Source: Candidatus Poribacteria bacterium (GTDB lineage Bacteria > Poribacteria > WGA-4E > JAJDTR01). Taken from it: DNA of 64,000 nucleotides. Below are positions 1-64,000 of the stretch, piece by piece (positions within the stretch are counted from its first letter, which is position 1; each line of letters starts with the position of its first letter). The notes below the pieces were generated by a model, which was given only the letters and a program-made list of their open reading frames with translations, was not told where the DNA came from and ran no database searches. Position numbers and translations under genes: made by a program. The stretch lies in contig CBDCTK010000002.1 in the NCBI GenBank assembly GCA_965222225.1, forward strand, positions 2,656,001 to 2,720,000, in the 5' to 3' direction.

Positions 1-598
1 TGTAGTCATTGACGAGGTTACCTCGAATGTCTAATGTCTCCAATTCTACCAAATTTGCGAGCGGGCTAATATTTGCAATGTGGTTGTCGCTCAGGTACAA
101 TTCGGTGAGTTGTGTGAGATTCGCGAGTGGTGTAACATCGACGATGCGGTTGCCCTCGAGTCGCAACGTAACAAGGTTTGGTAGGCTTGCGATCGGACTG
201 ATATCGATAATCCGGTTAAACCTGACGTTTAGACCGGTTAGATTAACGAGGTTTGATAGCGATGTTATATCTGAGATGGAGCAAGCGGCTATATCAAGAT
301 AGCTCAATCTTTCGAGGTTGGCTATCGGTGCGAGTTCGGCAAGAGGATTTCCCCATAGAGACAGACTTTTCAGATTCGTTGCGTGTTCCAAGCCGGTGAG
401 GTGCATTATGTCGTGGCGGGCGGCGCCTAGGCTTTCTAGCCGCAGCATGTCTTCTTTTGTGATCCTACTGCCGGGGAGCAGTTGGAGTTCACCGCGAATT
501 GCAGCTTGGAGGTTGGGGTCTGGGATGTCGACGACTTGGGCGTGGGCGGCGATGCAGAGGATAAGGAGGAGGAATAACCGGGAGATGTGTTTGATCAT
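1..598 (-). CDS. Secreted leucine-rich-repeat (internalin-like) protein, runs off the window start
   Basis: Not in the ORF track; translated by hand from ATG 598 (RBS AGGAG upstream): MIKHISRLFLLLILCIAAHAQVVDIPDPNLQAAIR..., signal peptide then LRRs such as LTQLTELYLSDNHIANISPLANL; no stop before position 1. Confidence 0.9.
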   Translation of the reverse strand, partial: MIKHISRLFLLLILCIAAHAQVVDIPDPNLQAAIRGELQLLPGSRITKEDMLRLESLGAARHDIMHLTGLEHATNLKSLSLWGNPLAELAPIANLERLSYLDIAACSISDITSLSNLVNLTGLNVRFNRIIDISPIASLPNLVTLRLEGNRIVDVTPLANLTQLTELYLSDNHIANISPLANLVELETLDIRGNLVNDY

Positions 599-741
599 GG
601 GTGTTCTCCTGAATGCGGTGTTGGTGTTTTCTCGGAGCTATTTTGCAGGAAAGGAACAGGGTTTTCAAGAGAAAACGATGGAAGAGAAGAAATCGGGTAT
701 TTGGTGATTTCAAATCCCAACCCACGCAATTGCGGAGGGAA

Positions 742-773
742 GAAACCAAGTTTTCAGGAAAAAACTCGGTTTC
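742..773. repeat. Palindromic repeat GAAACCGAGTTTT-N-AAAACTCGGTTTC (REP-like family)
   Basis: Further copies at 32672-32705, 37828-37861 and 46937-46968, half-sites near 15303 and 15387, and an interrupted copy at 48120-48222; all intergenic. Confidence 0.8.
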
Positions 774-788
774 AACAGGGTGCTGGGC

Positions 789-2456
789 TTACACGCGCAT
801 GACGACGGGCAGCACCATCGGACGGCGGTCGGTCTTTTTCGCGAAGAACCGGCGCAGCACAGTTCGTACCTCCGCCTGCACGGTTTCGGTCTCGCTCTTG
901 CTCTCCAAACTCATGTGATCTAGCGCATGAATGACGACGTTTTTGGCTTCGTTCATCAAGTCTTCCGATTCATCCATGTAGACAAACCCCCTGGAGACCA
1001 TGTCGGGTCCGTCGACCAAATCCCCGCTGTTGCTGTCTAGCACCGTAATCGGAATCACCATGCCATCTTGCGAGAGTTGATGCCGATCGTGGAGCACGAT
1101 GTCCTCAACCCCAAGATCGATATGTCCATCGACCAAGACGCGGCCTGCCGGGATCTTGTCTCGGATGTCGCACGAGTCAGGGGTAAGCAGCACACAATCT
1201 CCGTTCTCGGCAACGGTGATGTTTTCGTTCGGCACCCCTACTGTCTCGGCGAGTTCAGCGTGCTTAACGAGGTTGCTATATTCGCCGTGCATCGGTATGA
1301 AAAACTTGGGACGCACAAGGTTGAGCATCAATTTCAGGTCTTCCTGCGCCCCGTGTCCGGAAACATGAACGTTGGCATTTTTTTCGTTGAGAACGTGTGC
1401 GCCGCGTCGTAGGAGGTGGTTGATCATGTTGCCGACCGATCTTTCATTCCCCGGAATAATTCGGGCGGAGATAACGACGGTGTCTTCCGGCTCAACTCGC
1501 AAAAAGGCATGGTTGTCCAGCGCCATGAGCGCCATCGCGGAGCGCGGTTCACCCTGACTTCCGGTGCTCAAGACGGCGACCTCGTGCGGACTGAACTGGT
1601 GAACCTCGCGCGGGTTGATCAGCAAGTCAGGCGGCACGTTGAGGTATCCGAGTTCGGAAGCTGTACGGATGTTGTTGACCAAAGAGCGCCCGCTGACCGC
1701 AACCAGGCGGTGGTGCCTCTGCGCGAGTTCCACAAATTGTTGGATGCGGTGGAGACTTGAGGAGAAGGTGGAGAAGAAAAGCCGGTGCTTGACGTTTTTA
1801 AAAATTTGGTCGAGATCGTCATAGATGCTGAGTTCTGAGGGGGTCAAGCCGGGACGGTCGGCGTTCGTGCTGTCGGAGACGAGGAGCAGCACCCCTTTTT
1901 GGCCGAGCGCAGCCAGCTTGTGCATCTCCGTGAGTCGATTATCTCCAGGGGTGAGATCGAACTTGAAGTCGCCCGTATGAACAATGACCCCGACCGGCGT
2001 GTGAAGCGCAATCGCAACCGCATCGGGAATACTGTGGGTGACGTGGATGAATTCCATGTTGAAGCTACCGAGTTGCAGCGGTTCGTCGGGGGTGATGACG
2101 TTCAACTCCGCGTCCTTGAGGACATCGTATTCGCGCAGTCTTCCTTTCGCTATGGCGAGCGTCAACGCCGTGCCGTAAACAGGAGCGTTGATTTGACGAA
2201 GGAACAACGCAAGGGCGCCGATGTGATCCTCGTGCGCGTGGGTGAGGATGATTCCCCGTACTTTGTGCCGGTTTTCGATTAGATAGGTCAGATCCGGGAA
2301 CACCAGGTCTACGCCGGGCATGTCGGGTTCGGGAAACATTAGACCGGCGTCGATAACGATGAGATCCTCACCGTATTCGTACGCCATCATATTCAAGCCA
2401 AATTCCCCTAAACCGCCAATGGGAATGATTGACACTCCGTTTTCAGTTTCAGACAT
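789..2456 (-). CDS. rnj: Ribonuclease J
   Basis: 555 aa; GGLGEFGLNM, THAHEDHIG metallo-beta-lactamase motif, HSIPD, TGDFK, GSQGEP, HVSGH. Confidence 0.97.
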   Translation of the reverse strand: MSETENGVSIIPIGGLGEFGLNMMAYEYGEDLIVIDAGLMFPEPDMPGVDLVFPDLTYLIENRHKVRGIILTHAHEDHIGALALFLRQINAPVYGTALTLAIAKGRLREYDVLKDAELNVITPDEPLQLGSFNMEFIHVTHSIPDAVAIALHTPVGVIVHTGDFKFDLTPGDNRLTEMHKLAALGQKGVLLLVSDSTNADRPGLTPSELSIYDDLDQIFKNVKHRLFFSTFSSSLHRIQQFVELAQRHHRLVAVSGRSLVNNIRTASELGYLNVPPDLLINPREVHQFSPHEVAVLSTGSQGEPRSAMALMALDNHAFLRVEPEDTVVISARIIPGNERSVGNMINHLLRRGAHVLNEKNANVHVSGHGAQEDLKLMLNLVRPKFFIPMHGEYSNLVKHAELAETVGVPNENITVAENGDCVLLTPDSCDIRDKIPAGRVLVDGHIDLGVEDIVLHDRHQLSQDGMVIPITVLDSNSGDLVDGPDMVSRGFVYMDESEDLMNEAKNVVIHALDHMSLESKSETETVQAEVRTVLRRFFAKKTDRRPMVLPVVMRV

Positions 2457-2504
2457 TCAGTTTTACCTCTTCATCATAATTCTTCAGGTGACCCCGTGCC
2501 CCGC

Positions 2505-5054
2505 TTACACGACGATGTTCACCAATCGATTGGGAACGACGATTACCTTTCGCACCGTTTTCCCGGTGATGTGATTTTGCACGCGCTCGTCCGCAAGCGC
2601 GGCGGCTTCCGCCTCTTCGTTGGTGGCATCCACAGCGAGTTGGACGCGCCCCCGTAGTTTGCCGTTGACCTGCACGACGATGGTGACTTCTTCGCGCTTG
2701 AGCGCTTCCGGATCGCAGATTGGCCAAGACGCATGAGCGATGAGTGTCGCCTCGCCGAGCCGCGCCCAGAGTTCTTCGGCAATGTGCGGCGCGTAGGGGG
2801 CGAGCAACCGGAGGAACGTCTTTACCACCTCTTTCGGGGCAGATTTCGATTGTGTGGCGGCATTGACAAACACCATCATGTGGCTAATGGCGGTGTTCAT
2901 CTTGTCGATTGATTCCGTATCCTCGGTAACGTCCTTGATAGCTTGGTTCAATACCTTCCACAGTTCAAGATCGCTATCAATGGGCGCATCGGTCAGCTTG
3001 GTGTTGAGTTCGCCCGTATCTTCGTCAATCACGAGCCGCCACACCCGCTGAAGGAATCGATAGACACCGTCCACGCCGCGCGTCTGCCACGGGGCGCTGA
3101 CGCTCAGGGGACCGATAAACAGTTCATACAGACGCAGCGCATCGGCGCCATACGCATCGGTTGCCTCCTCCGTTGTCACGATGTTAAAGCGAGACTTGGA
3201 CATCTTCTCAATCTGGGTGTTCGCCCGCACGCCGGATGCTTTAACGAACCACTCCGCATCCCGATTCTCCACCTCTTTCGGGGAGTAGTATTTGCCGTTA
3301 TCGTCCTGATAGGAATAGGCGAGAATCATGCCCTGATTAAAGAGTTTTTGGAACGGTTCCTTCGTGGAAACAAGCCCGCAGTCGTACAGAACTTTGTGCC
3401 AAAACCGCGCGTAGAGCAGGTGCAGAACGGCGTGTTCCGCGCCACCCACGTAGAGGTCAACCGGCATCCAGTATCGTTCCGTCTCGGCAGACCAGGGTTC
3501 AAGCGTGTTTTGCGGATCCATGTATCGCAGATAGTACCAACAAGATCCCGCCCACTGAGGCATGGTATTCGTTTCGCGCATCCCTTTCCGCCCGTCCGGC
3601 AAGGTGACCATTAGCCAGTCGTCGGAGGCACGTGCTAGAGGCGGCTCGCCTCCGGCTGTCGGTTTATACTCGTTAATCGGAGGCAGCTCTACCGGAAGTT
3701 CGCTCTCCGGGAGGGGCATAATCGTTCCATCCTCCAACTGCACCGTGGGGAAGGGTTCGCCCCAGTAACGTTGGCGCGAAAACAGCCAATCGCGCAGGCG
3801 GTATTGCACCTGGCGTTTCGCTTTCCCATCAGCTTCAAGCCGCTCAATCATCTTCGTTTTCGCAGCTTGAACGTCGAGACCGTTGAGAAATCCGCTGTTA
3901 ATGGCAGGTCCATCGCCGAGATAGGGGCCTCCCTCAAAGTCATCCGGCGGTTGAACGGTGCGGACAATGGGTAGATTGTACGCTTCTGCAAACTCCCAGT
4001 CGCGGTCATCCTGAGCGGGCACAGCCATAATAGCTCCCGTGCCGTACGCCATCAGTACGTAGTCGGCAACCCAGATAGGAATTGCTTTCTCATTCGCCGG
4101 GTTAACCGCATAAGCCCCCGTGAAAACGCCGGTTTTTTCCTTGGCGAGATCGGTTCGTTGCAGATCGGTTTTGTTCCTCGCGTCCTCAATGTAGGACTCC
4201 ACAGCGGATCGATGCTCTTCCGCCGTGAGTTTTTCAACCAGCGGGTGCTCCGGCGCAAAGACGCAGTACGTCGCGCCGAACAGCGTATCCGGTCGAGTGG
4301 TGAAGACGGAAAATGAAAGGTCGGAATCCTTTATCCTGAACTCTAGCTCCGCGCCCTCCGATTTACCGATCCAGTTCCGCTGCATCTCCTTAATCCCTTC
4401 GGGCCAATCAAGTTCTTCAATGTCCTCTAACAGTCGCTCGGCATATGCGGTAATCCTCAGCATCCACTGCCGCATCAAGCGTTGCTCAACCGGATCGCCG
4501 GTTTCCACGTACTTCCCGTCCTTGACCTCCTCGTTAGAGAGAACCGTTCCCAGTGCGGGACACCAGTTGACAGGAATGTCGTCAAGGTACGCCAATCCTT
4601 TCTCGTGCAGTTTCAGGAAAATCCATTGCGTCCATCGGTAGTAGTCGGGTGCGGAAGTGCTTATCTCTCTGTCCCAATCGTAGGAGAAACCGATGCGTTT
4701 TATCTGTTCGCGGAATTTGTCGATGTTTCTGCTCGTCACGATAGCCGGATGGATGTTCTCGCGCTCGGCGGTGCGTTCGATTGTCAGCCCGAACGAATCC
4801 CAGCCCATCGGATGCAGCACATTATAGCCCTGCATGCGTTTCATGCGAGCCAACACGTCCGTGGAGGTGTAACCTTTGGGGTGGCCAACGTGCAGTCCTG
4901 CGCCGGAGGTGTAAGGAAACATATCAAGGATGTAATACTTCGGTTTTCCTTTCCGAGCTTCAGGGTCGTCGGAAGTGCGGAACGTTTTTCGTTCATCCCA
5001 GATGCGTTGCCATTTCGGCTCAATGGCACCGGGCTGATATGAGTGTTCTGTCAT
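2505..5054 (-). CDS. leuS: Leucine--tRNA ligase
   Basis: 849 aa; DMFPY, HVGH, editing TTRPDT and [15 protein letters not shown]-terminal VQVNGK...VPNRLVNIV. Confidence 0.98.
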
Positions 5055-5137
5055 TTCGGTTTCTCCTCAATTCGTCAACTTGTGCAATTGGCTATGGCTC
5101 CTAGGTTTAAGTCGTGTTCTTTTGATTCGCTAACAGC

Positions 5138-5179
5138 AAATAAAAAGCCCACCACCGAAGGGGAGTTCGATGATGGGCT
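5138..5179 (-). terminator. Intrinsic terminator in the leuS leader (attenuator 3:4 hairpin)
   Basis: Minus strand AGCCCATCATCGAA-CTCCCC-TTCGGTGGTGGGCT followed by TTTTATTT, about 85 nt upstream of the leuS start. Confidence 0.85.
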
Positions 5180-5207
5180 GTAAATCGGGAATCGGTATGA
5201 ATGCAGT

Positions 5208-5327
5208 CTAACGTCTCCTCAATACGCCTCCGCCCATCACGCAAGGCAATCGCAATAACTCCGAAAGAACGTTCTGTTGGGGAGCGATGGGGTGGCGGTT
5301 GTTGATGGGCGCGGGTTGGAAAAACAT
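5208..5327 (-). promoter_or_regulatory. Putative leuS leader peptide (39 aa) of a translation-coupled attenuator
   Basis: GGAG RBS, then MFFQPAPINNRHPIAPQQNVLSELLRLPCVMGGGVLRRR*; Leu cluster CTT TCG GAG TTA TTG CGA TTG lies just before GTGATGGGC, which is complementary to the terminator 5' arm. Confidence 0.7.
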
Positions 5328-5644
5328 GATTAAGGACTCCGAATAAGAATATCAACTTCATAGGATGTTATTGGAATTATACCAGATGAAGCGGACAAAG
5401 TCAAACCAATTGGGGTAATCTCGCAAGGCGATTGCATCTGGTATTGGTCGTGGAGGCGCCCTTGTTCACACTTCGTCTTCTGTAGGAGCGATCTTCGATC
5501 ATCAAATCGAAGATGGAATCCCCTTTGCTCGCGACAGAAGGTCGAGATCTGGAGAGGGATCTCTATCGCACTGGGATCTCTATCGTCCTCGCTATTCACT
5601 CGGTTGATCTATTCGTTCGGTTGATCTCATTTAATCCCGCTGGA

Positions 5645-5790
5645 GTGCAAGACATTGCCAACACTTTGTCGGATTCTCTCGAAAATCAGATGCGGTTCTT
5701 CTGTTTTGTCTACGAAACGGAATTGACCATATACTTCCCCTCTGCTAGAATATGACGCACTTGAAGAGATTTAAATCCTAATCGCCCGGA
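5645..5790 (+). promoter_or_regulatory. About 150-bp promoter module, copy 1
   Basis: TTGACC(5723)-17-TAGAAT(5746) with extended TG; imperfect direct repeat of 11372-11520. Confidence 0.65.
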
Positions 5791-5828
5791 AAACTGTGTT
5801 AACCGTATCGCTGACGACTGACAACCCT

Positions 5829-8800
5829 ATGGGTGCAGAGCGAGACACAACCACAAATCTCTCCGAACATTGCCTCTCGCTAGACCTCGAAGTCGGCGTT
5901 GAGGACTGCCGTATCCATGCCTTCGCGGCGGTGCGTCCGGATACGGGGCAACCCCTCCTCTTTCCCGCGGGGAGCAGCAGCTTGGCTGCGGCATTGAACA
6001 AGCTGGACGACTTTGCCGATGGCGTAGATTTCGTACTGGGCCACAATCTGATTGATTTCGATTTACCCCACCTGCAAGCCGCTGCCCCCAATCTACGGCT
6101 ATTGCGGCTGCCCGTCGTAGACACTCTGAGACTCAATCCCCTAGCCTTCCCTAGCAACCCGTATCACCACTTGGTTAAGCATTATCAAGACGGGCAAATC
6201 AAACGCGGGCGCATCAACGCCCCGGACCTGGATGCCAGACTTGCCCTGGAGGTCTTCGACGACCAGCAAAAGGCTCTCCGCAATGCATCGTCCGACTTGT
6301 TGACGGCTTGGCATTGGCTGACCACGGCGGTCAATGGCGCGGGATTCGATAGGTTTTTCACGTCACTGCGAGGCTCGGCAAGGCCCACCGACACCGAAGC
6401 GTCTGACGCAATTGACACCCTACTAAGTGGCAAGGCGTGCCAGACGCACGCTAGCGAGTCGATAGCAAATGCAGACCGGCACGCTTGGGAGTTGGCGTAT
6501 GCCCTAGCATGGATCTCGGTGTCCGGAGGCAATTCGGTCATGCCTCCTTGGGTGCGGCATCAATTTCCCGAGGCGGGACGGTTGGTGCGCCGGCTGCGCG
6601 ACACCTCGTGCGCCGATGCCGGCTGCGACTGGTGTCGGGAGCAGCACGACGCCGAAAAGGAACTTACCCGCTTGTTCGGCTTTGCCGACTTTCGGACAGA
6701 GCCGACGGACGATGCCGGGCGATCCATCCAGCAGGCCATCGTCAAAGCCGCGATGGCGCGCGAGCATGCGCTGGGAATCCTGCCGACCGGTAGCGGCAAG
6801 TCGCTTTGCTATCAGCTCCCGGCGCTGTCTCGCTACGACAAGACGGGTGCCCTAACGGTGGTAATCTCGCCATTGGTTGCCCTCATGGCAGACCAGGTGG
6901 CGGGGCTTGAGGCGCGGGAGATCGTTTGCTGCGCCACCATAAACGGGCTGCTGTCGATGCCCGAGCGAGCGGATGCCCTGGACCGAGTGCGCTTGGGAGA
7001 TGCGGGGATCGTCCTGATTGCACCGGAGCAGCTTCGCAGCGTCTCCTTCCGCAGGGCGCTGGAGCAGCGCGAAATCGGCGCCTGGGTGCTGGACGAGGCG
7101 CACTGCCTCTCGAAGTGGGGGCACGACTTTCGGCCCGATTACCGGTACGTGGGTCGTTTCATCCGCGAAAAGGCTGGGGAGCAGCCGGTGCCGCCCGTGT
7201 TGTGCCTGACGGCGACCGCCAAGCCAGATGTGAAGGCGGAAATCGTGAACTATTTCCGTGAGGCGCTTGACATCACGCTGAAGGTCTTCGATGGCGGTTC
7301 CCGACGAACGAATCTGGAGTTTGTGGTCGTGCAGACGACCGGCGGCGAGAAATATTCCCATATCTACCAGATTATTACAGCGGATCTGCCGACAGATGAA
7401 CCGAGCGGCGCCATCGTGTACTGCGCCACTCGGCGGCAGACTGAAGAGATTTCCGAATTCTTGCAGGCAAAGGAACTGACGGCAGACCACTTTCATGCAG
7501 GACTGCTGCCGGAGAAAAAGAAGCATGTCCAGCAGAGTTTCATCCGTGGCGATCTGCGAGTTATCGCTGCCACGAACGCTTTTGGCATGGGAATAGATAA
7601 GCCGGACGTGCGGCTGGTGATCCATGCCGACATCCCCGGTTCCTTGGAGAATTACCTGCAGGAGGCGGGGCGCGCCGGGCGGGACCAGAATGCGGCGCGC
7701 TGCGTGTTGCTGTACACGCCGGAAGATGTGGAGCGCCAGTTTGGCATGTCGGCGTATTCTCGGCTCACGCGGCGGGAAATCCACGGCGTCCTGAGGGCAC
7801 TGCGGAATTTGGACCGGAAAAATCGCCTGGGCGGCGAGGTGGTAGCCACCGTCGGTGAAATCCTCCTTGAGGACGAAGACAAAGCCTTCGAGCGGGATTC
7901 GGCAACCGACGACAACCGCGTGCGCACCGCAGTGGCGTGGCTGGAGGAGGCGGTGCTGCTGAGCCGAGAGGAGAACGACGTAAGGGTGTTTCCGTCCTCG
8001 CTGCGCGTGCGTTCAAAGGAGGAGGCATGCGCCAAGCTGGAGAAGGCTCGCATCAGAGATGCCTATCGTCGTCAACTGTTGACCATCGTTGAGAGGCTGA
8101 TCGAGGCAGATCCGGACGAAGGAATCTCCACGGACGAGTTGATGGCGGCATCCGGTCTGACTCCGGAAAGGGTGCGAGGCGCGCTCTACGACCTGGAACA
8201 ATTGGGTATCGCAAGTAACGACACAGTGTTGACCGCCTTCGTACACACAGGGGTGGAGCGCTCATCGCGGAAACGCTACGACGAGGCGGCGGCACTGGAG
8301 AGTGCCCTGATTGACATTCTACGCGAAACGGCTCCCGATATGGTCAAGGGCGAGAGTTCCATGCTGCATCTCCGGGTCGCCACCCAACGGCTCAAGGAGG
8401 AGGGTCATACCTCCGCCCTGCCGGAACGCCTATGGCGGATCGTCCGAAGCATCGCCGCCGACGGGCGTGGCGAGGGTAGCGGCGGGGGAAGCCTCGGTGT
8501 GCGAGGGCATGATGGAGAGACTGTGCAGGTGACATTACAACGCGAGTGGAATGCGTTGGAGGAGACCGCCAGGATGCGCCGGGAAGCCGCGGTACACCTC
8601 CTCGAACATCTACTTGCCAGCCTACCGCCGGGAAGCCGAGGCACAGACCTGCTTGCGGAGACGACCTTAGGCAAGTTGCTGATGGAGGTCAAGTCGGACC
8701 AGATTTTAATGAGCCGAGTCAAGAACCCTGTCAAGTTGATGGAGCGTGCTCTGCTTTGGCTGCACGAGCAGGAGGTCGTCCAGTTGAATAAAGGTTTGGC

Positions 8801-10950
8801 GGTGTTTCGGTCAGCGATGACCATCCACCTGAAACCGGAACGTCGCGGTTTTGCTCAGACAGATTTTGCATCCCTCAAACTCCACTACGACGAACAGATT
8901 CTGCAGATCCACGTTATGGCGGAATTCGCGCAGCAGGGACTTGGGTCGATGGCTGATGCCCTGCGTCTGGCTATGGACTATTTCGTGCTTAGCCGAGATG
9001 ACTTTATGCGTCGCTGGCTGCCAGACAGAGGCAGGGAAATCTCGCGGCAGACCACGCCGGAATCGTGGCGAACCATTGTCGAAAGCCTGAGAAATCCCAT
9101 TCAGCGCCGCATCGTCGCGGACGACCGGGAGCAGACGAACGTGCTGGTGCTCGCCGGTCCCGGCTCCGGCAAGACACGGGTGTTGGTGCATCGTATCGCC
9201 TATTCTGATTCGCGCGAGGCGCGAGAACCCTCGCGGAATCTTGGCGCTCGCCTACAACCGGCACGCCGCGGTGGAGATCCGCCGCCGCCTTGCGGAACTC
9301 ATCGGCGGCGACGCCCGCGGGGTGATGGTGTTCACGTGCCACGCGCTCGCCATGCGACTGGTCGGCGCCAGTTTCGAGGGGCGCGCCAATCTTATGAACG
9401 ACGAGGGTTTCCAAGCAATACTCCGAGATGCGGCGGCGCTGCTGCGTGGGGAGGGACTGCCGCCGGACGAGGCGGACGAGTATCGGGGGCGGCTGTTGGC
9501 GGGTTTCCGCTGGATACTGGTGGATGAGTACCAGGACATAGGCGCGGATCAGTACGAACTGATTTCCGCCCTGGCAGGCAGAACCCTCGCCGACGAAGAC
9601 GACAGGCTAAGCCTCTTCGCGGTGGGGGACGACGATCAGAACATCTACGCTTTCAGTGGCGCGTCGGTTGAGTTTATCCGCCGCTTTGAGACCGACTACG
9701 GCGCCCAACCCACTTTCCTGACCGACAACTACCGCTCCACCACCCATATTATCGCTGCCGCCAATGCGGTAATCGCGCCGGCGCGGCAACGGATGAAGAC
9801 CGGGCATCCCATCGGCATCGACAGAGCGCGCGCGAAAGAACCACCCGGCGGCGCGTGGTCTAATCTTGACCCGGTCGCCCGGGGGAGAGTCCAGATATTG
9901 TCGGTTGGCGATAGCGCTATCACCCTGGCTCAGACGGTCGTCGCCGAATTGAAGCGGTTGTCCGGTTTAACACAGGACTGGGATTGGTCGAAATGCGCCG
10001 TTGTGGCGCGCGAATGGAGCTACCTCGATCCGGTGCGCAGCCTCTGCGAACTTGAGGAGGTTCCAGTTCAGATGGCGAACGAAGACATCCTGAACGTCTG
10101 GCATCTGCGGGAGACCCGCGGTCTCGTGAACTGGCTACGCGCGCGGGATTCCCGCTTGATTAAGAGTGCTGACCTGAACGACTGGGCAGTCAAACAACCC
10201 CCGGGCGCTTGGGCCGAATTGCTGCAGGAAAGCATAGCGGAGTACGCGCTGGAAACCGGTGGCGCCGAGACACCCGTGGATCACTTCATCGAATGGCTGG
10301 CGGAGTGGGGGCGAGAGGTACGCCGCCGGCAGCGGGGGTTGTTGCTGCTGACCGCCCACCGCGCCAAGGGCTTGGAGTTCGACCACGTGGTTGTGCTGGA
10401 CGGAGGCTGGGATCGCGTTAGCAGCCATGAGGATGTGGATGCCCCGCGCCGGTTGTACTACGTGGCTATGACCCGTGCACGACACACCCTCGCTCTGGCG
10501 CGCTTTCCGGGGGCGCACCCGCGGCAGGATGCCTTGCGGGGCTGTCCTTCGGCACTGCACTACCCGGCGCCCGTCAGGCTCCCACCGGCACCACCGGAAC
10601 TTGAACGCCGCTATAGGCGGCTCAGCCTACGCGAAGTCTTTCTGGGTTTCGCCGGATATAAGCGCCCTAGCGACCCGGTGCATCGTGCAATTGGTGCGCT
10701 CTCGCCCGGCGATCGGCTGCAGGTGCGGGTCGGGTCGAAGCGTTGGGAGCTACTGGATCGCGACGGGACAGTTGTAGGAAGACTTGCCGCCGGTTTCAAA
10801 GCGCTTGACGGCATGCGCTGCACATCTGCCAAGGTCTGGGCAGTCGTCACCTGGGGCCGCGAGCGTTCGGAGCCGCAGTACCAAGACCGCCTTCTATGTG
10901 ATGACTGGGAGGTGGTGGTGCCGGAGTTGATTTTCGAGCCGAATTCGTAA
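5829..10950 (+). pseudogene. DEDD-exonuclease/RecQ/UvrD-like double-helicase fusion (about 1700 aa) split by a single-base frameshift
   Basis: LDLEVG and GHNLIDFD exonuclease motifs; RecQ PTGSGKS, DEAHC, ATNAFGMGIDK, QEAGRAGRD; UvrD AGPGSGKT, VDEYQD, VGDDDQNIY, NYRS, HRAKGLEFD, YVAMTRA. An extra T near 9203 (GCC TAT T CTG ATT) separates ORFs 5796-9527 and 9241-10950; could be a sequencing error. Confidence 0.88.
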
Positions 10951-11371
10951 TCTTACCGGCAAGCCGACATGCCGGTTCATTCACCCTTTTCCCGACTTGT
11001 AAGGATCTCTATCGATCAACGGACCGAACAGGATTCAAATGGGCGATAGAAAATCCTACTCGTTATTCGCTTGCTCGATCTATCCGCTCGCTTGACCTCC
11101 ACTGAGGTGCAGGACATTGCCAACACTAAACGACACGTACAATACTGCTACAAGGATTTCTCTCCAGCGGAGCGCCATGTTGGGCTTTTCTTAGAAATAA
11201 TGATTATCTAAACTAATTTAGAGATGCGGTTAGGTGCAGTATTTTGGGTGCATATTACGCTGCTCCAACTCGGAGAGATGGTTTTAAGCTATTTTGGAGA
11301 TAATGACATTCCGCTCCTCTGGAGCGGGAGAAAGACGTACCTCTTGGCTACAGACATAACACTCCGCTGAA

Positions 11372-11520
11372 GTGCAAGACATTGCAAACACTTCGTCGAT
11401 TTCCCTAGGACATCTAATGCGATTCGCCTGTTTTGCCTACGAAACGGAGTTGACCGTATACTTGCCTTCTGCTAGAATCTGGCGTACTTGGCCGGATTGG
11501 AATCCTCAAATTGCCCGGAA
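11372..11520 (+). promoter_or_regulatory. About 150-bp promoter module, copy 2
   Basis: TTGACC(11450)-17-TAGAAT(11473); aligns with 5645-5790; the first ~20 nt also occur near 11106. Confidence 0.65.
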
Positions 11521-11570
11521 AGATTTACGAGCCGTACCGCTGAAATTACAAGTGAGGAGAAGAGATAGAT

Positions 11571-11885
11571 GTGCTTGCTATGGTGCAGAGCAGCGCAATC
11601 ATGGGCATTGATGCCTACATTGTTCAGGTGGAGATCGACATCGCAGATGGACTGCCCGCTTCAATACGGTCGGGTTGCCGGATAGCGCGGTAAAAGAGAG
11701 CCGCGAGCGCGTGGCAGCAACAATCAAGAACTCCGGTTTCTATTTTCCAACGACCCGAATCAAGGCGAATCTCGCGCCTGCCGATGTTCGCAAAGAGGCG
11801 TCTGCCTTCGATCTGCCGATTGCTCTGGGAGTCTTTGCGGCTACGGCACAAATCCGCGACAAGAGTTTTGACCAAACGCTGGTTT
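11571..11885 (+). pseudogene. comM: Truncated, frameshifted 5' duplicate of comM/yifB
   Basis: Co-linear with 15501-15816; 1-nt deletion near 11659; similarity stops abruptly after CCAAACGCTGGTTT. Confidence 0.92.
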
Positions 11886-11979
11886 GTCAAGTCCTAAAAT
11901 TAGGTTTACATGAAAATCCACGAATTACCGGTGGTTTAGAGAGAGTTGCTGCAGGCTTTTCTGACTTAAGGAGTTCAAT

Positions 11980-12777
11980 ATGCCAAGATACGATCTTGAA
12001 GATCAAGTAGCCATCGTGACCGGCGCCGGCCGTGGGATCGGCCGAGCCATCGCACTACGGCTGGCGCACGAGGGCGCCAGTGTCACCATCGCCGACCTTG
12101 ATGAGACGAACGCGCAGCAAGTCGCGGAGGAGATCGCAGCGGCCGGTGGCCAGGCCCACGCTCTTAAAATAAACGTGACGCGCAAAGACGATGTCGAACG
12201 CATGGTGCGTGGCACTGTGGATCGATTTCACCGGCTGGATATTCAGGTCAATAACGCCGGCATCGGCATCATTGCACCACTCATGGACACTAGCGAAGAA
12301 GCCTGGGATGCGCTGATGAACGTGAATGCTAAAGGTGTTCTGTTCTGCTCGCAGGCAGCAGCACAGCAGATGATTGATCAGGGCGAAGGTGGCCGGATCG
12401 TCAACAACGCGTCTGGGGCCGGCAAAATTGCGCCAGGCAAAGGTGTGGCGCTTGGGGCATATTCGGCCAGCAAACACGCCGTCGTCGCGATCACAAAGCA
12501 GATGGGTCTAGAGCTGGCGGAGCACGGAATCCTTGTCAATTGCGTGTGCGCCGGCATCGTAGACACCCCAATGTGGGATCTAATCGATCGCGAGACCGCA
12601 AAGCTGCACGGCGTGCCGGTCGGATCGGTAAAAGCCAATGCGGTTGCGACCATCCCACTGGGTCGCATTGAGCAGCCGGAAGATGTCGCCAATATGGTTG
12701 CTTTCCTGAGTTCGTCAGATGCCAGCTACCTGACCGGCCAGACGTATAATGTGTGTGGCGGTCTCTTGCCTTATTGA
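11980..12777 (+). CDS. Short-chain dehydrogenase/reductase (acetoin/polyol dehydrogenase-like)
   Basis: [26 protein letters not shown]; RBS AAGGAG. Confidence 0.93.
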
Positions 12778-13191
12778 TAATACAATAACCAATGGTGCTA
12801 GTTCGTACTAGATGACCCGTTCTAAATTAGATTGACATGAATTGCTCCGGATTACTACACTATTCAATGAGGTAGAAAGGAGAATTCAGATGTCACATCA
12901 GTTAGGAAAAGGATTTTCAATGGGAACTCTATCGCCCTCGTTATCCACTCGCTTGATCCCTCGTTGTTCACTAGGTTGATCTCCTACAGTGGGTTTGTAG
13001 GAGCGCAATTCATTGCGCGTCAAGCGGGTCGTTCACTTTGCTGTACGTCGTCTGGCATGCTGTTCTGTGTAGAAACGGGCAATATATCACCCTACTACGG
13101 ATCTTTTGATGTTCGACTGCGTAAGTCCTAATATGCCATAATCTACTTGACAGTGTACTAGGTGCTAGCCGGATAGTTCGCATTTGCGGAG

Positions 13192-14682
13192 GTGTACATG
13201 CTTATCAAAAACAGGCAGAGCAAAGGACGCCTACTTCCGAACGTTCTCTGGATTTGCACGGATCAGCAACGATACGACACTATTGGCGCCTTGGGCAACC
13301 CGTATGTTTCAACGCCGAATATTGACCGATTGGTCCAAGGCGGAGTCACCTTCACCCACGCCTTCTGTCAGAGTCCGATATGCACGCCCAGCCGGGCGAG
13401 TTTTCTAACCGGAATGTATCCAAGCGCCGTACATGTCAACGGTAACGGGAACGAATACTTCCCGAACAGACCGCCCCTCGTTACCCGCATGCTGGCGGAA
13501 GCTGGGTACGATTGTGGTCTAATCGGGAAGCTACACCTTGCCAGCGCGTATGGGCGCATCGAGCCCCGTGTGAACGACGGATATCGATATTGGCAGTACA
13601 GCCACGCGCCCCGTGATGACTGGGAGAAGGGACACGATTATGCGGACTGGGTGCGGGCGAAAGGGTATGTCCTTGGAGAGTTAATAAAGAACGTTGAAGG
13701 TGTACCGGCTGAACTCCATCAATCCAATTGGTGCGCGGAAAAGACGATTGACTTCATCCGGGAGGATCGAGATACGCCTTGGCTCGCAAGCGTAAATATC
13801 TATGACCCCCATCCGCCCTTCAATCCGCCGCAGACGTACAGGGAGATGTTTGAGCCCGCAAAGATGCCTGGGCCGCTATTCCGCGAAACCGACTTGGAAC
13901 AGCAGAAGAAGCTGGAAGCCGTTGATTTTCAGTCCAGCGGACAGTCTCCGGATAAGCTGGATATCAAAAACCCGATTGTGCCCCAATCTCCAGGTTCGTC
14001 AACCGCGGTTGATGCCGACTCAATAGGCGCACGGGATGCTAAGAGTTTGCAGGGAGCCTATTATGCGATGATTAAGCTGATTGATGATCAGGTGGGGCGT
14101 ATCCTTGAATCGCTGGAGGAAATCGGACAGCGTGAGCAGACGGTAATCCTCTTCACTTCGGATCACGGGGAAATGCTGGGAGATCACGGATTGATCCAGA
14201 AGGGGTGCCGATTCTACGAGGGACTGGTGCGCGTGCCGCTAATTGTTTCCTGGCCTGGACACTTTGAGTCCGGCTTGAAGAGCGATGCGCTGGTGGAACT
14301 CCTCGACAAAGCGCCGACGCTACTGGAGTTAGCTGGATTGAAGGTGCCTGACCGGATGCAGGGACGATCGCTGTTGCCAATTCTACAGGGGGAAGTCTCG
14401 AAAGACCATCACCGTGACTTCGTCCGATGCGAATACTACGATGCCATCGACATGCCGGATGGCACTTTTGCCACGATGTACCGAGATAGGTCGCATAAGC
14501 TGGTGGTGTACCACGGGCATCAACACGGAGAGCTCTACGACTTGGAAGCCGATCCCGACGAGTTTGAGAACCTGTGGGATGAGCCTAGTAGCCAGGGCCT
14601 AAAACTCGACTTGATGAAGCGAAGCTATGATTCGTCCATGCTGGCGATGGATAGGGGGCCGCGGCGGATTGGGCCGATATAG
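13192..14682 (+). CDS. Formylglycine-dependent sulfatase
   Basis: PNVLWICTDQQR, CTPSRASFLTG (CxPxR), GKLH, PHPP, SDHGEMLGDH, ELYDLEADPDEFENL. Confidence 0.95.
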   Translation: MYMLIKNRQSKGRLLPNVLWICTDQQRYDTIGALGNPYVSTPNIDRLVQGGVTFTHAFCQSPICTPSRASFLTGMYPSAVHVNGNGNEYFPNRPPLVTRMLAEAGYDCGLIGKLHLASAYGRIEPRVNDGYRYWQYSHAPRDDWEKGHDYADWVRAKGYVLGELIKNVEGVPAELHQSNWCAEKTIDFIREDRDTPWLASVNIYDPHPPFNPPQTYREMFEPAKMPGPLFRETDLEQQKKLEAVDFQSSGQSPDKLDIKNPIVPQSPGSSTAVDADSIGARDAKSLQGAYYAMIKLIDDQVGRILESLEEIGQREQTVILFTSDHGEMLGDHGLIQKGCRFYEGLVRVPLIVSWPGHFESGLKSDALVELLDKAPTLLELAGLKVPDRMQGRSLLPILQGEVSKDHHRDFVRCEYYDAIDMPDGTFATMYRDRSHKLVVYHGHQHGELYDLEADPDEFENLWDEPSSQGLKLDLMKRSYDSSMLAMDRGPRRIGPI

Positions 14683-15002
14683 GTAGACACGTGATTGGGG
14701 ACTCTCTGTAGTTAGGTCTGCACTAAAGTGCGGAGTAGCGAAATCTTCTGTCATGCGAGGAAAATTGTGCCTTACAGTAGTGCGCATATCAGAGATCCTC
14801 TCGATTAACATCCGGTTTCGATAGCATCACAGATGTATGACGTTCTTCAGCGTACCTCCGATTTCTGCTACAAGTCCGGACGTATGCGCGCGTTTACTCC
14901 TGTCATTTCAGATTTCGACTCGATTCAAGCCGGTCCAAAAAAATGTCCGGTAAATGGGAACAGTCACGTTAATCTCCCGTGATGCCCCGCCCGAAATCAA
15001 TA

Positions 15003-15031
15003 TTGACCACACACTACCCGTATGCTACAAT
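15003..15031 (+). promoter_or_regulatory. Sigma70-like promoter, probably for comM
   Basis: TTGACC-17-TACAAT with TG extension. Confidence 0.5.
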
Positions 15032-15065
15032 CAGCCAAGTTGCCACCTTGATAAGAAATGGGTAA

Positions 15066-15300
15066 GAGCTTGTTTGAAAATTCATTTCGGGTCGAGTCAC
15101 TGCCCTGAAACCTATCTTGATCATCAGGTCAAGATGAAATCCCTGCACCAGACTTTGTAAGCCCCAGAGCGGGATCAAGCGAGCGAATAGCGAGTGCGAT
15201 AGAAATCCCGACAGATATATAGTGGGTAACGACAAAAACACGACAACGCCCCTCCTCAAACGATCAAACATGACTTTGCCACCTATTTTCAAAAAAGCTC
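15066..15300. mobile_element. MITE with IS5-family-like ends
   Basis: Inverted ends GAGCTTGTTTGAAAAT / ATTTTCAAAAAAGCTC flanked by TAA on both sides; no transposase; contains a 30-nt hairpin repeat at 15173. Confidence 0.7.
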
Positions 15301-15500
15301 TAAGAAACCGAGTTTTCTGCGGTGACGAAACACGACGTGGGCGAAAATCCGACCGATTTAATCAGAGCCAGGCAATCCGTGAATCAAAAACTCGGTTTCT
15401 CTGGCATAGGTTGCAACTTGAGTTACAATACCAACTCAAAAGATGAACCTGCCATGCTGCCTACAATTAGGCGGATCGATGATTTGGAGAAGAGGTAAAC

Positions 15501-17036
15501 ATGCTTGCTACGGTGCAGAGCAGCGCAGTCTTGGGCATTGATGCCTATATTGTTCAGGTAGAGATTGACATCTCGGATGGGCTGCCCGTCTTCAATACGG
15601 TCGGGTTGCCGGATAGCGCGGTAAAAGAGAGCCGCGAGCGCGTGGCGGCGGCAATCAAGAACTCCGGTTTCTACTTCCCGACGACCCGAATCACAGCCAA
15701 CCTCGCACCCGCCGATGTGCGCAAGGAAGGGTCTGCCTTCGATCTGCCGATTGCTCTGGGGGTCTTGGCGGCTACAGCGCAAATACGCAACAAACACTTT
15801 GACCAAACGCTGGTTTTAGGTGAATTGGCGCTTGATGGGAGCATCCGCTCAGTGCGGGGTTGCCTACCAATCGCAATCAAAGCCAAAGAAAAGGGATTCA
15901 CGGGCGCAATTTTGCCCAATGCGAATGCGAAGGAAGCGGCAATCGTCGATGAGTTGAATGTTTACCCGGTGGAAACGCTGCAGGAAGCGGTTCAATTCTT
16001 GAACGGAGACCGAACCATTGCACCGTTTGAGTACGATATCCGGGAGGCATTTCAGCAACACTCGGAGTATATGATCGATTTCGTCGACGTGAAAGGGCAA
16101 GAACACGTCAAGCGGGCGATCGAGGTTGCCGCTGCGGGCGGGCACAATTTGATTATGATTGGGCCACCGGGATCCGGCAAGACGATGATTGCCAAGCGGA
16201 TTCCGACCATCCTGCCCGACATGACGCTGGACGAGGCGCTTGAGACGACAAAGATTCACAGCATCATGGGCTTATTGGCGGATGATGTGCCACTAATAGC
16301 CACGCGCCCCTACCGTTCGCCACACCACACCATCTCGGATGCCGGGTTAATCGGCGGCGGGAAGTTTCCGCACCCCGGAGAGGTCAGTCTCTCGCACAAC
16401 GGCGTGCTGTTTCTTGACGAATTGCCGGAGTTCCGCAAGAACGTGCTCGAAGTGATGCGGCAACCGCTTGAAGACGGGCACGTGACGATTGCGCGGGCAG
16501 CCGCCTCTTACACGTATCCCGCGAATTTCATGCTTGTGTCCGCGATGAACCCATGTCCGTGCGGTTATTTTGGTGAGCCAACCCGCGACTGCCGATGTTC
16601 GCCGCAGCAGATTCAGAACTACATCTCCCGCATTTCCGGTCCCCTGCTTGACCGAATCGACTTGCAGGCTGAGGTTCCGGCTGTGAAATACAAGGATTTG
16701 TCGAGCGATTTCACGGGCGAACCGTCGGCGGATATACGCGAGCGGGTGCAGGCCGCGCGCCGTATCCAACAGGAGCGTTTTGCTCAGACGACGGTCTACT
16801 GTAACGCGAATATGGAATCCAAGCACCTCCGCGAGTTTTGCAAGGTTGAGGAGGATGCCCAAGAATTGCTGCGGGTCGCTATCACGCAACTCGGGCTTAG
16901 CGCCCGTGCCTATGACCGTATCCTGAAGGTTGCGCGTACCATTGCCGACCTCGGAAATAGCCCCACCATTGAGGGGGAGCATGTTTCGGAGGCTATTCAG
17001 TATCGCAGTCTGGATAGGAGTTTTTGGAATCGGTAA
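15501..17036 (+). CDS. comM: ComM/YifB Mg-chelatase-like AAA+ helicase
   Basis: 511 aa; [79 protein letters not shown]. Confidence 0.97.
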
Positions 17037-17713
17037 GTCGGGGATTATAATCGAATACTATAGGTAGAAGCGTGCCGTCCCTCCAGATATCGTCACTGAT
17101 TGTTGTAGGACACCCCCTCGGCAAATGAGAGCAATCTACTTCCTATCTGAGTAACGAATGCCGTTGCGGTATCGCTGTGGTAGGCTTTCTTGGCGAAGAT
17201 TCACTGCGGATACAAACTGGGGTTCGATTCCCTACAATGCTATCTGGCTTGCGCGAGTATCCCAGAGGGAAAAAGCGAAAATGAGTACCCTCTGATTCAG
17301 AATGTCGGACAGATCGTTGAAATTGCCCTGCCAGTCATAAAACTAACGGTATTACCATTTTTCATCCTGCCCCTAGAAATTTTCATTTGCCTCATCAGCG
17401 CGCTATTTTAGCTTGTTCATGACTTTGTGTCATAAGAGGCTTTAAGCGGCCGACCTTCTAGATATCACGACAGCTCAGAAATCATCAGATGGCGTCGAGG
17501 GGAGTGGTATTCCTCAGGAGGAGTGGGGGCCAAAGAACGATCGTTCACAAGCGGCGCTGATTAATGCCATGTTCGATTGACAGAGAAGTTAGGGTTTGTT
17601 TGTCGTGAAGAAGGTATTGCGGCTCAGGCAACCGTGCTACAAAAAAATTCGGAATGAGTATAACCCAGCTATTTGGTGTTTTATCAAGTTTGCATATTGT
17701 ATCACATAGCACA

Positions 17714-17745
17714 AAAAAGGCACCCTTAAAGTTTCAGGGGTGCCT
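17714..17745 (-). terminator. Intrinsic terminator after ORF 17782-18162
   Basis: Minus strand AGGCACCCCTGAAACTTTAAGGGTGCCT followed by a T run. Confidence 0.6.
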
Positions 17746-17781
17746 GAGTGATTAGATGTAAGTAGACTAGAGGGAAAATTT

Positions 17782-18162
17782 TTATCTCAATTTGTTTATC
17801 ACATTTATGATGTATTCAATACGGCGTGGTGATGTGCAATAAATCATAACACGGTTGTTCTGAGCTTTACCAGCATTAAACTTGGGAAATGCTACGCATG
17901 GCTTACAAAGACCTTGAGCATCTACGTCTGGCGTAATAGCGGAGAAGGGTGTGTCTATCAATACACGGAAATTTAATATGCGCCGATCTGCATAAACAAA
18001 TGGAAGCCAACTCTCAGGAAATGTATAAGGTATATATTCAAATGCTTCAAACGACGGCTCAACATTAAGTGCAATTAAAATGCGATCGTGAAATTGTATT
18101 AGTAGTTGTGCGGCGTTATCTGCCAAATTATGCGAATAATGTTGTGATTTGTTAACAATCAT
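17782..18162 (-). CDS. Hypothetical protein in AT-rich island
   Basis: 126 aa ORF with GAGG RBS and downstream terminator; no family recognised. Confidence 0.5.
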   Translation of the reverse strand: MIVNKSQHYSHNLADNAAQLLIQFHDRILIALNVEPSFEAFEYIPYTFPESWLPFVYADRRILNFRVLIDTPFSAITPDVDAQGLCKPCVAFPKFNAGKAQNNRVMIYCTSPRRIEYIINVINKLR

Positions 18163-18659
18163 AATAGCCTCATTCGCTTTACTCTTTATCCTTTTTGATG
18201 ACTCTCGCTTGCACTAAGACATCTAGAAATGCTTCTGCGATTTCTCTTTTTACCCTAATTTCAAATTTATCAAAACGTCTGTCTAGTTCTTTTTCGCTAA
18301 CTAATGTCCCGCCTATTTGAATGCCTTTGGCAATCATAACGAAACAAGTGCTCACCCCGCAAGGATAGTTGGCACTTCAGTTGGCAGTCATTTTATCACC
18401 AATCTTTGATATCATAACGTGGAGTGTAAGTATTAGACATCTTTCCTAATTAAATCATGGAGACACAGAGGTTCGGTGCAGGAAAGTGAGGGGACAAGTG
18501 GGAAAACAAGCATACAAGTACATCTCCTCAATCTCTTGACTGCGCATTTGCTCCTTTGGTCACTCAACGCTGTGAAAAAAGCTCCGAAACGACCGATAAT
18601 ATTTTGGAAAGATGTCTATTGTAAACCCTGAAGTTTCACTTGTCAAGAATATAAAACTA

Positions 18660-19908
18660 CGGAATTAGTAGCTTGTAGCTTTTAGACTGACGACAAACAT
18701 AAAACTTGGTACCCTGTCGTAAATCTTTTCGTCACACGTAGATGTCCATAGTGACTATTCTTCTCGTAGGAGTTTGCTATGGACATTTTGAATCTTATGA
18801 AAGAGTTTCCAAATCAAGAATCTTGTCTCAGATTTATAGAGGAAAAACGTTGGAAGGACGGTGTTTGCTGTATCCACTGTGGCAGTGAAAAAGTTGGACG
18901 CAAGAACAAAAACGACATTACTACTGGTTGGAATTGCTACGATTGTGAATCTAGCTTTTCGGCTACAGCAGGAACCATCTTCCATGGTACCAAGATACCT
19001 CTCCAGAAATGGTTTTTGGCTATCTCAATTCTTTCCAATGCCAAGAAAAGCATATCGAGTTGTCAGCTTGCTCGTGACTTGGACATGAATCAAAAGTCCG
19101 CTTGGTATATGGCAATGCGCCTCCGTGAGAAAATGAGTGATAGTGATGAATTGCTGAAAGGGATAGTTGAAGCGGACGAAACCTATGTCGGCGGCAAACC
19201 CAGAGCAAAATCTAAGAGAGGTAGAGGCACAAATAAATCTCCCGTCATCGGCGTAGTCGAGAGAGGCGGTCGGGTGGTTGCTAAATTCATGAAGGTTCTA
19301 TCTGGTGAAAATATCAGAGAATTCATCCTTAGCAATGTCTCACCCGATGAGTCTATTCTTATGACTGATGAATTTCGCTCTTACAATAGTCTGGACGAAG
19401 ATATCGAAAGACATGTTATCCATCACCAAGAGAGATATGTTTCTGAGGACGGCGTAACTCACACCAACACCATCGAGTCGTTTTGGGCTTGTGTCAAGAG
19501 GTCATTCTACGGAACGCATCATCACTACAGCAAGAAGTGGCTGCCACTGTATATCATGGAGTCTTGCTGGAAATATAATCGCAGAAAAGATGATGAGATT
19601 TTCATAAGATTTTTTGATGAATGCTTCACCTGAGCCACATGAATTGTTTGGCTATCGGTATATTCTGTCAACGACAACATCATGGTGTGCTGAAAATCCC
19701 ATAGTGTTGGAAATTAAAATCCCGCAGATAACCCGCAATGCTCCCGCGAGCATGTACAAACGCTTGGTCAACATGATATGCCTCCATTTCTCTCTTATAG
19801 AGATGTATTTTAGTGTGAATCAAGATTCCGAACACTGTCTAAAATGATTGTACATTAAGAAGAGAAAAGCAAGCAAATCGACCAAAAAGCAGTTAACTAC
19901 TAAGTCCC
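18660..19908 (+). mobile_element. IS1595-family insertion sequence
   Basis: Imperfect TIRs CGGAATTAGTAGCTTGTAGCTTTT / reverse complement GGGACTTAGTAGTTAACTGCTTTT; 8-bp target duplication TAAAACTA (18652-18659, 19909-19916). Confidence 0.9.
18779..19633 (+). CDS. IS1595-family DDE transposase
   Basis: Zinc ribbon CIHC...CYDC, GTIFHGTKIPLQKWF, VEADETYVGG, TDE, HTNTIESFW. Confidence 0.95.
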   Translation: MDILNLMKEFPNQESCLRFIEEKRWKDGVCCIHCGSEKVGRKNKNDITTGWNCYDCESSFSATAGTIFHGTKIPLQKWFLAISILSNAKKSISSCQLARDLDMNQKSAWYMAMRLREKMSDSDELLKGIVEADETYVGGKPRAKSKRGRGTNKSPVIGVVERGGRVVAKFMKVLSGENIREFILSNVSPDESILMTDEFRSYNSLDEDIERHVIHHQERYVSEDGVTHTNTIESFWACVKRSFYGTHHHYSKKWLPLYIMESCWKYNRRKDDEIFIRFFDECFT

Positions 19909-20292
19909 TAAAACTAACTATTTTTCGTGATGACAGTGTAAAATATGGCGCCTTGATAGGCTTAACTTACCCCCATCCTCTAGGTAGAAAATAACGAGAT
20001 TAAAGTAATGAAAACTGACTAAACCTGGTCAAATTTAAACGCCTAACGTTATGGGGAATACACCTGGTATAGTGTATGGTAGTCGATCGATTGATGAAAC
20101 CGCTCTTGGTTATAAAAGTTGAAATAATCTCTCAATCGACAATGAGCCGTGTTCATTGAGTCATAGTCGTTGAGGTAAACCTCCTGATACTTGACACTGC
20201 GCCAAAGTCGCTCAATGAAGATGTTGTCAAAATAGCTGGGCTCTACTCATTCCCAAAATTTATATTGAATTCTGAGTCGGGGACGGAGAAAT

Positions 20293-21671
20293 ATGTCTAC
20301 CATACAAGGGATGTTAAGTGGCAAACAATTACAAACTCTTATTGAGGGAGAAGAGATTGATACTATCCTGGTCGTTTTTCCTGATATGTATGGACGGTTT
20401 ATGGGAAAACGATTTGACGCTGAGTTCTTTCTAAAAGATACGCTCCGACAAGGAGCTCATGCCTGTGATTATCTCCTGACTGTGGATATGGAAATGGAAC
20501 CTGTCTCTGGCTATCAATTTGCCAACTGGGAGTCCGGTTATGGAGATTTTCATCTTGTCCCTGATTTATCAACTCTTCGTCTTGCCAGCTGGTTAGAAAA
20601 AACCGCTATGGTGATTTGTGATGTTGTCACAGACCCGGAACACAAGCCTGTACCACAAGCACCTCGTTCCATCCTCAATCAACAGATAGAGAAAGCAGCT
20701 GCAATGGGGTTTTCTGCAATGGCAGGTTCAGAACTGGAATACTATCTCTTTCAAAATTCTTATCAACAAGCAGCAGAACAAAACTATCATGGGTTAACAT
20801 TAGCCGGCTGGTACATTGAAGATTACCATATGCTGCAAGGGGCACGGGAAGATTCATTCAATGGCGCGGCTCGTCGTCATCTCAAAAAATCGGGAGTTCC
20901 AGTAGAAAATTCAAAAGGAGAATGGGGTAAGGGCCAGCATGAGCTAAATATTCAGTATGCAGCTGTACTGAGCATGGCTGACCGGCATTCTATTTATAAA
21001 CAATGCTTAAAATAAATCGCAGATCAACAAGGTATTAGTGTCACTTTTATGGCCAAATATGCCTCCGATCAAGCGGGTTCCAGCTGCCACGTTCATTTAA
21101 GTCTGTGGAATAATGACCAGAATGCTTTCCTGGCAATCAAAAATTGGGAAAAATTGAGTGCTCAAATACCTTTCGCTGGTTTCTCGGAGGATGGATGGCT
21201 CATGTATCGGAAGTCATGTTATTTTATGCCCCCAACATCAACTCTTATAAACGTTATCAATCTGGGTCATAGGCTCCCACAAAAATTGCCTGGAGTTATG
21301 ACAATCGCACTGCTGGTTTCCGCGTAGTCGGCAAAGGGAATAGCCTCCGCATCGAATGCAGAATTCCGGGAGCGGATTGTAATCCGTACCTGACCTACGC
21401 TGCAGCCTTGGCTTCCGGGCTGGATGGCATCAAAAATAAAATAGAACCTCCTCCTATTTTCGAAGGCGATGTTTACAGTGCGGAAACCTTGCCTTCCGTG
21501 CCCTTAACCCTCGGAGATGCGATCTCTGTTTTTAAGTCCAGCCAATTTTCAAAAGATACTTTTGGTGAAGAGGTAGTTACACACTATACCCATTTCTTTG
21601 AAACCGAGCTCGAAGCCTATCAAAGTGCGGTCACTGACTGGGATCGTCAACGTTACTTTGAGCGAATCTGA
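20293..21671 (+). pseudogene. Glutamine-synthetase-like gamma-glutamyl ligase (PuuA/GlnA4 type), disrupted
   Basis: DMYGRFMGKR, GSELEYY, GEWGKGQHE, GSSCHVHLSLW, RIECRIPGADCNPY; stop at 21013, frameshift near 21135, TAG near 21270. Confidence 0.9.
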
Positions 21672-21678
21672 GGACTTT

Positions 21679-22385
21679 ATGGCTTTACCCATCATTGGTA
21701 TCACCACCTACGGCCGGAATGAAGACAACCATTTTACTTTACCGGCGGAATATATCGAAGCCATTCGAAATGCGGGTGGACTTCCATGGCCTATCATGCA
21801 TGGGGAACCTCATTTGCGAGAAATATTGGAACACGTTGATGGTTTAATATTGGCTGGGGGAGGCGATCTCAACCCCCTTCTTTATGGAGGCGATGATCAT
21901 GAAACCATTTACATGCTGGATGATGAACGAGATCAAACAGAAATCGATCTAGCCAATCAGGCAATAGATTCGGGTATTCCTACTTTAGGTATTTGTCGTG
22001 GTACTCAAATCCTTAATGTCGCTAGAGGAGGTTCTTGTATGAAAATTTGCCTGATGTGGTTGGAGATAAAATCAGTCACCGTGTTCCTCCACGTGAACCC
22101 ACCCCTCATGCCATTTATGTTGCATCAGGTTCCAGATTAGCAAAAATACTTGAACAAACCCGTTTTTCTTCATCTTCCTGGCATCATCAGGCCCTCAAAA
22201 ATGTTGCAGACGAATTTAAAGTAGTTGCCAAAGCACCCGATGGAGTCATCGAAGCGATAGAAATGCCAGATCACCCCTGGCTCATTGCGGTGCAATGGCA
22301 TCCCGAGTTAACCGCTGCCGAAGACCCTATTCAACAACGTCTATTTGATAAACTGGTCGAAGCGGCCTCTCAAATTAACAAGTAA
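21679..22385 (+). pseudogene. Gamma-glutamyl-GABA hydrolase (peptidase C26, PuuD-like), frameshifted
   Basis: PIIGIT, DGLILAGGGD, LGICRG, then frameshift near 22035 to SWHHQA, VQWHPE. Confidence 0.88.
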
Positions 22386-22398
22386 CCGAGAAAAGCCC

Positions 22399-23172
22399 AT
22401 GAGACTTCAAGAAAAAATAGCACTCATTACCGGGGCCTCCAGCGGCATCGGAAAAGAAACCGCTCTTTTATTTGCAAAAGAAGGTGCTCAGGTCGTCGCT
22501 GTTGATATTAATGACGAAGCAGGTAATCAACTAGTCGAGTTAATCCAGTCTCAGGGAGGAAAGGCAATATATGTGCATGCTGATATTTCCAAATCAGAAG
22601 ATTGTCGGCACATGATCCATATCGCTGAAAAAACCTACGGCCGCCTAGATATTCTATTCAACAACGCCGGTATTATGCACAGCGAAGATGACGATGCTGT
22701 TAATACTTCGGAAGAGGTATGGGAAGCCACCTTGTCTATCAATCTGAAAGGGGTATTTCTTGGTTGTAAATTCGGTATTCCTGCTTTGAGACGAGCGGGA
22801 GGCGGATCCATTATCAATACGGCTTCGTTTGTTGCACTATTGGGAGCAGCGACTCCACAAATCGCTTATACGGCTAGCAAAGGAGGGGTCCTTGCCCTGA
22901 CTCGTGAATTAGCCGTCGTTCACGCTCGAGAAAATATCCGAGTCAATGCCTTATGCCCCGGACCTTTGAAAACCGAATTGTTGATGAAGTTTTTAAATAC
23001 CGAGGAGAAAAAACAACGGCGCTTGGTTCATATTCCTACAGGTCGTTTCGGAGAAGCTTCGGAAATGGCAAAAGCGGCACTGTTTTTAGCTTCGGATGAC
23101 TCTTCTTATGTAACGGGAACGGAGTTTACCGTAGATGGAGGAATTACCGCCGCCTACGTAACTCCTGAGTAA
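22399..23172 (+). CDS. Short-chain dehydrogenase/reductase
   Basis: TGASSGIG, NNAG, YTASK, NALCPG, DGGITAAYVTPE; a usual partner of GlnA4-type operons. Confidence 0.92.
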   Translation: MRLQEKIALITGASSGIGKETALLFAKEGAQVVAVDINDEAGNQLVELIQSQGGKAIYVHADISKSEDCRHMIHIAEKTYGRLDILFNNAGIMHSEDDDAVNTSEEVWEATLSINLKGVFLGCKFGIPALRRAGGGSIINTASFVALLGAATPQIAYTASKGGVLALTRELAVVHARENIRVNALCPGPLKTELLMKFLNTEEKKQRRLVHIPTGRFGEASEMAKAALFLASDDSSYVTGTEFTVDGGITAAYVTPE

Positions 23173-23320
23173 AAGGCAGTAGTTCGCACTTAAGATTAAT
23201 GGTTCTTCCGAATCCTGCTGTAGGAGCGACCTCCCGGTCGCGATAATAAACACTAACGGAACAATGTTTTTAAAGGGAATTATATACGAAAGTAACATTT
23301 TTGCTTGACTTTCTAGAGAT

Positions 23321-23515
23321 TTGGGAATCAGGCAAAAATCGGCGTGGCATATGGCACACCGAATTAGAAAGGCGTGGGGGGAAATTGGCGAGCCGTTCTA
23401 CAACCAAGTTGAAGTTGATGAGACTTATGTTGGTGGTAAAGTGAGTAACAAGCACGTAAGCGAGAAACTACATGCTGGACGTGGTACAGTTGGAAAAACT
23501 GCGGTTAACAGATGA
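23321..23515 (+). pseudogene. IS1595 transposase internal fragment
   Basis: QKSAWHMAHRIR, VEVDETYVGG, GRGTVGKTAV; both ends missing. Confidence 0.88.
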
Positions 23516-23588
23516 TTGATGTCGTCAAGGAATGCGTTGGAAACAATTGAAATACTCGGATTTGATTTCAGACTAAACTGAAGGCATT

Positions 23589-23711
23589 TTAGTAGTGTTC
23601 TTCAATTACGTCAATAGAAATGGTGTACAAGATTTCTCCAGTATAAACGTCTATGATTTCCCACACTGACTGAGTATCCGAGAACTGTCTACGACGCAAT
23701 CTGGTCTTCAT
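23589..23711 (-). CDS. Possible 40-aa passenger peptide
   Basis: AAGGGA RBS, MKTRLRRRQFSDTQSVWEIIDVYTGEILYTISIDVIEEHY*; two perfect hairpins just upstream (23761-23826). Confidence 0.35.
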   Translation of the reverse strand: MKTRLRRRQFSDTQSVWEIIDVYTGEILYTISIDVIEEHY

Positions 23712-24456
23712 GATGATTTCCCTTATTGTTTACAGTGCAATTTGGTTTTATCGTGAAAATGCAAATGGTTGTATCAGCAACCATTTGCGACTTATTAGGG
23801 CGTTCCTCCAATAGGAACGCCCTAATATTTTGGCACAATTAGAACGAATGCGCCAGAAAAACTGCGGACTCTGAAAACACGTATTTTTACCTTGACAAAA
23901 ATTTGAAGTCGTAAGATTATTTAATCGTTTTCATCCAGTGTAATGAGTTTCAATCGCTAACCTCAATTTCTATAAGGAGTATTTACAATGACGTTCGGTG
24001 AGAAGTTGAAACATGCGGCGTTTGGTTGTCTTTGTACTTTAGCAGGCGTGTTATTTACTTCGTTTGTTTTGACACTATTTGCTGAATCTGGTGAGAACGT
24101 TAGTTATGACCACGTCATGTGTAAAAAGGTAACTATTCTTGGGGAAGATGATAACCCAATAGCAATACTAAGCGGAATGAGTGGGAGTGGAGAAATAGGT
24201 GGCGGGGATTATGGCACACTAATCTTGACAGATAAAAACAGGGACCGCACGTTTTTTCTCACTAATTATAGTTTACTATTTTCTACTAATGGACAAGAAG
24301 TCGTAGAATTAGGTGTTGATGGCGATAGTGGTAAGTTATTACTAAATAGCAGTAAAGATGATGGAACAACAATTATCGCTGACACAGAAGAAGGATTTGC
24401 AGTTGGTGTTTTTGGACCTAAGGGGGTTGGAAGCGCTGGTGGGGCCTCTTTAAGTA

Positions 24457-25500
24457 TAGGAGTTACGCAGTTGGCTGAAGCGTATAAAGAGGTTGTGCCA
24501 AATAAGCCCGTACCGCATCTCTGACAATAGAGAGTTTTGCATCAAACCAACTGATACCGGTATGATAGCAATAGTGCTCAATTCTCAGAAAGGCTCTCAG
24601 CGCTAAACCGATATGATTTCTTTGAGTGCGAGCAGAGCGCACTTGTGCGCGTTCAATGCCAACAAATTGCTTAATCCCGCGATGATATTCTTCTATTGTC
24701 CAAGACCATTCGGCATATTTGAGACGCGTCAATTCGTCCATCTGTAAATCATTCGTTGCCCAATATTCAATGTCACCTTCTGGAGTGTCAACCTTAAATA
24801 CTCGAATCAATCCATAGCCTTTGAGATGGACAATTGTACCTGTTGATTCACTCGGAAGCGTACTCACCGGACGGTTACCGGAATAATCTTTACTGACAAG
24901 TCGGTTGGCAGCTAGACGAGTAAGCCACTTCCAACCATGACCTCGCACCGCTTTTAGATTCTTTAGACTGGCATACCAACTATCAAAACACACACATTCA
25001 GGAGCAAAACCGCGTGTTTTCGCTTCTTCAAGCATGGCGCGGAAATGCTCATTCTTCGTCAAGCCGTCTTTGGCTTTATCATAGATTCGATAATCACACG
25101 GAATATGTCTATCGCCATCCGTCCAGAGCAAAGTGACCAAGTTAATCCCATTCACAACTCGGTGGTGTTTCCCTGACCAGTGTTTTGTCACGAGTTCAAT
25201 CTTTTGTGAATAAGGTTTATCCAGAGTCGAGTCATCTATAACTAAAATTCCGGATTCTAATTTCACCTGATTTCTCGATTCTTGCCGCAGTTTGCCAGTA
25301 TCGGGTTCCTCTCGATGCAAGAGCCGTGTTATCGAATCGTGAGCCGGAGGATTATCAGCTTGGGGTTGAACTTTTTCCGATTCAAGACAACTGTAACTTT
25401 TCTGAGCGGCTACCAAGAAATCAATATAGTCAGTGTCAGTATATTTAGGGGGATTCATACTCAAATTATAACCTATTTTCACTCAACTGCGTAACTCCTA
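24457..25500 (-). mobile_element. IS701-family insertion sequence
   Basis: Perfect 17-bp TIRs TAGGAGTTACGCAGTTG; 5-bp TSD AAGTA (24452-24456, 25501-25505). Confidence 0.93.
24463..25482 (-). CDS. IS701-family DDE transposase
   Basis: HDSITRLL, LVIDDSTLDKPY, WSGKHH, FDSWY, WTIEEYHRGIKQ; true start may be 25458. Confidence 0.92.
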   Translation of the reverse strand: MKIGYNLSMNPPKYTDTDYIDFLVAAQKSYSCLESEKVQPQADNPPAHDSITRLLHREEPDTGKLRQESRNQVKLESGILVIDDSTLDKPYSQKIELVTKHWSGKHHRVVNGINLVTLLWTDGDRHIPCDYRIYDKAKDGLTKNEHFRAMLEEAKTRGFAPECVCFDSWYASLKNLKAVRGHGWKWLTRLAANRLVSKDYSGNRPVSTLPSESTGTIVHLKGYGLIRVFKVDTPEGDIEYWATNDLQMDELTRLKYAEWSWTIEEYHRGIKQFVGIERAQVRSARTQRNHIGLALRAFLRIEHYCYHTGISWFDAKLSIVRDAVRAYLAQPLYTLQPTA

Positions 25501-26046
25501 AAGTATAAAAGATAATAAAGGTCAATTAATTCTTTTTGGGGAGAATTCAGAAATCCTTTTTAGCAGAGGGGAAATTACTTACGGAGAGTAATGTTTATGG
25601 GTTGGTTCTTTAGACAACCAACCCGACCCACACAGAAAAGATAGATAGCAAGGAAAAAGTTTCACAAGGATAAAGATCAGAAACTACGAAAAGGAAAAGC
25701 GGCGAAACAAAAAGCAGGTAGGGAGTCCATCGAAACGTCCTATTAAACAGATACAAGATACACCTGAAAACGTGGCAAAGTCACTGTTTGGAATCCGTCC
25801 AGATGGTAAGAAAGTTAAAAAAATTAGACCTTGATTTTGATGGCAAATGTTACTTTCGTATATAATTCCCTTTTTAAAGTATTATTGAACGAACTGACAT
25901 AGCCCCAGCGGGGATCAACTGAGATCAACCGAGTGAATAACGAACACGATAGAGATCCCTTTCCAACCGTACCTACGAGCCTAGATACATACCGGTTCGG
26001 TTGAGAAACCGCACCTACCGCGGTGTATAAATTATTGTCGGTTTTA

Positions 26047-27318
26047 CTATAGTATCCGATCCAGATTCCCCATCACCTTCCGGAACGCTTCGACATACAT
26101 GCCCATCAGCTCCAGGTCGTTGGGAGGGTTCACGTCGAAAACGTAACAATGCGAGTCAATGAACTCTACAGCCCTTGGATAGTCATCTTGTCTATACTCG
26201 ACTTCGGAATTGTGGCATTTCCAAGGACATCCCTTGCCGTACCCTACCCCATTTTGGAATATCTCCTGCGCCGGGACAGGCAGACGCTGCCATAGCCCCA
26301 TCGACACACCTTCCGCTTTCATGGCTTCCTGCACCTTGTCACGCAGGGCTCTTGGCGGGATATTGAGGCCCAATTCCTCCGGCTTAAAGCCCACCACGTA
26401 GTTGTAATAAACCGGTTCACACTCGTCCGGGACAAAAGGAGTTTCGATACCCTTAATTTTGCTCAGATGCTCGGTAAGAAAGTTGCAGTTTCCGATGCGG
26501 AGGTTGTTGTTTTCATCCAGCCTGTTGAGCTGGCTTCTGATGAACGCCTGACTGAACATATCCCCTCGATACATCCAGCCCAGCCCATAGGCGTTGTATT
26601 CCTGCTCTTCTCGCTCTCTTCCGGGCACGACAATCTCCCCGAAATACTGCAATAACCCGGCTCTTTTGTGTGCGGCTTCGTCATTGGTCGTGAATATCCC
26701 GCCTTGGCAACCGCTGCTAAGGGTTTTTGACGCCTGAGTGCTATATCCCGCAGCGTCACCCATGGAACCGCACAAGCGGCCTTTGTACCTTGCTCCGTGC
26801 GCCTGAGCGACATCCTCTATCACTTTCAGGTTGTGCTTTTCGGCTATCTTTTGCACGGCGTCCATGTCTGCAGGCATGCCGTGAATATGCACGGGCATGA
26901 TGGCTTTCGTTCTTTCCGTTATTTTGGCTTCGATCAGAGTCGGATCTATGCAATACGTCTTCGGGTGAATATCCACGAAAACGGGTATGGCGTTATGGTG
27001 CAGCACCGCTGCCGCACTTGCCCAAAAAGTAAAAGCGGGAACAATCACCTCGTCGCCCGGCTCTATACCCACCGCTGCCACGCACATGTGCAGCGCGGCG
27101 GTACCGCTGTTTACGGGAATACAGTATTTCACACCCATGTATTCAGCCCACTCTTTTGTAAGACTTTCGGATTGGATCCGCTGCTGCTCGGTGATTCTGG
27201 CGGACTCGAATACGTCCATCACAGCCTGCTGGTCGGCTTCCGTGACATGGGGCCAGGATTGGACTAAACCTTCCGGTACCGTTCGTTTTCCACCGTGTAC
27301 GGCTAATTTTTCCGACAT
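26047..27318 (-). CDS. DegT/DnrJ/EryC1/StrS PLP aminotransferase
   Basis: NSGTAALH, PGDEVIVPAFTF, PVHIHG, IEDVAQAHG, SKTL catalytic Lys. Confidence 0.95.
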   Translation of the reverse strand: MSEKLAVHGGKRTVPEGLVQSWPHVTEADQQAVMDVFESARITEQQRIQSESLTKEWAEYMGVKYCIPVNSGTAALHMCVAAVGIEPGDEVIVPAFTFWASAAAVLHHNAIPVFVDIHPKTYCIDPTLIEAKITERTKAIMPVHIHGMPADMDAVQKIAEKHNLKVIEDVAQAHGARYKGRLCGSMGDAAGYSTQASKTLSSGCQGGIFTTNDEAAHKRAGLLQYFGEIVVPGREREEQEYNAYGLGWMYRGDMFSQAFIRSQLNRLDENNNLRIGNCNFLTEHLSKIKGIETPFVPDECEPVYYNYVVGFKPEELGLNIPPRALRDKVQEAMKAEGVSMGLWQRLPVPAQEIFQNGVGYGKGCPWKCHNSEVEYRQDDYPRAVEFIDSHCYVFDVNPPNDLELMGMYVEAFRKVMGNLDRIL

Positions 27319-27588
27319 TTGGAACTCTCCTCTGCTCTGTAATCAGGGCGTTTCTGTTCTGTTATGCTTAACCCGTTGGAGTGCCGGACGAAAGCCTACG
27401 GTTGGGCATACACCGGCATTCGTAGGGGTTGGGATCAACTGACTGGATAATGAGGGATCAAGTGAGTGGATAACGAACGCGATAGCAAATCCCGATAGAG
27501 CATCCTACTCCCTGTCCAGTTGCTTAATCTCGGTGCGATTATAGACGGCTTCACACAAATGCCAACAGAAACTGACTCCTATCCGCCA

Positions 27589-28464
27589 TTATTCTCGCCA
27601 TTCGAGGTTGATGCTGGTGTACCCATGGGTGTATCGCCGGAGGTGTGCCGGAAGGTCGGCCAGGAATTGCTTGCCGGCTTCCGGGATCTCCCACGGAACC
27701 TCAATGGTATGACGCCGATCGCGAAAACCTATGCCGCAAGACAAGCGAATCTCGTCGGTGCGGTTGGCGAAACACGCCGCGTGATAGGTGCGGTGTGCAA
27801 ATACAATCATGTCCCCCGGATTGGTGAAAAGCGGCACTGCCCCCGGGACATCAAAACCGTCATACGGTTTTTCTGCTTCGCCCGCCTTATAAAATGACCT
27901 CCTATCCACTGTCAGGTTGAAACCTTCTGGACCTTCCCAGTTCTCGACGTGAGAATCCTCAATGACGCACAGCCCACCGTGTTCCGGACGAGATCCCGTC
28001 AGGTAGAACCATTTGCCCGATGGCCAAAGCCCACGATTCAGTACGTCACCGGAGTTCTTCGGCGGCTCCGTCGAAAACCCGCACCAGTCGGTGTGCCAAG
28101 CACTCGGCGGATTGCCCGGCATCCGAATGATGGCGGCAGATCGATGAATTGTCAGCTGATCCGTACCAAGCAGATGCCGGTGGATTCGCATAAATGGTTC
28201 GTATTCCAAGAGTTGCCAAGCGTCCGGACCGGATTCAATCCAGGCGTGTCGAGTACGACTTTGCCCAGGCTTTAACTCCCTTTCCGAATCCGTCCCATCA
28301 AGAACGGCTTGTTTTAAGCTGTCAATCAGCGGATCCGGCAGGACATCTTTGATGATTGAAAAGCCGTGTGCGTCCAAACACTCGGACATGAGGTCTAATT
28401 GACCGACCTCGAACTCATACGTGTAACCCAGCTCAGGTTTCTGAATCTGTGAATAGTCTTCCAT
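27589..28464 (-). CDS. Phytanoyl-CoA dioxygenase (PhyH) family Fe/2OG oxygenase
   Basis: GFSIIKDVL, WHTD, GGLCVIEDSH, PGDMIVFAHRTYH. Confidence 0.88.
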   Translation of the reverse strand: MEDYSQIQKPELGYTYEFEVGQLDLMSECLDAHGFSIIKDVLPDPLIDSLKQAVLDGTDSERELKPGQSRTRHAWIESGPDAWQLLEYEPFMRIHRHLLGTDQLTIHRSAAIIRMPGNPPSAWHTDWCGFSTEPPKNSGDVLNRGLWPSGKWFYLTGSRPEHGGLCVIEDSHVENWEGPEGFNLTVDRRSFYKAGEAEKPYDGFDVPGAVPLFTNPGDMIVFAHRTYHAACFANRTDEIRLSCGIGFRDRRHTIEVPWEIPEAGKQFLADLPAHLRRYTHGYTSINLEWRE

Positions 28465-28580
28465 GAAGATTATCCTTTCAGATATGCTTTGACGAGATGT
28501 TTTTGCCGGATTCGCTGTTCCACCGAGCGCTACGGCGACACCCTAGGCGCCCACAACCTGAATCGGAGCTTTGGTTCTTG

Positions 28581-29999
28581 TCAGCGCGTCTTCGGGTACG
28601 ACTCATTGACAAAGAGTTCATTAATGCTCGCAAGCGTCTCTTCCACGAGCATCTGGCCGCCTTCGGGGCCTACCCAGTTGGACTTGATTATCGCGCTGTA
28701 GTGGCCGCCTTCGAGAGCGCGCTGCGTCGGAAGGTAGCAACCGTTCCCCGACCCGTCTGCAAGCTGCACGAGGAAGGTTTGCAGCGCCTTGCTCCGGGCA
28801 CGAATGCGGGCGCCGTAATCCATGAAAAGCTCAAAGGGGTTGGTGGCGAAGACAGCATCCCCGAGTCGGATAATGTGGCACTCTGTAGGGTGCATCGGGT
28901 TCTCATCCTGATGCTCATAACGATCGATGAGGTCGCAGACGGGACCAAACGGCCAGATACGTTCAAATCCCCAAGGCTGCCGTTTCAGTTCCTCCTCACT
29001 CATTGAGGGGATCTGCTTCTCCATCTCATATTCCTCCGGCGTCACACGCAGCCGCGGCAGGTGCAGTGTTCGCACGACATGCCGAAACTCGACCTCCCGC
29101 TCGGGTCTCGAAGCCAAGGCTTGCGCCTCTTCTACGGCGGTCATGATGCGCCGTGCAATGATTCCCTTGTCATCGACGTGCGCGCGGTCGCGTAGGTCTT
29201 TCTCCTCCCGCCGGTCCAACATGAGATGAGGCGAAGCGTCGCCCGACGGAGCGCACTGGGGCAGAAGATGCACTGCCGGGCCGTAGCGGTCACGGAGACT
29301 GACTCTGACATCGTGCCAGAAGTCGGCAGAGATTTCCTTCTTTCCCTCGTCGCACTGCGAGGGGCAAGCCAAATTCACCAGCATACCGGTCAGTGCGCCG
29401 GAGGCGTCATGGGTGAAAAGCAGATTAACCGCATGGTCGTCACAGGCTTCAATGCCAAGGAAATCCTCCCGGTCGGCCGCTCCGTACATCCGCGCCGACC
29501 CATCGCGGTAGACGGCGCGGCGACAGTGCCCCACGACGGCGTAGGCAAAGCCTCTGCTGATTGCCCCCGGCTGCCTGCCTTCCCACGCCGATTCCACGAC
29601 ATCGGCAAGTCGATCTACGAGGAAGCCGCGACACTCATCCGGCGTCATGAAGTCCGGGTCATCCTCGGGCTCCTCGTACATCCCGGAGCGTAAGGGCGGC
29701 GCATTGTGCGTATGGGTTGCATTGATGGTGAGTTTATTGCTGTCGAACCCCCGGCAACGACCGGCAAGCTTCGCCCGCAAGTCAGCCTTGAAACTTTCCG
29801 CTGCCAAGTCGCAAGAAAGGAAGATCGCCTGCTCCAGACTGGCGTTCTGGGATTGGGTCTCGACGGCGAGTGCGGTTGCTGTCAATGGACTTATCGCGGT
29901 ATCGGCTAACCGCGCGTGGAATTGGCCCAGCAGCAACGTCTTCTTCGGTGGCGTGATATCAATCCGCGCCCAGCCGATATGTAGCTGTCCTCCGGGCAT
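28581..29999 (-). CDS. Neutral/alkaline-ceramidase-like amidohydrolase of unknown substrate
   Basis: GWARIDITP, ATHTHNAP, PFELF...GYLPT-like C-terminus; start placed at ATG 29999 (AAGGAG RBS). Confidence 0.75.
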   Translation of the reverse strand: MPGGQLHIGWARIDITPPKKTLLLGQFHARLADTAISPLTATALAVETQSQNASLEQAIFLSCDLAAESFKADLRAKLAGRCRGFDSNKLTINATHTHNAPPLRSGMYEEPEDDPDFMTPDECRGFLVDRLADVVESAWEGRQPGAISRGFAYAVVGHCRRAVYRDGSARMYGAADREDFLGIEACDDHAVNLLFTHDASGALTGMLVNLACPSQCDEGKKEISADFWHDVRVSLRDRYGPAVHLLPQCAPSGDASPHLMLDRREEKDLRDRAHVDDKGIIARRIMTAVEEAQALASRPEREVEFRHVVRTLHLPRLRVTPEEYEMEKQIPSMSEEELKRQPWGFERIWPFGPVCDLIDRYEHQDENPMHPTECHIIRLGDAVFATNPFELFMDYGARIRARSKALQTFLVQLADGSGNGCYLPTQRALEGGHYSAIIKSNWVGPEGGQMLVEETLASINELFVNESYPKTR

Positions 30000-30303
30000 C
30001 TGCTGCTCCTTTTGCCCCTCAGTTTTGGCAATAATTAGAATTCGGCAGCTTTCACTGCCCACATGGGAAATAGACGATAGCCATTTTACCCCATTTTCGC
30101 TTGGGGGGCAACAAACATCTCCTGTCCGTCTTACCCCCGTATTTCCTAAGGCATGTACTCATGGGCTCGGAGTAGGTACCTAGATGAGAAAGGCTGAGAG
30201 CTCGTTTGAATAGTAAGTGGCAAAGCAATTTTTGGTCACTTGAGGAGGGGCTATTCCATTTTTCGATGCTTGAGGCGGGAGGCATTGTTGCCCTACGGTT
30301 GCC

Positions 30304-31137
30304 TCAGTCGTTCGATTTTTCAGCCCCCGGCACATCGCGGTCCGGCAAGGTATAGCTCATCCAGCGCGTCAGGTACCGCTGTTCCGGGGTGAAGCGCTGG
30401 CGGATTGACGGCGGCATCCAGTAATGCCGGGCGTTGTGGTGATCCCACATGCTGCCGGACCGATTGCGGTGGTTGTACTGCAGAGTGGTGCGCCGACGGC
30501 TCGTGGTTTTGGCGGCCCCGGCGTGGCGGAGCGCTTCGGTAAAGAGCATCACGTCGCCGGGCTCGCCGGTGATTTCAATGGCTCCGGGCGTGTCGACCCC
30601 CGCCGTGGCCCAGCGCTTCGTGTCGAGTTTTAGATTACTCTTGTGCGACCCCGGGATGACGACGAAGCAACCGTCGCCAGGGTGATTGGGCGTGAGCATG
30701 GTGACCACGTTGAGCATTGGCGATCGGATTGTGCCGTTGCGCACAGTGTATTCCTCGATCGGCAGGCCGTTGTGCCAACCACTGGCTCCACGACCTTCAT
30801 ATTTCGAGATCGACCAGGTGTTCACGAGTTGCGGCTCGCCTATGAATTCCTGCAGGTAGGGAAGATAGGAGGGATGCGCGATGAGTTGGTCGAAAATGGG
30901 GTCGAGCCGGGGCAGGCCGTTGAGTCTAATCTGACAATCAATGTCGGTGTCTTTGGTGAAGTGCTTGCCTTGGACGACCGGCAGGCCCTCCGCCCAGCTT
31001 TCGTCGTGGTCTTTCGCCTCGTTTTCTACAACTGCCGCATCCAGTGCGTCGATCAAGTCGCGGTCTATGGCTCCGCGCAGGATTAGAAAACCCTGGAGAT
31101 CGAAAAGGAAACGCTCTTCTGCGGTAACTTCGTGCAT
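30304..31137 (-). CDS. PhyH family dioxygenase
   Basis: ERFLFDLQGFLIL, WHNG, GCFVVIPGSHK, PGDVMLFTEALRH; the usual HxD is HxG here. Confidence 0.88.
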   Translation of the reverse strand: MHEVTAEERFLFDLQGFLILRGAIDRDLIDALDAAVVENEAKDHDESWAEGLPVVQGKHFTKDTDIDCQIRLNGLPRLDPIFDQLIAHPSYLPYLQEFIGEPQLVNTWSISKYEGRGASGWHNGLPIEEYTVRNGTIRSPMLNVVTMLTPNHPGDGCFVVIPGSHKSNLKLDTKRWATAGVDTPGAIEITGEPGDVMLFTEALRHAGAAKTTSRRRTTLQYNHRNRSGSMWDHHNARHYWMPPSIRQRFTPEQRYLTRWMSYTLPDRDVPGAEKSND

Positions 31138-31570
31138 ATGAAAACTCCTGTTTTTGGGGCACTATCCTCAGTGTGATATCGAATGGTGCGCTGCTGATGT
31201 ACACCGTGTCATTGGCAATTGGCGCCGTTTTCCGTGAGCAGCGGGGCAGATGATCGAAGGGGCAGCAAAGCGTCTCCATAGGGATCAACTTAGGAGAGTT
31301 CGTCCGGTATTGGTGGGGTTTTCCGTCGTAAAACCCTTACCTTAGTCCCTATTGAGCGGGGAGAGATCTCTTTCGATCAACTGAGCGGACAGCGAAGGCG
31401 ATAGAAAATCCTTCTCCTTTTTCAGTCGCTTGATCCCCTTGAACATGTCCAGGGTTGTCGGTGTGCTGATGAATGTATTGGATTCATGGAGAAGCGAAAC
31501 GATGCCAACGCGCATAAATTAACTCTTATATCAGTTCGTTAGGATAAGGCGCTGCGTTGGAACGAGATAA

Positions 31571-32581
31571 CTAACCTACCTTTACCCCCTGGACTTCGAA
31601 GACCTCCTTGAGAAAATTCTCGCCCATGCGCCTGTAGCCTTCAGCGTCGGGGTGCAAGTCGTCGGGCAGATACGGGGCAAGGCTCGCGTCAAATAGTTTC
31701 AAACCATCGACGTAGTAAATATTCTTGTCGCCGTGGCTGCGAAAAGATTCGACGGCGTCTGCCACTTCGACGCGCATCCGCTCCAGTGTCATGTCTACAG
31801 CGTTGGGTGTTTTTTCGCGCGCCGGAGACCAGATGGGCGAGCAGACTATCAAGGGAACCTCGGGGTGGCCGTCGCGGATAGTGGCGATGGTGCCGATGAC
31901 GGCGGGGCGAAAGGTTCGCGGGCTCAGGGTCGATCCACCATAGATATTGATTCCCATTTTGACGGAAACAAAATCGGCATCAAGGTCACGGATGAGCCGG
32001 GCGATCATAGGATCGGCGTGGCACTACCCCCAAAACCCAGCGAAGTTGAGATTAAACCCTTGCGCGCGGGCGACCACTCCCGGCCACGTGTAGGACGGCG
32101 AACCGGCGGTGCGGCAATGGCTGATAGAACTGCCGTAGGCGATCCATTTTAGGCGCTTGTCTTCGCTCTTTCCGATGGCGGCACCTTCCGATACCTCTAT
32201 GCTGCGTAGCGCCACGGGCATGGCCGGGGAGAGCCACAGTTCCACGGTCTTATCTCCCGCCGGCAAACTGTCAAAACGCACCTCGGTCTGGCCGGTGGCA
32301 TAAGCAACCGTCTCGACTAATTCATCGTCGGCGTAAAGATCGAAGTTGCCCTCTTCCGCCAACGGTTCGGTGTGGAAAGCCAGCGTTCGTGCGTCGGTGG
32401 CAAAGCGCAGTCGCACACCTGACGGCATTTCGGCACGATCGGACAAGCCGTTGTTGCCGGGGGAATAGAGATCCTGATCCTGGTGCGGAATGCGCCAGGG
32501 CTTGACCCAGCCGGCTCCGCTTTCACAGGATATGGCACCACTCCAAATCAGGCGAGGGTCGTCGGCAGCTATGCGGGACAT
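31571..32581 (-). pseudogene. SGNH/GDSL hydrolase (SsfX3-like) with local lesion
   Basis: SGVRLRFATD, YGSSISH, GIN, DDLHPD; the two ORFs are in the same frame, separated by TAG at 32024 within a short +1/-1 shifted patch. Confidence 0.82.
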
Positions 32582-32722
32582 GGGAACTCTACCACATACG
32601 CCATTCCTTCTCTTAATTCCACGCTGGGGCTTACAAGGCTGGTGCGCGGTGCGCACCCTACAGAGTTGTGAAAGAAACCGAGTTTTGGAAAAAACTCGGT
32701 TTCTTCATTGTCAGTACATTAT

Positions 32723-35581
32723 TTAAAAATTCTGTGTCACGCGGAGGATTGACAAACGACCGATCTCCGGGACACCGACAAACTCCTGATGCTCGTTGTT
32801 CAGGAGGTTTTGGATTGTCAGTGACAGGCGGGTGTTGGGCGAGAACGGCAGATCGTAGCCGGCGCTCACGTCAATCGTCGTGTACCGCTCAACGGTGCCG
32901 TGGTAGACGCCGGAGTTGACCGGGAAGCCATCCACAAAGCGCATCCGCAATTGCGCCGCCAAATTGCTCAAACCGGCGTTCAGATATTCAACACTCACGC
33001 CGAATTTATTGCTGGGCGCGTTCAGCGCAACGTCGCGTAGGTTATCGACGTTCTCGAACAGGTTTTTGCTAACATAGGAGTAGTTCCCGCCGATGTTCCA
33101 GTTTTCGTTGAGGAAGTAGGCAAATTTGAAGTCCGCCCCGTTCAACGAGATGTCGCCGAAGTTACGGTAGGTTGCCGTTACGGCTACGGGGTCGTTAGCC
33201 TCTTTCGGGGAGACCGTGCCGAACGGTATTCCGGCTCCATTCGTGACGAAGAGTGCGGTCAATTCGTCGGCTGCGGAGCCGTTGCCGTTGCCGCCGGCTT
33301 GCGGGGAATCCAACAACGCGACCAAGGCACCGTTCAAAATAGCATTCTGCGGATTATCCAGCGCAGCCCCAAACTGCCTGCCCAAGAACGCGCCCAGCGT
33401 AGTGGGATCGAGGAACACATTCGGCGTCTCCGGGGTTACGGGTCCCACGAAGTCTCTAATCTTTGTATGGTAGGCGTCAACACCGATTAACAGTTTGTTG
33501 AACAGGGTTCCCTTGTAGCCGAGTTCAATGGTCTGGGTAATCGTCGGTTTCATCGGGTCAACATCGAAGGCATCGTCAACCGGAGTAAAATCGAACGTTT
33601 CCAAATCAAGAGACCGCATCACATTCTTGACATCGGTGACCTGCCGCGGCACGAGGGCATCGAACGCCTGAGATAGCGCTTGAATCTGAGCCGCCGGCAA
33701 GCCCTGCGCGGTCAATGCTGTGGTCGCTGTGGCGATCAACTCCGTCATCACCGCGCCGCGCGCGACCGTCCACATCACATTCGTGAATATCGGGTCGTCC
33801 AGGTCGATATAATCGTTTGGCGTGCGTTGGGCGAGCGGCGCAAACGGGGATCTAAACTGCGGACGACCATCCGCGCTGCGGCTGAAATGAAAACCTTCGA
33901 GACCGACGCCTTGCGCGCGGATATCAATGGCAGGACTGAAGGGGAGCACACCTTTGAATGCCGCTCCCAATCCGAACCCGTCTTCTGCCGCTCGAATATC
34001 AAGGAAAAGATTATTCGTGGTCGGCGTGGAGAAAGCGCGGTTGTAGGTGGCACGCAAGTTGTGCTCCGGAGTCGGCTTGAAAACCAACGCGGCACGCGGC
34101 GAGAAAACCGGGTCTTCGAGGCGGTTGTGGTTGTCCAATCGAGCCGCCGCGATAAACCTGAGTTGGTCTGTCAATTCGGTTTCCGATTGCAGATATAGAC
34201 CGATTTCATTGATTCCATCGTCGTCTTCATTGGCGCCGGTGATTGTCCCTTCCGTATCGGGACGGGTCAGTAACATGTCAACGCCGTAGGTTAAGCGTTC
34301 CCTAGCCCCCAACGAAAGCCCGTGTTGTAGCTGTGTGACGAACAAGCTTGATTTGTCGATTATATACGCCCCGTCCCGCAGCAGGAAGGTATCGCCGGCG
34401 TCGTTCGTATTCCAGAACGCCTGAGCGAAAAAGTCTTTGTAGAGCGCCCGAGCTTGCACGTAGCTGTAAGTCCAGTTATCGGCTTGACCCGCGCCTAAGC
34501 CGGTGAGTTCGATGTTGCTTGCTTGCGTGTAGCCGCCGTTAAAGATAGTCGTCAAGTCTTCGTTGACGCGGTAATCAACGCGGGCTTCACCTGCAATTTG
34601 TTGTATGTCGAAGTCCCGCGCGCCAATCTTTATCTCCTCTTCGGGCACACCTGCGTCAATCCTTTGCTGGCGCAGCTCTTCCTCAACAGGATCCGTAGAA
34701 TTCCAATCTTCGCCCTGCGTGTATCTCCCGGTAAGTTTGTATCCAATTTTATTGTTGAAACTGCCAGCGTGTCGGTAAGACCCCATCAACACGCCGCGTT
34801 CACCGGCGCCAAGGCTCACTCGCGTTCCTTCCGACCCAAACGGCGGTTTGGTGATTATATGAACCACACCGTTTGCGCTGTTGGGACCGTACAGCGCCGA
34901 GCCGGGTCCCGAGACCACTTCAACCTGCTCAATGTCATTTTGGGGCGTGGGGATAAAGTTGTAAGCGTTCACCCGCAAAGAGGGAACCCTTGCGATCCGA
35001 TTGTCAACGAGCGATAGCAGCGAGCCGGAGAAAACATTGCTGAATCCCCTTACCGTCACGTTGGATTGAGTAATTCCCGTGTTGAAAACATCTACCGCGG
35101 GAAGTGATTTGAAGTGTTCGGTCGTGGTTACGGCGACACGTGAATCTATTTGGGTATCATCCAGGACCGAAATAGCGGCTGGCGCATCAAGCACCTTTTC
35201 TTGGCGCCGTGAGGTTGTGACGGAAACTTGGTCGAGTTGGATGACTCTTGAGAATAGGGCGATTTCCGCCCACTTTGCCTCGTCGCTTTGAAGTTCAATG
35301 TTTGACACAACTTTATCCGCGTAACTCAGGGATGAGGCGCTAATGGAGTAGATGCCGGCGGGCAGATCCGCGAATTGAGAGGCGCCCATCGCGTCGCTTG
35401 TTCCCTCTTGCGAGTCGCCGGTTTGAGGGATGACGGTGATTGAGATTCTGTCGAGTTTCTCGCCGCTTTGGGCATCGGTGACCGTTACGTTCAAGGTCGC
35501 GGCGTGTGCCGTCGCCGAGGTCAGCGCCAAAACAGCGAAAATGGCAAATAAAATGCCACTCCGAATATTTAACTGGTTCAT
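32723..35581 (-). CDS. TonB-dependent outer-membrane receptor
   Basis: Signal peptide from ATG 35581 (AAGGAG), carboxypeptidase-regulatory-like domain, plug IEQVEVVSGPGSALYG..GVVHIITK, NLLN, terminal Phe. Confidence 0.93.
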   Translation of the reverse strand: MNQLNIRSGILFAIFAVLALTSATAHAATLNVTVTDAQSGEKLDRISITVIPQTGDSQEGTSDAMGASQFADLPAGIYSISASSLSYADKVVSNIELQSDEAKWAEIALFSRVIQLDQVSVTTSRRQEKVLDAPAAISVLDDTQIDSRVAVTTTEHFKSLPAVDVFNTGITQSNVTVRGFSNVFSGSLLSLVDNRIARVPSLRVNAYNFIPTPQNDIEQVEVVSGPGSALYGPNSANGVVHIITKPPFGSEGTRVSLGAGERGVLMGSYRHAGSFNNKIGYKLTGRYTQGEDWNSTDPVEEELRQQRIDAGVPEEEIKIGARDFDIQQIAGEARVDYRVNEDLTTIFNGGYTQASNIELTGLGAGQADNWTYSYVQARALYKDFFAQAFWNTNDAGDTFLLRDGAYIIDKSSLFVTQLQHGLSLGARERLTYGVDMLLTRPDTEGTITGANEDDDGINEIGLYLQSETELTDQLRFIAAARLDNHNRLEDPVFSPRAALVFKPTPEHNLRATYNRAFSTPTTNNLFLDIRAAEDGFGLGAAFKGVLPFSPAIDIRAQGVGLEGFHFSRSADGRPQFRSPFAPLAQRTPNDYIDLDDPIFTNVMWTVARGAVMTELIATATTALTAQGLPAAQIQALSQAFDALVPRQVTDVKNVMRSLDLETFDFTPVDDAFDVDPMKPTITQTIELGYKGTLFNKLLIGVDAYHTKIRDFVGPVTPETPNVFLDPTTLGAFLGRQFGAALDNPQNAILNGALVALLDSPQAGGNGNGSAADELTALFVTNGAGIPFGTVSPKEANDPVAVTATYRNFGDISLNGADFKFAYFLNENWNIGGNYSYVSKNLFENVDNLRDVALNAPSNKFGVSVEYLNAGLSNLAAQLRMRFVDGFPVNSGVYHGTVERYTTIDVSAGYDLPFSPNTRLSLTIQNLLNNEHQEFVGVPEIGRLSILRVTQNF

Positions 35582-35739
35582 TGTATTTTCTCCTTTATTG
35601 AGGATATATCGTTGTTGGTCCCCGTCTTGGGGACGGGCACCGAGGGAATCGAAAGGTTCAAAAATGGTGGGCGGTGCCCACCCTACAATTCTTTTCGAAT
35701 ACGGATTCTGCGGAAGTTGTTGGTAAGTTCTGCTCAATC

Positions 35740-36093
35740 TTAGGAAGGGTTAATCATATAGTCGATACTGAACCATAGGCTACGAGAATAACGGAAGAAG
35801 AGGGCAGGGAAGAGACCGCTGAAAACAATCCACAAAATGAAGTTTTGGAGAAAAGAGATGGGAGTCAGGTAATCCAACGCGAAATAGCCGCCAAATGCGA
35901 TAACGACGGTGGCGCCGTAATTGACGTACATTGCGCCGACAAAGTAGCCGGGTTCGCGCTCAAATTTGAAGCGGCAGTTGGAGCAATCTAGGTTCATTTT
36001 GAACATGCCGGCGCAAATATCACCTTTGCCACATCGCGGGCACTTTAGGCGCAAGCCCTGCATAAGAATTCGACGTTTGCTGAGTTTCGGCAT
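35740..36093 (-). CDS. DUF983-like membrane protein
   Basis: CPRCGKG...CSNC, EREPGYFVGAMYVNY, two hydrophobic helices. Confidence 0.85.
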   Translation of the reverse strand: MPKLSKRRILMQGLRLKCPRCGKGDICAGMFKMNLDCSNCRFKFEREPGYFVGAMYVNYGATVVIAFGGYFALDYLTPISFLQNFILWIVFSGLFPALFFRYSRSLWFSIDYMINPS

Positions 36094-36207
36094 CTCGTAT
36101 TCTCGATCCCTGAACCCGGGACTTCAAAATGCGCAGACACGCATTATATAACAAGATTCTAGCATAGCTAACGAGTCGTGTCAACGATGTTTTGGATTTT
36201 GGACGGC

Positions 36208-36622
36208 GATCAAGCGACTGAATAAGGAGTGCGATAGTAAATCCCTCAAGCGACTGATTAGGGAGCGATCAAAGGAATGAATAATGACTGCGATAGAGTT
36301 CCCATGGTAAATCCCTCAAGCGACCAATCAACTGAACGAATAGCGAATGCGATAGCAACTCTTACAAGTCGGGAATCGGAACGGATCTCTATCGCCCTGA
36401 GAGATCTATCGCATTCGCTCATTTGATTTATGCGGTCGGTTGATCGGTTTCTTCGTTGGATCTTCGTGGATTCTGTAGGAGCGATCTCCGAATCGCGAAC
36501 ATCACCGAATTGCGCCGAATTGGGAATCGGAACGAATCTCTATCGCAGTCGCTGTCCGCTCCCTTGATCCCTCACTATCCGATCGGTTGATCGTTATCCA
36601 CTCGATTGATCTCATTTGATCG
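36208..36622. repeat. Dense cluster of the 30-nt tandem-GA hairpin repeat (representative locus)
   Basis: GATCAA-NN-GA-NN-GRATA-NN-GA-NN-GCGATAG, full, truncated and nested. Other loci near 5560-5630, 11010-11095, 12925-12980, 15173, 25912-25960, 27433-27495, 31375-31440, 38050-38180, 46223, 46384, 46812, 48126-48190, 49822-51935, 52840-52980, 53390-53680, 57305-57380, 61238, 62270-62360. Confidence 0.92.
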
Positions 36623-36805
36623 TTCAACCCAACCTACATGGCTGCCCTTTCGCTTGACGGGGAGATCCACCGCTCATAGAATAGACGTCATCCTTCCCGA
36701 GCTAACCCAATGCTTAGAAAGGAGAGCGGAAGATACCTCAACGACGAGCAGACGATAAGCAGACTTAACGACAATGGCTAGTTCTGAATGAGGGGGGCAC
36801 ACCAA

Positions 36806-37777
36806 ATGTCTAGCAAGATGCGAAGGATTCGCTGGATTGACGAGCAGATCCGAGCGAACCGATATCCAAACGCTCATAAAGTCAAGGAGAAGTTTGAACT
36901 CCGCAGCACTCGGATCGTCTACGAAGACAGGAGCTATATGGTAAATGAACTTCATGCGCCTATCAAATATAGCAGAAACAAAGAGGGATGGTATTACACG
37001 GTCCCAACCTATTTTCTTCCGGCAATAATGCTGAAGAGGGAGGAGGTCGCCGCTTTTTTCTTGGGAGAGGAGTTATTCAAGCGCTATCTGGGCACCCCCT
37101 TTGAGACGCCGCTCCGGCTCGCACTCGAAAAGATAACACAGCATTTGCCGGAGCATGTAGGCGACGCCGCGCAACGGGACAATTCCGCGTTTGCTTTCAC
37201 GGGCGGCAGCAGAGCGATAATCGATCCTGAACTATTGATAGAACTCAACGAGGCTATCCTTTCAAAACGTTCGGTTGAAATGGAGTATTATTCGGCAAGC
37301 AGCGGTCAAACGAACACGCGCACGGTTGATCCGTATCACCTCCATAACATTCACGGCGACTGGTATCTAATCGCCTATTGCCACACACGACGCGAGCCTC
37401 GCGATTTTCTTATCAGCCGCATCAGATCGCATAAACGCCTACTATCTACGTTCCAGATACTCCCGAGTTTTTCTCTTGATGGCTACTTGGCTAAAGGATT
37501 CCTCGCCGAGCGGGCGGTAGAGCCCGATGATGTTGTGATAAAGTTTGACGAGTATCAGGCGCGTTGGATAAGGGAACGGCTATGGCACTCAAGTCAGCAG
37601 GTGGAGGAGTTGCCGTCCGGTGGATTGATATTTCGCCTGAGAGTCGGTGGATTGGGCGAAGTAAAGCGGTGGGTCATGGGATATGGAACGCATGCGGAAG
37701 TTCTTGAGCCTGAAAGCCTTCGCCGTGAAATCGGGGACGAAGTGAAAAAAATGGCGGAAATCTACGATAAAAAGTAG
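36806..37777 (+). CDS. WYL-domain (HTH-WYL-WCX) transcriptional regulator adjacent to the cas operon
   Basis: RTVDPYHL..IHGDWYLIAYC...RDFLISRI; EVKRWVMGYGTHAEVLEPESLR; start chosen from GAGGGG RBS. Confidence 0.93.
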   Translation: MSSKMRRIRWIDEQIRANRYPNAHKVKEKFELRSTRIVYEDRSYMVNELHAPIKYSRNKEGWYYTVPTYFLPAIMLKREEVAAFFLGEELFKRYLGTPFETPLRLALEKITQHLPEHVGDAAQRDNSAFAFTGGSRAIIDPELLIELNEAILSKRSVEMEYYSASSGQTNTRTVDPYHLHNIHGDWYLIAYCHTRREPRDFLISRIRSHKRLLSTFQILPSFSLDGYLAKGFLAERAVEPDDVVIKFDEYQARWIRERLWHSSQQVEELPSGGLIFRLRVGGLGEVKRWVMGYGTHAEVLEPESLRREIGDEVKKMAEIYDKK

Positions 37778-38225
37778 AGTGCGTATATATTGCACTCTGG
37801 GATGGTATAATAGCGGGAGATTGAGTCAAGAAACGAGTTTTTTGGAAGACCTCGGTTTCTTCGGTATTCGCTTGTCTGTTTCTCGGTAAAATTGTATCGG
37901 TGGAGAGTTGGATTTCGGATATATGAAGCAAAACGAGAACCTCGAATGCAATCCGAATTCTAGGCTTTATTCGTAATTTTCAGTTCAACCCAACCTACGG
38001 CATGATGCAGTTTTTCTTATTATTTCACTTCACACGGATAGCGATCAGGATTTACTATGGGAGTTCTATCAAGACTTTCTATCGGGATTTACTATCGCAC
38101 TCATTAGCCATTCGCTTGATCCCTCATTATCCACTCGGTTGAGGGATTTGCTATCGCGCTCCCTATCCGGTCGCTTGATCGCGGATGAAAAGCAGGCAAT
38201 TTGATTTTCGATCGAGGATAAAATA

Positions 38226-39164
38226 ATGACACAACTTCAAAACTTTCGACTGGCGCGCTACCGACTGACGCTGACGGCGTTGTCAACGATTACGATGCCG
38301 CCTTACGCCGGCTCGACGCTGCGGGGCGGGTTCGGTCATGCCTTCCGAAAGATGGTGTGCACTCAGGGACCAATCGACTGCCGGGACTGCACGCTCAACG
38401 CGGTCTGCCCCTATCCGTACATCTTCGAGACGGCGCCGTTTGAGGGGGCGCAGCAGTTGCGAACCTACGGCGATGTGCCGAGACCGTTTGTCATTGATCC
38501 GTTGGATACGCGGGGCGAATACCGCAGAGGCGAATCGTTCTCGTTTCAACTCACGCTCATCGGGCGCGCTATCGATTATCTCCCCTATTTTTTGGTTAGC
38601 TTCCGCGAACTGGGGGAAATGGGGATTGGCAAGGGACGCGGGCGATTCCAGTTGGCGCATGTCCGCACGGATGACGGGGAATCAATCTACGACGGCGATA
38701 CGCAGATGGTGCACAATCTCGATAACGCTCGGAGTTTCGACGATATCCAACGGGAAACGGAATCACAAAAGACGGACGAGTTGACGCTGCGGCTGCTCAC
38801 GCCGACACGCATCACGCACGAAGGGGCGCTGACGGATCAACTGCCGTTTCACGTGTTCTGGCGTAGGCTCATCGGACGGATCTCGGCGTTGGCGTATTTC
38901 CACTGCGGCGAATCGTTGGAGATGGATTTCAAGGGGCTAATCGAAAAGGCGACGAGTGTCGAGATGACGGATTCGACGCTGCGCTGGAAGGATTGGACGC
39001 GGTATTCGTCTCGGCAGGACCGGAAGATGCAGCTCGGGGGGTTGGTGGGGCACGCCACGTATGCCGGGGATTTGGAGGCGTTCGTTCCGTTCGCGGCGTT
39101 GGGCGCGTATCTGCATGTGGGGAAGAATGCGACGTTTGGGTTGGGGAAGTATAGGGTGGAGTGA
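38226..39164 (+). CDS. cas6: CRISPR pre-crRNA endoribonuclease Cas6
   Basis: GSTLRGGFG, CxxC..C, PRPFV, WTRYSSRQ, G-rich loop HVGKNATFGLGKY. Confidence 0.95.
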   Translation: MTQLQNFRLARYRLTLTALSTITMPPYAGSTLRGGFGHAFRKMVCTQGPIDCRDCTLNAVCPYPYIFETAPFEGAQQLRTYGDVPRPFVIDPLDTRGEYRRGESFSFQLTLIGRAIDYLPYFLVSFRELGEMGIGKGRGRFQLAHVRTDDGESIYDGDTQMVHNLDNARSFDDIQRETESQKTDELTLRLLTPTRITHEGALTDQLPFHVFWRRLIGRISALAYFHCGESLEMDFKGLIEKATSVEMTDSTLRWKDWTRYSSRQDRKMQLGGLVGHATYAGDLEAFVPFAALGAYLHVGKNATFGLGKYRVE

Positions 39165-39173
39165 GGTTTTGTA

Positions 39174-41615
39174 ATGTCTAATTTTGAGAGAGACGAACAG
39201 TATTGGGATAGCCACTTTAAGAACATGTTTGGCGAAGTATTTGTTCCCTTTGAGTTTCAACGCAAGGTAGCAGAACATCTTCTAAGCGGACGAAATGTGA
39301 TTTTACAAGCCCCAACAGGAGCTGGCAAAACGAAAGCCGCTTTGTTTCCGTACTTGTTGGCTCAACAGGAAAATATACAATTTCCTCGAAAGTTGATTTA
39401 CACTACTCCTATGCGAGTCTTGGCAAAGAACTTTCACACCGATTTCAAAGAATCACCAATAGGGCAACAGACGTGCCTCAAAGCGGAAATCCAGACGGGT
39501 GAAAATCAAGATGACCGTCAATTTCGTAGCGACCTGATTTTCACGACTATCGATCAGGTGTTGAGTAGTTTTCTTAACATCCCGTACGCGCTGGGGTTGC
39601 GTCAAGGTAACGTCAACGCTGGCGCAGTCGTCGGCGCGTATTTAGTTTTTGATGAATTTCACTTATTCGATCCTGATACCTCGTTGGGAACTGTGATTGA
39701 AATCCTGAAGATGCTCAACGGTATCACGCCGTTTTTACTAATGACTGCCACTTTTTCAGAGGTGCTTCTTGAGCGTTTGAGCGAATACTTTAACGCGGAA
39801 ATCGTGCCAGTGACAGAGGCTGAACTTAAACAAATCCCTTCTCAGCAAGGAAAACGCCGTGAGTATCGGGTTAGCGGGGGAACACTTTCGGAGAACGTAG
39901 ACACGATTATTGCGCAACATCAACAACGCAGTATCATTATCTGCAATACGGTGAAACGGGCTCAGAATATGTTTCAATCACTGCAGAGCAGTTCGCAGCG
40001 AGGTACTGATACGGAAGTATTACTTTTACACTCCCGTTTTCTGAAGGAACACCGAAAAGCCAAAGAGGACATGATACGCTGTCGTTTCAAACGAGACGCG
40101 GGACTCGACGATGTAATTTTGGTTGCGACGCAAGTGATTGAAGTTGGGCTAGACATTAGCTGTGAGAATCTGCACACAGAACTGGCTCCCGCAAGCGCAA
40201 TTTTACAGCGCGCGGGGCGGTGCGCGCGGTTTGAAAACGAATCTGGAACAGTGACAATCTATCCTATTCCACCTACGACCAACGGTTCACCAAATTATGC
40301 CCCTTATGATAAAGAAACTTGTGAAGCCACGATGGCGGCATTTCAACACCGAAACGGAGGTGTGCTAGGCTTTGTAGCAGAGCAAGAGGTTGTCAACGAA
40401 GTCCACCGCGAAAGCGATGAAAAAATTTTGGCAGGTATTGAGACACGCCCAATACGCAGTCGTATATCAGAAGCGATTTCTGGACAGGAACTAGGTCTTG
40501 CCCGTGAATTGATTCGCAAGGATGACTCGCGTATGTTGCTCGTACATGATGAACCCGAAACACTTGATAAGCCGTTTCGCGTTGAAGGTTTCAGCCTATA
40601 TCGCGGCACACTGTTTGGAGTGTGGGATGAGCTTCAACAGGCGGCGCAAGAAAAGGAGCTGGGTTGGTCTCTGAAGTATCCTAAGGAAATGGAAGACAAC
40701 TCGCCAAACAGTCGTACTACCATTGCCTATGAGTGGCATGAGGCAAAAGAAAAGAAAGACTTAGGTATTTCTCCACTGTTTGTAGTGCATCCAAAACTGG
40801 TTAAATACAATACCGAGATAGGTTTCTGTCTTGAAGCAGGGACGACACCTTGTCCACTAAGCGTACCTGACGATGAAACCACGCAAGAAGCTGACTGGGG
40901 CAAAGGCTACTATCGCGAGACATACACCGAACATATCCAACACCTGTTGAATGCATATCAATCTGGTCTAGCGACTGAACTAGATTACGCCGCCGCGCGG
41001 CTTGAACAGAAGTTGGAGGCATCTGAAGGCGCCGTCGATCGGGCAGTAAGGCTCTGCATTGCCCTCCATGATGTCGGGAAACTGACGGTTGGTTGGCAAG
41101 AATGGGCGCACAAATGGCAAAAAGAAATTGGTGAACCTGTCGATGAAAATTACATGGCGGCGCATACCGATTATGACCGTAGCAATCTTGCCATACGCGA
41201 AATAGAAAAGCAATTCCGCGTCAAAGTCAAACGGCCAGGACATGCTGTTGAAAGTGTTTGGGCGGTTGCACCACTGCTAGCAAGAGTCTTAGGCAAAGAA
41301 CAGAAAAATTTGGCGGAAGCCTGTTTCACTGCTATTGGACGACACCATGCACCGCGCGCAAAGGACTGTTCACCCTACACCCTGCACCCTTATGCGCCAT
41401 CTGAGATCGAAACGGTTCTAAAGAAGATAGGAAGTTTAGGGCAGGAGACTCAACGACACTTCGAATCCATCTGTAAGCACAAGGAACCTACAAAGCCTTT
41501 TTCCCATTTTGTCCAGCCGTCTAACACGCTTGCACTACTAACCTATTTCCTGATTGTGCGCGCTCTACGGCTTGCTGACCAAGAAGCAACCTCAAAAGTT
41601 AGCAGAAGGGAGTAA
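39174..41615 (+). CDS. cas3: Cas3 helicase with C-terminal HD nuclease
   Basis: APTGAGKT, DEFH, TAT, HSRF, TQVIEVGLDIS, QRAGRCAR; C-terminal EH, HDVGK, H, HH, LADQ. Confidence 0.94.
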   Translation: MSNFERDEQYWDSHFKNMFGEVFVPFEFQRKVAEHLLSGRNVILQAPTGAGKTKAALFPYLLAQQENIQFPRKLIYTTPMRVLAKNFHTDFKESPIGQQTCLKAEIQTGENQDDRQFRSDLIFTTIDQVLSSFLNIPYALGLRQGNVNAGAVVGAYLVFDEFHLFDPDTSLGTVIEILKMLNGITPFLLMTATFSEVLLERLSEYFNAEIVPVTEAELKQIPSQQGKRREYRVSGGTLSENVDTIIAQHQQRSIIICNTVKRAQNMFQSLQSSSQRGTDTEVLLLHSRFLKEHRKAKEDMIRCRFKRDAGLDDVILVATQVIEVGLDISCENLHTELAPASAILQRAGRCARFENESGTVTIYPIPPTTNGSPNYAPYDKETCEATMAAFQHRNGGVLGFVAEQEVVNEVHRESDEKILAGIETRPIRSRISEAISGQELGLARELIRKDDSRMLLVHDEPETLDKPFRVEGFSLYRGTLFGVWDELQQAAQEKELGWSLKYPKEMEDNSPNSRTTIAYEWHEAKEKKDLGISPLFVVHPKLVKYNTEIGFCLEAGTTPCPLSVPDDETTQEADWGKGYYRETYTEHIQHLLNAYQSGLATELDYAAARLEQKLEASEGAVDRAVRLCIALHDVGKLTVGWQEWAHKWQKEIGEPVDENYMAAHTDYDRSNLAIREIEKQFRVKVKRPGHAVESVWAVAPLLARVLGKEQKNLAEACFTAIGRHHAPRAKDCSPYTLHPYAPSEIETVLKKIGSLGQETQRHFESICKHKEPTKPFSHFVQPSNTLALLTYFLIVRALRLADQEATSKVSRRE

Positions 41616-41621
41616 AAACCG

Positions 41622-43415
41622 ATGTACCAACAGACTTATTTCGTTGATAAGCCGACAGGCACATTTGCCGATGTTTGTTCAGCTTTCGGATTGGCAACTG
41701 TCCTAGACGAATTCTTACGACGTGCTCTCGGTGAACACAGTTTTCGCACTGTCAAAATAATGGATCAGGGGACGACGTACGCGATTGAACTCACCCCCAT
41801 AATGCAAGAAGAATGGGTCGAAAGTCCAAATTTCTTTTCCCCTATTCCCTTCATCAAGACAGGGAAAAATAGTGCAACGATGCCAGAGGAAATTTACAAG
41901 ATTGAATACGACGAAGAGAAACAGATTTACGATGAATATAGAGAAGCCCGTCGAATTCTGGGGCAAACGATTCATCGCGGCGGAAGCGAGAGCCAAGGCG
42001 ATGCCGCTTTACCGGACAAACCAAAACCCAACTATCCGGTTTGGCAGAAAATCAACATGATGTCGGGGATCAGTTCTTACAATGCTGCTGTGGGCAACTG
42101 GTTTGAAGCTCGTGGGGAATTCGCAGAGCTTCTCCATCTTCTTCTTGCACTTCACGCCACCACGCCTAATCCGGTTTCAGCCTGTGAGCAAGAATGGAAA
42201 AAACTCAAAAAGGCGGGGAATCTTTCTGGAAAAGACCGCTTGAATATGCTGCAAATATTCAACCCGAGTACCGGAAAAGGCCAAAACGCCACAAAAGCAA
42301 ACAGCTTGTCGATGGGTAACGTAAGCAACTTTTGGTTGTGCGAATACATAAAGATGGTCGGTTTCTACCGTTGCGCGTTACCACGATTCGTGTCAGTGAA
42401 ACCTGGCCAGCCACCGACGGACCGAAAAACCTTCGCATTAGCGCCTATCAACATGACACTTGCGGCGCACAACGACATTTTCAATAGCTTCCGTGACACA
42501 GTGAGAAGCAATTACGCAATAAAGTCTGACATCTTTGCGGCGCTCAACTACACACAATGCTTTCTGAAATACTCCGAAGAAGCTCAGGAATCTGATGACT
42601 TATGGGGTGACGGTCCCCATGACTTTGTCGCAGGAATGCACACCGCCTTTTATAAAGATCTCGGCAACTCGTCCGCCGTGATGAACCTTTCCTTTATCAA
42701 TCTACCACGCTGGATGAACGTTCAAGATATAGATGATGTGCAGATATACCGCGAGATGATAGCGGAACACCTGCAAATCATAGGAAGTTTAGAAGAGGAA
42801 CGGAGTGAAGGCTTTCAACTGCTCCAACACTATCGGGACTTCCTATCCGGTCACGATTTCACGGCGTTCTTTGAGTTCACAGCGAAATACCCAAACTACC
42901 TGCTTAATGCCTTAGCGAAGGAACATTTCTGGGTTAAGCCGTTGAGCGCAACTAATTTGAGGAGGTTACTCATGAGAAACGAAAAAAAACTCACGCCAAT
43001 TATCAAAAGCGAGGGTTTTCAAAATATCGCTAGAGCCATCCGCCAAAGCACCGTGACGCTACAGTATATGGCGAGAAGCGGAAACCCCCCGTATGACATT
43101 CGATATGGACTCGGACAAGAATTGCGACGCAAGGCGAACTATCCGGACGAGTTCATTCAGGAATTAGGTGATTTTCTACACTCTTTCAACGCGGAAAATG
43201 CCCGCGTAGCGGAAGTTTCATCCGAAAGGGACCGGCGGTTCCGGCGGAAAAGCGTCCGTGTAGATGACATCACCGAAATCGTTCAATTGATTGATGAACA
43301 CGGGGCCCAAACCGTCTGTCATTTGCTGCTAGCTTTCGGATACGCTTCTACCAGCCACGATGAGGCGCCGACAGACGATGCCACCTCCCACACCCAACAA
43401 GGAGAAGGAAAATGA
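41622..43415 (+). CDS. cas8: Type I Cascade large subunit (Cas8-like)
   Basis: 597 aa between cas3 and cas7, NPSTGKGQN motif; assignment mainly positional. Confidence 0.75.
   Translation: MYQQTYFVDKPTGTFADVCSAFGLATVLDEFLRRALGEHSFRTVKIMDQGTTYAIELTPIMQEEWVESPNFFSPIPFIKTGKNSATMPEEIYKIEYDEEKQIYDEYREARRILGQTIHRGGSESQGDAALPDKPKPNYPVWQKINMMSGISSYNAAVGNWFEARGEFAELLHLLLALHATTPNPVSACEQEWKKLKKAGNLSGKDRLNMLQIFNPSTGKGQNATKANSLSMGNVSNFWLCEYIKMVGFYRCALPRFVSVKPGQPPTDRKTFALAPINMTLAAHNDIFNSFRDTVRSNYAIKSDIFAALNYTQCFLKYSEEAQESDDLWGDGPHDFVAGMHTAFYKDLGNSSAVMNLSFINLPRWMNVQDIDDVQIYREMIAEHLQIIGSLEEERSEGFQLLQHYRDFLSGHDFTAFFEFTAKYPNYLLNALAKEHFWVKPLSATNLRRLLMRNEKKLTPIIKSEGFQNIARAIRQSTVTLQYMARSGNPPYDIRYGLGQELRRKANYPDEFIQELGDFLHSFNAENARVAEVSSERDRRFRRKSVRVDDITEIVQLIDEHGAQTVCHLLLAFGYASTSHDEAPTDDATSHTQQGEGK
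42972..43415 (+). CDS. cas11: Putative internally translated small subunit (Cas11-like), 147 aa
   Basis: GGAGG at 42961-42965, 6 nt before an in-frame ATG inside cas8; helical-looking C-terminal domain. Confidence 0.65.
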   Translation: MRNEKKLTPIIKSEGFQNIARAIRQSTVTLQYMARSGNPPYDIRYGLGQELRRKANYPDEFIQELGDFLHSFNAENARVAEVSSERDRRFRRKSVRVDDITEIVQLIDEHGAQTVCHLLLAFGYASTSHDEAPTDDATSHTQQGEGK

Positions 43416-44410
43416 GCGATAACAAAGCGGTTTATTCCCTCACCATCTGTGGTCAAGCCACAATTGATATGCACTCCCTCAACAACGAAGGAAGCGAGGG
43501 AAACCAGATTGCAACCCGAATGGTCAACGTCTACGATGAGGCGGGAAAACTCGCTGCCGTGAACGCAATTTCAGGCGATATGTTCAAACACATTCAAGCC
43601 GAACATCTGTTTCATCTGAGCAGAAATAGTGGACTGAAGCTATGTTCGGGGTGCCAAAGATTCAGTGCAAACCGTATCCTTGATGACGAGACTTTTGTCG
43701 ACAGCTTCGAAAAAAACACCCCCGACGAGGAGATAGTTGCAAAGATGGTGCAAATGTGTGCCATTGATGACGTTGAAGGCATTCTTGTTACAGCGAAGAA
43801 CAAATCCACGCCGCGCAAGTCGATTGTGGAGTTTGGTTGGGTCGTCGGCATACCCGAGTTGAACACGACAGATAACTACTTCCATGTCAAGTATGTGTCA
43901 GATAGTGGAGCACAAAACGCAGATGACAGCGACAGCGCTGATGGCGGTGGAGCTAATCTTGGACAGAACATCTTCCATCGTCCCGCGAATTCGGGGATTT
44001 ACGCAGTTGTCGCAGGGGTTGAGGTTTCACGGCTCGGTTTCAACGATATAAGTCAGGCTTATGCCATTGATGACCAGGAGCGAAATCAACGATACAAAAC
44101 GTTGATTGAGAGCCTACTTTGTACTTTTGTCGATCCAAACGGAGCCATGCGAAGTGCTCAGAATCCCCATCTCGTTAACTTTGAAGGGGTTGTCAGTCTA
44201 AGCACTAAGATTTTGCCCGCGCCAACAATCAGCCCGCTTAACGCCGAATATAAGGACGAAATCAGACGTGTTGCAGACGCGCTCAATCAGATTGAGACGG
44301 ACGCAATTGAACGCCACGAGTTTGACTCACTCGGCGGTTACGCTGAAGTGATGGCAAACCTTGCCAATACAACTGTACCTTTCAAAATCAGTTATAACGG
44401 AGGGAACTAA
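43412..44410 (+). CDS. cas7: Cas7 (DevR/Csa2 type)
   Basis: HSLNNEGSEGN, AISGDMFKH, CSGC, CAIDDVEG, RKSIVEFG. Confidence 0.9.
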   Translation: MSDNKAVYSLTICGQATIDMHSLNNEGSEGNQIATRMVNVYDEAGKLAAVNAISGDMFKHIQAEHLFHLSRNSGLKLCSGCQRFSANRILDDETFVDSFEKNTPDEEIVAKMVQMCAIDDVEGILVTAKNKSTPRKSIVEFGWVVGIPELNTTDNYFHVKYVSDSGAQNADDSDSADGGGANLGQNIFHRPANSGIYAVVAGVEVSRLGFNDISQAYAIDDQERNQRYKTLIESLLCTFVDPNGAMRSAQNPHLVNFEGVVSLSTKILPAPTISPLNAEYKDEIRRVADALNQIETDAIERHEFDSLGGYAEVMANLANTTVPFKISYNGGN

Positions 44411-44411
44411 A

Positions 44412-45113
44412 ATGTGGGTGTCAGCTACCTATAAGCCCGCCACGTTCTTTTCGCTCAAGCCAAGCAATGCTACATCGTCAGGCGGTAAAACGTTGTTAAC
44501 ACCAACGCCTTATGCGATAAAGATGGGGCTGTTAGATGCCGCTATACGCACATGTGGAATCAGTTACGGGGAGGAAGCATGGGAATGGATACGCGGCTTG
44601 TCATTCGCGGTACGTGTTCCCGACCGTGCGTTAGTTAACAACGTGTTCACGCGTATTCTGAAGCCTACTCGTTCTAAGGACAAGGACGGATACGATAGAA
44701 CTATCGGCTACCGCGAATATGTCCATTTCATTGGCGCCATGAAATTGGCATTTGAAATACAAAATGATTTGTTGGTTGATGCAAAGGGACAACAGTTGAA
44801 CAAACTTCTGCCTCACATCACATACTTGGGGAAACGTGGTGGATTCGTTCAATTAATTCCCCCGGTACAATCGCTTGAGACACTACCCGCTGACTTCACG
44901 CTTTTGAGTGAAAAAAGGGATACATGGCATATCCAAAGTCAGTTACAGCACTTGGACGATTGCGACGATGAGATGACTTTCGAGCAAGCCGATATTTACA
45001 GTGGGAAGAACGTTCGTGTTGGCAAGGAACGGCACACCTTTCTTGCCATGCTTCCCTATCGACTATTGAGATCGAGTCGTGGTTTTAGCGATTACGCGCG
45101 TCTGGACATCTGA
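44412..45113 (+). CDS. cas5: Cas5
   Basis: FSLKPSNATSSGGKTLLTPTPYAIKM, YREYV, YLGKRGGF; follows cas7. Confidence 0.87.
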   Translation: MWVSATYKPATFFSLKPSNATSSGGKTLLTPTPYAIKMGLLDAAIRTCGISYGEEAWEWIRGLSFAVRVPDRALVNNVFTRILKPTRSKDKDGYDRTIGYREYVHFIGAMKLAFEIQNDLLVDAKGQQLNKLLPHITYLGKRGGFVQLIPPVQSLETLPADFTLLSEKRDTWHIQSQLQHLDDCDDEMTFEQADIYSGKNVRVGKERHTFLAMLPYRLLRSSRGFSDYARLDI

Positions 45114-45122
45114 TTTTCTGTA

Positions 45123-45190
45123 TTAACGATGTGCTTCCATATACGCCCGCAAAGATATGGCGTGCTTAGGAATCACGACGTGGGAGTCTA
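45123..45190 (-). pseudogene. Second, internally deleted brnA-like remnant
   Basis: Reads VVIPKHAISLR-AYMEAHR*, i.e. the 46119-46473 protein with the stretch between its two LR dipeptides removed. Confidence 0.6.
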
Positions 45191-45211
45191 TCCGAGGCGT
45201 TGTAGGGGCAA

Positions 45212-46000
45212 TTAGTTGCTTGCTACTATCACGAGCACGAGAACAAAAGTCACAGCCATGAATCCCGCAATTACGAAACCAACCTCCCTTGGTTGTTCTG
45301 GAGGGGCGATTGCGGGCGTCGGAGGTGGTGGCGGTGGGCGGCCAAAAGTGACACCATTTTCAATTGCCTCGCCTTGCAGCATTACCATAATGGTTTCCGT
45401 AGTAGCGGGGTAGTATTGTATCCAGTGCGTTGACACCCCGGCCGGCAGGGACGTGGGATCAAAACTGTCGTAGTACAGATCGTAGGGCAGAGCTTCCTTG
45501 CGATGAAATTCAGTGATAATTGCACCGTGTTCGTAGGAACGATACGCATTAACCACCGCGGTAAGGATGTTTTCAGCCAAGGAATCTCCGTAGCTCTGAA
45601 GGGGTGTAGTGAGTCGGTCAATCTGTGCGCCTTCGCGCAAAGGTCCACCGTAGAACTTATACATCACATGGTCTAAGGGCAGGGGCTTTACGATTGAATT
45701 TGAAGCGTTAATAACCTGAATCGGGTTCAATCCTAACTCGTATGTGTCCTTGGTTTCATTCCGGCAGGAGGCGCCAATTCCAATGATGGCATTACTCGGA
45801 TTCCCAACTTGCCGGAATTCCGTGCAAATCAGTCCAAAGGTTAAGTCATGCGTCTCCAGCTTGCCAAGTTCTTGCATTCCTGTGTTCGATTCGTTTGGCA
45901 ACGTCCAAAGTTGCGATTGCCACTGTTTTACGTAGGGAGTGGAGCAGCCGATAGTTATAAGGGGAGTTACGAGTAAAATCAGTAGCGATATCCGTCCCAT
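45212..46000 (-). CDS. Hypothetical lipoprotein with Pro-rich linker and C-terminal membrane anchor
   Basis: Lipobox TIGC, PPPPPTP, hydrophobic C-terminus; AGGAG RBS. Confidence 0.72.
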   Translation of the reverse strand: MGRISLLILLVTPLITIGCSTPYVKQWQSQLWTLPNESNTGMQELGKLETHDLTFGLICTEFRQVGNPSNAIIGIGASCRNETKDTYELGLNPIQVINASNSIVKPLPLDHVMYKFYGGPLREGAQIDRLTTPLQSYGDSLAENILTAVVNAYRSYEHGAIITEFHRKEALPYDLYYDSFDPTSLPAGVSTHWIQYYPATTETIMVMLQGEAIENGVTFGRPPPPPPTPAIAPPEQPREVGFVIAGFMAVTFVLVLVIVASN

Positions 46001-46118
46001 AGAATTCTCCTGGTGTTTGGTGGGTCACTAGCAGAGTAAATGTATAGTGCGCCAATCCTTAGGTTGTGTTATGGTTTCCAATCTTCAGCATGCGCTAACG
46101 GAATGAAAGGAGCAATTC

Positions 46119-46473
46119 CTAACGCTGCGCTTCCATGTACGCCCGCAAAACGGCGTTCATGCGGGTCTGGTAACCTCGACCTTGGGATTTAAACCACGCG
46201 AGTACGTCACTATCAGGGATTTCTATCGCACTCCTTATTCAGTCGCTTGATCGCAGGGAGATGGCGTGTTTGGGTTGGGGTATCACGACTTGGGCGTCTT
46301 TCCAGAATGCTTCATCGGTGGGTTGGGCGTCGGGGTCGGATGCCGCTGCTTCATCAATCTCTGCCTCGGTCACTGTGGAATTTCTATCGCACTCGTTATC
46401 CACTCGTTTGATCTGTTTGTGTGTCGTCGGGGACGTTATCGGAACTGTTGTCAGAGTAGGTGGTAACAGACAT
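46119..46473 (-). pseudogene. BrnA-family antitoxin disrupted by two hairpin-repeat insertions
   Basis: MSVTTYSD...DDTQTD [insert 46384-46413] TEAEIDEAAASDPDAQPTDEAFWKDAQVVIPQPKHAISLR [insert 46223-46252] DSDVLAWFKSQGRGYQTRMNAVLRAYMEAQR*. Confidence 0.85.
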
Positions 46474-46475
46474 GG

Positions 46476-46757
46476 CTAATCCAGGTGATAACCGAATTCT
46501 TCGGTGAGGATGCGCTTCTCTTCTTCCGTGTCGGCCTCGACGATGTCTTTATGGAGGACATAGTAGTGCGTTGCTTCAAGGGCAACTTCAAGCGGCAACC
46601 CGAAGTTCCTAGCCGTTCCCTCAAGTGTCTCGTGTTCGGTGCGCATGGAGGCGATAAGGTGCCAAACGGTCATGTTCCTGCCCTTTATCCAGACCTGCCG
46701 CCGCCAGTTTTTGGGACGGGCTTCAAGATATTTGCAGGTTTTGCAGCGTTGGCACAT
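46476..46757 (-). CDS. DUF433-like antitoxin protein
   Basis: IKGRNMTVWHLI...ARNFGLPLEVALEATHYY; start uncertain. Confidence 0.7.
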   Translation of the reverse strand: MCQRCKTCKYLEARPKNWRRQVWIKGRNMTVWHLIASMRTEHETLEGTARNFGLPLEVALEATHYYVLHKDIVEADTEEEKRILTEEFGYHLD

Positions 46758-47002
46758 AATTTGGGAGCCTCTGAATCAATCTTTGTCACGGAAATTACCT
46801 CACTGTAGGAGCGATCAAGTAAGCGAATAGCGCACGCGATAGAGATCTTCTCCAGGTCGCGATTCCCTACTAAATTATATCCGAAATTCAAGGTTCACGC
46901 AAGGATTTAGACCGCCCCGTATGCATGTCTCTGAAAGAAACCGAGTTTTGTGGAAAAAACTCGGTTTCGTTGAACGTCCGTTACTCCTGTAGGAGGAAGA
47001 AA

Positions 47003-48112
47003 ATGAACCAACTCACTATCTCGGACTACGGTACATCTCTCGGCAAACGCTCGGAGCGCGTCAGCGTGCGGTACCGCGGGGTGGCGCGAGAGAAAGAGGA
47101 GCACGCTCTCATGGATCTGGATCAGATTGTCATCGCCTCGCGCGGGGTTAGCTTGTCGTCAGACTTGATTGAAGCCTGCACCGAGCGCGGGATCGAAATC
47201 TCGTTTCTCAGTTTCAGCGGCAAACCGTACGCCAAACTCAACAGCCCTTCGTTGACGGCGACCGTCATCTCGCGGCGCGAGCAACTCGCCGCCTATCACG
47301 ATGAGCGCGGGGTAGAGATTGCCAAGCGGTTCGCGGCGGGCAAGTTGCGGAATCAGATAAACCTGGTGCGCTATTTCGGCAAGTACCGCAAGAAAAGCGC
47401 GCCCAAGAGGTACGACGAACTGGCGGAGCGGGTTACCAAGATTGAGGGACTGATGGGAGATATTCGTGCCCTTCAAGCGCCGAAGGATGAAGGCAACGGG
47501 GTGTCGCCGATTGACGCCGCCCGCCCGACGTTGCTCAACCTTGAGGGGCGGGCGGGGGCGCTCTACTGGGAGTGCGTGCAACGGCTGCTGCCTGCGGGGC
47601 GATTCACGACACGTGAACATCAGGGCGCTGCCGATGATGTCAATTCGCTGCTCAACTACGGATACGGGATACTCTACTCGCAGGTTTGGAGCGCACTCTC
47701 GCTGGCTGGACTGGAACCTTTTGCGGGTTTTCTTCATGTCGATCGCCCCGGCAAACCGTCGCTGGTGTTGGATTTCATTGAGGAGTTCCGCCAACCGATT
47801 GTTGATCGGGTGGTGTTTGCGATGATTAACAAGAAATTCAGGGTTGAATGGGATGAGCCGGATGACGACGCCGCCAAATCCGCGCACCAGTCGGCAAAGC
47901 CGGAAGCGGATACCGACGTGCAGACGCAGCGGTATCTGAGCAAGGGCACGCGGCGTGCGCTCGCCGACCGGGTGTTGGAACGGCTTCAGGAGACGGAGCG
48001 GTTCGAGCGAAAAGACCAGAAGTTGTGCAATATCATCCAAATTCAGGCGCGTCATCTGGCGATGTTCCTGCGCGGGGAGAGGGATTATCAGTCATTTGTC
48101 TGTAGTTGGTGA
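47003..48112 (+). CDS. cas1: Cas1 integrase
   Basis: GKLRNQ, EGRAGALYW, NSLLNYGY, GFLH, SLVLDFIEEFRQPIVDR; AGGAGG RBS before ATG 47003; contains an acidic low-complexity insert (EWDEPDDDAA...). Confidence 0.96.
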   Translation: MNQLTISDYGTSLGKRSERVSVRYRGVAREKEEHALMDLDQIVIASRGVSLSSDLIEACTERGIEISFLSFSGKPYAKLNSPSLTATVISRREQLAAYHDERGVEIAKRFAAGKLRNQINLVRYFGKYRKKSAPKRYDELAERVTKIEGLMGDIRALQAPKDEGNGVSPIDAARPTLLNLEGRAGALYWECVQRLLPAGRFTTREHQGAADDVNSLLNYGYGILYSQVWSALSLAGLEPFAGFLHVDRPGKPSLVLDFIEEFRQPIVDRVVFAMINKKFRVEWDEPDDDAAKSAHQSAKPEADTDVQTQRYLSKGTRRALADRVLERLQETERFERKDQKLCNIIQIQARHLAMFLRGERDYQSFVCSW

Positions 48113-48263
48113 GGGGCGGGAAACCGATCAACCGAGTGGATAACGAGCAGGATAAACTATCGCCTTCGCTATTCGCTCAGTTGATCGATAGAGATCCTTT
48201 TTTTCTTGAAAACTCGGTTTCTGCTGACCACTAGTCACTGAGCACTGGCAACTGTGTTTTGCC

Positions 48264-48515
48264 ATGCACACGTACGTCATCTACGACATCGTCGAAGATC
48301 GAATCCGCAAGAAGATTGCGGATGTGTGCCTCGACTACGGCTTGAAGCGGTTTCAATACAGCGCTTTCTTGGGTGACATCAACACAACGCGACGCCGGGC
48401 GTTGGATGCAAAACTAACGCAGGAATTTGGGGACGCGGAGGGAAAGATTGAAGTCCTCTCCGTGTGCGCGAAAGATTTCGACCAACGCATTGTTATCGGA
48501 GACGCCGAAAGATGA
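48264..48515 (+). CDS. cas2: Cas2
   Basis: YVIYDI..DRIRKKIADVCLDYGLKRFQYSAF. Confidence 0.95.
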   Translation: MHTYVIYDIVEDRIRKKIADVCLDYGLKRFQYSAFLGDINTTRRRALDAKLTQEFGDAEGKIEVLSVCAKDFDQRIVIGDAER

Positions 48516-49084
48516 ATATACGGGTCAGCGACATCAAGCAGTACTTCTACTGTCCGCGCGTGGTCTACCACACCTACTTCACTCCGGTGCACCGTCCGAC
48601 GACGCATCCGATGGAACTCGGCGCCCTCGAACACGAGGTATTGAGCGTCTTGGAGCGCCGCCGGACGCTTGCCCGCTACGGGCTTGAGGCTGGCAGCCGG
48701 AAATTCCACGTTTCGCTTCATGCCGAGTCGCTGGGATTGACCGGCGTGCTTGACCTGCTTATCGAGACCGAAGCCGGGGCGTTTCCCGTGGAGTTCAAGA
48801 GCACGAGACAACGACTCGACCTGAACGCGAAATGCCAGTTGACAGCGTACGCGATGATGGTGGAGGAGTGCCTCGGCGTCACGGTGGCTCAAGGGTTTAT
48901 CTATCGGATTCCCACGGAGCGAATCACGCCGGTGACGATTTCGGAGGGGCTGCGTGAGAAAACGCGCGGCGCGATTCGGGATATCCGACGAATGCTGTCG
49001 GAGGAGTGGATGCCTCCGCCAACGCCACAGCGCGGGAAATGCGTCGAATGCGAATTTCGGCGATTCTGCGCGGATGTGTTGTGA
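48512..49084 (+). CDS. cas4: Cas4
   Basis: QYFYCPR, GVLD, PVEFK, QLTAY, CVECEFRRFC; ATG overlaps cas2 stop. Confidence 0.95.
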   Translation: MNIRVSDIKQYFYCPRVVYHTYFTPVHRPTTHPMELGALEHEVLSVLERRRTLARYGLEAGSRKFHVSLHAESLGLTGVLDLLIETEAGAFPVEFKSTRQRLDLNAKCQLTAYAMMVEECLGVTVAQGFIYRIPTERITPVTISEGLREKTRGAIRDIRRMLSEEWMPPPTPQRGKCVECEFRRFCADVL

Positions 49085-49499
49085 GGCAGCCAACTAAAAT
49101 CGTTGTGTTTCGCAAATCCGTTTTCTGCGGAAAATGTGGGTCGATTTGCGAAATCTTTGTAAAAGCGTGAAACGCAGGCGGGACGCGAGATGCGCCTCTC
49201 TGTTCGCGGATAGTTGTGAATCTTGCGGAATGACGAGAGGGCTTTTCGCATTAATTTCACCCCTATTTTCGATAGACTGGGTCAAGGTTCTGCGTACTCC
49301 ATACGATGTTTGGGGACAAATCGGCTATTTTCGAAAATCCGCGCGTAAACCAGTCGAATACCCATGAACACTGAATTCTCAGCGCTTGTGCCGTTTGAAA
49401 TTGACAGGGCAACGCCGATGTGTCAAAATTACACGTATGATGTACAAACGCAGGTGGTTTCTGCGTTTGGAGGAGTTTCGGCTACTGATCGCGAGGTCG
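49085..49499 (+). promoter_or_regulatory. CRISPR leader
   Basis: Non-coding stretch between cas4 and the first repeat; contains TTGACA near 49401; the degenerate repeat is at the opposite end of the array. Confidence 0.7.
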
Positions 49500-49821
49500 G
49501 TAGCAACCATTGCCGCGATGAAAAGCGGACTGAAAGTGACAAACGTTGGATAATATGTTATACTATACTAGCAACGTAGCAACCATTGCCGCGATGAAAA
49601 GCGGACTGAAAGTATCACGCATCATGGTAGGGATTTTTCTTTGTGCGTGTAGCAACCATTGCCGCGATGAAAAGCGGACTGAAAGGATACAAAGAAGAGC
49701 CAACCAAAAGAGACATCGTCCTCGTAGCAACCATTGCCCCGACGAAAAGGGGACTGAAAGGTCGAAGTGGGACGGATATATATTTGATTGGTTGAGTAGC
49801 AACCATTGCCCCGATGAAAAG

Positions 49822-50018
49822 GATCAAGCGACCGGACAGGGAGCGCGATAGCGTTCCGTCAAATGACCGATTAGGGAGCGCGATAGCAAGCATGTAAGAG
49901 TTATCTGGGCGCCAACAGCGGCACCTAGCTCACGTAGTTACCTTTGCTCGGATGAAAAGGAATGTCTTCAAGTGGGACAAGAAGATTTCTATCGCATTCG
50001 CTATTCGCTCATTTGATC
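49822..50018. mobile_element. Hairpin-bounded cassette inserted in CRISPR repeat 5 (cargo type A)
   Basis: Starts GATCAA, ends TTGATC, flanked by duplicated CCCGAYGAAAAG. Confidence 0.85.
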
Positions 50019-50104
50019 CCCGACGAAAAGCGGACTGAAAGTGCTCAACGCGGATGTGCATATCGCTATTGAGCGCAGTAGCAACCATTGCCGCGATGAA
50101 AAGC

Positions 50105-51103
50105 GATCAAGCGAACGGATAGTGAGTGCGATAGAGATTCCATAGAGTTCCTTCAAGCGACCGGATAGGGAGCGATCAAAGGAATGAATAATGACTGCGA
50201 TAGAGATTTCATAGAGTTACCTCAAATGGAGTTACCTCAAGCGACCGATTAGGCAGTAAGGCTTTCTATCGCATTCGCTAATCGCTCATTTGATCCCCGA
50301 TGAAAAGCGATCAAGCGAACGGATAGTGAGTGCGATAGTAAATCCCGTGCGATAGAGATTCCATAGAGTTCCTTCAAGCGACCGATCAAAGGAATGAATA
50401 ATGACTGCGATAGAGTTCCGTCAAATGACCGATTAGGGAGCAGGGCTTTCTATCGCCTTCGCTAATCGCTCAGTTGATCCCCGATGAAAAGGATCAAGCG
50501 ACACCGGACAGGGAGCGATCAAAGGAATGAATAATGACTGCGATAGAGTTCCCATAGAGTTTCCGCAAGCGACCGATTAGGGAGCGGGCTTTTCTATCGC
50601 CTTCGCTATTCGCTCAGTTGATCCCCGACGAAAAGGATCAAGCGAACGGACAGTGAGCGCGATAGCAAGCATGTAAGAGTAATCTGGGCGCCAACAGCGG
50701 CACCTAGCTCACGTAGTTACCTTTGCTCGGATGAAAAGGAATGTCTTCAAGTGGGACAAGAAGATTTCTATCGCCTTCCCTAATCGCTCAGTATTCGTTC
50801 GGTTGATTGCTATTCGCTTGCTTGAGGGATAATCTATCGCGCTCCTTATTCAGTCGCTTGATCCCCGATGAAAAGGATCAAGGGAGCGAATAGCGACCGC
50901 GATAGCAAGCATGTAAGAGTTATCTAGGCGCCAACAGTGGCACCTAACTCACGTAGTTACCTTTGCTCGGATGAAAAGGAATGTCTTCAAGTGGGACAAG
51001 AAGATTTCTATCGCCTTCGCTAATCGCTCAGTATTCGTTCGGTTGATCGCTATTCGCTTGCTTGAGGGATAATCTATCGCGCTCCTTATTCAGTCGCTTG
51101 ATC
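50105..51103. mobile_element. Five consecutive hairpin-bounded cassettes in CRISPR repeat 6
   Basis: 50105-50295, 50309-50479, 50492-50623 (repeat-only type B), 50636-50863 and 50876-51103 (type A, 240-nt period), each separated by CCCGAYGAAAAG(C). Confidence 0.85.
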
Positions 51104-51333
51104 CCCGATGAAAAGGGGACTGAAAGAGCGGCTAGTACCCTGCCGACCCGTAGGCTGCTTTTGTAGCAACCATTGCCCCGATGAAAAGCGGACTGAAAGG
51201 CCACTTGCAGTCAATGAGTAAGCATAGAAAGCCAGTAGCAACCATTGCCGCGATGAAAAGGGGACTGAAAGTCGTGATATGCGGCGCGGCTGGGATATTA
51301 CAAGCTGTAGCAACCATTGCCGCGATGAAAAGC

Positions 51334-51541
51334 GATCAAGCGAACGGATAGTGAGTGCGATAGTAAATCCCGTGCGATAGAGATTCCATAGAGTTCCTTC
51401 AAGCGACCGGACAGGAAGCAATCAAAGGAATGAATAATGACTGCGATAGAGATTTCATAGAGTTACCTCAAATGGAGTTCCCTCAAGCGACCGATTAGGC
51501 AGTAAGGCTTTCTATCGCATTCGCTAATCGCTCATTTGATC
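51334..51541. mobile_element. Type B cassette in CRISPR repeat 9
   Basis: Near-copy of 50105-50295; same junctions. Confidence 0.85.
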
Positions 51542-51773
51542 CCCGACGAAAAGGGGACTGAAAGGCCCAACCGTTAATCTCTTTAATCGGCTTAACGCCA
51601 GTAGCAACCATTGCCCCGACGAAAAGGGGACTGAAAGCGCGCAGCATCAACGATCTCCAGAGCGAGAAGTTGCGTAGCAACCATTGCCGCGATGAAAAGC
51701 GGACTGAAAGTCCATAAAAAGTTAGATGATTCCATACCAAAATTATAGTAGCAACCATTGCCCCGACGAAAAG

Positions 51774-51935
51774 GATCAAGGGAGCGAATAGCGACCGCGA
51801 TAGCAAGCATGTAAGAGTAATCTGGTCGCCAACAGCGGCACCTAGCTCACGTAGTTACCTTTGCTCGGATGAAAAGGAATGTCTTCAAGTGGGACAAGAA
51901 GATTTCTATCGCCTTCGCTAATCGCTCAGTTGATC
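51774..51935. mobile_element. Type A cassette in CRISPR repeat 12
   Basis: Same cargo as 49822-50018; same junctions. Confidence 0.85.
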
Positions 51936-52255
51936 CCCGACGAAAAGGGGGCTGAATGCTTCCTAATTCATCTTGCGCCATCTCAATTGAAATCTGCCCT
52001 GGATGAATCCGTCTATGAACGCAGATTAGATGCCATCTTCTTCAGTTCAATCCCCTCAAAATAGGCGAATCCCATTACGACGCCAATGAGATCGCCGCAA
52101 TTCAAAATTGAACCAAGCATGCTGCCGAAACCCCTTTGAGGTCGTAGGCAAGCGGTTCCCCATGCGCATCTGCCACAAACTGCGCCGCTGGCCCCAGCAC
52201 CTGCTGCCAACCAAAAGGAAACCGAATCCTATGTATGAATCGCGGCGGTTTTTAA

Positions 52256-52284
52256 TTGACAACTCCACGCACGTATAGTATAAT
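52256..52284 (+). promoter_or_regulatory. Consensus sigma70 promoter
   Basis: TTGACA-17 nt-TATAAT, perfect match. Confidence 0.75.
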
Positions 52285-53487
52285 AGCGCCAACTCGGCGA
52301 TGCCGGTTAGAGATAGTCGCACACCTGTCGCTTCCGGTAATGAGCCGCCGAGAGGAAAATCCAATGTGTATTGTGTGCATTGCGTTCACCCGCGCATCCT
52401 CTAAATCTGTGCTATCAAAAGCTTCCACCGTCTTTGAAGAAGTGAACGCGCCTTCCGCGCATGGCGCTGAGTGTCAAACTTGTTCGCCTTTGCGCACGCT
52501 GTGTGACGCGAAATTAGTAATAAAACCTATGAGCAAATTGTCGAATCTGTGTCTAAACCGCTTTTCCGGTTCACCTGTTTTTGCCCCTTTTCCGCGTCGA
52601 ATTTGTCGGCACATGAGCGAATCTCGGTGGCATCCGGTCGCAGCGCCTGCCACTGTTTTTGGCAATTTTCGCAGTACGGCGGTGAACGAGGTAAAAGTTA
52701 TATTCGCAGTTTATCGCAGTTTATCGCACACTCAATCACGACGCCAAAACCATGTACGAAGCCACGCTACGACACGCTACGACGCAGTTCTCGAGTCGTA
52801 ACGCATTAACTGCGATACAGATTCCTCAAACCACTCTAGGATCAAGCGACCGATCAAAGGAATGAATAATGACTGCGATAGAGTTCCCTCAAGCGAGCGA
52901 TTAGCGAGTGCGATAGAGATCTTACTGCGATAGAAAATCCCGATAGTAGTTCCTGATAGAGCTCCCATGCGATAGTAGAGCCCGGCGCGAGAGCATTCCT
53001 AATAAACCCTCCCCAAAAAATATCCACTAACCCCTGCTTTTTTCATTGACCACATTACACATGTATAATATGATGCCGACCAAACGGATATACCGATGAA
53101 TGAATACCGTACTCCCCGCATTGCCAAACTGTCCTGCTCGAACGGATTAGGTCTTCGTCTATGTGCGCACCGTGACTTGACCTTCAAAACAACGATCTTT
53201 TTCTCTTGTACCTATTTTGTACCTATTTGCCGGTAGGTGAACCCGCACTATCAATGAAAACTACTGAAGCAAACAATGTGAGCACCCTCTCGAAATCGCC
53301 GCTCCGTTCACATTCCTGTACCTCTTTCTGGTGCGGTATTTTTACAGAAAATAGGTACAACCACCGCCTAACCCACCCCAAATGGGTGCTGGATCAACTT
53401 TTTTGTACACGCATTCGATCAATCAGCTAAAATCAACCGACTGGATGGCGTGCAGGATTTTTATCGCAGTCGATGTCTGTTCCTTTA

Positions 53488-53784
53488 GATCCTGTTTGAA
53501 AAGTACAGTTTGTAGGGTGCGATCAAAGGAATGAATAATGACTGCGATAGAGATCCCCTGCGATCAACTGAGTGGATAACGAAGGCGATAGTCTTGTAGG
53601 GTGGGATCAAGGGAGCGAATAGCGATCAAGCGACTGAATAAGGAGCACGATAGAAATCCCGTGCGATAGAGATCCTACAGGTATGTAGCAGCCAACAATT
53701 ATGTAGCAGCCAACAATGAAAACATGAAAAAACTTTCTACAAATGACCAAAAATGGCTTTGCCACCGATTATTCAAACAGGTTC
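53488..53784. mobile_element. MITE with IS5-family-like ends, filled with hairpin repeats
   Basis: GATCCTGTTTGAA ... TTCAAACAGGTTC flanked by TTA; the same right end recurs at 57398-57410. Confidence 0.6.
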
Positions 53785-53883
53785 TTAATCGATAGAAATC
53801 CGAGGGCTATTGAGTTCCTACAGTAGTCCAACTGCGATATACATCTTGTACTACTCTAATCAGCGATGTAAGGGAGAATCGAA

Positions 53884-55299
53884 ATGGCGCCGATGGTTCC
53901 GTTTTTTCAACAGGTCAACCTTAACTTCGACACAGCCGCTCAGTTCACCGATTACCCGCGCGGTCTGCTTGAACAGATCAAAATGTGCGATACGGTCTGT
54001 CACATGGCATTCCCGGTCAAACGGGCTGATGGAGCGATTGAGGTAGTGCATGCGTGGCGTGCGGAACACAGTCATCACAAACTGCCGACAAAAGGAGGAA
54101 TCCGTTACAGCACGCTGGTCTGTGAGGACGAGGTGACGGCGCTCGCCGCCCTGATGACGTACAAATGCGCCATCGTCGATGTGCCGTTTGGCGGGGCAAA
54201 GGGCGGTGTCCAAATCGATATCAAGAAGTATTCCGCCGACGAATTGGAACGCATCACTCGGAGCTACACGTATGAATTAGTCCGAAAGAATTTCATTGGT
54301 CCGGGGATAGATGTTCCCGCCCCCGACTACGGTACCGGAGAACGTGAAATGGCATGGATTGCCGACACCTATTCCTCATTGAATCCGGGCAGCTTGGACG
54401 CCTTGGCGTGTGTGACGGGAAAACCTGTTGAGCAGAGCGGGATTCGCGGACGCAGAGAGGCGACCGGCAGAGGCGTGTACGTTGGCATCCGCGAAGCGTG
54501 CAGTTTCTCGGAGGATATGGCTACACTTGGACTTAAGCCGGGCCTGGAGGGAAAACGGGTGGCGGTTCAAGGATTTGGCCAGGTCGGTTACTACTCCGCC
54601 AAATTCTTGGGTGAAGCCGGTGCGGTGGTTGTTGGATTGGCAGATATTGGCGGGGCAATCTACAATCCGAAAGGGTTGGATGTGGAGGAAGTCTTTCAGC
54701 ATCGAGGCGAAACTGGCGCCCTTCTCAATTTTCCCGGCGCGCGCAATCTCCCAAACCCCGCTGACGTCATCGAACTTGAATGTGACATCCTCGTGCCGGC
54801 GGCGCTTGAAAATCAGATAACCCGCGAGAACGCCCCCCGCATCAGAGCCAAGATTATAGCGGAGGCGGCAAACGGACCAACAACCCCTCAGGCTGACGAC
54901 ATCCTCCAGTCAAAAGGGGTGATGGTTATTCCGGATGTGTATCTGAATGCCGGCGGTGTTACAGTCTCTTATTTTGAATGGCTCAAGAACCTCTCGCATG
55001 TGCGGTTCGGTCGGCTAGAGAGTCGATTTGAGGAGAATACGCACAGAAACCTCTTGAAAGCGATTGAAAGCGTGACGGGGGTGCAGTTCTCAGAATCGGA
55101 ACAGGATCGATTGGCGCATGGCGCCACGGAAGAAGATTTGGTGGCGTCGGCGCTTGAGGATACAATGGTGACCGCATACGACGAAATTAGAACGGAATCA
55201 AAAGCGCTCGGACAAAAAGCCCGGTTAAGAACCGCGGCGTTCGTCATCGCTATCAATAAGGTTGCTCGGTCTTATATGCAAACCGGAATCTTCCCGTAA
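53884..55299 (+). CDS. gdhA: Glutamate dehydrogenase (Glu/Leu/Phe/Val family)
   Basis: [53 protein letters not shown]. Confidence 0.95.
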
Positions 55300-56375
55300 G
55301 AAGGTTTCCGCGATTTCATCGTAGTGGGTTCTCTATTCGGTTTTCACGAGAAACGGAAAGGTCTATCGCCGTGCGAGATTATGGTGATTTTGTGCAGAGA
55401 TTACACGGATTAAGCTTGCCCAATTTAGAGCAAGATACTCTTGGGGAGGTCGATGGCTACGCTATCTATCGTCTGCAATTCGGGACATGCCGCGCCTATC
55501 CCAACGAACTCAAAACAATCCCGTTGAAATCGGTCTAGCTATGGAACCTGTGCCCGTGTATCGCCCGAAAAATACGTAAATCTGTGACATTTTGTGACAT
55601 TTTGTGACATTGACCGGAAGTTTTCGGCTGCGATACAGACCCCGGTGCGATAGAGGTTCCATAATGAGTGTCCCGGCTGCATGATCTACGATGCCTGTGG
55701 CGCATATTCGAATCGTGGTCCGTAAAGACCGGATAATCACCCGCATTTTCCTTCAGCCCTTGGCTGTCGCCATCTGTTACCCTGAACGAATTCACAAAGA
55801 ATCGTCAAAATGAGAATGCCTTGCGACGCCGGATCTTTTTCTTGGATTCGCTCAAGAAAGCCGCGCCCCAACATACACAAACACGGCGACACCGTTTCCG
55901 AGAAGCGCCCAAAAAAACCGGCATCTAAATTTACTGAGAAAACTGAATTAACTGAAGAATTTACCTTCTACCACCGTCGAAAATCAGAATTCAACACATG
56001 GTCGCAACAACCGAATGAATTCCTACCCGCGGCTCACATGGGATGAATGGCTGAGTCGCTCGGCATCGCCGAACGCGCATCTTATCTCCGGCAAGCCAGT
56101 GGCAAACAATCTTTGATGTGGCATTACGCTTAAGAAAACTGCAATTTCCCGAAAAGCGCAACCGTTCACTAGTATAGAATTCCCGTAGTAATCTTGGATC
56201 AATAATGTATCTCGCAGGATAGATATCTTGCGGAATCCCATAACAGTCGCTTAACCAAGACAATGACGGACGGTTCAAAATCAACATCGCGCTAGAGACT
56301 GCCTCTAGAGCCGAGAAATCTCAGCCTAAAACCGGGTTGTGCGGCGGAACCAAATCTTATTACACACGAACAGGA

Positions 56376-57266
56376 ATGAAAATACAGACATTACCGGAGG
56401 AACTCAGCATTGATAGCCTGAGCGATTATCCTCGCCGCATCGTCTGCTTGACGGACGAAACCACGGAAACCCTCTATCTATTGGGCGAGGACGCCCGAAT
56501 TGCGGGAGTCTCGGGGTACACGGTTCGCCCCAAGGAGGCGCGCTCCAAGCCGAGACTCTCGGCTTTTGTCAGCGCCAAAATAGACAAGATTGAGGAATTG
56601 CGCCCGGATTTGGTACTCGCTTTTTCCGACTTGCAGGCTGACATCGTGCGCGAGTTAATCCAAAAGGGGTTGACTGTCCTCACCTTCAATCAGAGAAGCG
56701 TCGCCGAGATCTTGCAGATGATTCTGACCTTGGCTAATCTGGTGGGGTGTCCGGAAAAGGGGAGAGCGCTCGCCTCGGAGTTGTCGAGCGGGTTGGAAGA
56801 GATTCGGGCGTCGGCGCGGCGCTTTCCTCGACGGCCTCGGGTATTATTCGAGGAGTGGCACGACCCTTTGATTAGCGGCATTCAATGGGTGGAGGAACTC
56901 ATCGAGTTGGCGGGAGGAGAGCCGATCTTCCCGGAGTTGCGCCATCAGCCGTTGGCGCGCGATCGTATTCTAGACCCCGGTTGCGTAATCGATCCCGATC
57001 CGGAGGTGGTCATCGCTTCTTGGTGCGGCGTCAAGGTGAATAAAGATCGGATCATGGCTCGACCCGGCTGGTCTGGAATAACCGCGGTGCGTTGCGGGCA
57101 CATCTACGAAATCAAATTGACCTACATCTTGCAGCCTGGTCCTGCGGCTCTGACGGAGGGCATCCGGCAGATTCACTTCGTATTGGCTCATGTCGTCGGG
57201 GTTGAGGTGGATCCCCGGCTCAGACCCCGCGAAAGGGTGGACGCCGCATTGGTTTCTTCGGGATGA
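56376..57266 (+). CDS. BtuF-like ABC substrate-binding (cobalamin-binding family) protein
   Basis: PRRIVCLTDETTETLY, LRPDLVLAFSDLQ, FEEWHDPLIS, SWCG, ILQPGPAALTEG. Confidence 0.85.
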   Translation: MKIQTLPEELSIDSLSDYPRRIVCLTDETTETLYLLGEDARIAGVSGYTVRPKEARSKPRLSAFVSAKIDKIEELRPDLVLAFSDLQADIVRELIQKGLTVLTFNQRSVAEILQMILTLANLVGCPEKGRALASELSSGLEEIRASARRFPRRPRVLFEEWHDPLISGIQWVEELIELAGGEPIFPELRHQPLARDRILDPGCVIDPDPEVVIASWCGVKVNKDRIMARPGWSGITAVRCGHIYEIKLTYILQPGPAALTEGIRQIHFVLAHVVGVEVDPRLRPRERVDAALVSSG

Positions 57267-57608
57267 GAGGCATGGGTGAGTGGAGGTCGCGATCGGGAGA
57301 GGGATCTCTATCGCGCTCATTATTCATTCGCTTGATCGCAGGGGATCTCTATCGCAGTCATTATTCATTCCTTTGATCGCACCCTACAAGATTATTATTC
57401 AAACAGGTTCTTAGTCTCGGTTGAGATCACAAATCGCTGGACACGATCACGGATTTATAATAGAATACAACTTCGGGATTGCCTCGTGTCTGAGATGGAC
57501 TATTGTGTTTTCAAAGCATTGATTTGCGCGCGGGATAAGGGCGAGAGGAAGCAAATCTGCCGTTGTAATTTTTGCATTCATTAGATATATCAATTGTTGA
57601 GGAGGAAT

Positions 57609-60600
57609 ATGGCGACATCCGCATTTGTGCATCTTCATAATCATAGTGAATATAGTTTCCTTGATGGCGCGTGCCGCATTGAGGGCATCGTCGATTGGGC
57701 GTATGAGCAGAGCGTGCAAGCCGTGGCGCTGACGGATCACGGTAACATGTTCGGGGCGTGGGAGTTTTACAAGAAGGCGAAGGACAAAGGGGTCAATCCC
57801 ATCGTGGGTTGCGAGGTCTATGTCGCCCCGGAGAGCCGACACGAGCGCGGCAGGGAGCAAGGTAGTCCTTATCACCTGACGCTGCTTGCGGAGGACGCCA
57901 CCGGCTATCGGAATCTCATGAAGCTGGTCTCGCTCGGATATCTGGAAGGATTTTACTCGAAGCCTCGAATCGATATGGAAATCTTGCGCGCGCATCGCGA
58001 CGGGATCATCGCGTTGACGGGGTGCATCCAAGGGTATGTTCCGGCGTTGTTGGCAGCGAACCAGCGTGAAGCCGCGGTGACGAATTTCCAACGGCTGCAG
58101 GACGTTATGGGGCGCGACAATCTGTATGTCGAAGTTCAGAATCACGGGATTCCCGATGAGAAGCGCGCCTACAAAGTGATGACCCAACTCGCTCAGGAGC
58201 ACGGTCTGCCGATTGTCGGGACAAACGACTGTCACTACCTTAACCGGTCGGATCACCGGATGCACGATGTGTTGCTTTGTATTCAGATGAAACGCACGGT
58301 GGATGAAGAAAATCGCATGCGTTTCCTCAACGAGTTTTATTTTAAGAATATTGACGAGATGCGCGAGGCACTGAAGGATTTTCCGCCGGAAGCGATTGCG
58401 AATACGCTTGAGATTGCGAATCGCTGCCAGCTTGAGCTTGATTATGGCGAACAGATTATGCCGAAATACGAAGTTCCGGAGGGTTTCACGGCGGATTCGT
58501 ATCTTGCCAAGCTGTGCGAGGATGCGCTGCGCGAGAAGTACGGCGAAATTTCGACGGAGATGAGAAAACGACTCGACGATGAACTTGATGTCATACAAAA
58601 GACGGGCTACGCCGGGTATCTGCTGATTGTGTGGGATTATGTCAACTTTGCGAGACATCAGAAAATCCCGTTCATTGGCCGCGGATCGGCGGGCGGAAGT
58701 TTGGCTATGTTCGCGCTTGGCGTGACGACGTTCAACCCGTTGGAGTATGATTGCTTGTTCGAGCGGTTCCTAAACCCTGAGCGAGTTAGCATGCCCGATA
58801 TCGACATTGACTTCGGAGATGAACATAGGAAAATCGTCATTGATTATCTAACGGAGAAGTACGGTTCGGAGTGCGTCGGGCAGGTGGCAACCTTCAGCAC
58901 CTTCGCAGCAAAAGCCGCAGTTACGGATGTGGGACGCGCGCTCGATATGGAGATGCAGGATGTTCGCCGAGTGACCCAGCTAATTCCCGCTGTGCCCGGC
59001 GTGACGCTCGACGAGTCCTTGGGGGACGTTCCGCAATTCCGGGAGCTTTCCGAGGCACCGGAAAACCGAGATATGATGGAGGTTGCCAAGTCGATTGAGG
59101 GGATGAAGCGGCATGTTTCCATTCACGCCTGCGGGATTGTATTGGCAAACGGCCCGCTCACCGACTATGTTCCACTCTTCAAGGACAAGAACGACCGCGT
59201 CGCAACACAGTACAATCTCAAGACGCTTGAAGATGTCGGCATGGTGAAGTTTGACTTCCTCGGACTACGAACCTTGAGCGAGGTCTACCACTGTCTAGCG
59301 CAGATTAAGGAGCGGCACGGGGTTGAGCTTACGCTTGAAGGCATCCCGTTTGATAACGAAAAGACGTATCAGGTCATCAGCGCGGGATTGGTTGCCGGGC
59401 TCTTCCAGTTGGAAACCTCGCCGGGGATGCGGCGCGTCACGATGCAAATCAAACCCAACAATTTCGAGGATTTTGTGCCAATTTCCGCGCTTTACCGTCC
59501 GGGACCGCTAGACAGCGGCATGATGGACAAGTTCATCCGCCGAAAACTTAAGGTTGAACCGGTGACTTATCTTCACCCGACGCTGGAAGATGCGCTGAAA
59601 AACACTTACGGCGTCTGCATCTACCAAGAGCAGGTGATGCAGATTGCGCGGGACATGGCTGACTTTACGCTTGCGGAAGCGGATGTTCTCCGCGATGCGA
59701 TGGGCAAGAAGAAAATGGACGTGCTCAAAATGCAGCGCGAGAAGTTCATTGAGGGCGCCGCGAACAACGGAATTGACAAGAAGAAGGCGGGCGAGGTTTT
59801 CGACTATCTCGAACCGTTCGGTCGATACGCTTTTAACCGTTCGCACACCGTCGCTTACGCGATTATGTCTTATCAGACGGCGTACCTCAAAACGCACTAT
59901 CCGCGTGAGTTCATGACGTCGATGATGAGCGGGGAGTCCGGTTCCAGCGAGAAGATTGTGAAGTATATCGCCGAGTGCCGACTGCTATCGGAATTTCTGG
60001 GCATTAAGATGGACGTTCTGCCACCGGGCGTGAATAGCAGCGGTTGGGATTTCACCGTGGACGGAGAAGACATCCGCTTCGGATTGGCTGCCGTCAAAAA
60101 TGTCAACGAAGGCGCGATTGAGTCTATAGTGAAAACGCGTGAAAAGGATGGCTCGTTCACGTCGCTGCAAGATTTCTGTGAGCGAGTCGATTCGAAGGCA
60201 GTCAGTAAACGGGTGATTGAAAGCCTTATAATGGCGGGTGCATTTGATTCATTTGAAGACGGGCACCGAGCGCAGCATTTAGCCAACTTGGAGCAGGTGA
60301 TGCGGGTGGCGCAGTCTGCGCAAGCGGATCGTGAGAAGGGGCAGATGAATCTGTTTGGCGACGCGGAGCAGGAACTGCCAGTTACCGAACCGGTTCTTGA
60401 TGAAGTGTCGGAGTGGGAACATAGTGAGGTGCTCAAGAACGAGAAGGAGCAGCTCGGTTTTTATCTCTCCGGGCATCCGTTGGAGGCGTACGGTGATGTC
60501 CTTGACTATTTTACAACCGCGTCGTCGCAAACCCTTGCCGAAAACCCTAACGGGACAGAGGTGTACGTCGCCGGTCAGATATCTTCGTTTCGCCTCACCA

Positions 60601-61148
60601 AAACGAAGAAGACCGGTGAATCGATGGCTATCTTGGTGATTGAAGATTTGGAGGGCACCTTTGATGTGGTTGTTTTTCCGGAGGCGTACAAAATATCGCA
60701 GCATGCCATTGAGGAGGGGAACTTCGTGTGCATACGCGGGGCAGTGAGCCAGAATCGGCAGCAGGCGCGAACCGACGAAGGGGAGATCGAAGAGGATGTG
60801 CGCCAGATCCAAGCGTCGGAGATTCTGCCTATTGGTCAGGTCGAGGAGCGATTGACATCGGCGGTTGAGGTCACAATTCCCGAATCGGATGTCGCGAATC
60901 AAGAAAAAATGGAAGCGTTACAGGCAATCTGTAGCCAACACGGTGGGGACAACGACCTCATCTTAAAGCTCGCATACCCGCGGTACGGCGAGGTCGTAGC
61001 CCAATGCAGCCCGAAATACAATGTTTCGTATGAACCCACGCTCGTGGCGGAAGTCGAGGCGCTTTTTGGGGATGGCAGCGTCAAGCCCAGCAATCGGACG
61101 ACGCGAGTCGGGGAGCGCACAAACGGTTCTTCGGTTAGTTATGTGTAA
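57609..61148 (+). CDS. dnaE: DNA polymerase III alpha subunit
   Basis: PHP FVHLHNHSEYSFLDG, GRGSAGGS, RVSMPDIDIDF, KFDFLGL, YAFNRSH; GGAGG RBS. Confidence 0.98.
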   Translation: MATSAFVHLHNHSEYSFLDGACRIEGIVDWAYEQSVQAVALTDHGNMFGAWEFYKKAKDKGVNPIVGCEVYVAPESRHERGREQGSPYHLTLLAEDATGYRNLMKLVSLGYLEGFYSKPRIDMEILRAHRDGIIALTGCIQGYVPALLAANQREAAVTNFQRLQDVMGRDNLYVEVQNHGIPDEKRAYKVMTQLAQEHGLPIVGTNDCHYLNRSDHRMHDVLLCIQMKRTVDEENRMRFLNEFYFKNIDEMREALKDFPPEAIANTLEIANRCQLELDYGEQIMPKYEVPEGFTADSYLAKLCEDALREKYGEISTEMRKRLDDELDVIQKTGYAGYLLIVWDYVNFARHQKIPFIGRGSAGGSLAMFALGVTTFNPLEYDCLFERFLNPERVSMPDIDIDFGDEHRKIVIDYLTEKYGSECVGQVATFSTFAAKAAVTDVGRALDMEMQDVRRVTQLIPAVPGVTLDESLGDVPQFRELSEAPENRDMMEVAKSIEGMKRHVSIHACGIVLANGPLTDYVPLFKDKNDRVATQYNLKTLEDVGMVKFDFLGLRTLSEVYHCLAQIKERHGVELTLEGIPFDNEKTYQVISAGLVAGLFQLETSPGMRRVTMQIKPNNFEDFVPISALYRPGPLDSGMMDKFIRRKLKVEPVTYLHPTLEDALKNTYGVCIYQEQVMQIARDMADFTLAEADVLRDAMGKKKMDVLKMQREKFIEGAANNGIDKKKAGEVFDYLEPFGRYAFNRSHTVAYAIMSYQTAYLKTHYPREFMTSMMSGESGSSEKIVKYIAECRLLSEFLGIKMDVLPPGVNSSGWDFTVDGEDIRFGLAAVKNVNEGAIESIVKTREKDGSFTSLQDFCERVDSKAVSKRVIESLIMAGAFDSFEDGHRAQHLANLEQVMRVAQSAQADREKGQMNLFGDAEQELPVTEPVLDEVSEWEHSEVLKNEKEQLGFYLSGHPLEAYGDVLDYFTTASSQTLAENPNGTEVYVAGQISSFRLTKTKKTGESMAILVIEDLEGTFDVVVFPEAYKISQHAIEEGNFVCIRGAVSQNRQQARTDEGEIEEDVRQIQASEILPIGQVEERLTSAVEVTIPESDVANQEKMEALQAICSQHGGDNDLILKLAYPRYGEVVAQCSPKYNVSYEPTLVAEVEALFGDGSVKPSNRTTRVGERTNGSSVSYV

Positions 61149-61301
61149 AAATGTTGGAGATTTGGCGATCCCCGATGGAAATCAACGATTTGATGATCGT
61201 CGATCGCATCCTCCGAGAAGTGGTGGGCGGGGGATTCCTATCGCAGTCACTATCCGTTGGCTTGATCTCCGCTGTATCTTCAAATCACGAAAGGAATCAC
61301 C

Positions 61302-62123
61302 ATGCAATATCGCACACTCGGCCGCACCGGTTTGCGGGTCTCGGAGGTCGGATATGGCGGCGGGCGTGTCGCTCCAAATCAGGATAGGCGCCCGTTAATT
61401 GATATGCTCCATTCCGCCTTTGAGGTTGGGTTGAACTATCTTGACACGGCGCCCGACTACGGAGGCGGATTCAGCGAGGACATTATTGGCGAAGCGGTCA
61501 AGGGACGGCGAGATGAGTGCATTATCGCCACGAAGACCGAAGCCTTCGACCCCAAGGGCATCATGGCGGATGTAGATGGGAGCTTGAAACGGCTGGGGGT
61601 CGATGTGATTGACGTACTGCAGTTTCACGGCGGGTGGTTCGGCGAGGAGGAGACACAGCAGGTTTTGGATGACGGTGGATTAGAAACCTACCGGCTGCTG
61701 CGAGATCAGGGGAAGGTTCGGTTTTTAGGGTTTTCGGCGGATGGGCCTTCGGGAGGCGTTGAGCGCATGATTGGCACGGGCGAGTTTGATGTGATGCAGA
61801 TTCATTACAATCTGATGTATCAGAGCACCTGCGACACCTTCGGTAATCGCGGCATTATCCCCGATGCAAAGGCGCAGGGGATGGGAGTTGTGCTGATGCG
61901 GTCGACAACAAGCGGCGCCTTCCCGAAACTGATGCGGCACTGTTTCTCCAAAGAGATGGAGGGCGTCGACCTTGACGGGTTTTTGCTGAACTTTGTGCTA
62001 TCCAACCCGTTGGTTGATACCGCCTTGATGAGTTTGCAGAGCGCCGAGGACGTGAATTGGACGAATGCCGTTTCGGACGACCTTGATGGGCGGCTTGATT
62101 TTCGGGAGATATATAAGAGATAG
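61302..62123 (+). CDS. Aldo/keto reductase family oxidoreductase
   Basis: MQYRTLGRTGLRVSEVGYG, DTAPDYG, IATK, SLKRLGVDVID, GKVRFLGFS. Confidence 0.92.
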   Translation: MQYRTLGRTGLRVSEVGYGGGRVAPNQDRRPLIDMLHSAFEVGLNYLDTAPDYGGGFSEDIIGEAVKGRRDECIIATKTEAFDPKGIMADVDGSLKRLGVDVIDVLQFHGGWFGEEETQQVLDDGGLETYRLLRDQGKVRFLGFSADGPSGGVERMIGTGEFDVMQIHYNLMYQSTCDTFGNRGIIPDAKAQGMGVVLMRSTTSGAFPKLMRHCFSKEMEGVDLDGFLLNFVLSNPLVDTALMSLQSAEDVNWTNAVSDDLDGRLDFREIYKR

Positions 62124-62396
62124 GGCTCACGCAAATGGTCGCGTAAGGGCAGTTTATCCCCCGTTTCGACGCTACGATCCCCGTTGGAGCGATCTCCCGG
62201 TCGCGACTGCCTATGCGCGTGCGGGGAAAGATGCCCCGCCTACGGGGCTGGTGGGAGTTCTCTGGGAGCTCTATCGCGCAAAGATCTCTATCGCATTCGC
62301 TAATCGCTCATTTGATCCTAATCAGTCGGTTGATCGCTCACTATCCGTTCGCTTGATCCCACCCTACAAATATACTACAAATGTACAAAACCGAGC

Positions 62397-64000
62397 TCAG
62401 GCGCGGCTCATCAAACCTCGGATTACGTAGTCCAAGATTCCGCCGTGCTTATAGTACTCAACCTCGATTGAGGCGTCGATTCGGACGAGCAGTTCGGTTT
62501 CCCGCCTCTCGCCGGATGCGCTAATAATCTCCATCGTAACCGTCTGTCCCGGTTGGAGGTCTTCCGTCACTCCGGTAATGTTGATAACCTCGCTCCCATC
62601 CAAGCCGAGGGATTGTACGTTTTCACCATTTTGGAACTGCAGAGGCAAGATCCCCATGCCGATTAGGTTGCTGCGGTGAATGCGCTCAAAGCTTTCCACG
62701 ATGACCGCTTTGACGCCCTGTAACTTCGGCCCCTTCGCCGCCCAATCCCGCGAGCTGCCCATGCCGTAGTCGTTCCCTGCAAAGATGACGGTTGATATAT
62801 CGTTTTGAATGTAGTGCATCGCCGCTTCGTAGATGGTCGTCTGTTTCTCTTCGGGGTATTGAATCGTGAATCCGCCTTCGACGCCCGGCAGCATGAGGTT
62901 CTTGACACGTTTGTTGGCGAAGGTTCCGCGAGCCATCACGCGATCGTTGCCGCGGCGCGCGCCGTAAGTATTGAAATCTCGCCTCTCAACACCGTGGTCG
63001 ATGAGGTACTGCCCCGCGGGGCTTTCCACAGCGATTGACCCGGCGGGCGAGATGTGGTCGGTCGTGACTGAACCGCCGAAGATTCCGAGGATGCGCGCTC
63101 CCTTGATATCGGAGATTGGGTGCGGTTCCAAGTTGAAGTTTTCAAAGAACGGCGGTTTTTGGACGTAGGTGCTGTCGTCCCGCCACGGATAGAGCGCGCC
63201 TTCCGCGCCCTCCAAGTCGTCCCATTCGGGCACACGGGCGCTTATGCCCTCGTATGTCCGCTTGAACGTGGCGGCATCGACAAATTGACCGATGAGATTA
63301 GTTATCTCCGAGTGCGAGGGCCAAATGTCCCGTAGGTAGACCGCTTCGCCATCGTCGTTATGTCCGAGCGGCTCTGTGGTGAGATCGATGTCAATACGTC
63401 CGGCGATGCCGAAGGCAACCACTAGCGGCGGTGACATCAGGAAGTTCGCTTTGACGTCGGGATGAACCCGCGCTTCAAAATTCCGATTCCCGCTGAGAAC
63501 GCTGGCGGTCACGAGGTTGCGATTGCCAATCGCCTCCTGTACCACTTCGCCGAGCGGTCCGCTGTTGCCGATGCAGGTCGTACAACCGTAACCCACCACG
63601 CCGAATCCCAGTTTTTCGAGATAACGGAGTAGCCCGGTATTCTGCAGGTATTCCGTCACAACCCGCGATCCGGGCGCGAGGCTGGTTTTGACGTGATCGG
63701 GAACTGAGAGCCCCTTTTCGACCGCGTTCTTGGCGAGCAAGCCGGCGCCAATCATGACCGACGGATTGCTTGTGTTCGTGCAACTGGTAATTGCGGCAAT
63801 TACAACGGCGCCGTGCGTAACATCGTGATGATCCGTCTGAATTTCGTCGCCCCCCAAGCCGTAACCACCCTCGGTTATCGGCTGCGCCAGCAGGTCTCGG
63901 AATACCTCCTTTACCTTTGGCAACTCAATCCTATCTTGGGGACGCTTGGGGCCCGCAATGCTCGGCTCGATTGCGTTGAGATCAATCTCCAGAACGTCGG
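62397..64000 (-). CDS. acnA: Aconitate hydratase A, 5' part outside the window
   Basis: AAITSCTNTSN, GYGCTTCIGNSG, SGNRNFE, TTDHISPAG, GSSRDWAAKG; frame open to the window edge. Confidence 0.97.
   Translation of the reverse strand, partial: DVLEIDLNAIEPSIAGPKRPQDRIELPKVKEVFRDLLAQPITEGGYGLGGDEIQTDHHDVTHGAVVIAAITSCTNTSNPSVMIGAGLLAKNAVEKGLSVPDHVKTSLAPGSRVVTEYLQNTGLLRYLEKLGFGVVGYGCTTCIGNSGPLGEVVQEAIGNRNLVTASVLSGNRNFEARVHPDVKANFLMSPPLVVAFGIAGRIDIDLTTEPLGHNDDGEAVYLRDIWPSHSEITNLIGQFVDAATFKRTYEGISARVPEWDDLEGAEGALYPWRDDSTYVQKPPFFENFNLEPHPISDIKGARILGIFGGSVTTDHISPAGSIAVESPAGQYLIDHGVERRDFNTYGARRGNDRVMARGTFANKRVKNLMLPGVEGGFTIQYPEEKQTTIYEAAMHYIQNDISTVIFAGNDYGMGSSRDWAAKGPKLQGVKAVIVESFERIHRSNLIGMGILPLQFQNGENVQSLGLDGSEVINITGVTEDLQPGQTVTMEIISASGERRETELLVRIDASIEVEYYKHGGILDYVIRGLMSRA

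Follow-up and report, generated by a model that had tools for sequence, protein, structure and literature searches.

A new REP/SDR-like structured mini-element in genomes of Candidatus Poribacteria

A short dispersed repeat, referred to here as the hairpin element, represents a new REP/SDR-like structured mini-element. Its copies conserve a shape formed by one strand and the letters that surround it; the element behaves like mobile DNA, and its orientation tracks replication rather than transcription. It is probably a non-autonomous selfish mini-element of ∼34–37 nt whose one-strand shape is conserved and which is mobilised in trans. A preliminary description had interpreted the repeat as a mobile or regulatory element that is recognised by its structure and specific to one strand, and that interpretation is supported, with the adjustments given below.

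Sequence, copy number and hosts

The 30-nt core has the consensus GATCAA-NN-GA-NN-GRATA-NN-GA-NN-GCGATAG and is followed by a tail of the form A(R)ATCC(C), which completes the full element of ∼34–37 nt; the tail had been described as resembling AGATCCC or AAATCCC, and it is present, but its length is variable. Allowing at most two mismatches to the consensus, we count 43 matches in the window (the whole 64-kb stretch of DNA that was analysed; Table 1), 37 of them within 36208–62360, compared with none in 100 shuffles of the window. The 5.7-Mb genome holds 983 matches (489 exact, 337 with one mismatch and 157 with two), of which 560 are distinct. The repeat is therefore real, and the eight copies first used to illustrate it, with their four variable dinucleotides (N1 to N4, in order along the core), read exactly as had been noted. 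Sequence beyond the two ends (GATCAA at the 5′ end, GCGATAG at the 3′ end) is nearly information-free. Fifteen positions are invariant in 32 window copies, and genome-wide most conserved positions exceed 93%. Copies are largely extragenic, with only 41 of 980 in ORFs of at least 150 aa, though such ORFs make up 77% of the genome. Most are single or in tandem: among 320 neighbouring pairs less than 400 nt apart, 251 point in the same direction, against 50 +/− and 19 −/+ pairs.

Table 1. Copies of the hairpin element in the 64-kb window (G005 is the closest relative of the genome analysed)
Feature	Position	Strand	Remark
Core (30 nt)	5580..5609	-	nested: 5′ partial upstream, 3′ remainder downstream
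Core after 23-nt 5′ partial	12929..12958	-	absent at orthologous G005 site
Core	15173..15202	+	
Core after 10-nt 5′ partial	25923..25952	+	
Core after 23-nt 5′ partial	27456..27485	+	
Core	31375..31404	+	unchanged in G005
Core	36208..36237	+	G005 ortholog T23>C (G.T to G-C)
Core	36267..36296	+	within 186-nt stretch missing from G005
Core	36326..36355	+	within the same missing 186-nt stretch as the 36267 copy
Core after three stacked 5′ partials (10, 19, 23 nt)	36540..36569	-	
Core	38092..38121	-	
Core, cas6 downstream	38151..38180	-	
Core	46223..46252	-	clean filled site, 33 nt extra vs G005
Core	46384..46413	-	
Core within GTAGGAGC... REP	46813..46842	+	
Core	48157..48186	-	
Core, left end of composite inside CRISPR repeat	49822..49851	+	
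Core, right end of 49822 composite in CRISPR repeat	49989..50018	-	
Core within CRISPR repeat	50105..50134	+	
Core, commonest variant	50174..50203	+	45 identical copies in genome
Core	50266..50295	-	
Core	50309..50338	+	
Core	50384..50413	+	
Core	50450..50479	-	
Core	50517..50546	+	
Core	50594..50623	-	
Core	50636..50665	+	
Core	50834..50863	-	
Core	50876..50905	+	
Core	51074..51103	-	
Core within CRISPR repeat	51334..51363	+	
Core	51420..51449	+	
Core	51512..51541	-	
Core within CRISPR repeat	51774..51803	+	
Core	51906..51935	-	
Core	52852..52881	+	
Core following GTAGGGTGC of GTAG REP	53521..53550	+	
Core	53562..53591	+	
Core after 19-nt 5′ partial	53624..53653	+	
Core	57308..57337	-	
Core following GTAGGGTGC of GTAG REP	57349..57378	-	
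Core	61238..61267	-	
Core after stacked 5′ partials	62288..62317	-	

The host is a sponge-symbiont Candidatus Poribacteria genome (G000). High copy numbers are restricted to two of the 31 genera searched: all ten genomes of genus g1, G000 included, and all four of genus g4 carry hundreds of copies, with 500–1200 per genome in the two genera. Across the phylum, 155 of 176 genomes have no copy, and 18 of 20 genomes of genus g6 lack the element. At least 84 loci with the element were found in a genome scan, all from Candidatus Poribacteria among the matches listed, and the stretch was also recovered in sequencing runs from 10 studies. The occurrence in g1 and g4 and in these runs shows that the element is not an artefact; a library artefact had been raised as a possibility at the outset. 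Rfam returned no match at gathering score over the whole 64-kb window and none at E ≤10 in 35800–38400, where six copies lie, and the literature searched contained no account of the element.

Covariation and the folded strand

Covariation was measured as mutual information over the 560 distinct genome copies. The four highest-scoring pairs, 11-19 (1.06), 8-22 (0.76), 7-23 (0.68) and 12-18 (0.32), followed by a next value of 0.14, are exactly the predicted stem pairs, as expected from the pairing of N1 with N4 and of N2 with N3 that had been proposed. Standard pairs including G.T occupy these four in 512, 504, 524 and 530 of the 560 copies, respectively. The tandem mismatches are retained as well (G9.A21 in 513 and A10.G20 in 529), as are G13.A17 (530) and the AA/GC mismatch (A6.G24 in 514, A5.C25 in 518). 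The preliminary description held that A never precedes and T never follows the GA dinucleotides, and exceptions are indeed rare: A precedes GA in 3 of 560 copies at position 8 and 8 at position 19, and T follows it in 6 at position 11 and 8 at position 22.

The signal is also strong in 32 window copies (28 distinct), where 96.9% of stem cells are paired versus 77.7% after shuffling and the covariation score is 0.605 versus 0.203, values that none of 500 shuffles reached; when the partner column is shifted by 1–3 positions the score is at most 0.115. Covariation survives the collapse of copies to distinct sequences. The 156 distinct exact copies contain 45 (N1,N2) combinations, and 110 of them are fully paired (shuffles: mean 19.8, maximum 31), so that the covariation does not stem from a few lineages.

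Among the cells listed, 277 are G.T or T.G and ∼53 are A.C or C.A. G.T is thus accepted far more often than A.C, and one strand is therefore the folded strand. RNA parameters give the proposed fold as the MFE structure in 106 of the 156 distinct exact copies, with an advantage of 2.7 kcal/mol over the complement. In 148 of the 156 the written strand is the better folder of the two, in agreement with the strand specificity first suggested. A hairpin stable as bare DNA, which had been expected from the tandem G.A pairs, was not predicted: DNA nearest-neighbour parameters give the proposed fold as the MFE structure in merely 8 of 156 copies, and both strands of three copies (six folds) have z-scores of −0.17 to +1.42, not better than shuffles.

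Insertion, nesting and strand polarity

Flanks of G000 and G005 are ∼90% identical. Thirty G000 copies could be mapped by their flanks to G005, which has the same copy at 5 of these sites, a different copy at 5 and none at 20. Two clean filled/empty sites were found, one at C2:2593545 with 34 nt extra relative to the empty site and the other at window position 46223 (Table 1).

A 5′ partial copy lies immediately upstream of 257 of the 983 copies, and these partials end at discrete positions, namely 23 (101 copies), 12 (45), 19 (40), 17 (28), 18 (18) and 10 (15). At variable positions their identity to the neighbouring copy is 0.23–0.34, compared with 0.39–0.44 for random pairs; because they are less similar to their neighbour than random pairs are, they are not local duplications. 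In 78 nested cases, N4 of the 3′ remainder pairs with N1 of the outer partial in 56 (random expectation 37%) and with N1 of the inner copy in just 17. Nested insertion accounts for the stacked partials without template jumping.

The empty-site consensus was derived from paralogous repeats, and some filled copies may share one composite ancestor. The base that directly follows the insertion point is G in 115 of 117 cases and in 60 of the 62 contexts that are distinct, with a net gain of 33–36 nt in 108 of the 117. Bases preceding the insertion point are weakly biased. The 3′ junction is imprecise, with a tail of 4–10 nt and a loss of 0–4 target bases, and there is no regular target duplication. 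Insertions lie in GTAG REPs, a RAYT's REP, a palindrome and CRISPR repeats, and the element has also entered earlier copies of itself. The mobile half of the original "mobile or regulatory" interpretation is supported by filled and empty sites, nesting and fast turnover, but the regulatory half is not, the element being sense to co-directional flanking genes in 311 cases and antisense in 266.

With replication direction inferred from GC skew alone, 672 of 980 copies have their written strand on whichever strand shows negative local skew, as do 251 of 386 singletons (Fisher p 7e-9). The bias is seen with flanking genes of either kind, at 205:99 for leading-strand and 228:80 for lagging-strand genes, and four large GTAG REP families of the genome have the same polarity (96:33, 85:58, 73:18 and 65:25). 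On the assumption that GC skew identifies the leading strand, the strand that carries the fold is opposite to the lagging-strand template.

Relation to known elements and mobilisation

The earlier remark that the element was not recognised as a described family agrees with the Rfam and literature searches, but repeats of this sort, small, dispersed and with compensatory changes, are already known, the SDR elements of Nostoc being the reported example. Elhai et al. (Genome Res 18:1484) reportedly described in 2008 the SDR4, SDR5 and SDR6 repeats of Nostoc punctiforme as 21–27-nt dispersed repeats that share a predicted hairpin backed by compensatory changes, and these are said to nest in their own copies and in other repeats. 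By that description the hairpin element is similar in both its compensatory changes and its nesting in own copies, but it is a longer unit with a tandem G.A motif. SDR elements are described as confined to Nostocaceae (PMC5861425), and SDR5 as inserting precisely into HIP1 (PMC4390886, PMC5861425). The hairpin element, in contrast, belongs to another phylum and targets a single G beside hairpin-prone repeats.

REP and REPIN elements are short extragenic imperfect hairpins, present in hundreds of copies and thought to act as single-stranded DNA, and the hairpin element resembles them in form, location and copy number. The preliminary description had set it apart from the GTAG REPs; it is not wholly unlike them, because it has their polarity and is often located inside them. 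It differs from REPs in its stem of just 2 + 2 pairs around the tandem G.A, each stem pair being hypervariable, and from REPIN/BIME structures in being mainly tandem rather than forming inverted doublets. In the account of PMC3733652, the E. coli RAYT acts on single-stranded REP DNA and its cleavage is reported to need an AA/GC mismatch, which the hairpin element has; the foot of REP hairpins is given there and in PMC6006769 as a GT[AG]G or CGTC tetranucleotide, a tag that the element lacks.

IS200/IS605 elements are described in PMC6006769 as combining single-strand hairpin recognition with replication-coupled movement, entry into the lagging-strand template and no target duplication. The hairpin element shares a one-strand fold, the lack of regular target duplication and an orientation linked to replication, but has one hairpin rather than distinct subterminal hairpins at left and right ends and a single-G target rather than a fixed tetra- or pentanucleotide 5′ of the left end. 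Its polarity, if GC skew is read as usual, is opposite to entry into the lagging-strand template, so plain IS608-like insertion would not fit. Integron attC sites are likewise defined by a one-strand fold and combine conserved boxes with stem letters that are free to vary. The hairpin element would resemble them in this, but is far shorter and dispersed rather than in cassette arrays.

No mobilising gene was identified among the Y1 genes, the RVT_1 match and the one DDE IS looked at. G000 has five Y1_Tnp matches. The best has its own, different REP in its flanks, conserved across four genera, and the hairpin element is merely inserted in that REP, in three genomes. Two more are flanked by GTAG REPs of their own, another is found in just 3 of 10 g1 and 0 of 4 g4 genomes, and the fifth is a truncated remnant, though element copies flank its locus. 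The REP-invaded RAYT and this remnant are the only two of the five loci with flanking copies, and relatives of the remnant in 7 other g1 genomes have no copy within 700 nt. No REPtron was thus found: neither at the five loci nor at those of their relatives do copies flank the gene consistently. Of reverse transcriptases, which the preliminary description had also suggested looking for, the genome has a single weak RVT_1 match, and the 670-aa ORF that gives it shows no connection with the element. The ends of the one multicopy DDE IS examined are unrelated to it.

The element might belong to an unusual class of true REPs that a resident RAYT (Y1 HUH) cuts and disperses in trans, without the element flanking the RAYT gene. 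Its shared polarity with the GTAG REPs, its form and copy number, its invariant AA/GC mismatch and the presence of Y1_Tnp genes in 10/10 g1 (G000 plus 9) and 4/4 g4 genomes are consistent with this, but the missing tag, the absence of a REPtron, the tandem arrangement and the existence of close RAYT homologues (76–77% identity) in g6, where nearly all genomes are copy-free, make it rather unlikely. We consider it improbable that the hairpin is an RNA structure copied by a reverse transcriptase. Such a retro-mobile element would agree with the folds obtained under RNA parameters, the acceptance of G.U-type pairs and RNA-library contigs that carry many copies with varied flanks; these contigs, however, are strandless and may contain DNA, orientation is indifferent to transcription, the only RVT_1 ORF is unlinked, and the stacked partials are explained without template jumping.

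Selection at each locus for a host-useful site, for instance one bound by a protein of the nucleoid, of replication or of repair, or one acting as an RNA regulatory hairpin, could produce the invariant positions, the replication polarity and the strong exclusion from long ORFs. It is quite improbable in view of the few copies retained at the same site in G005, the nesting of copies in one another and in CRISPR repeats, the many copy-free genomes of the phylum and the lack of orientation relative to genes. Most improbable is that the 30-mers are terminal inverted repeats of MITEs moved as double-stranded DNA by a DDE transposase. Composites in the CRISPR array are bounded by inverted copies and flanked by the 12-nt direct repeat CCCGAYGAAAAG, but of 58 (+,−) pairs just 4 have such flanking repeats, each of them within the array, and copies are mostly single or tandem. 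A double-strand site needs neither covarying stem letters nor G.A/G.T asymmetry, and the DDE IS ends argue against this origin as well.

For the selfish mini-element mobilised in trans, the reading we prefer, the conserved shape starts from a short ATC/GAT foot and continues with an AA/GC mismatch, two pairs, the tandem G.A/A.G and two more pairs, up to a loop whose G is closed by A. The element would move through, or be recognised in, a single-stranded DNA state, the driving enzyme being specific for structure and acting in trans; a RAYT or another nuclease of the HUH/Y1 type would be the most natural candidate. New copies land beside a G in the target, typically within other repeats prone to form hairpins. 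The strand bias may arise at insertion, or equally because copies with the folding strand on the lagging-strand template are lost preferentially.

Copy number, unit and fold of the element

We searched the window with the pattern GATCAANNGANNGRATANNGANNGCGATAG, allowing up to two mismatches, and found 43 matches, compared with none in any of 100 dinucleotide-preserving shuffles. The whole host genome (5.70 Mb, two contigs, 49.8% G+C) holds 983 matches, of which 489 are exact and 560 distinct, and 12-mers of the element are its commonest 12-mers. The dispersed repeat of the preliminary description is therefore real, with much stronger evidence genome-wide than in the window, and the eight example copies listed there all read as described. 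Density along C2, the contig containing the window (at C2:2656001–2720000), is very uneven and ranges from 10 to 77 copies per 250-kb bin. Farther than two to three bases before the core and about seven after it, information content is close to zero, indicating that the unit consists of the 30-nt core and its tail. The tail, for which AGATCCC and AAATCCC are the most frequent sequences, comes with a variable-length spacer. The modal unit of 34–35 nt has GATC at both ends. The variable positions of the element avoid forming GATC. On C2 itself, GATC and GGCC are strongly depleted palindromic tetranucleotides (observed/expected of 0.57 and 0.34), which suggests restriction pressure.

Base-pair co-variation of the four variable dinucleotides had been proposed from a few copies. 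Computed over the 560 distinct copies, mutual information is highest for exactly the four pairs of the predicted stem: 11–19 (1.06), 8–22 (0.76), 7–23 (0.68) and 12–18 (0.32), with the next pair at 0.14. In these copies, positions 7–23 are C-G, G-T, G-C or A-T; 8–22 are C-G, T-A, G-C or T-G; 11–19 are G-C, C-G, A-T or G-T; and 12–18 are C-G, T-A or T-G, while G9.A21, A10.G20, G13.A17, A6.G24 and A5.C25 are nearly invariant. Among the cells listed, G.T (277) far outnumbers A.C (about 53), and the structural constraint therefore acts on the written strand. The composition around the G.A step is symmetric, position 8 resembling 19 and position 11 resembling 22, and the base rule noted earlier holds, with A hardly ever preceding the G and T hardly ever following the A.

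For the 32 copies in the window, 96.9% of cells are paired (77.7% in shuffles) and the covariation score is 0.605 (0.203 in shuffles); neither value was reached in 500 shuffles, and slid partners score at most 0.115. The 156 distinct exact copies contain 45 N1/N2 combinations, and 110 of them are fully paired where 19.8 would be expected. Under RNA parameters, 106 of these 156 copies have precisely the proposed fold as their minimum free energy structure, and the mean is –4.3 kcal/mol for the written strand versus –1.6 for its complement. Under DNA parameters, the proposed fold is the minimum in 8 of the 156, and the z-scores obtained by folding both strands of three copies are no lower than those of shuffles. 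The DNA parameters include no dedicated term for sheared G.A pairs, so DNA folding neither proves nor excludes a DNA hairpin. Because the fold is not predicted with these parameters, the element as a DNA hairpin would likely need a protein partner.

Insertion sites and nesting

We compared the host genome with 400 kb of its closest relative, G005, which is syntenic over C2:2.55–2.72 Mb and parts of 3.9–4.05 Mb, mostly at 82–97% identity. Both flanks could be mapped for 30 copies. The relative has the same copy at five of these sites (with zero to three changes, one of them G.T to G-C), a different copy at five and no copy at 20. Two clean events are listed in the table. One block of this region is more similar between the two genomes than its syntenic neighbors (82–94%), possibly reflecting a recent exchange between the two species.

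Coordinates of features discussed in the text (window positions, or positions on contig C2 of the host genome unless another genome is named)
Feature	Position	Details
DDE insertion sequence	window 24456–25502	multicopy; 339-aa DDE transposase (DDE_5 / DDE_Tnp_1); ends GGAGTTACGCAGTTG
Type I cas operon	window 36788–48112	WYL/WCX regulator, Cas6, Cas3, unassigned 597-aa protein, Cas7 (DevR/Csa2), weak Cas5 match, Cas1
Element copies between cas operon genes	window 38092, 38151, 46223, 46384, 46813
Clean event	window 46223	+33 nt relative to G005
CRISPR array	window 49700–52000	repeat GTAGCAACCATTGCCCCGAYGAAAAGGGGACTGAAAG
High-identity block	C2:2548066–2575339	27 kb, 97.6–99.3% identical to G005
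Clean event	C2:2593545	+34 nt; palindrome GAAACCGAGTTTT...AAAACTCGGTTTC intact in G005, interrupted by the element in the host genome
Best Y1 gene (RAYT)	C2:3080255–3080728	flanking repeat AAAGCCCCAGNGGGGCGACAGGTG, inverted on the other side
Y1 remnant no. 5	C2:3560268–3560525	truncated RAYT, C-terminal 86 aa only
Group II intron RF00029	L155 (G005:C1:3820001–3840000), 8305–8399	51.4 bits

Targets were reconstructed by taking the 12 bases upstream of each copy and deriving the consensus sequence after that 12-mer at its other, element-free occurrences in the genome. At least three paralogous empty sites were available for 522 copies, and 117 of these showed a good continuation after the tail. 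The first empty-site base after the insertion point is G in 115 of the 117 cases and in 60 of 62 distinct contexts, so the G of GATCAA may belong to the target. The net gain is 33 nt in 19 cases, 34 in 37, 35 in 25 and 36 in 27. The 3' junction is variable, with a tail of 4–10 nt and zero to four target bases lost. We found no regular target duplication at element insertions, and duplication of GATC was rejected on the basis of zero mutual information between head and tail. Targets are mostly hairpin-capable repeats, such as GTAGGGTGC^GCACTGCGCACC, GTAGGAGC^GATCTCC and GGCGGG^GCATCTTGCCCC (^, insertion point); the REP of a RAYT gene, the CRISPR repeat and the element itself are among them.

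Insertion of the element into itself has left an extensive record. Immediately upstream of 257 of the 983 copies lies a 5' partial copy ending at position 23, 12, 19, 17, 18 or 10. These partials differ from the adjoining full copy more than random pairs do and are therefore not tandem duplications. Where a 3' remainder adjoins the tail of the inner copy, N4 of this remainder pairs with N1 of the outer partial 56 times out of 78 (37% would be expected at random) and with N1 of the inner copy just 17 times out of 78. Template-jumping synthesis of the stacked partials was dropped as an explanation given this complementarity between the outer halves. Stacked copies are whole units inserted into older units. 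Together, these properties support the earlier proposal of a strand-specific mobile element defined by its structure.

In the CRISPR array, four of the nine repeats are split after ...GAAAAG, as read from the sequence. The inserted sequences are composites with inverted copies of the element at both ends and, outside these, a 12-nt duplication, CCCGAYGAAAAG. Each composite type is found more than once in the array, and the composites contain a degenerate repeat as well as a stretch resembling a spacer. One split repeat contains about 1 kb of several composites in a row.

Distribution and the search for a driver enzyme

In a scan of one genome per prokaryote species, all 84 loci among the matches listed belong to Candidatus Poribacteria assemblies. 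A cyanobacterial origin, considered at first in view of the GCGAT motifs and the SDR literature, was rejected on this result. We surveyed 176 genomes of the phylum for matches with at most one mismatch. At least 180 copies occur only in two genera of different families: g1, the host's genus (10 of 10 genomes, 529–1216 matches), and g4 (4 of 4 genomes, 184–202 matches), in which the copies are less diverse than in g1. Seven further genomes have 1–19 matches and 155 have none. In the low-count genomes inspected (G010, G066, G125 and G146), the copies are confined to a small number of short contigs, a pattern that resembles bin contamination. The possibility of a library artifact, raised in the preliminary description, can be set aside because window positions 35700–38300 are present in sequencing runs of 10 studies. 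Runs X17–X20, which contain a small share of the words, were left out as habitat evidence. Over the bins that bear the repeat, contigs from RNA libraries, which carry neither strand nor ends, add up to a very high depth, as does a DNA run, and they were not read as a sign of transcription. No exact match to the element was found in viral contigs.

Comparison with Rfam gave no match at the gathering score in the window and none at E values up to 10 in a six-copy stretch; in 140 kb of G005, a group II intron was the sole match. A 2017 survey of structured RNAs reportedly includes a ‘Poribacteria-1’ RNA motif. Neither this term nor a description of the element was met in the literature searched.

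The best Y1 transposase gene of the host, a RAYT, is flanked by inverted copies of the element. Across 18 homologous loci in four genera (L112–L141), its real flanking repeat is a different, conserved REP, and this gene was therefore rejected as a partner. In most relatives the downstream REP has the sequence CACCTGTCGCCCC...; in G000 (the host), G001 and G005, the only genomes of the 18 loci with the element inside this REP, it is interrupted by the element. The gene and its own REP are a clear REPtron, distinct from the element. Y1 gene no. 2 was rejected as the driver: of the 10 g1 genomes, the host and G005 have it and G009 has a fragment, and all four g4 genomes lack it. Y1 remnant no. 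5 has flanking copies in the host, and a copy of the element replaces the 5' part of the gene; full-length relatives occupy the same locus in other g1 genomes, and none is flanked by the element in the seven examined, which rejects this candidate as well. No Y1 gene among the host loci and their relatives is consistently flanked by the element.

Other enzyme classes fared no better. Clustering of 97 intervals between inverted copies yielded paralogous families only, without a recurrent gene; the largest, judged by eye, we take to resemble PhyH-type dioxygenases. Reverse transcriptase is represented in the genome by a single weak match with no link to the element. The DDE insertion sequence in the window, which has many copies of 87–96% identity in G005, G003 and G009, has ends unrelated to the element and was likewise rejected.

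Strand polarity and kinship

Using crude longest-ORF gene calls, we found 41 of 980 copies within ORFs of at least 150 aa, although such ORFs make up 77% of C2. Between co-directional genes, the element is sense in 311 cases and antisense in 266, which does not support a reading as a regulatory RNA. With respect to replication the orientation is clearly biased. In 100-kb windows, the written strand lies on the negative-GC-skew strand in 672 of 980 copies, and the same holds for singletons (251 of 386; p 7e-9) and for every gene-arrangement class (228:80, 205:99, 90:44 and 116:67). The gene-strand bias is consistent with the G-rich strand being the leading strand. If GC skew is read as usual, the folding strand is the nascent-lagging, or leading-template, strand. 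In 250-kb bins along the 5.6-Mb C2, the sign of the skew switches six times or more, which suggests rearrangements or assembly joins.

C2 also carries GTAG-type REP families of about 90–140 copies each (GTAGGGTGCGCA, GTAGGAGCGATC, GTAGGGTGGGCA and GTAGGTTGGGTT), with the GTAG strand mostly on the negative-skew strand. Counts for the REP families of the genome show the same polarity as the element (96:33, 85:58, 73:18, 65:25 and 13:3). IS200/IS605 elements are stated, in a passage of PMC6006769, to enter the lagging-strand template. On the usual reading of GC skew, the polarity of the element would be the opposite, and a simple IS608-like route would therefore not fit. The polarity may also have arisen without any insertion bias, if copies with the folding strand on the lagging-strand template were deleted more often, by analogy with work in E. 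coli on hairpin-forming repeats.

In its way of life, the element most resembles REPs and the Nostoc SDR elements. Of the features that define REPs, it lacks the three examined, namely the tag, the REPtron and the doublets. SDR elements are described as confined to the Nostocaceae in a passage of PMC5861425, and the host lies outside this taxon. For these reasons the element is classed as a small structured dispersed repeat, apart from both families. A more far-reaching reading, which we regard as rather improbable, is that it represents mobile DNA of the smallest kind, a unit of 34 nt that would be recognized purely as a folded single strand, with the tandem sheared G.A step as the handle. 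It would be moved by a non-RAYT enzyme, perhaps tied to the bounding GATC in a GATC-avoiding genome, and would home to the arms of other hairpins, including CRISPR repeats, so that it could break up the CRISPR array of its host.

To our knowledge, how very short dispersed repeats such as REPs and SDRs multiply is still unsettled. The element offers an unusually rich record, with about 1000 copies per genome in which all four stem pairs are free to vary, numerous nested insertions in which the order of events is preserved, a one-base target rule and a clear replication-strand polarity. The sharp pattern of presence and absence (14 carrier genomes versus 155 without a copy) means that phyletic profiling should be able to find the driver gene. 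For recognition in single-stranded DNA, the tandem G.A step would provide a concrete feature, and insertion into CRISPR repeats suggests that such elements may damage the immunity loci of their hosts.

What the first reader, a model, noticed from the sequence alone, without database searches (positions are those of the whole stretch)
49796..51958. Eight cassettes inserted at one fixed position of the CRISPR repeat
Seen: repeats 5, 6, 9 and 12 break after ...CCSCGAYGAAAAG(C), continue with GATCAA...TTGATC (inverted hairpin units at both ends) and resume with CCCGAYGAAAAG-SGGACTGAAAG. About 12 bp of the repeat hairpin and loop are duplicated each time. Repeat 6 holds five cassettes in a row, each separated by the duplicated core. 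No spacer is hit. Near-identical cassettes occur in different repeats (50105 vs 51334; 49822 vs 51774). Inference: a non-autonomous element that homes to the CRISPR repeat hairpin or spreads by repeat-to-repeat recombination. The junction is mid-repeat and away from the leader, so it is not canonical Cas1-Cas2 acquisition, which duplicates the whole repeat.
Basis: partly seen in the sequence, partly recalled or inferred. Interest (0 to 1): 0.9.

Follow-up and report, generated by a model that had tools for sequence, protein, structure and literature searches.

The report
Hairpin mini-elements splitting CRISPR repeats
In a sponge-symbiont (Poribacteria) genome, small hairpin-forming repeat elements that litter the chromosome have landed again and again at one exact spot inside the CRISPR repeat, showing that a bacterial immune array can itself be a preferred landing site for selfish DNA.

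Summary
A type I CRISPR array (window 49500-51958, 12 repeats) has 4 repeats split after GAYGAAAAG(S) by 8 cassettes of 131-227 nt. Each cassette is followed by CCCGAYGAAAAG.

The cassettes are not specific to CRISPR. They are built from a 30-nt covarying hairpin unit with about 750 extragenic copies in this genome. The unit family is abundant only in two Candidatus Poribacteria genera.

The same split position recurs at 28 left junctions in 11 of 14 arrays examined. These junctions carry at least 11 unit variants and several different repeat 5' halves. Most lie at the trailer end.

Elsewhere the units also sit in or beside hairpin repeats.

Best reading: REP/REPIN-like non-autonomous elements that home to hairpins, followed by local amplification inside the array. 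The 12-nt "duplication" is not a clean target-site duplication. Its first three bases are always CCC, even in arrays made only of CCGC-type repeats. Left and right copies agree in only 6 of 15 pairs (and my reading).

No transposase could be tied to the unit. I rate this a new variant of a known kind, of moderate to high interest.

The parts
38226..49084 (+). Type I cas operon: cas6 38226-39164, cas3 (helicase then HD) 39174-41615, large subunit candidate 41622-43415 (no family hit), cas7 43412-44410, cas5 44361-45113, cas1 46925-48112, cas2 48264-48515, cas4 48464-49084.
   Evidence: Pfam and NCBIfam scans. All are open frames. The subtype is not resolved; the best cas3 model is Cas3g-like but below its cut-off.
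49085..49499 (+). Leader, with a promoter-like site at 49401-49429.
   Evidence: TTGACA-17-CAAAAT, 10 of 12. This is a consensus match only.
49500..51958 (+). CRISPR array of 12 repeats. Uninterrupted repeats start at 49500, 49576, 49649, 49724, 51163, 51235, 51601 and 51674. The terminal repeat is degenerate.
   Evidence: Rfam gives CRISPR-DR10/DR32 matches below the gathering score. The repeat folds as CCSC-GAYGAAAA-GSGG.
49796..50041 (+). Repeat 5, split: left part 49796-49821, cassette 1 (M type) 49822-50017, right part CCCCGACGAAAAGCGGACTGAAAG 50018-50041.
   Evidence: Boundaries are ambiguous by 1-2 nt (shared G or C).
50078..51126 (+). Repeat 6, split by five tandem cassettes: c2 50104-50294, c3 50308-50478, c4 50492-50622 (A type), then c5 50636-50862 and c6 50876-51102 (M type, with extra units at the right end). 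Each is followed by a 12-13-nt core (50295, 50479, 50623, 50863, 51103). The repeat resumes at 51103-51126.
   Evidence: c5 and c6 are 90% identical 240-nt tandem copies (family D1).
51307..51564 (+). Repeat 9, split: cassette 7 (A type) 51333-51540, right part 51541-51564.
   Evidence: 97-99% identical to parts of c2 and c3.
51748..51958 (+). Repeat 12 (terminal), split: cassette 8 (M type) 51774-51934, degenerate right part CCCCGACGAAAAGGGGGCTGAATG 51935-51958.
   Evidence: As RNA the whole stretch folds with the two end units paired and the outer CCCC/GGGG stem kept (z = -3.46, 0 of 200 shuffles as good).
49933..49959 (+). Inside the M-type cassettes (also in c5, c6, c8): GTAGTTACCTTTGCTCGGATGAAAAGG, a degenerate copy of repeat positions 1-27 (22 of 27 identical) that ends at the same GAAAAG|G break.
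   Evidence: Read directly. No BLAST hit outside the array. The M-type interior that contains this segment is 93-95% identical to the cassettes in the array of G015, a different family.
52809..52960 (+). Cluster of the same units and GATAG-rich tails just beyond the array. Further units lie in the cas operon's intergenic gaps at 46223, 46384, 46813 and 48157.
   Evidence: The window holds 38 strict units in 64 kb, against a chromosome mean of about 8.5.

Best explanation
The cassettes are composite, non-autonomous REP/REPIN-like elements.

What the building block is:
- A 30-nt unit, GATCAA-xx-GA-yy-GRATA-y'y'-GA-x'x'-GCGATAG, about 35-37 nt with its ARATCC tail.
- It folds into a rod-like hairpin on one strand.
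- A cassette has one unit at its left end and an inverted unit at its right end.

What is shown:
- The family is extragenic, has about 750 copies here, and is confined to two Poribacteria genera.
- Units tend to sit in or beside other hairpin-forming repeats.
- In CRISPR repeats of the ...CCSCGAYGAAAAGSGGACTGAAAG family, the GATCAA end of a unit is joined at one fixed place. That place is right after the loop, 1-2 nt into the 3' arm of the repeat hairpin.
- This junction recurs in many arrays and with many unit variants.

What is inferred:
- Insertion acts on single-stranded, hairpin-folded DNA at the replication fork. It would be done by one of the genome's HUH Y1 transposases (IS200-like or RAYT), as for REPs and IS200/IS605.
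- Clean new repeats are added at the leader end, so hits pile up at the old trailer end.
- Once a cassette is in, it travels together with a copy of the core at its right end (TTGATC-CCC-GAYGAAAAG). Every insertion therefore re-creates the landing sequence.
- Cassettes can then stack in tandem, or be copied to other repeats by recombination within the 9-12-nt cores.
- The right junction rebuilds a CCCC-loop-GGGG hairpin plus the ACTGAAAG handle. Processing of the downstream crRNA is therefore probably spared.
For: Unit family:
- 750-773 copies of exactly 30 nt.
- 97% of 2012 stem positions pair, against 59% with shuffled partners. There are 201 G-T pairs against 16 A-C pairs, and 117 stem combinations.
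- Only 57 of 747 units lie in ORFs of 150 aa or more, although such ORFs cover 78.5% of the chromosome.
- Distribution: 280-761 strict copies in 10 of 10 genomes of the genus, 111-126 in 4 of 4 genomes of a second genus, and 13 or fewer in the other 162 genomes of the phylum. The reversed-pattern control gave 0.

Fixed junction:
- 28 left junctions in 11 of 14 arrays, with at least 11 stem variants of the unit abutting GAAAAG(S), on at least 6 different repeat 5' halves.
- None in the two arrays examined from the genus that lacks the unit in those two genomes (G024 with 60 repeats, G037 with 39).
- 12 of 18 hits of the junction pattern among 185,579 species genomes are Candidatus Poribacteria records. 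The other 6 are chance matches.
- In this genome 8 of 211 GAYGAAAAG sites carry a unit, and all 8 are in the array.

Hairpin preference elsewhere:
- A filled-versus-empty comparison shows a unit of about 35 nt next to a CCCCGCTGGGG hairpin behind an IS200-like tnpA in 3 of 10 aligned copies, with no duplication.
- 69 of 750 units start exactly at the 3' foot of a perfect hairpin, against 21.5 expected.
- Left flanks fall into repeat classes: 154 after GTAGG-type palindromes, 81 after another unit, 60 after CCCC-N-GGGG hairpins.

Strand-specific process:
- Unit orientation follows local GC skew ([[133,282],[216,116]], p = 2e-19; collapsed to clusters, p = 2.5e-14).

Candidate enzymes are present:
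- An IS200-family TnpA of 157 aa scores 65.8 bits against a cut-off of 55.
- A RAYT fragment scores 92.6 against 80.

Cassette-borne core:
- The right-hand copy begins CCC in 16 of 16 right junctions. This holds even in G015, whose repeats are all of the CCGC type.

Movement between arrays:
- The M cassette interior is 93-95% identical between G000 and G015 (105-106 of 112), while the adjoining half repeats are 73-81% identical.

Precedent in print:
- REP families inserted within palindromes (PMC3733652, section 7, read whole).
- REPIN clusters formed by insertion into or next to REPINs (PMC3116915, passages).
Against: - No transposase could be tied to the unit. The IS200-like gene has its own CCCC-N3-GGGG end hairpins, and it also occurs in G018, which has no units. 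The RAYT genes examined are flanked by other REPs.
- No relation between flank and unit of the guide-and-target kind was seen.
- The CRISPR junction lies inside the 3' arm of the hairpin. In the other enriched class it lies at the foot of the hairpin.
- The origin of the duplicated core is not explained. Left and right cores agree at the two polymorphic sites in only 6 of 15 pairs (my tally). Two relatives resume after a 6-nt overlap, and one does not resume at all.
- The base after the left GAAAAG follows the local repeat type in about 21 of 24 junctions (my tally). That fits a break after position 27 better than a strictly element-borne end.
- Flanking direct repeats at other units are enriched (12, against 0-6 in 12 shifted controls). 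Every one of them is a multicopy sequence, so a de novo target duplication is not shown.
- Junctions in related genomes are not independent events.
- No excised or empty form was seen in the contigs that were laid.
Confidence: 0.55

Rival explanations
1. There were only one or two ancient insertions, and everything else is recombination. A cassette entered a trailer-end repeat of an ancestral array. Homologous recombination or gene conversion between the 23-27-nt half repeats, unequal crossing-over and horizontal transfer of array segments then spread and stacked it. On this view the element has no preference for the repeat.
For: - Near-identical cassettes sit in different repeats, and c5/c6 are a tandem duplicate.
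- Stem types are chimeric. Repeats 7 and 8 equal repeats 5 and 9 with their cassettes removed (read).
- Left and right cores are unlinked at the polymorphic sites (6 of 15 agree).
- G003 and G005 share the same variant terminal half repeat, GTAGCAACCGACGCCGC, which points to shared ancestry.
- Interruptions cluster at the conserved trailer end.
Against: - At least 11 different unit variants abut the same nucleotide, and there are two kinds of left junction (AAAAG|GATCAA and AAAAGC|GATCAA).
- The junctions lie on at least 6 repeat families in two genera of different families.
- In G003 and G007 the split repeats carry the genome's own current repeat type.
- Units prefer hairpin contexts elsewhere too.
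- No spacer is hit in the arrays shown.
Confidence: 0.25
2. The cassettes are kept because they do something for the array. They might act as internal processing, termination or transcription modules, or as decoy repeat-like RNAs. The hairpin units would then work at the RNA level.
For: - G-T pairs occur but A-C pairs hardly do, as expected for a structure read on one strand.
- The split repeat 12 folds with the outer repeat stem kept.
- The M interior, with its half-repeat mimic, is 93-95% conserved across families, while the cassette ends and flanks are less conserved.
- The right junction always restores the hairpin plus the handle.
Against: - The same units occur about 730 times outside the array, in unrelated intergenic places.
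- No promoter-like or terminator-like site lies in the cassettes beyond chance.
- Part of the M interior also occurs at about 11 other places in the genome.
- G-T pairs are also tolerated in single-stranded DNA hairpins.
- No expression data were available.
Confidence: 0.1
3. Off-register integration by Cas1-Cas2(-Cas4). The adaptation complex attacked mid-repeat sites about 12 nt apart and inserted hairpin-ended DNA, which duplicated only the core.
For: - cas1, cas2 and cas4 are intact and lie next to the array.
- A staggered attack would give a short duplication.
- The abstract of PMC4872114, seen only in a search listing, says that accurate repeat duplication depends on mid-repeat motifs.
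Against: - The inserts are 131-227 nt, against 35-39-nt spacers.
- They lie at the trailer end, not the leader end.
- They are made of a genome-wide repeat family that also inserts far from any array.
- The right core is not a copy of the local repeat (always CCC).
- The duplication length varies: 12-13 nt, 6 nt or none.
Confidence: 0.05
4. Assembly artefact: repeat-rich reads were mis-joined inside the array.
For: - The array is full of multicopy units.
- No laid contig spans it.
- Many spurious joints appear when short contigs are laid on it.
Against: - Every left and right junction that the listed records could test is bridged with 0 differences, at the depth of the flanks, in X7 and X8. 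These runs may be the source sample.
- The same junctions exist in 10 other separately assembled genomes.
Confidence: 0.03

Closest known systems
REP and REPIN elements with RAYT transposases (Bertels and Rainey 2011, PMC3116915; Di Nocera et al. 2013, PMC3733652)
   Same: - Short extragenic hairpin units in hundreds of copies.
- Singlets, and doublets in inverted orientation that can fold either as one long hairpin or as a clover.
- Clusters made by insertion into or next to each other.
- Some REP families sit inside small palindromes (PMC3733652, section 7).
- IS200-like and RAYT genes are present in the genome.
   Different: - No GTAG or CGTC tag at the foot of the unit. GTAG lies 8-9 nt upstream in only 128 of 750 units.
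- The unit is a three-helix rod with two 2x2 internal loops.
- No RAYT was found flanked specifically by this unit.
- A CRISPR repeat as a recurrent target did not turn up in the papers my searches found.
IS200/IS605 family and its miniature derivatives (knowledge of the family recalled; parallels also drawn in PMC3116915)
   Same: - Hairpin ends.
- Insertion next to a fixed short sequence without target duplication (one filled-versus-empty case).
- Orientation bias relative to replication skew.
- An element end that resembles its own target would allow tandem stacking.
   Different: - The two end hairpins are inverted rather than on the same strand.
- No conserved 4-5-nt target applies to the family as a whole.
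- The transposase link is not shown.
Small dispersed repeats (SDR) of Nostoc (Elhai et al. 2008; not held in the library, seen only in reference lists, content recalled)
   Same: Very small mobile repeats, under 40 nt, that nest in each other and in other repeats.
   Different: Different phylum and sequence. I could not check that paper's statements on targets.
134-nt MITE that split one Anabaena 7120 CRISPR array into CR_6 and CR_7 (Hou et al. 2019, as cited in a passage of 10.1101/2020.04.14.041012)
   Same: A miniature inverted-repeat element lies inside a CRISPR array.
   Different: That is a single event in one array. Here there are 28 junctions at one nucleotide of the repeat across 11 genomes, with tandem stacking.
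Integron cassette arrays (general knowledge, recalled)
   Same: Cassettes in tandem, each bounded by a short conserved hairpin-forming core. The core travels with the cassette.
   Different: The cassettes are non-coding. No integrase or attI was looked for or seen. The core is a piece of a CRISPR repeat.

Membership tests
REP / REPIN | Short (20-40 nt) palindromic unit in high copy number. | tested here: met
   750 units of 30 nt. 97% of stem positions pair, against 59% when partners are shuffled.
REP / REPIN | Extragenic location. | tested here: met
   57 of 747 units lie in ORFs of 150 aa or more, which cover 78.5% of the chromosome. ORFs were called mechanically, not annotated.
REP / REPIN | GTAG or CGTC tetranucleotide at one end of the palindrome. 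| tested here: not met
   GTAG lies 8-9 nt upstream in 128 of 750 units and is absent from the 14 nt upstream in 571. The conserved ends are GATCAA and GCGATAG.
REP / REPIN | A cognate RAYT gene flanked by the same REP in inverted orientation. | tested here: inconclusive
   The RAYT genes examined are flanked by other REPs (GTAGGAGCGAYCTSC; GTAGGGGACGG...). An IS200-like gene and a RAYT remnant in G000 have units on both sides, but orthologues elsewhere mostly lack them.
REP / REPIN | Doublets of inverted units that form hairpins. | tested here: met
   All 8 cassettes have a forward unit on the left and an inverted unit on the right. Repeat 12 with cassette 8 folds with the two units paired. 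Genome-wide, most units are singlets or direct neighbours: 55 convergent pairs within 400 nt among 747 units.
IS200/IS605-derived miniature element | No target-site duplication; insertion 3' of a fixed short target. | tested here: inconclusive
   There was no duplication in the one filled-versus-empty case, and none in 0 of 40 non-array convergent pairs. The left-flank consensus is only G-[AT]-G-[CG]. In the array a 12-nt core follows each cassette.
IS200/IS605-derived miniature element | Both end hairpins on the same (top) strand, recognised by TnpA. | tested here: not met
   The end units are inverted relative to each other.
Classical MITE of a DDE transposon | Terminal inverted repeats plus a target duplication of fixed length. 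| tested here: not met
   The ends look like inverted repeats. However, 0 of 40 non-array pairs have a flanking repeat of 5 nt or more. In arrays the overlap is 12-13, 6 or 0 nt, and the left and right copies differ.
CRISPR spacer acquired by Cas1-Cas2 | Insert of spacer length at the leader-proximal repeat, with duplication of the whole repeat. | tested here: not met
   Inserts are 131-227 nt, lie at repeats 5-12 of 12, and show only partial duplication.
Integron | IntI integrase with attI, and cassettes bounded by attC. | not tested
   No integrase search was run. The resemblance is only in layout.

The most novel reading that the evidence does not exclude
The cassette plus its 12-nt core is a dedicated mobile module that uses the CRISPR repeat hairpin as an attachment site, in the manner of an integron cassette. 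It would be excised and re-inserted by recombination within GAYGAAAAG and would move between arrays of different genera, as the M cassette is 93-95% identical in two families. It would erode arrays from the trailer end while sparing crRNA processing. That would make it a selfish element specialised on the immune memory itself, and possibly a living example of the REPIN-CRISPR kinship that Bertels and Rainey speculated about.
Probability: 0.15. Interest if true: 0.85.

Novelty: new variant of a known kind. Interest (0 to 1): 0.6.

Why it matters
CRISPR arrays are usually seen as targets of occasional, random IS or MITE hits. Here a family of miniature hairpin elements strikes one nucleotide of the repeat again and again, across two genera of sponge symbionts, and stacks up inside a single repeat. 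Three things follow if the preference is real.

1. It gives a natural test case for how hairpin-recognising (HUH-type) mobile DNA chooses its targets.
2. It shows a route by which arrays age and lose their distal ends.
3. It warns that CRISPR finders and spacer-based strain typing will mis-read such arrays.

The unit itself is also a clean candidate for structural and biochemical study. It is a 30-nt rod with tandem G-A loops and strong covariation, and it occurs in hundreds of copies.

Tried and rejected
Target-site duplication as the origin of the 12-nt copy. I looked for flanking direct repeats around convergent unit pairs (0 of 40 outside the array) and around single units (12 boundary-defined repeats, against 0-6 in 12 shifted controls). 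All of those repeats proved to be multicopy sequences of 3-182 copies. They show insertion into other repeats, not a fresh duplication. I therefore dropped my provisional rule that the 5' arm plus loop is duplicated on insertion.

Reading the M interior as a fossil spacer. Part of it (cassette 6, positions 31-64) has about 11 matches elsewhere in the genome. I kept only the direct observation of the half-repeat mimic.

Y1 transposase link. My first reading was that the IS200-like gene at G000:C2:3080258-3080728, flanked by units, is the mobilising enzyme. It weakened when 10 aligned copies showed that the unit is a secondary insertion, present in 3 of them, and that G018 has the gene but no units. 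RAYT searches found RAYTs in 91 of 176 genomes of the phylum, and a second family only in the genus (8 of 25). Both are flanked by other REPs.

Guide-and-target covariation between left flank and unit stems: none that is convincing.

Metagenome scans. The right-junction pattern gave 0 stretches. The left-junction pattern gave 8 stretches, all chance matches outside Poribacteria.

Phylum scan of the right junction. Two of the 8 genomes with a match (G033, G107) are chance matches inside coding sequence.

Reads. The contigs laid cannot show empty repeats, circles or the order of the cassettes. The many listed joints come from other copies of the units. Runs X1 and X10 (other studies) hold parts of the M interior with 0-1 differences (records 5, 11, 12). 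No junction record from them was among those listed.

Rfam gave only sub-threshold CRISPR-DR matches. The promoter and terminator scan found nothing in the cassettes. A crude search for other arrays in the genome found only coding and tandem repeats.

Literature. Searches found no paper describing site-specific insertion into a CRISPR repeat. Searches found nothing on Poribacteria repeat elements. Supplements were not opened. Elhai et al. 2008 is not held.


Full report
**What is there.**
The window carries a complete type I cas operon: cas6, cas3, a large-subunit candidate, cas7, cas5, cas1, cas2 and cas4. A 415-nt leader follows, then an array of 12 repeats at 49500-51958. The 37-nt repeat is GTAGCAACCATTGCCSCGAYGAAAAGSGGACTGAAAG. 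It folds into a 4-bp stem, CCSC/GSGG, around the loop GAYGAAAA.

Repeats 5, 6, 9 and 12 are split after GAYGAAAAG(S). Eight cassettes of 131-227 nt start with GATCAA and end with TTGATC, and each is followed by CCCGAYGAAAAG. Five of them stand in a row in repeat 6. No spacer is hit.

**Is it an artefact?**
Contigs of public runs X7 and X8 bridge the junctions without a difference, at the same depth as the flanks (records 18, 20-24 and 28, 30-32). These runs may be the source sample. No contig spans the array, so the order of the tandem cassettes stays unchecked. The stronger argument is that the same junctions occur in ten other, separately assembled genomes (see below).

**What the cassettes are made of.**
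BLAST of the cassettes against the whole genome gave 530 clusters of hits. The cassette ends match 100-340 places each. The middle of cassettes 1 and 5 matches nothing outside the array.

The repeated piece is a unit of exactly 30 nt, GATCAA-xx-GA-yy-GRATA-y'y'-GA-x'x'-GCGATAG. It has 750-773 copies and usually carries an ARATCC tail.
- The variable dinucleotides covary. Of 2012 stem positions, 1756 are Watson-Crick and 201 are G-T (97% paired), against 59% when partners are shuffled.
- A-C occurs 16 times, against 201 G-T. The hairpin is therefore read on one strand.
- ViennaRNA adds an outer ATC/GAT helix, giving a rod of three short helices separated by 2x2 loops.
- The units are extragenic: 57 of 747 lie in long ORFs, which cover 78.5% of the chromosome.

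A cassette is one forward unit, some internal units and tails, and one inverted unit. This is the layout of a REP doublet (REPIN). Repeat 12 with cassette 8 folds with the two end units paired and the outer repeat stem preserved (z = -3.46).

There are two cassette families:
- A type: c2, c3, c4 and c7. They differ by indels.
- M type: c1, c5, c6 and c8. The M interior holds a degenerate copy of repeat positions 1-27 (22 of 27 identical) that ends at the same GAAAAG|G break.

**Whose genome.**
A scan of one genome per prokaryote species for GAAAAG-unit junctions returned 18 stretches. Twelve are from Candidatus Poribacteria metagenome-assembled genomes and six are chance hits in other taxa. 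HIP1 is not enriched, so my first guess of a cyanobacterium was wrong.

Within the phylum, 176 genomes were searched:
- The unit is abundant in all 10 genomes of the window's genus (280-761 strict copies).
- It is abundant in all 4 genomes of a second genus in another family (111-126 copies).
- It has 13 or fewer copies everywhere else.
- The reversed pattern gave 0.

**The same split recurs.**
I fetched the homologous arrays of 13 relatives and classified every repeat core.
- Left junctions (repeat 1-26/27 joined to a unit) number 28 in 11 of 14 arrays: G000 8; G009 3; G003 3; G007 3; G005 2; G015 2; G004 2; G012 2; G001 1; G021 1; G008 1.
- There are none in G024 (60 repeats) and G037 (39 repeats), which have no units. 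There are none in G027 (28 repeats), which has units.
- The units at the junction have at least 11 different stem combinations.
- The half repeats they join belong to at least 6 types: GTAGCAACCATTG, GTAGCAACCTATG, GTAGCACTCCATG, GTAGCAGTGAGTG, GTCTCAACCTATA and GTAACAACCTCTA.
- Most junctions are at the trailer end, for example cores 43-47 of 47, 61-63 of 63, 50 of 50, 53-55 of 55 and 41 of 42. In several genomes the last repeat simply stops at this position.
- The right junction GAT(C/T)CCCGAYGAAAAG is found in 6 of 176 genomes, all from the two unit-bearing genera. Two further pattern matches are chance hits in genes.
- In G000, 211 GAYGAAAAG sites exist. Eight carry a unit, and all eight are in the array.

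So the repeat context is what is hit, not the 9-mer alone.

**Do the units like hairpins in general?**
- Ten aligned copies of an IS200-like tnpA locus give a filled-versus-empty pair. In 3 copies a unit of about 35 nt sits between the stop codon and a CCCCGCTGGGG hairpin. In 7 copies it is absent. There is no duplication.
- Genome-wide, 69 of 750 units begin exactly at the 3' foot of a perfect small hairpin, against 21.5 expected from shifted controls. Other offsets are not enriched.
- Left flanks fall into classes of other repeats: 154 after GTAGG-type palindromes, 81 right after another unit's hairpin, 60 after CCCC-N-GGGG hairpins, 30 and 16 in two further palindrome contexts, 7 in the CRISPR core and 402 mixed.
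- Three junction-pattern hits in relatives are units nested after a GC-GAAAA-GC mini-hairpin of another unit.
- Unit orientation follows local GC skew. About 68% of forward units lie where the + strand is C-rich and 65% of reverse units lie where it is G-rich (p = 2e-19; p = 2.5e-14 after collapsing clusters). This is what a strand-specific, replication-linked process would give, though a link to transcription direction is not excluded.
- REP families inserted in small palindromes, and REPINs inserted into REPINs, are in print (PMC3733652, section 7; PMC3116915, passages).

**The 12-nt copy is not a plain target duplication.**
- The right-hand copy begins CCC at positions 15-17 in all 16 right junctions. 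This includes G015, whose 16 intact repeats are all of the CCGC type. It also includes G000 repeats 6 and 9, G009 and G004, where the left half is CCGC.
- At the two polymorphic sites (Y20, S27) the left and right copies agree in only 6 of 15 cassettes (my tally). That is little more than chance.
- By contrast, the base after the left GAAAAG follows the local stem type in about 21 of 24 junctions. The left break is therefore after position 27, with a G shared in the CCCC type.
- In G012 and G021 the repeat resumes after only a 6-nt overlap (AAAAGC). In G007 one cassette has no resumption at all.
- Repeats 7 and 8 of G000 have mismatched stems and equal repeats 5 and 9 with their cassettes removed.

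Taken together, the left junction is the invariant product of insertion. The right-hand core travels with the cassette or comes from another repeat. Recombination among the short cores has reshuffled the array. Because a cassette that ends in the landing sequence re-creates its own target, stacking in tandem follows naturally. The c5/c6 pair (90% over 240 nt) looks like plain tandem duplication.

**Movement between genomes.**
The M cassette interior is 93-95% identical between G000 and G015 (105-106 of 112), while the adjoining half repeats are 73-81% identical. G007 has a more diverged version. Either the cassette moved between arrays of different families, or it is under constraint.

**Who moves it?**
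This is not resolved. G000 has five Y1_Tnp matches.
- The 157-aa gene passes the IS200 model (65.8 against 55) and not the RAYT model. Its own ends are CCCC-N3-GGGG hairpins, and it also occurs in a genome without units.
- A RAYT with an in-frame TAG (C-terminal piece 92.6 against 80) and its orthologues are flanked by a GTAGGAGCGAYCTSC REP.
- A genus-restricted RAYT family (8 of 25 genomes) carries yet another REP inside its frame.
- I found no link between flank and unit stems of the guide-and-target kind.

The HUH mechanism is therefore an inference from family resemblance, strand bias and hairpin targets.

**Consequence for the array (inferred).**
The right junction rebuilds CCCC-GAYGAAAA-GGGG plus ACTGAAAG in 3 of the 4 split repeats of G000. 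Repeat 5 has one stem mismatch. Cas6 should therefore still cut in front of the downstream spacer. The upstream crRNA loses its normal 3' end. New, clean repeats are made at the leader, which explains why hits accumulate at the old end and why arrays often terminate in a half repeat plus a unit.

**Comparison and verdict.**
A single MITE splitting an Anabaena array is on record (passage in 10.1101/2020.04.14.041012). My searches found no report of recurrent, nucleotide-precise insertion into a CRISPR repeat, and none on Poribacteria repeat elements. Supplements were not read, and Elhai et al. 2008 could not be read.

I file the units as REP/REPIN-like in how they work, but not as proven members. 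The GTAG/CGTC tag is not met and the cognate RAYT is not found. The finding is a new variant of a known kind: real, recurrent and mechanistically open. Interest 0.6.

Noticed in passing
G000:C2:5054900-5059600 (+) and 1309600-1310500 (-), outside the window: There are five copies of a conserved leader-like sequence of about 130 nt. Each is followed by a single CRISPR repeat of a second family (GTTGCAGYCTATGCCCCGATGAAAAGGGGACTGAAAG) and then by small ORFs rather than spacers. At about 5059510 a repeat 3' end sits right behind an ORF stop and in front of a full repeat. None of the five is split by a unit.
   Followed up: partly
window 46223, 46384, 46813, 48157; also 36208-38151: Units lie in the intergenic gaps of the cas operon (between cas5 and cas1, and between cas1 and cas2) and upstream of cas6. 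The window holds 38 strict units, about 4.5 times the chromosome average.
   Followed up: no
window 51163-51199 and 51235-51271: Repeats 7 and 8 have mismatched stems (CCCC...GCGG and CCGC...GGGG). They are exactly what repeats 5 and 9 would become if their cassettes were removed at the cores. They may be footprints of cassette loss or products of core recombination.
   Followed up: partly
G000:C2:3088808-3089350 and relatives (L072-L085): A RAYT gene with an in-frame TAG in G000 is flanked in the genus by inverted GTAGGAGCGAYCTSC REPs. Several distinct REP families coexist in these genomes, including the long palindrome GTAGGGTGCGCACTGCGCACCCTAC and CCTTTGAAAGCCCCAGCGGGG hairpins.
   Followed up: partly
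L087-L089 (G001, G006, G003), about 1400-1510 of the oriented loci: A genus-restricted RAYT-like gene carries a GTAGGGGACGGCCCCCGTGCCGTCCC-type REP inside its open frame, apparently read through as protein.
   Followed up: no
G000:C2:1578373-1578560: A head-to-tail run of at least five 38-nt units, each with different covarying stems, each ending in GCGATAGTCTTGTAG before the next GATCAA. This is a second case of units stacking behind their own tail.
   Followed up: no
window 45212-46000 (-): A 262-aa open frame antisense to the cas operon, between cas5 and cas1, with no Pfam or NCBIfam match.
   Followed up: no
G000:C2, whole chromosome: GC skew is weak and changes sign many times along the chromosome, which suggests many rearrangements. 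Unit orientation tracks the local sign.
   Followed up: partly
L009 4190-5340 (G009): In G009 about 1.1 kb of non-array DNA lies between a repeat truncated at the hot spot and a degenerate half repeat that is itself split at the same spot.
   Followed up: no

What the first reader, a model, noticed from the sequence alone, without database searches (positions are those of the whole stretch)
49887..49990. Type A cassette appears to carry a captured spacer plus half of a CRISPR repeat
Seen: four near-identical cargos (near 49887, 50666, 50906, 51804). Each has AAGCATGTAAG (resembling the repeat 3' end AAGCGGACTGAAAG), then 35 nt (49899-49933, normal spacer length), then GTAGTTACCTTTGCTCGGATGAAAAGG. 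That last part matches the first 27 nt of the repeat at 22 positions and stops exactly at the insertion junction. Inference: hairpin insertions in adjacent repeats of an older or different array mobilised the spacer between them, giving a route to copy spacers without Cas1. Alternative: the 35-mer folds on itself (CTGGGCGCC/GGCACCTAG) and may be an element-specific hairpin, with the repeat-like part serving as target homology.
Basis: partly seen in the sequence, partly recalled or inferred. Interest (0 to 1): 0.82.

Follow-up and report, generated by a model that had tools for sequence, protein, structure and literature searches.

The report
Old repeat fragment inside array-dwelling hairpin element
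A small mobile hairpin element that lives only inside CRISPR repeats of sponge-associated Poribacteria carries, as a fixed passenger, a fossil of half a CRISPR repeat and the 35 bases that lay before it; it is a relic of an earlier insertion, not a working way of copying spacers.

Summary
Four near-identical 102-nt cargos lie at 49887, 50666, 50906 and 51804. Each has a 35-mer followed by a 27-mer that matches the first 27 repeat positions at 22 sites and ends at the insertion point.

The cargo is not a local or recent capture. The same cargo, 94% identical, sits in two repeats of a Poribacteria genome of another family whose repeat has a different 5' part. Diverged relatives sit in repeats of four further genomes, so all 11 copies found are inside CRISPR repeats. 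No array using the 27-mer as its repeat was found, and the cargo matched nothing in phages or plasmids. The 11-nt piece said to resemble a repeat 3' end is an element motif, because it also occurs in cassettes without repeat-like content.

The element arms are the genome's 30-nt REP-like unit. About 750-1100 copies exist, and inverted copies flank an IS200-like Y1 transposase gene.

My reading is that this is a composite hairpin element that enclosed an older junction between a repeat half and an element. The 35-mer may be a former spacer, but it has no processing hairpin or handle upstream, so it cannot work as one.

One result is unexplained: the 35-mer varies more than the rest of the cargo.

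The parts
49500..51958 (+). CRISPR array downstream of cas1-cas2-cas4. It has 13 repeats of 37 nt, four of them interrupted (at 49796, 50078, 51307 and 51748). The leader promoter-like site is at 49401-49429.
49822..50018 (+). Cassette A1, inserted after repeat position 26. Left arm 49822-49851, an extra arm-like module 49852-49886, cargo 49887-49988, right arm 49989-50018.
49887..49898 (+). 12-nt start motif of the cargo. It is also found in A' cargos and, slightly changed, in G003 and G005 cassettes. It is an element motif, not a repeat 3' end.
49899..49933 (+). 35-mer of spacer length. It is the only variable part of the cargo and matches nothing elsewhere.
49934..49960 (+). 27-nt fossil of repeat positions 1-27, matching the repeat at 49796 at 22 of 27.
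49961..49988 (+). 28-nt tail with a conserved 6-bp hairpin (49964-49969 pairs with 49981-49986). It does not fit the REP-unit profile.
50019..50041 (+). Repeat positions 15-26 present a second time (50019-50030), followed by the repeat's 3' part (50031-50041). Together with the element's last base this rebuilds the repeat hairpin.
50105..51103 (+). Five cassettes in tandem inside one repeat (repeat start 50078): B 50105-50295, B' 50309-50479, C 50492-50623, A2 50636-50863, A3 50876-51103. Each is followed by the 12-nt duplicate.
50666..50767 (+). Cargo copy 2 (35-mer 50678-50712, repeat fossil 50713-50739).
50906..51007 (+). Cargo copy 3 (35-mer 50918-50952, repeat fossil 50953-50979).
51334..51541 (+). 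Cassette B3 without repeat-like cargo, at the same position of the repeat that starts at 51307.
51774..51935 (+). Cassette A4 in the last, degenerate repeat (repeat start 51748). Cargo 51804-51905, 35-mer 51816-51850, repeat fossil 51851-51877.

Best explanation
The cargo is a fixed inner segment of a non-autonomous hairpin element.

Arms. They are inverted copies of the genome's 30-nt REP-like unit. That unit occurs about 750-1100 times, has its own covarying mini-hairpin, and flanks an IS200-like Y1 transposase gene in inverted pairs.

Where it lives. One sub-family of these elements lives only inside CRISPR repeats of one repeat family of Poribacteria. It always sits after repeat position 26, and positions 15-26 are present again at its right end, so the repeat hairpin and the 8-nt handle for the next spacer are rebuilt.

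Origin of the 27-mer (inferred). It is a fossil of the left junction of an earlier insertion, that is, a repeat 5' half cut at the insertion point. It was enclosed when an arm lying about one spacer length upstream became the new left end, giving a composite or nested element. The 35-mer is whatever lay upstream of that repeat; a former spacer is the natural candidate but is not shown.

Spread. Since then the whole cassette has spread as a unit within arrays, between arrays and between families.

What is shown and what is inferred. Shown: the homology, the fixed junction, the array-only distribution, and conservation across genomes. Inferred: the order of events, the enzyme (the Y1 transposase acting in trans, or recombination through the flanking repeat halves), and that the cargo has no present role as a spacer.
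For: - Four copies exist, all in this array.
- The 27-mer matches the repeat at 22 of 27, beyond all shuffles, and ends at the junction.
- The same cargo is in G015, in repeats with a different 5' part. Identity is 96 of 102, against 95 of 126 for the cas4 end and 249 of 375 for the leader.
- Relatives exist. A'' in G007 has a half repeat at 18 of 26 to its host repeat but no 35-mer. A' has 4 copies in 3 of 176 genomes and is colinear with A, global z about 6.
- All 11 copies lie in repeats.
- G005 has an internal fossil junction.
- B and C cassettes lack the 27-mer yet sit at the same site.
- Arms: 749 exact-frame units, four covarying pairs and tandem G.A pairs. Inverted units flank the Y1 gene.
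- An orthologue was found in 3 of 4 unit-rich genomes and not in the unit-poor G010.
- The repeat hairpin is rebuilt at the right junction.
Against: - The 28-nt tail after the 27-mer does not fit the REP-unit profile (p 0.76), so for type A the 'element' side of the fossil junction is not recognisable.
- Variation is concentrated in the 35-mer: 5 of 35 against 0 of 67 sites among the four copies, p 0.004; 8 of 35 against 2 of 67 among six copies. This suggests the 27-mer and tail are under constraint and are not a neutral relic.
- No array with this repeat version was found in 176 Poribacteria genomes, 185,579 species genomes (exact pattern) or the metagenome collection.
- The 10-12-nt duplication is unusual for Y1 transposases.
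- The Y1 gene of G015 has no unit within 1.5 kb, and G021 has 215 units but no hit with this query.
Confidence: 0.6

Rival explanations
1. The repeat-like 27-mer, with the tail hairpin, is a working part of the cassette. It could be a recognition or homing site for the enzyme that inserts the element into repeats, or a binding site for a protein that also binds the repeat's 5' part. On this view it is kept by selection and is not a decaying relic.
For: - Substitutions avoid it: 0 of 67 sites outside the 35-mer vary among the four copies, against 5 of 35 inside; 2 of 67 against 8 of 35 among six copies.
- The tail hairpin is paired in all 5 distinct sequences across three cargo types while its loop varies.
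- The cassette family is found only in repeats.
Against: - B and C cassettes without it sit at exactly the same position.
- The A' cargo has no significant repeat likeness (p 0.05-0.98) yet is also in repeats.
- Over longer times the 27-mer decays about as fast as the 35-mer (A against A').
- The copies are kin, so the Fisher tests overstate.
Confidence: 0.2
2. Elements in adjacent repeats mobilise the spacer between them, and this acts as a working, Cas1-independent way of copying spacers into other repeats, where they give immunity.
For: - The 35 nt is of spacer length.
- The 27-mer is repeat-derived and cut at the junction.
- The cassette has moved between arrays and genomes.
- A second cassette type with an internal fossil junction exists in G005.
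Against: - There is only one 35-mer lineage, with no variety of captured spacers.
- Upstream of the 35-mer there is no repeat hairpin and no proper 8-nt handle. The 11-nt motif is shared with cassettes that hold no array material.
- The 27-mer lacks the 3' strand of the hairpin.
- The cargo has no match in phages, plasmids or 176 Poribacteria genomes.
- A'' lacks the 35-mer altogether.
Confidence: 0.05
3. The cassettes do not transpose. One ancient insertion into a repeat spreads to other repeats and arrays by recombination or gene conversion through the flanking repeat halves. The internal half repeat arose by a misaligned exchange or a deletion between neighbouring interrupted repeats.
For: - The junction is identical in all 20 places found.
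- The two copies of positions 15-26 often differ from each other and from the host repeat type, for example in the repeats at 49796 and 51307 and in G015.
- Intact repeats with mismatched stems occur at 51163 and 51235.
- Arrays of the genus are mosaics of repeat variants.
- Cargo orientation is the same in 11 of 11 copies.
- Cassette polymorphisms are shared between G000 and G015 copies.
Against: - Homology arms would be only about 13-26 nt, shorter still in G015, whose repeat 5' part differs.
- Five cassettes of three kinds sit in tandem in one repeat, which looks like repeated entry into a regenerated target.
- The arms belong to a family tied to a Y1 transposase.
Confidence: 0.3
4. The likeness of the 27-mer to the repeat is chance or convergence.
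For: None beyond its shortness.
Against: - It matches at 22 of 27 and begins at repeat position 1.
- 0 of 500 shuffles and 0 of 2000 shuffles reach the score.
- In 5.7 Mb the only other sequence within 5 mismatches is a native repeat.
- A'' independently keeps 18 of 26 positions.
Confidence: 0.02

Closest known systems
IS and MITE insertions inside CRISPR direct repeats (59 cases curated in PMC4852346; passages read)
   Same: Small non-autonomous or autonomous elements sit inside the repeat sequence and split arrays. A short duplication flanks them.
   Different: - Here one element family occupies one fixed position of the repeat in 8 of 176 genomes.
- It comes in tandem sets, rebuilds the repeat hairpin, and its arms are a REP-like unit.
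- One cassette lineage carries array material inside. No such cargo is described in the passages I read.
REP/REPIN elements with their RAYT (Y1, IS200-like) transposases (features recalled from the literature; RAREFAN preprint passages read)
   Same: - A short unit is present in hundreds of copies.
- It is an imperfect palindrome with covarying stem.
- A conserved four-letter head lies upstream.
- A Y1 transposase gene is flanked by inverted units.
   Different: - Most units here are single, not inverted doublets (536 of 773 clusters).
- REPINs are not known to me to target CRISPR repeats or to carry cargo.
- A 10-12-nt duplication is not expected of Y1 enzymes.
- Clade membership of the transposase was not tested.
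IS200/IS605-derived palindrome-associated elements (recalled)
   Same: Insertion is directly 3' of one fixed short motif, in one orientation, with hairpins near the ends. The right end finishes with a copy of the target motif, so it looks like a duplication.
   Different: Those elements have no long inverted arms. The mechanism here is untested.
Composite transposons and Pack-MULE-type capture of host fragments (recalled)
   Same: Two element ends enclose a piece of host DNA, which then travels with the element as a passenger.
   Different: Here the captured piece is part of the element's own target, a repeat half plus the upstream 35 nt, and the elements are about 160-230 nt.
Integron cassette arrays (recalled)
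   Same: Several hairpin-ended cassettes stand head to tail at one recombination core that is regenerated after each entry.
   Different: No integrase is nearby, the core is the loop of a CRISPR repeat, and the cassettes hold no genes.

Membership tests
CRISPR repeat-derived sequence (the 27-mer) | Significant likeness to the repeat family, in register from repeat position 1 | tested here: met
   It matches the repeat at 49796 at 22 of 27. 0 of 500 shuffles reach the score for three repeat variants, and 0 of 2000 against its own junction.
CRISPR repeat-derived sequence (the 27-mer) | An array that uses this version as its repeat exists somewhere | tested here: not met
   - At up to 3 mismatches in 159 genomes of the order, only cargo copies and one chance hit were found.
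- The exact degenerate pattern found only the G015 record in genome contigs.
- It found 0 in metagenome contigs.
Working spacer unit (spacer between two processable repeats) | Repeat hairpin and 8-nt handle directly upstream of the spacer | tested here: not met
   Upstream lies an element arm plus a 12-nt motif. The last 13 bases match the repeat end at 6 of 13 (my count), and the motif is shared with cassettes lacking array material.
Working spacer unit (spacer between two processable repeats) | Complete repeat with both stem strands downstream | tested here: not met
   The likeness ends at position 26/27, and the next 28 nt are unlike the repeat's 3' part.
Working spacer unit (spacer between two processable repeats) | A matching target (protospacer) in a virus or plasmid | tested here: inconclusive
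   No match in 50,697 phage records, 72,556 plasmid records or 176 Poribacteria genomes.
REP/RAYT system (the arms) | Short unit in hundreds of copies spread over the genome | tested here: met
   765 units, 1126 with looser matching in 773 clusters, 749 in exact frame.
REP/RAYT system (the arms) | Imperfect palindrome kept by covariation | tested here: met
   Pairs 7-23, 8-22, 11-19 and 12-18 are Watson-Crick in 73-94% of 749 units, with 3-4 pair types each. Tandem G.A pairs lie between them.
REP/RAYT system (the arms) | Y1 transposase gene flanked by inverted units | tested here: met
   L001 holds PF01797 at 1.5e-23, with units at 1338-1367 (+) and at 1965-1994 and 2062-2091 (-) around the gene at 1384-1857. 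L005 is likewise flanked. The orthologues' loci in G012 and G015 do not show this, and G004 shows one unit only.
REP/RAYT system (the arms) | Conserved four-letter head upstream of the unit | tested here: met
   It lies within 20 nt upstream in 219 of 749 units against about 4% expected, with a peak at offset -9.
REP/RAYT system (the arms) | Transposase belongs to the RAYT clade rather than to IS200 proper | not tested
   Only the Pfam family was scored; no tree was built.
MITE of a DDE transposon | Terminal inverted repeats with an identical target-site duplication and both orientations in use | tested here: not met
   - The inverted arms are present.
- The two copies of positions 15-26 differ in several insertions.
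- Cargo orientation is the same in 11 of 11 A-family copies.
- Unit doublets outside arrays show no flanking duplication in the 33 I listed.
Repeat-mimic RNA decoys (solitary repeat units, RNA anti-CRISPR; recalled) | Carries the repeat's hairpin | tested here: not met
   The 27-mer lacks the 3' stem strand. The cargo alone folds no better than shuffles (z -0.09).

The most novel reading that the evidence does not exclude
Repeat-homing hairpin cassettes are vehicles that carry pieces of CRISPR arrays (a spacer plus a repeat half) from array to array and across Poribacteria families without Cas1-Cas2. On this reading the conserved repeat-like part is a working homing or recognition module rather than a relic, so that these elements shape, and perhaps seed, array content.
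Probability: 0.1. Interest if true: 0.8.

Novelty: new variant of a known kind. Interest (0 to 1): 0.5.

Why it matters
Mobile elements inside CRISPR repeats are known. A family that is specific to one position of a repeat is a different matter, especially one that rebuilds the processing hairpin, stacks in tandem, is shared between bacterial families living in the same sponges, and has swallowed a piece of an array. It shows that CRISPR arrays can themselves be a habitat for parasites. It also shows that array fragments can travel horizontally as passengers.

It offers a testable link between REP-type units with their Y1 transposases and CRISPR repeats, which share the plan of a four-letter head followed by a hairpin.

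It also warns annotators that such arrays are split or missed by standard finders.

As a way of gaining immunity it has no support.

Tried and rejected
**Searches for a source array**
- The 27-mer (its first 26 bases) was searched in 61 relatives, 159 genomes of the order, genome contigs and metagenome contigs.
- Only cargo copies appeared. One 3-mismatch hit in G046 lies in ordinary non-array sequence.

**Search for a protospacer**
- BLAST of the 104-nt cargo against phages and plasmids found no match at E up to 1.
- Against 176 Poribacteria genomes, 8 genomes had matches at E up to 0.01. G000, G015 and G007 are cassettes.
- The other five genomes have 19-25-nt matches. I read only the G084 one, which is not in an array.

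**Start motif search**
- 41 places were listed. In the context I printed, 9 are cassettes and the rest show no array context. A control pattern also hit.

**Tests that gave nothing**
- Leader likeness of the cargo's first 50 nt: not significant, p 0.17-0.99.
- Tail as a decayed arm, by a profile of 749 units: not supported, p 0.76.
- 35-mer hairpin: no compensatory change.
- Cargo RNA fold: z -0.09.
- Rfam: nothing in the window.
- Promoter or terminator scan: nothing in the cassettes.
- The 262-aa ORF at 45212-46000 (-): no family, and it looks like a membrane-anchored protein, not a transposase.

**Sequencing runs**
- Contigs of two RNA libraries cover cassette parts at depth 3-13, but not the array's own spacers.
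- DNA can be present in such libraries, and the contigs may come from related strains, so this is neither proof of transcription nor of its absence.
- No joint showing an empty site was among the 15 listed; 56 more were not shown.

**Literature**
- Searches found no paper on REP-type elements in CRISPR repeats or on captured array fragments.
- I read passages only of the RAREFAN preprint and of PMC4852346. All other papers were seen as listings only. Supplements were not available.

Full report
**Setting.** The window is G000:C2:2656001-2720000 of a 5.7-Mb, 49.8% G+C genome in two contigs. A relative carrying the same cassette is a record titled 'MAG: Candidatus Poribacteria bacterium', so the organism is a member of the Poribacteria. 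Upstream of the finding lies a type I cas operon: cas6, cas3, an unnamed large gene, a Csa2/DevR-type cas7, a weak cas5, then cas1 at 46925-48112, cas2, and cas4 at 48464-49084. A promoter-like site is at 49401-49429. The array runs from 49500 to 51958 with 13 repeats of 37 nt. The repeat has a 13-nt 5' part, a 4-bp stem with two covarying versions, an 8-nt loop and an 8-nt 3' part. From general knowledge of type I systems, Cas6 cuts at the 3' foot of such a hairpin and leaves the last 8 nt as the 5' handle of the next crRNA.

**The observation.** Four repeats are interrupted, at 49796, 50078, 51307 and 51748.
- In every case the insert begins after repeat position 26.
- It starts and ends with inverted 30-nt arms.
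- It is followed by a second copy of repeat positions 15-26 and then the rest of the repeat.
- With the element's last base, this second copy rebuilds the hairpin.

Four inserts carry the same 102-nt cargo, at 49887, 50666, 50906 and 51804. They differ from the first copy at 0-3 sites. The cargo consists of a 12-nt start motif, a 35-mer, a 27-mer and a 28-nt tail.

The 27-mer equals the repeat at 49796 at 22 of 27 positions. In the whole genome nothing else comes within five mismatches except the four cargo copies. Shuffle tests give 0 of 500 and 0 of 2000. The likeness begins at repeat position 1 and ends at the insertion point.

The 11-nt piece said to resemble the repeat's 3' end is the exception. 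It matches poorly, 6 of 13 without gaps by my count, and it has another explanation given below.

**What the arms are.** The arm is a strictly 30-nt unit found 765 times with a strict pattern and 1126 times in 773 clusters with a looser one. Most clusters are single units: 536 singles, against 33 simple inverted doublets.
- In 749 in-frame units, positions 7-23, 8-22, 11-19 and 12-18 form Watson-Crick pairs in 73-94%, with three or four pair types each.
- Two constant G.A pairs separate them. The unit is therefore a small imperfect palindrome kept by covariation.
- A four-letter head identical to the first four bases of the CRISPR repeat lies within 20 nt upstream of 219 of 749 units, against about 4% expected, most often at offset -9.

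The genome has five matches to the IS200-like Y1 transposase family. The best is a 157-aa gene, PF01797 at 1.5e-23. It is flanked by one forward unit 17 nt from one end and two reverse units about 110 and 200 nt from the other. A remnant, L005, is flanked the same way.

Orthologues at 72-83% identity occur in G004, G012 and G015, which hold about 700, 224 and 218 units. None was found with this query in G010 (4 units) or in G021 (215 units). This is the signature of a REP/RAYT-type system as I recall it from the literature. Two caveats apply: the orthologues' loci in other genomes are not flanked in this way, and the transposase's clade was not tested.

**The cargo elsewhere.** The decisive result is that the cargo is not private to this array.
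- G015 belongs to another family of the same order. Its array has repeats that share the hairpin and 3' part but differ in the 5' 13 nt. Two of its repeats hold the same cassette at the same position.
- Cargo identity between G000 and G015 is 96 of 102. The cas4 3' end is 95 of 126, the leader 249 of 375, and the arms 24 of 29 and 23 of 26.
- The left junction was found in 8 of 176 Poribacteria genomes at 20 places: G000 and six more of the ten genomes of its genus, plus G015.

Two relatives of the cargo turned up in those arrays.
- A' has 4 copies in G004, G009 and G001. It has the same start motif, the same end and nearly the same length. Its middle is only weakly alike: global alignment z is about 6, and the core alone gives p about 0.01. 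Its likeness to any repeat is not significant.
- A'' has 1 copy, in G007. It has an arm, 8 nt, a half repeat matching its host repeat at 18 of 26 (null maximum 15), and a tail colinear with that of A. It has no start motif and no 35-mer.

All 11 copies of the three types lie inside CRISPR repeats and in the same orientation relative to the repeat. Contigs of two further studies' DNA runs carry the type A cargo with 0-1 differences.

*Capture.* The 27-mer is repeat-derived and cut at the insertion point, which is what a fossil left junction would look like. A cassette in G005 gives a clearer case. Inside it, about 33 nt after the left arm, lies a weak half repeat (15 of 26, not above the null), directly followed by a sequence that matches the native junction across the insertion point at 13 of 15, p 0.0115. 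Nested or composite cassettes that enclose an older junction therefore exist.

- The start motif also opens the A' cargo and occurs, slightly changed, in G003 and G005 cassettes. It stays nearly unchanged between A and A' while the 35-mer region does not. It is an element motif, not a decayed repeat end.
- There is one 35-mer lineage only, with no variety of captured spacers.
- No array with this repeat version exists in what I could search, and the cargo has no match in phages, plasmids or Poribacteria genomes.
- The 35-mer has no hairpin or proper handle upstream and only half a repeat downstream. By the known rules of type I processing it cannot give a crRNA.

*Hairpin plus target homology.* The proposed 9-bp hairpin in the 35-mer has one constant mismatch and no compensatory change. 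Three of its four variable positions break pairs. Cassettes B, B', C and B3 lack any repeat-like part (12-14 of 26, within the null) yet sit at the same position. The 27-mer is therefore not needed for targeting.

**What remains odd.** Among the four copies, all five variable sites fall in the 35-mer: 5 of 35 against 0 of 67, Fisher p 0.004. Among the six copies including G015 the figures are 8 of 35 against 2 of 67, p 0.003. The copies are kin, so these tests overstate, but the pattern suggests that the start motif, the 27-mer and the tail are constrained.

In the tail, a 6-bp hairpin is paired in all five distinct sequences of the three cargo types. Two one-sided changes keep pairing while the 10-11-nt loop varies freely. 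The tail does not fit the REP-unit profile.

Two of the variable sites in G000 copies carry the letters fixed in G015. This points to exchange among cassette lineages.

**How it most likely works.** I take the cassette to be a composite hairpin element. An inner element once sat in a repeat. An arm about one spacer length upstream became the new left end. The enclosed stretch (start motif, 35 nt, repeat half, remains of the inner element) now travels as a passenger.

Spread is either by the Y1 transposase acting in trans or by recombination through the flanking repeat halves.
- For transposition: the arms are its REP-type units, orientation is fixed, entry is directly after one fixed motif, and tandem stacking occurs at a regenerated target.
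- For recombination: the two copies of positions 15-26 often differ from each other and from the host repeat, intact repeats with mismatched stems occur at 51163 and 51235, and the arrays of the genus are mosaics.

I put these at about 0.45 and 0.3, with the rest unknown. Because the right junction rebuilds the hairpin, the insertion should leave processing of the downstream crRNA intact and give the upstream one a long 3' tail. This is inference and was not tested.

**Comparison and novelty.** Insertions of IS elements and MITEs into CRISPR direct repeats are documented: 59 cases in PMC4852346, of which I read passages. I found no paper on REP-type units in CRISPR repeats or on cassettes that carry array fragments (full-text searches of the held library only). 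I file this as a new variant of a known kind. Its core observation is real and points to an unusual, array-specific mobile element family.

**Limits.**
- RNA evidence is contigs only.

Noticed in passing
window 49822-49851 and genome-wide (for example window 46215-46258, 48119-48192, 52845-52923, 53514-53660, 57300-57384): The 30-nt unit that forms the element arms is a REP-like family of about 750-1100 copies. It has a covarying mini-hairpin: four pairs with 3-4 pair types each, separated by two constant G.A pairs. A four-letter head lies about 9 nt upstream of many units. Units also sit between the cas genes.
   Followed up: partly
G000:C2:3080372-3080716 (L001 1384-1857, minus strand), outside the window: A 157-aa IS200-like Y1 transposase gene is flanked by inverted copies of the 30-nt unit. 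A remnant at L005 is flanked likewise. Orthologues at 72-83% identity are in G004, G012 and G015.
   Followed up: partly
window 50078-51126: Five cassettes of three kinds stand head to tail inside a single repeat. Each is followed by the same 12-nt copy of repeat positions 15-26, like cassettes at a regenerated recombination core.
   Followed up: partly
window 51163-51199 and 51235-51271: Two intact repeats combine the 5' stem strand of one repeat version with the 3' strand of the other, which gives a mismatched stem. They may be scars of excision or of exchange between repeats.
   Followed up: no
G000:C2:1309656, 1310409 (minus strand); 5055004, 5058827, 5059529, 5059745, 5087195 (plus strand); loci L091, L092: Seven solitary copies of a related 37-nt repeat (same loop and 3' part) lie outside any array. 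Some bracket ORFs of about 180 aa with no Pfam family, and the two 180-aa ORFs are not alike.
   Followed up: partly
L014/L021 (G004), L016/L022 (G009), L015 (G005), L023 (G003): Arrays of the same genus mix repeat variants with different 5' parts side by side. They hold cassettes mostly near the trailer end. The array lies between cas4 and a glutamate dehydrogenase gene, as in the window.
   Followed up: partly
window 49964-49986 and homologous places in L007, L061, L031, L032: A 6-bp hairpin followed by three T is conserved in the tail of all three cargo types, while its loop changes freely. Its role is unknown.
   Followed up: partly
window 49907, 49909 and equivalents in the other copies; L007 1474, 1476: Two polymorphic sites among the G000 cargo copies carry the letters that are fixed in the G015 copies. 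This suggests exchange or shared ancestry of cassette lineages across families.
   Followed up: no
L074 (G009) about 1509-2760: One interrupted repeat in G009 is followed by about 1.1 kb of non-array DNA before the next repeat-like left junction. Larger pieces can therefore sit between element ends in arrays.
   Followed up: no

Follow-up and report, generated by a model that had tools for sequence, protein, structure and literature searches.

Same cargo, different hairpin ends: mosaic cassettes within the CRISPR repeats of a Candidatus Poribacteria genome

How do cassettes that carry nearly the same cargo come to have such different ends? The question is raised by a locus in the genome of a sponge symbiont, a Candidatus Poribacteria (here G000; related genomes are numbered in the same manner), which we analysed within a window of 64,000 nucleotides, meaning the whole stretch of DNA under study. 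The cassettes described there by an initial annotation are real, but that description had left out their setting: the region is a type I CRISPR array, and each of the cassettes is enclosed by a CRISPR repeat. Downstream of cas1 and cas4, eight 37-nt repeats of the array are intact and recur with a period of 72-76 nt, and four of its 12 repeats are interrupted, being split at one fixed position by eight cassettes (Table 1). This position is the loop of the CRISPR repeat hairpin, and the inserted composites are flanked by a repeated GAYGAAAAG(C), a 9-10-nt flanking repeat; of about 9 single cassettes compared by eye, only 4 have it in perfect form. The GTAG of the CRISPR repeat was considered as a target signal and ruled out, as the repeat of G015 begins GTCTCAACC and the same place is used. 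No Rfam family reached gathering score anywhere in the window.

Table 1. Features of the cas operon, the CRISPR array and its cassettes (positions in the window).
Feature	Position	Strand	Details
Type I cas operon, upstream of array	38226-49084	+	Pfam scan
cas6	38226-39164	+	Pfam scan
cas3	39174-41615	+	Pfam scan
ORF without family	41622-43415	+	Pfam scan
cas7	43412-44410	+	Pfam scan
cas5-like	44361-45113	+	Cas5 match of 20.8 bits, under the curated cut-off of 23 bits
cas1	46925-48112	+	Pfam scan
61-nt convergent doublet	48126-48186	.	two different modules, between cas1 and cas4
cas4	48464-49084	+	Pfam scan
CRISPR array	49500-51958	+	37-nt repeat, GTAGCAACCATTGCC[C/G]CGA[C/T]GAAAAG[G/C]GGACTGAAAG
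Intact repeats (8)	starts 49500, 49576, 49649, 49724, 51163, 51235, 51601, 51674
Interrupted repeat 5, left half	49796-49821	+	right half 50019-50041
Cassette A1	49822-50018	+	left modules GC-CC-GGACA-GG-GC and AT-CC-GATTA-GG-GC; cargo 49887-49988
Cassette A1, right end	within 49822-50018	+	inverted module AT-GC-GAATA-GC-AT
Interrupted repeat 6, left half	50078-50104	+	right half 51104-51126; five head-to-tail cassettes between
Cassettes B1, B2, B3	50105-50623	+	B1 50105-50295, B2 50309-50479, B3 50492-50623
Separators of repeat-6 cassettes	50296-50308, 50480-50491, 50624-50635, 50864-50875		CCCGAYGAAAAG(C)
Cassette A2	50636-50863	+	left module GC-AC-GGACA-GT-GC; cargo 50666-50767
Cassette A2, right end		+	66 nt of extra or partial modules, then outer module GC-CT-GAATA-AG-GC
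Degenerate-CRISPR-repeat-like stretch in cargo A	50718-50756	+	GTAGTTACCTTTGCTCGGATGAAAAGGAATGTCTTCAAG; in all four cargo copies (read directly)
Cassette A3	50876-51103	+	left module GG-GC-GAATA-GC-CC; cargo 50906-51007; complex right end that of A2
Cassette B4	51334-51541	+	inside repeat 51307-51333 / 51542-51564
Cassette A4	51774-51935	+	inside terminal degenerate repeat 51748-51773 / 51936-51958
Cassette A4, parts			left GG-GC-GAATA-GC-CC; cargo 51804-51905; right module CT-GC-GATTA-GC-AG
Further module clusters, downstream of array	52840-53680	+	at 52855, 52890, 53524, 53565, 53608, 53627

The ends of the cassettes are built from a hairpin module with the consensus GATCAA-NNGANN-GRWYA-NNGANN-GCGATAG, or more fully GATCAA-N1N2-GA-N3N4-GRWYA-N4'N3'-GA-N2'N1'-GCGATAG(AGATYCC), of which G000 contains about 1,000 copies (613 to 1076, depending on the search pattern, where REP sequences would be expected to exceed 100 per genome). 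Its geometry is fixed, with 749 copies of GATCAA-N17-GCGATAG and at most 5 at spacings of 15, 16, 18 or 19, and GA is present at positions 3-4 and 14-15 in 94-99% of the 749, yet 445 distinct hairpins were counted among 1038 modules. The earlier observation that paired changes mostly keep complementarity was borne out genome-wide, as the outer pairs were both Watson-Crick in 549 of 807 cases, compared to 100 of 807 with shuffled partners, and the inner pairs in 627 of 807, compared to 139 of 807. Mutual information between the paired dinucleotides was 2.2 and 1.96 bits (at most 0.1 in shuffles), while outer and inner pairs were weakly linked to each other (0.5 bit). Across the genome G·T or T·G pairs occur 454 times and A·C or C·A pairs 119 times, indicating that one strand folds, and the fourth pair takes the states C-G, T·G and T-A only. 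On one of its strands only, the module makes a 17-nt mini-hairpin, in which 2+2 pairs covary on either side of an invariant tandem G·A/A·G core. Nearest-neighbour DNA folding of three left-end modules gave -1.8 to -2.9 kcal/mol, no better than shuffles (z-scores from -0.48 to +0.62 over six strands).

As is the case for REP sequences, the module is extragenic (frames of 200 or more codons without a stop hold 7.8% of modules but cover 76% of the genome), and its 30-nt unit, with a 17-nt hairpin covarying at all four pairs, falls within the 20-40-nt imperfect palindromes of that class. The head-to-tail stacking (GGGAGC/GATCAA) and the short tails noted initially are both real, with 112 of 1038 modules beginning right after the 3' arm of another module and GCGATAG-AGATYCC being the genome-wide consensus. 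Clusters are mostly direct (++ 72, -- 53, +++ 31) and more rarely alternating (+- 31, +-- 10), with hairpin types mixed. Replication-strand bias was not found, with 508 leading-strand and 528 lagging-strand modules and, by cluster, 288 versus 306, for replichores drawn from a weak GC skew that may be wrong. A transcription-linked orientation was rejected on crude gene calls, which gave 216 co-oriented and 173 opposite modules for gene 3' ends and 196 and 197 for 5' ends. Insertion at the 3' foot of just any hairpin was rejected, since 106 of 1038 modules (10.2%) have a perfect stem of at least 4 bp ending no more than 4 nt upstream, as do 637 of 5000 random positions (12.7%). A repeated 335-aa protein encoded beside module clusters matched no Pfam family.

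Within the array, the four type-A cassettes allow ends and cargo to be compared directly. As initially described, the cargo is near-constant (102 nt each, with 1-5 of 102 positions differing per pair), and the left hairpins are of the types AT,CC/GG,GC (49858-49886), GC,AC/GT,GC (50636-50665) and GG,GC/GC,CC (50876-50905 and 51774-51803). The 17-nt left hairpins differ at 6-7 of 17 positions in five of the six pairs (Fisher p from 2.6e-6 to 5e-4), the exception being A3 and A4, with 0 of 17. The right ends differ as well, with an extra left module in A1, while A2 and A3 each have 66 nt on the right that are made up of extra or partial modules. Cassettes A3 and A4 have both proximal hairpins in common, yet their cargos are the most different of all (5/102), whereas A2 and A4 differ at only 1 of 102 cargo positions and at 6 of 17 in the left hairpin. 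Cassette A3 corresponds to the left end of A4 joined to the right end of A2.

These comparisons bear first on whether the ends diverged in place, after local duplication, by compensated point substitutions that track the cargo tree. Single transitions through a G·T intermediate do separate the left modules of the terminal cassettes in G009, G001 and G004 (a series from the CC/GG type, as read CC/GA in G009, to CT/GG in G001 and CT/AG in G004, which assumes orthologous cassettes, a shared trailer being seen for G009 and G004 only). Such substitutions would also fit the abundance of G·T pairs genome-wide and the three states of the fourth pair. Nevertheless, the excess of hairpin over cargo differences and the most divergent cargo of the identical-end pair already contradict this explanation for the four copies here, and where flanks have diverged by about 5-10%, orthologous modules show changes of 0-1 base. 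We consider it improbable. The initial annotation had stated that its inference would fail if end variants followed the cargo phylogeny by ordinary point mutation; instead, ends and cargo have separate histories.

How stable the hairpins are was examined in duplicates and orthologs. Where both flanks of a duplicate are at least 98% identical, the hairpin is identical in seven of eight pairs and has one change in the other; where only the cargo-side flank is at least 98% identical, 8 of 26 pairs have at least four hairpin differences. Between G000 and G005, two of seven orthologous modules are identical and five have one change, at a flank divergence of about 5-10%. This set derives from 21 of 108 G005 modules with a spanning match in G000, of which six orthologs were kept and to which one found separately was added; ten rows (gaps, multi-copy hits or less than 90% identity) and one regex false positive were left out. 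Four apparent in-place replacements between the two genomes (4, 5, 6 and 9 of 17 positions) turned out to be hits on paralogous repeats, multi-copy or of low identity, and were rejected. The breakpoints of indels that separate G000 from G005 lie within clusters of modules. In short, hairpins persist through the duplication or inheritance of whole segments.

This stability is difficult to reconcile with templated rewriting, in which every transposition would create the ends afresh, whether by use of a template locus associated with a reverse transcriptase or HUH enzyme or by copying of one arm to the other. The very large variety of stems and the weak linkage of outer to inner pairs are what such a process could produce, but the non-complementary GA/GA core is conserved, from which it follows that one arm is not copied from the other, and whole-segment duplicates retain their hairpins. 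As regards a template beside a reverse transcriptase, proposed earlier as a check, the sole RVT_1 match is weak (27.5 bits) and lies 2.5 kb from its nearest module, and no template locus came to light. The read-level polymorphism at the variable positions that had also been proposed as a check was not visible either, with no variant letters in Logan contigs of four runs, a source in which rare variants do not appear. We regard templated rewriting as very improbable.

We also considered whether the mosaic cassettes could be mis-assembly chimeras, given that the region is highly repetitive and that no single run contig spans it. Logan contigs from two runs match the assembly with 0 differences at the junctions 49724-49850, 49822-49932, 50598-50711, 51087-51334 and 51682-51797 (X2) or 50876-50977 (X3), and the depth of the junction contigs (about 100-118) is similar to that of the unique flank (about 111). 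The A1 left junction is present in runs of two further studies, and genomes that were assembled independently show this architecture too. An artefact of this kind is thus given almost no weight.

In G000, all four copies of cargo A lie in the CRISPR array, and among 176 Poribacteria genomes the cargo was found in three (G000, G015 with two copies and G007 with one partial copy), always at the same repeat site. Related cargo is present in the array of G001, G004 and G009. A cassette occupies the GAAAAG(C)/GATCAA junction in all six orthologous arrays fetched (G000, G001, G004, G005, G007 and G009), while a seventh region fetched, that of G003, has no repeats; a same-site cassette is also found in an array of another family. 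In total, the same insertion site is used throughout by the eight cassettes here and by at least nine in six other genomes. The G000 cargos are 95-99% alike, 93-94% identical to those of G015 and 85% identical to that of G007 over half of the G000 cargo length. In other species (G015, G007, G009 and G004) related cargo is found with both left-end types, so that the end variants must be old and exchange among copies becomes the economical reading.

The strict reuse of the site, together with the same cargo family having other ends in other species, would also be expected if each type-A cassette had been inserted singly from a diverse pool, perhaps from co-resident Poribacteria, bringing its own ends, with nothing exchanged in the array. 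A G015-like cargo variant (8 differences in 108 nt), present at a depth of about 119 in a run that contains this array as well, is consistent with such a pool. However, separate arrivals only move the question, as the pool must already join one cargo to different ends; the G000 cargos are closest to each other and yet have two end types in common with G015 and G007; and A3 has its left end in common with A4 and its right end in common with A2. We therefore think separate arrivals unlikely, while still affording them some weight.

Our preferred reading, to which we give slightly better than an even chance, is that the cassettes belong to a REP/BIME-like mosaic in which ends and cargo are reshuffled by recombination rather than rewritten. 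Under this reading the diversity of stems would be standing variation, built up slowly by compensatory substitutions via G·T intermediates, with selection for a foldable single strand. The type-A cassettes would look rewritten because their ends and cargo had been reshuffled by recombination or gene conversion among local cargo copies, and whole or partial modules would be gained, lost and exchanged at the conserved head and neck motifs. We would like to note that recombination among the four cargo copies is inferred from the incongruence of a small number of sequence differences, and that the exchange could mean either swapping of ends or homogenization of cargo. The earlier proposal of end swapping by gene conversion among copies is thus supported in part, whereas that of ends made anew by templated extension is not. 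Outside of type A, cassette B4 is a mosaic with a left part similar to B2 (99%) and a right part similar to B1 (97%). B1, B2 and B3 consist only of modules, partial modules and tails, an inverted module closing each, and pieces of the B cassettes occur at 126 places in the genome.

Exchange and insertion might, more tentatively, be the work of a RAYT-like HUH transposase of the tyrosine (Y1) type that acts on single-stranded DNA. G000 has five Y1_Tnp loci, with a single full-length IS200-like copy at C2:3080258-3080728, a 157-aa ORF (NCBIfam IS200, 65.8 bits, cut-off 55) that takes up 77% of a 611-nt interval between inverted modules. It scores 30.6 bits against REP_Tyr_transpos, below the cut-off of 80, and its PDB relatives are 2fyx and 2xm3 (E about 1e-5). 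Of six relatives in the genus in which the homologous gene was examined, five have a module no more than about 200 nt from it. The hairpin that flanks the gene most closely, both in G000 and in other genera, is a different one, AAGCCCCAGNGGGG; the gene is present in three of three genomes of genus g6 with modules in none of the three, and two g4 genomes have 119 and 139 modules and no match to the gene. Another RAYT-like gene, truncated in G000, has modules on both sides in that genome alone, and its intact homologs in relatives have no module within about 600 nt. Inspected by eye for an autonomous element, the longest ORFs of 171 convergent-module intervals resembled ordinary genes, IS3 fragments and the Y1 gene. 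HUH transposases do not make target duplications, yet GAYGAAAAG(C) flanks each cassette, which counts against the HUH link. The cassette may instead carry its own copy of the target word. The lack of replication-strand bias and the weak predicted folding of the left-end modules also weigh against the preferred reading. In PMC8266576, cleavage and recombination of single-stranded REPs by TnpA-REP are reported in vitro, and the conserved stem mismatch is required for them.

That the behaviour would be unusual for a MITE, as initially remarked, is beside the point, as the modules behave like REP/BIME-type mosaic repeats, in which mixed combinations of hairpin types are normal. A MITE would have terminal inverted repeats that match those of an autonomous element and a target duplication of one length. 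Here the ends are inverted modules with differing variable letters and the 9-10-nt flanking repeat is often imperfect, and apart from the Y1 gene and IS3 fragments no transposase with module ends was seen by eye among the 171 intervals. PMC8266576, PMC3116915 and PMC3733652 describe REP/BIME sequences and their RAYTs (TnpA-REP of E. coli, Pseudomonas, Stenotrophomonas) in terms that fit the modules, namely short extragenic hairpins in hundreds of copies forming mixed-type mosaics, a conserved irregularity in an otherwise loosely read stem (in E. coli, a mismatch bulge needed for activity) and, for the REPtron as for G000, a single-copy HUH Y1 gene between inverted copies. Unlike REPs, the module has no fixed GTAG/CGTC tag (205 of 1038 modules have a GTAG in the 10 nt before them, which is an enrichment, at variable spacing), has its 2+2 pairs around a tandem G·A core and exists as 445 variants with no one master sequence. 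Unlike a REPtron, G000 has clusters that are mostly head to tail and a gene that scores as IS200, with another hairpin as its nearest flank. Convergent doublets, many of them 61 nt, and compensatory changes that keep the hairpins are REPIN-like, going by PMC3116915. In contrast to the REPINs of Bertels and Rainey (2011), module doublets form no long hairpin across their variable positions, and in 0 of 26 convergent doublets do the hairpins match (4-10 of 17 positions differ). With no shared hairpins and no long hairpin possible, the module doublet is not a duplicated unit.

In IS200/IS605 elements the two end hairpins share a strand, insertion falls 3' of a short target word and is not known to duplicate it, and there is a replication-strand bias. 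The module system resembles them in its candidate enzyme family and in single-stranded hairpin substrates; the cassettes differ from IS200/IS605-derived elements in their inverted ends, 9-10-nt flanking repeat and lack of strand bias. On paper there is also a likeness to integron attC sites and gene cassettes, which have folded single-strand sites with conserved outer boxes and free paired inner sequence and which stack head to tail at one site, although modules are 30 nt, compared to 57-141 for attC, and the cargo here is non-coding. An analogy between REP and attC is drawn in PMC8266576. The SDRs of Nostocaceae, modules of about 21-27 nt with precise insertion, are alike by description, and reportedly nest into each other. 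In PMC4390886, SDR5 is described as inserting between the third and fourth base of GCGATCGC, and PMC5861425 gives SDRs as reported only in Nostocaceae. A cyanobacterial origin with membership in HIP1 or SDR families, suggested by the GCGAT and GATC motifs, was dropped, the relatives being Candidatus Poribacteria. A 134-nt MITE splits an array of Anabaena 7120 into CR_6 and CR_7, per bioRxiv 10.1101/2020.04.14.041012; unlike that case, the site here is always the same, in the loop of the repeat hairpin, and the cargo family is found only in arrays.

Modules of this kind offer an unusually clean natural experiment on the unsettled spread of REPs and roles of transposase-like genes, since a geometry of exactly 17 nt and an invariant G·A/A·G core, with four nearly freely varying pairs, shows what a partner reads. 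The strict lodging of cassettes in the CRISPR repeat loop points out a route by which arrays erode through the hairpin of the repeat itself, and it may bear on the decay of the old ends of arrays in uncultured sponge symbionts. An appearance of rewritten ends can come from a reshuffled pool of diverse hairpins. A bolder reading, which we put forward as a rather unlikely one, is that the modules are recombination sites of an undescribed Poribacteria hairpin cassette system. Its HUH tyrosine enzyme would read structure (the Y-GA-R core between any paired dinucleotides), swap single strands between any two modules as an integron integrase does at attC and insert cassettes into the CRISPR repeat loop. 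Were this so, cassette ends would be shuffled, CRISPR-derived cargo would be resident in arrays across families and arrays would be progressively disabled. The degenerate-CRISPR-repeat-like stretch of cargo A is also present, in a weaker version, in the related cargo of G001, G004 and G009.

The interrupted repeats belong to a CRISPR array whose upstream type I cas operon, in a scan of 12 ORFs, encodes Cas6, Cas3, Cas7, Cas1, Cas4 and a weak Cas5 match. Three of these 12 ORFs could not be assigned a family, and cas2 was not identified between cas1 and the array. A 597-aa ORF of the operon without a Pfam family occupies the place expected for the large subunit (Cas8 or Cas10d). The 37-nt repeat reads GTAGCAACCATTGCC[C/G]CGA[C/T]GAAAAG[G/C]GGACTGAAAG. 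Of its 12 copies in the array, eight are intact and the others are split, always at one site and in one orientation (...GAAAAG(C)/GATCAA.....TTGATC/CCCGAYGAAAAG..., slashes marking the junctions), and the array holds eight cassettes. A1-A4 have a common 102-nt cargo (cargo A), and B1-B3 consist of modules, partial modules and tails (B4 combines parts of B2 and B1), a module being a GATCAA-N17-GCGATAG unit whose 17 nt form a mini-hairpin with an invariant G·A/A·G core. At gathering scores, no Rfam family was found in the window. Elsewhere in the source genome (G000), three orphan mini-loci of one or two repeats each (GTTGCAGCCTATGCCCCGATGAAAAGGGGACTGAAAG) are preceded by near-identical leader-like sequence and contain no inserted cassette.

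Coordinates of the features discussed (window positions unless a G000 C2 position or a fetched locus, L, is given)
Feature	Location	Strand	Remark
CRISPR array	49500-51958	+	directly downstream of type I cas operon
cas-operon ORF without Pfam family	45212-46000	-	
cas-operon ORF without Pfam family	41622-43415		
One cassette	in repeat at 49796		
Five cassettes	in repeat at 50078		head to tail, CCCGAYGAAAAG(C) between them
One cassette	in repeat at 51307		
One cassette	in terminal degenerate repeat at 51748		
Intact repeat with unlike arms	51163-51199		CCCC with GCGG
Intact repeat with unlike arms	51235-51271		CCGC with GGGG
Repeat-like stretch of cargo A	50718-50756		
Second cargo variant, run X3	49865-49972		
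Orphan mini-loci	G000 C2:1309656-1309681, 5055015-5055040, 5058838-5058863		
Inter-module segment	G000 C2:1315061-1316377		
Repeat of at least 320 nt	G000 C2:263541, 289050, 416101		and 21 more places
Example of a G000/G005 indel	G000 C2:4023525-4023682		
Insert in G009 array	L114:3660-4960		
AAGCCCCAGNGGGG hairpin flanking Y1 gene	L001:1300-1340 and 1880-1910		G000 C2 near 3.080 Mb; also L013-L016
Y1-gene relics	G000 C2:3946492-3946536, 3625886-3625930		

The initial annotation had described cassette ends that vary around a nearly constant cargo, and its hairpin letters for the type-A cassettes proved correct on re-reading. Pairwise, the cargos of A1-A4 differ at 1-5 of 102 positions, whereas for five of the six pairs the left 17-nt hairpins next to the cargo show 6-7 differences in 17 positions (Fisher p 2.6e-6 to 5e-4). 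The remaining pair, A3/A4, has identical left hairpins (0/17) yet the most divergent cargos (5/102). The description of differing right ends with extra units was likewise borne out: on their right side, A2 and A3 each carry 66 nt made up of extra and partial modules. A1 has one additional left module, and A3 shares its left end with A4 and its right end with A2. An assembly artefact at the cassette junctions is ruled out by Logan contigs from two sequencing runs, X2 and X3, which match the junctions with 0 differences at a depth of ~100-118 (unique flank, ~111); the left junction of A1 was also found in runs from two other studies. Run X3 additionally contains, beside this array and at similar depth, a second cargo variant with eight differences that resembles the G015 type, probably reflecting two lineages with type-A cassettes in one host community.

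The module itself is tightly defined in length: a search that fixes just the two flanks gives 749 copies of GATCAA-N17-GCGATAG, compared with 0-5 for spacings of 15, 16, 18 and 19 nt. GA stands at positions 3-4 and 14-15 in 94-99% of these modules; the loop sequence is G-R-A-T-A, and the variable positions 1, 2, 5, 6, 12, 13, 16 and 17 pair as 1-17, 2-16, 5-13 and 6-12. Of the 807 modules in the strict set, 549 have two Watson-Crick outer pairs (100 with partners shuffled) and 627 have two Watson-Crick inner pairs (139 with partners shuffled). Mutual information between the paired dinucleotides is 2.2 and 1.96 bits, and only 0.5 bit between outer and inner pairs. Among 1038 modules there are 445 distinct hairpins, 309 of them singletons. 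G·T or T·G pairs outnumber A·C or C·A pairs in the stems (454 vs 119), which places the structure, as DNA or RNA, on the GATCAA...GCGATAG strand and not its complement. The base 5' of each GA is mostly a pyrimidine and the base 3' mostly a purine; pyrimidine-GA-purine is the context in which DNA favours sheared tandem G·A pairs. This is not captured by nearest-neighbour folding, which gave -1.8 to -2.9 kcal/mol for the three left-end modules, not better than shuffles. Modules are rare within long open frames (7.8%, vs 76% of the genome) and form 652 clusters in which direct orientation predominates, 112 of the 1038 beginning right behind the 3' arm of another.

The initial annotation had further proposed that the ends are rewritten or templated anew, and here three tests speak against rewriting of hairpins in place. 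First, among G000 module pairs with both flanks at least 98% identical, the hairpin is the same in seven of eight, with one change in the remaining pair, whereas at least four hairpin differences are found in 8 of 26 pairs in which identity of at least 98% is limited to the cargo-side flank, and in 38 of 69 pairs at 95-98% flank identity; homology thus stops at the module. Second, 488 kb of relative G005, 83-97% identical and syntenic across the window, were fetched for comparison. A spanning match in G000 was retrieved for 21 of 108 G005 modules; after 14 gapped, multi-copy or low-identity rows and one false positive were left out, six orthologues were kept, and one more came from the window comparison. 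Two of these seven are identical and five have a single-base change; most other modules lie within indels between the two genomes, with breakpoints inside module clusters. Third, the GA/GA core is conserved though non-complementary, so one arm is not synthesised or corrected from the other. The left module of the terminal cassette has a CC/GG-type inner pair in G009 (where the reading is CC/GA), CT/GG in G001 and CT/AG in G004 (all relatives). Assuming that these cassettes are orthologous, a common trailer being seen for G009 and G004 only, this would be a slow, compensated change by way of a G·T pair.

The end/cargo observation is nevertheless real and genome-wide: one inner sequence beside different hairpins is a general feature of this genome, and other cargo families behave likewise. 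The left end GG-GC-GAATA-GC-CC adjoins related cargo in G007 too, and GC-CC-GGAYA-GG-GC does so in G015, G009 and G004; both left-end types are old. Old left-end types together with near-identical cargos in G000, whose four copies lie within 2 kb, make some exchange among copies necessary, as the initial annotation had offered in its gene-conversion alternative. This would consist either of ends being swapped or of the cargo being homogenised by conversion among the four copies, the direction being ambiguous. Further signs of the same process are that B4 is a B2/B1 mosaic, that the repeat halves flanking A1 and B4 are mismatched T/C and G/C variants, and that two intact repeats join arms of unlike variant types, and thus have a mismatch in their hairpin; the latter look like products of repeat-variant recombination or cassette loss. 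What looks like rewriting is most plausibly the reshuffling of a hairpin pool that is diverse and evolves slowly.

The strict 30-nt module pattern (reversed-pattern control, 0 everywhere) was counted 613 times in G000, 351-944 times in each of nine of nine genus relatives, 119-145 times in each of four of four genomes of genus g4, from another family, twice in G010, and 0 times in 16 further genomes of the order. Cargo A was found in CRISPR arrays only, in 3 of 176 Poribacteria genomes: all four G000 matches lie within this array, G015 (a different family) has two copies at 93-94% identity, and G007 has half of it at 85%. The G015 array repeat differs in its 5' part (GTCTCAACC...), and both cargo copies nonetheless sit at the same repeat-hairpin position. 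A related cargo, beginning with TAGCAAGCATGTAA and ending ...TCTTC..AAGARGATT, is found only in the orthologous array, in G004 (two copies), G009 and G001. This region was fetched from six relatives. A split at GAAAAG(C)/GATCAA affects one or more repeats in five of them and in G000, and no repeats were seen in the region of G003. In G001 and G009 the split is confined to the old-end repeat or repeats (two in G009), and the arrays are otherwise intact, with 49 and 41 repeats. Since one stretch of cargo A resembles a degenerate copy of the entire CRISPR repeat, the cargo may itself derive from an array.

The G009 array is split by ~1.2 kb of non-repeat DNA bounded by modules and both halves of one CRISPR repeat, so far larger cargos are possible at this site. 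In G000, a ~1.3-kb segment between module clusters encodes a 335-aa protein without a Pfam family and groups with other inter-module segments of ~1.3-1.4 kb (a component of 70). Also in G000, 24 near-identical copies exist of a repeat that is at least 320 nt long.

Five loci of G000 match Y1_Tnp, and one matches RVT_1 weakly. In the best Y1 gene (157 aa), the HUH motif and tyrosine region align to solved IS200/IS605 transposases; its score is 65.8 bits against NCBIfam IS200 and 30.6 against REP_Tyr_transpos (cut-off 80). This IS200-like gene is single-copy and takes up 77% of the 611 nt that separate two inverted modules. Its homologue was examined in six genus relatives, and in five of these a module lies within ~200 nt of it. 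The nearest flanks of the gene in G000, however, and its flanks in genera g4 and g6, are a different hairpin, AAGCCCCAGNGGGG(CGACAGGTG), in inverted orientation. With ~105 copies in G000, ~55 directly followed by a GA module, it is either a favoured module landing site or the true partner of the Y1 gene. The distributions of gene and modules disagree as well: genus g6 has the gene and no modules, and two g4 genomes have modules but lack any match to it. Modules also bracket a second RAYT-like gene, but in G000 only, where it is truncated. TnpA-REP is described in PMC8266576 as cleaving and recombining REPs and as requiring a stem irregularity. By analogy with both properties, and given the single-strand signature of the modules, an HUH enzyme may tentatively be linked to them. 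Against this, a 9-10-nt repeat, GAYGAAAAG(C), borders each cassette on both sides, a footprint that HUH enzymes do not produce. It may represent genuine duplication of the loop as target, or else the element may carry the target word as part of its own end. Two remnants of the final 15 codons of the Y1 gene each lie within ~45 nt of a module-like repeat and seem to be what is left of earlier copies of the gene and its flank.

The module family resembles REPs in size, copy number and extragenic location but lacks their fixed tag, and REPIN symmetry was found in 0 of 26 doublets. REP/BIME mosaics are the closest resemblance in mechanism, and attC-bounded cassettes are alike on paper. No description of this module family or of repeat-lodged cassettes in Poribacteria surfaced in the literature searched, which is not proof of absence. 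Module-bearing insertions among the G000/G005 indels have imperfect direct repeats of 12 nt and ~18-27 nt, varying lengths that do not fit a fixed-stagger transposase. A 276-nt insertion in G005, with terminal inverted repeats GAGCCYGTTTGAA, a short CTCTAA-like duplication and an internal GA module, looks like an ordinary MITE.
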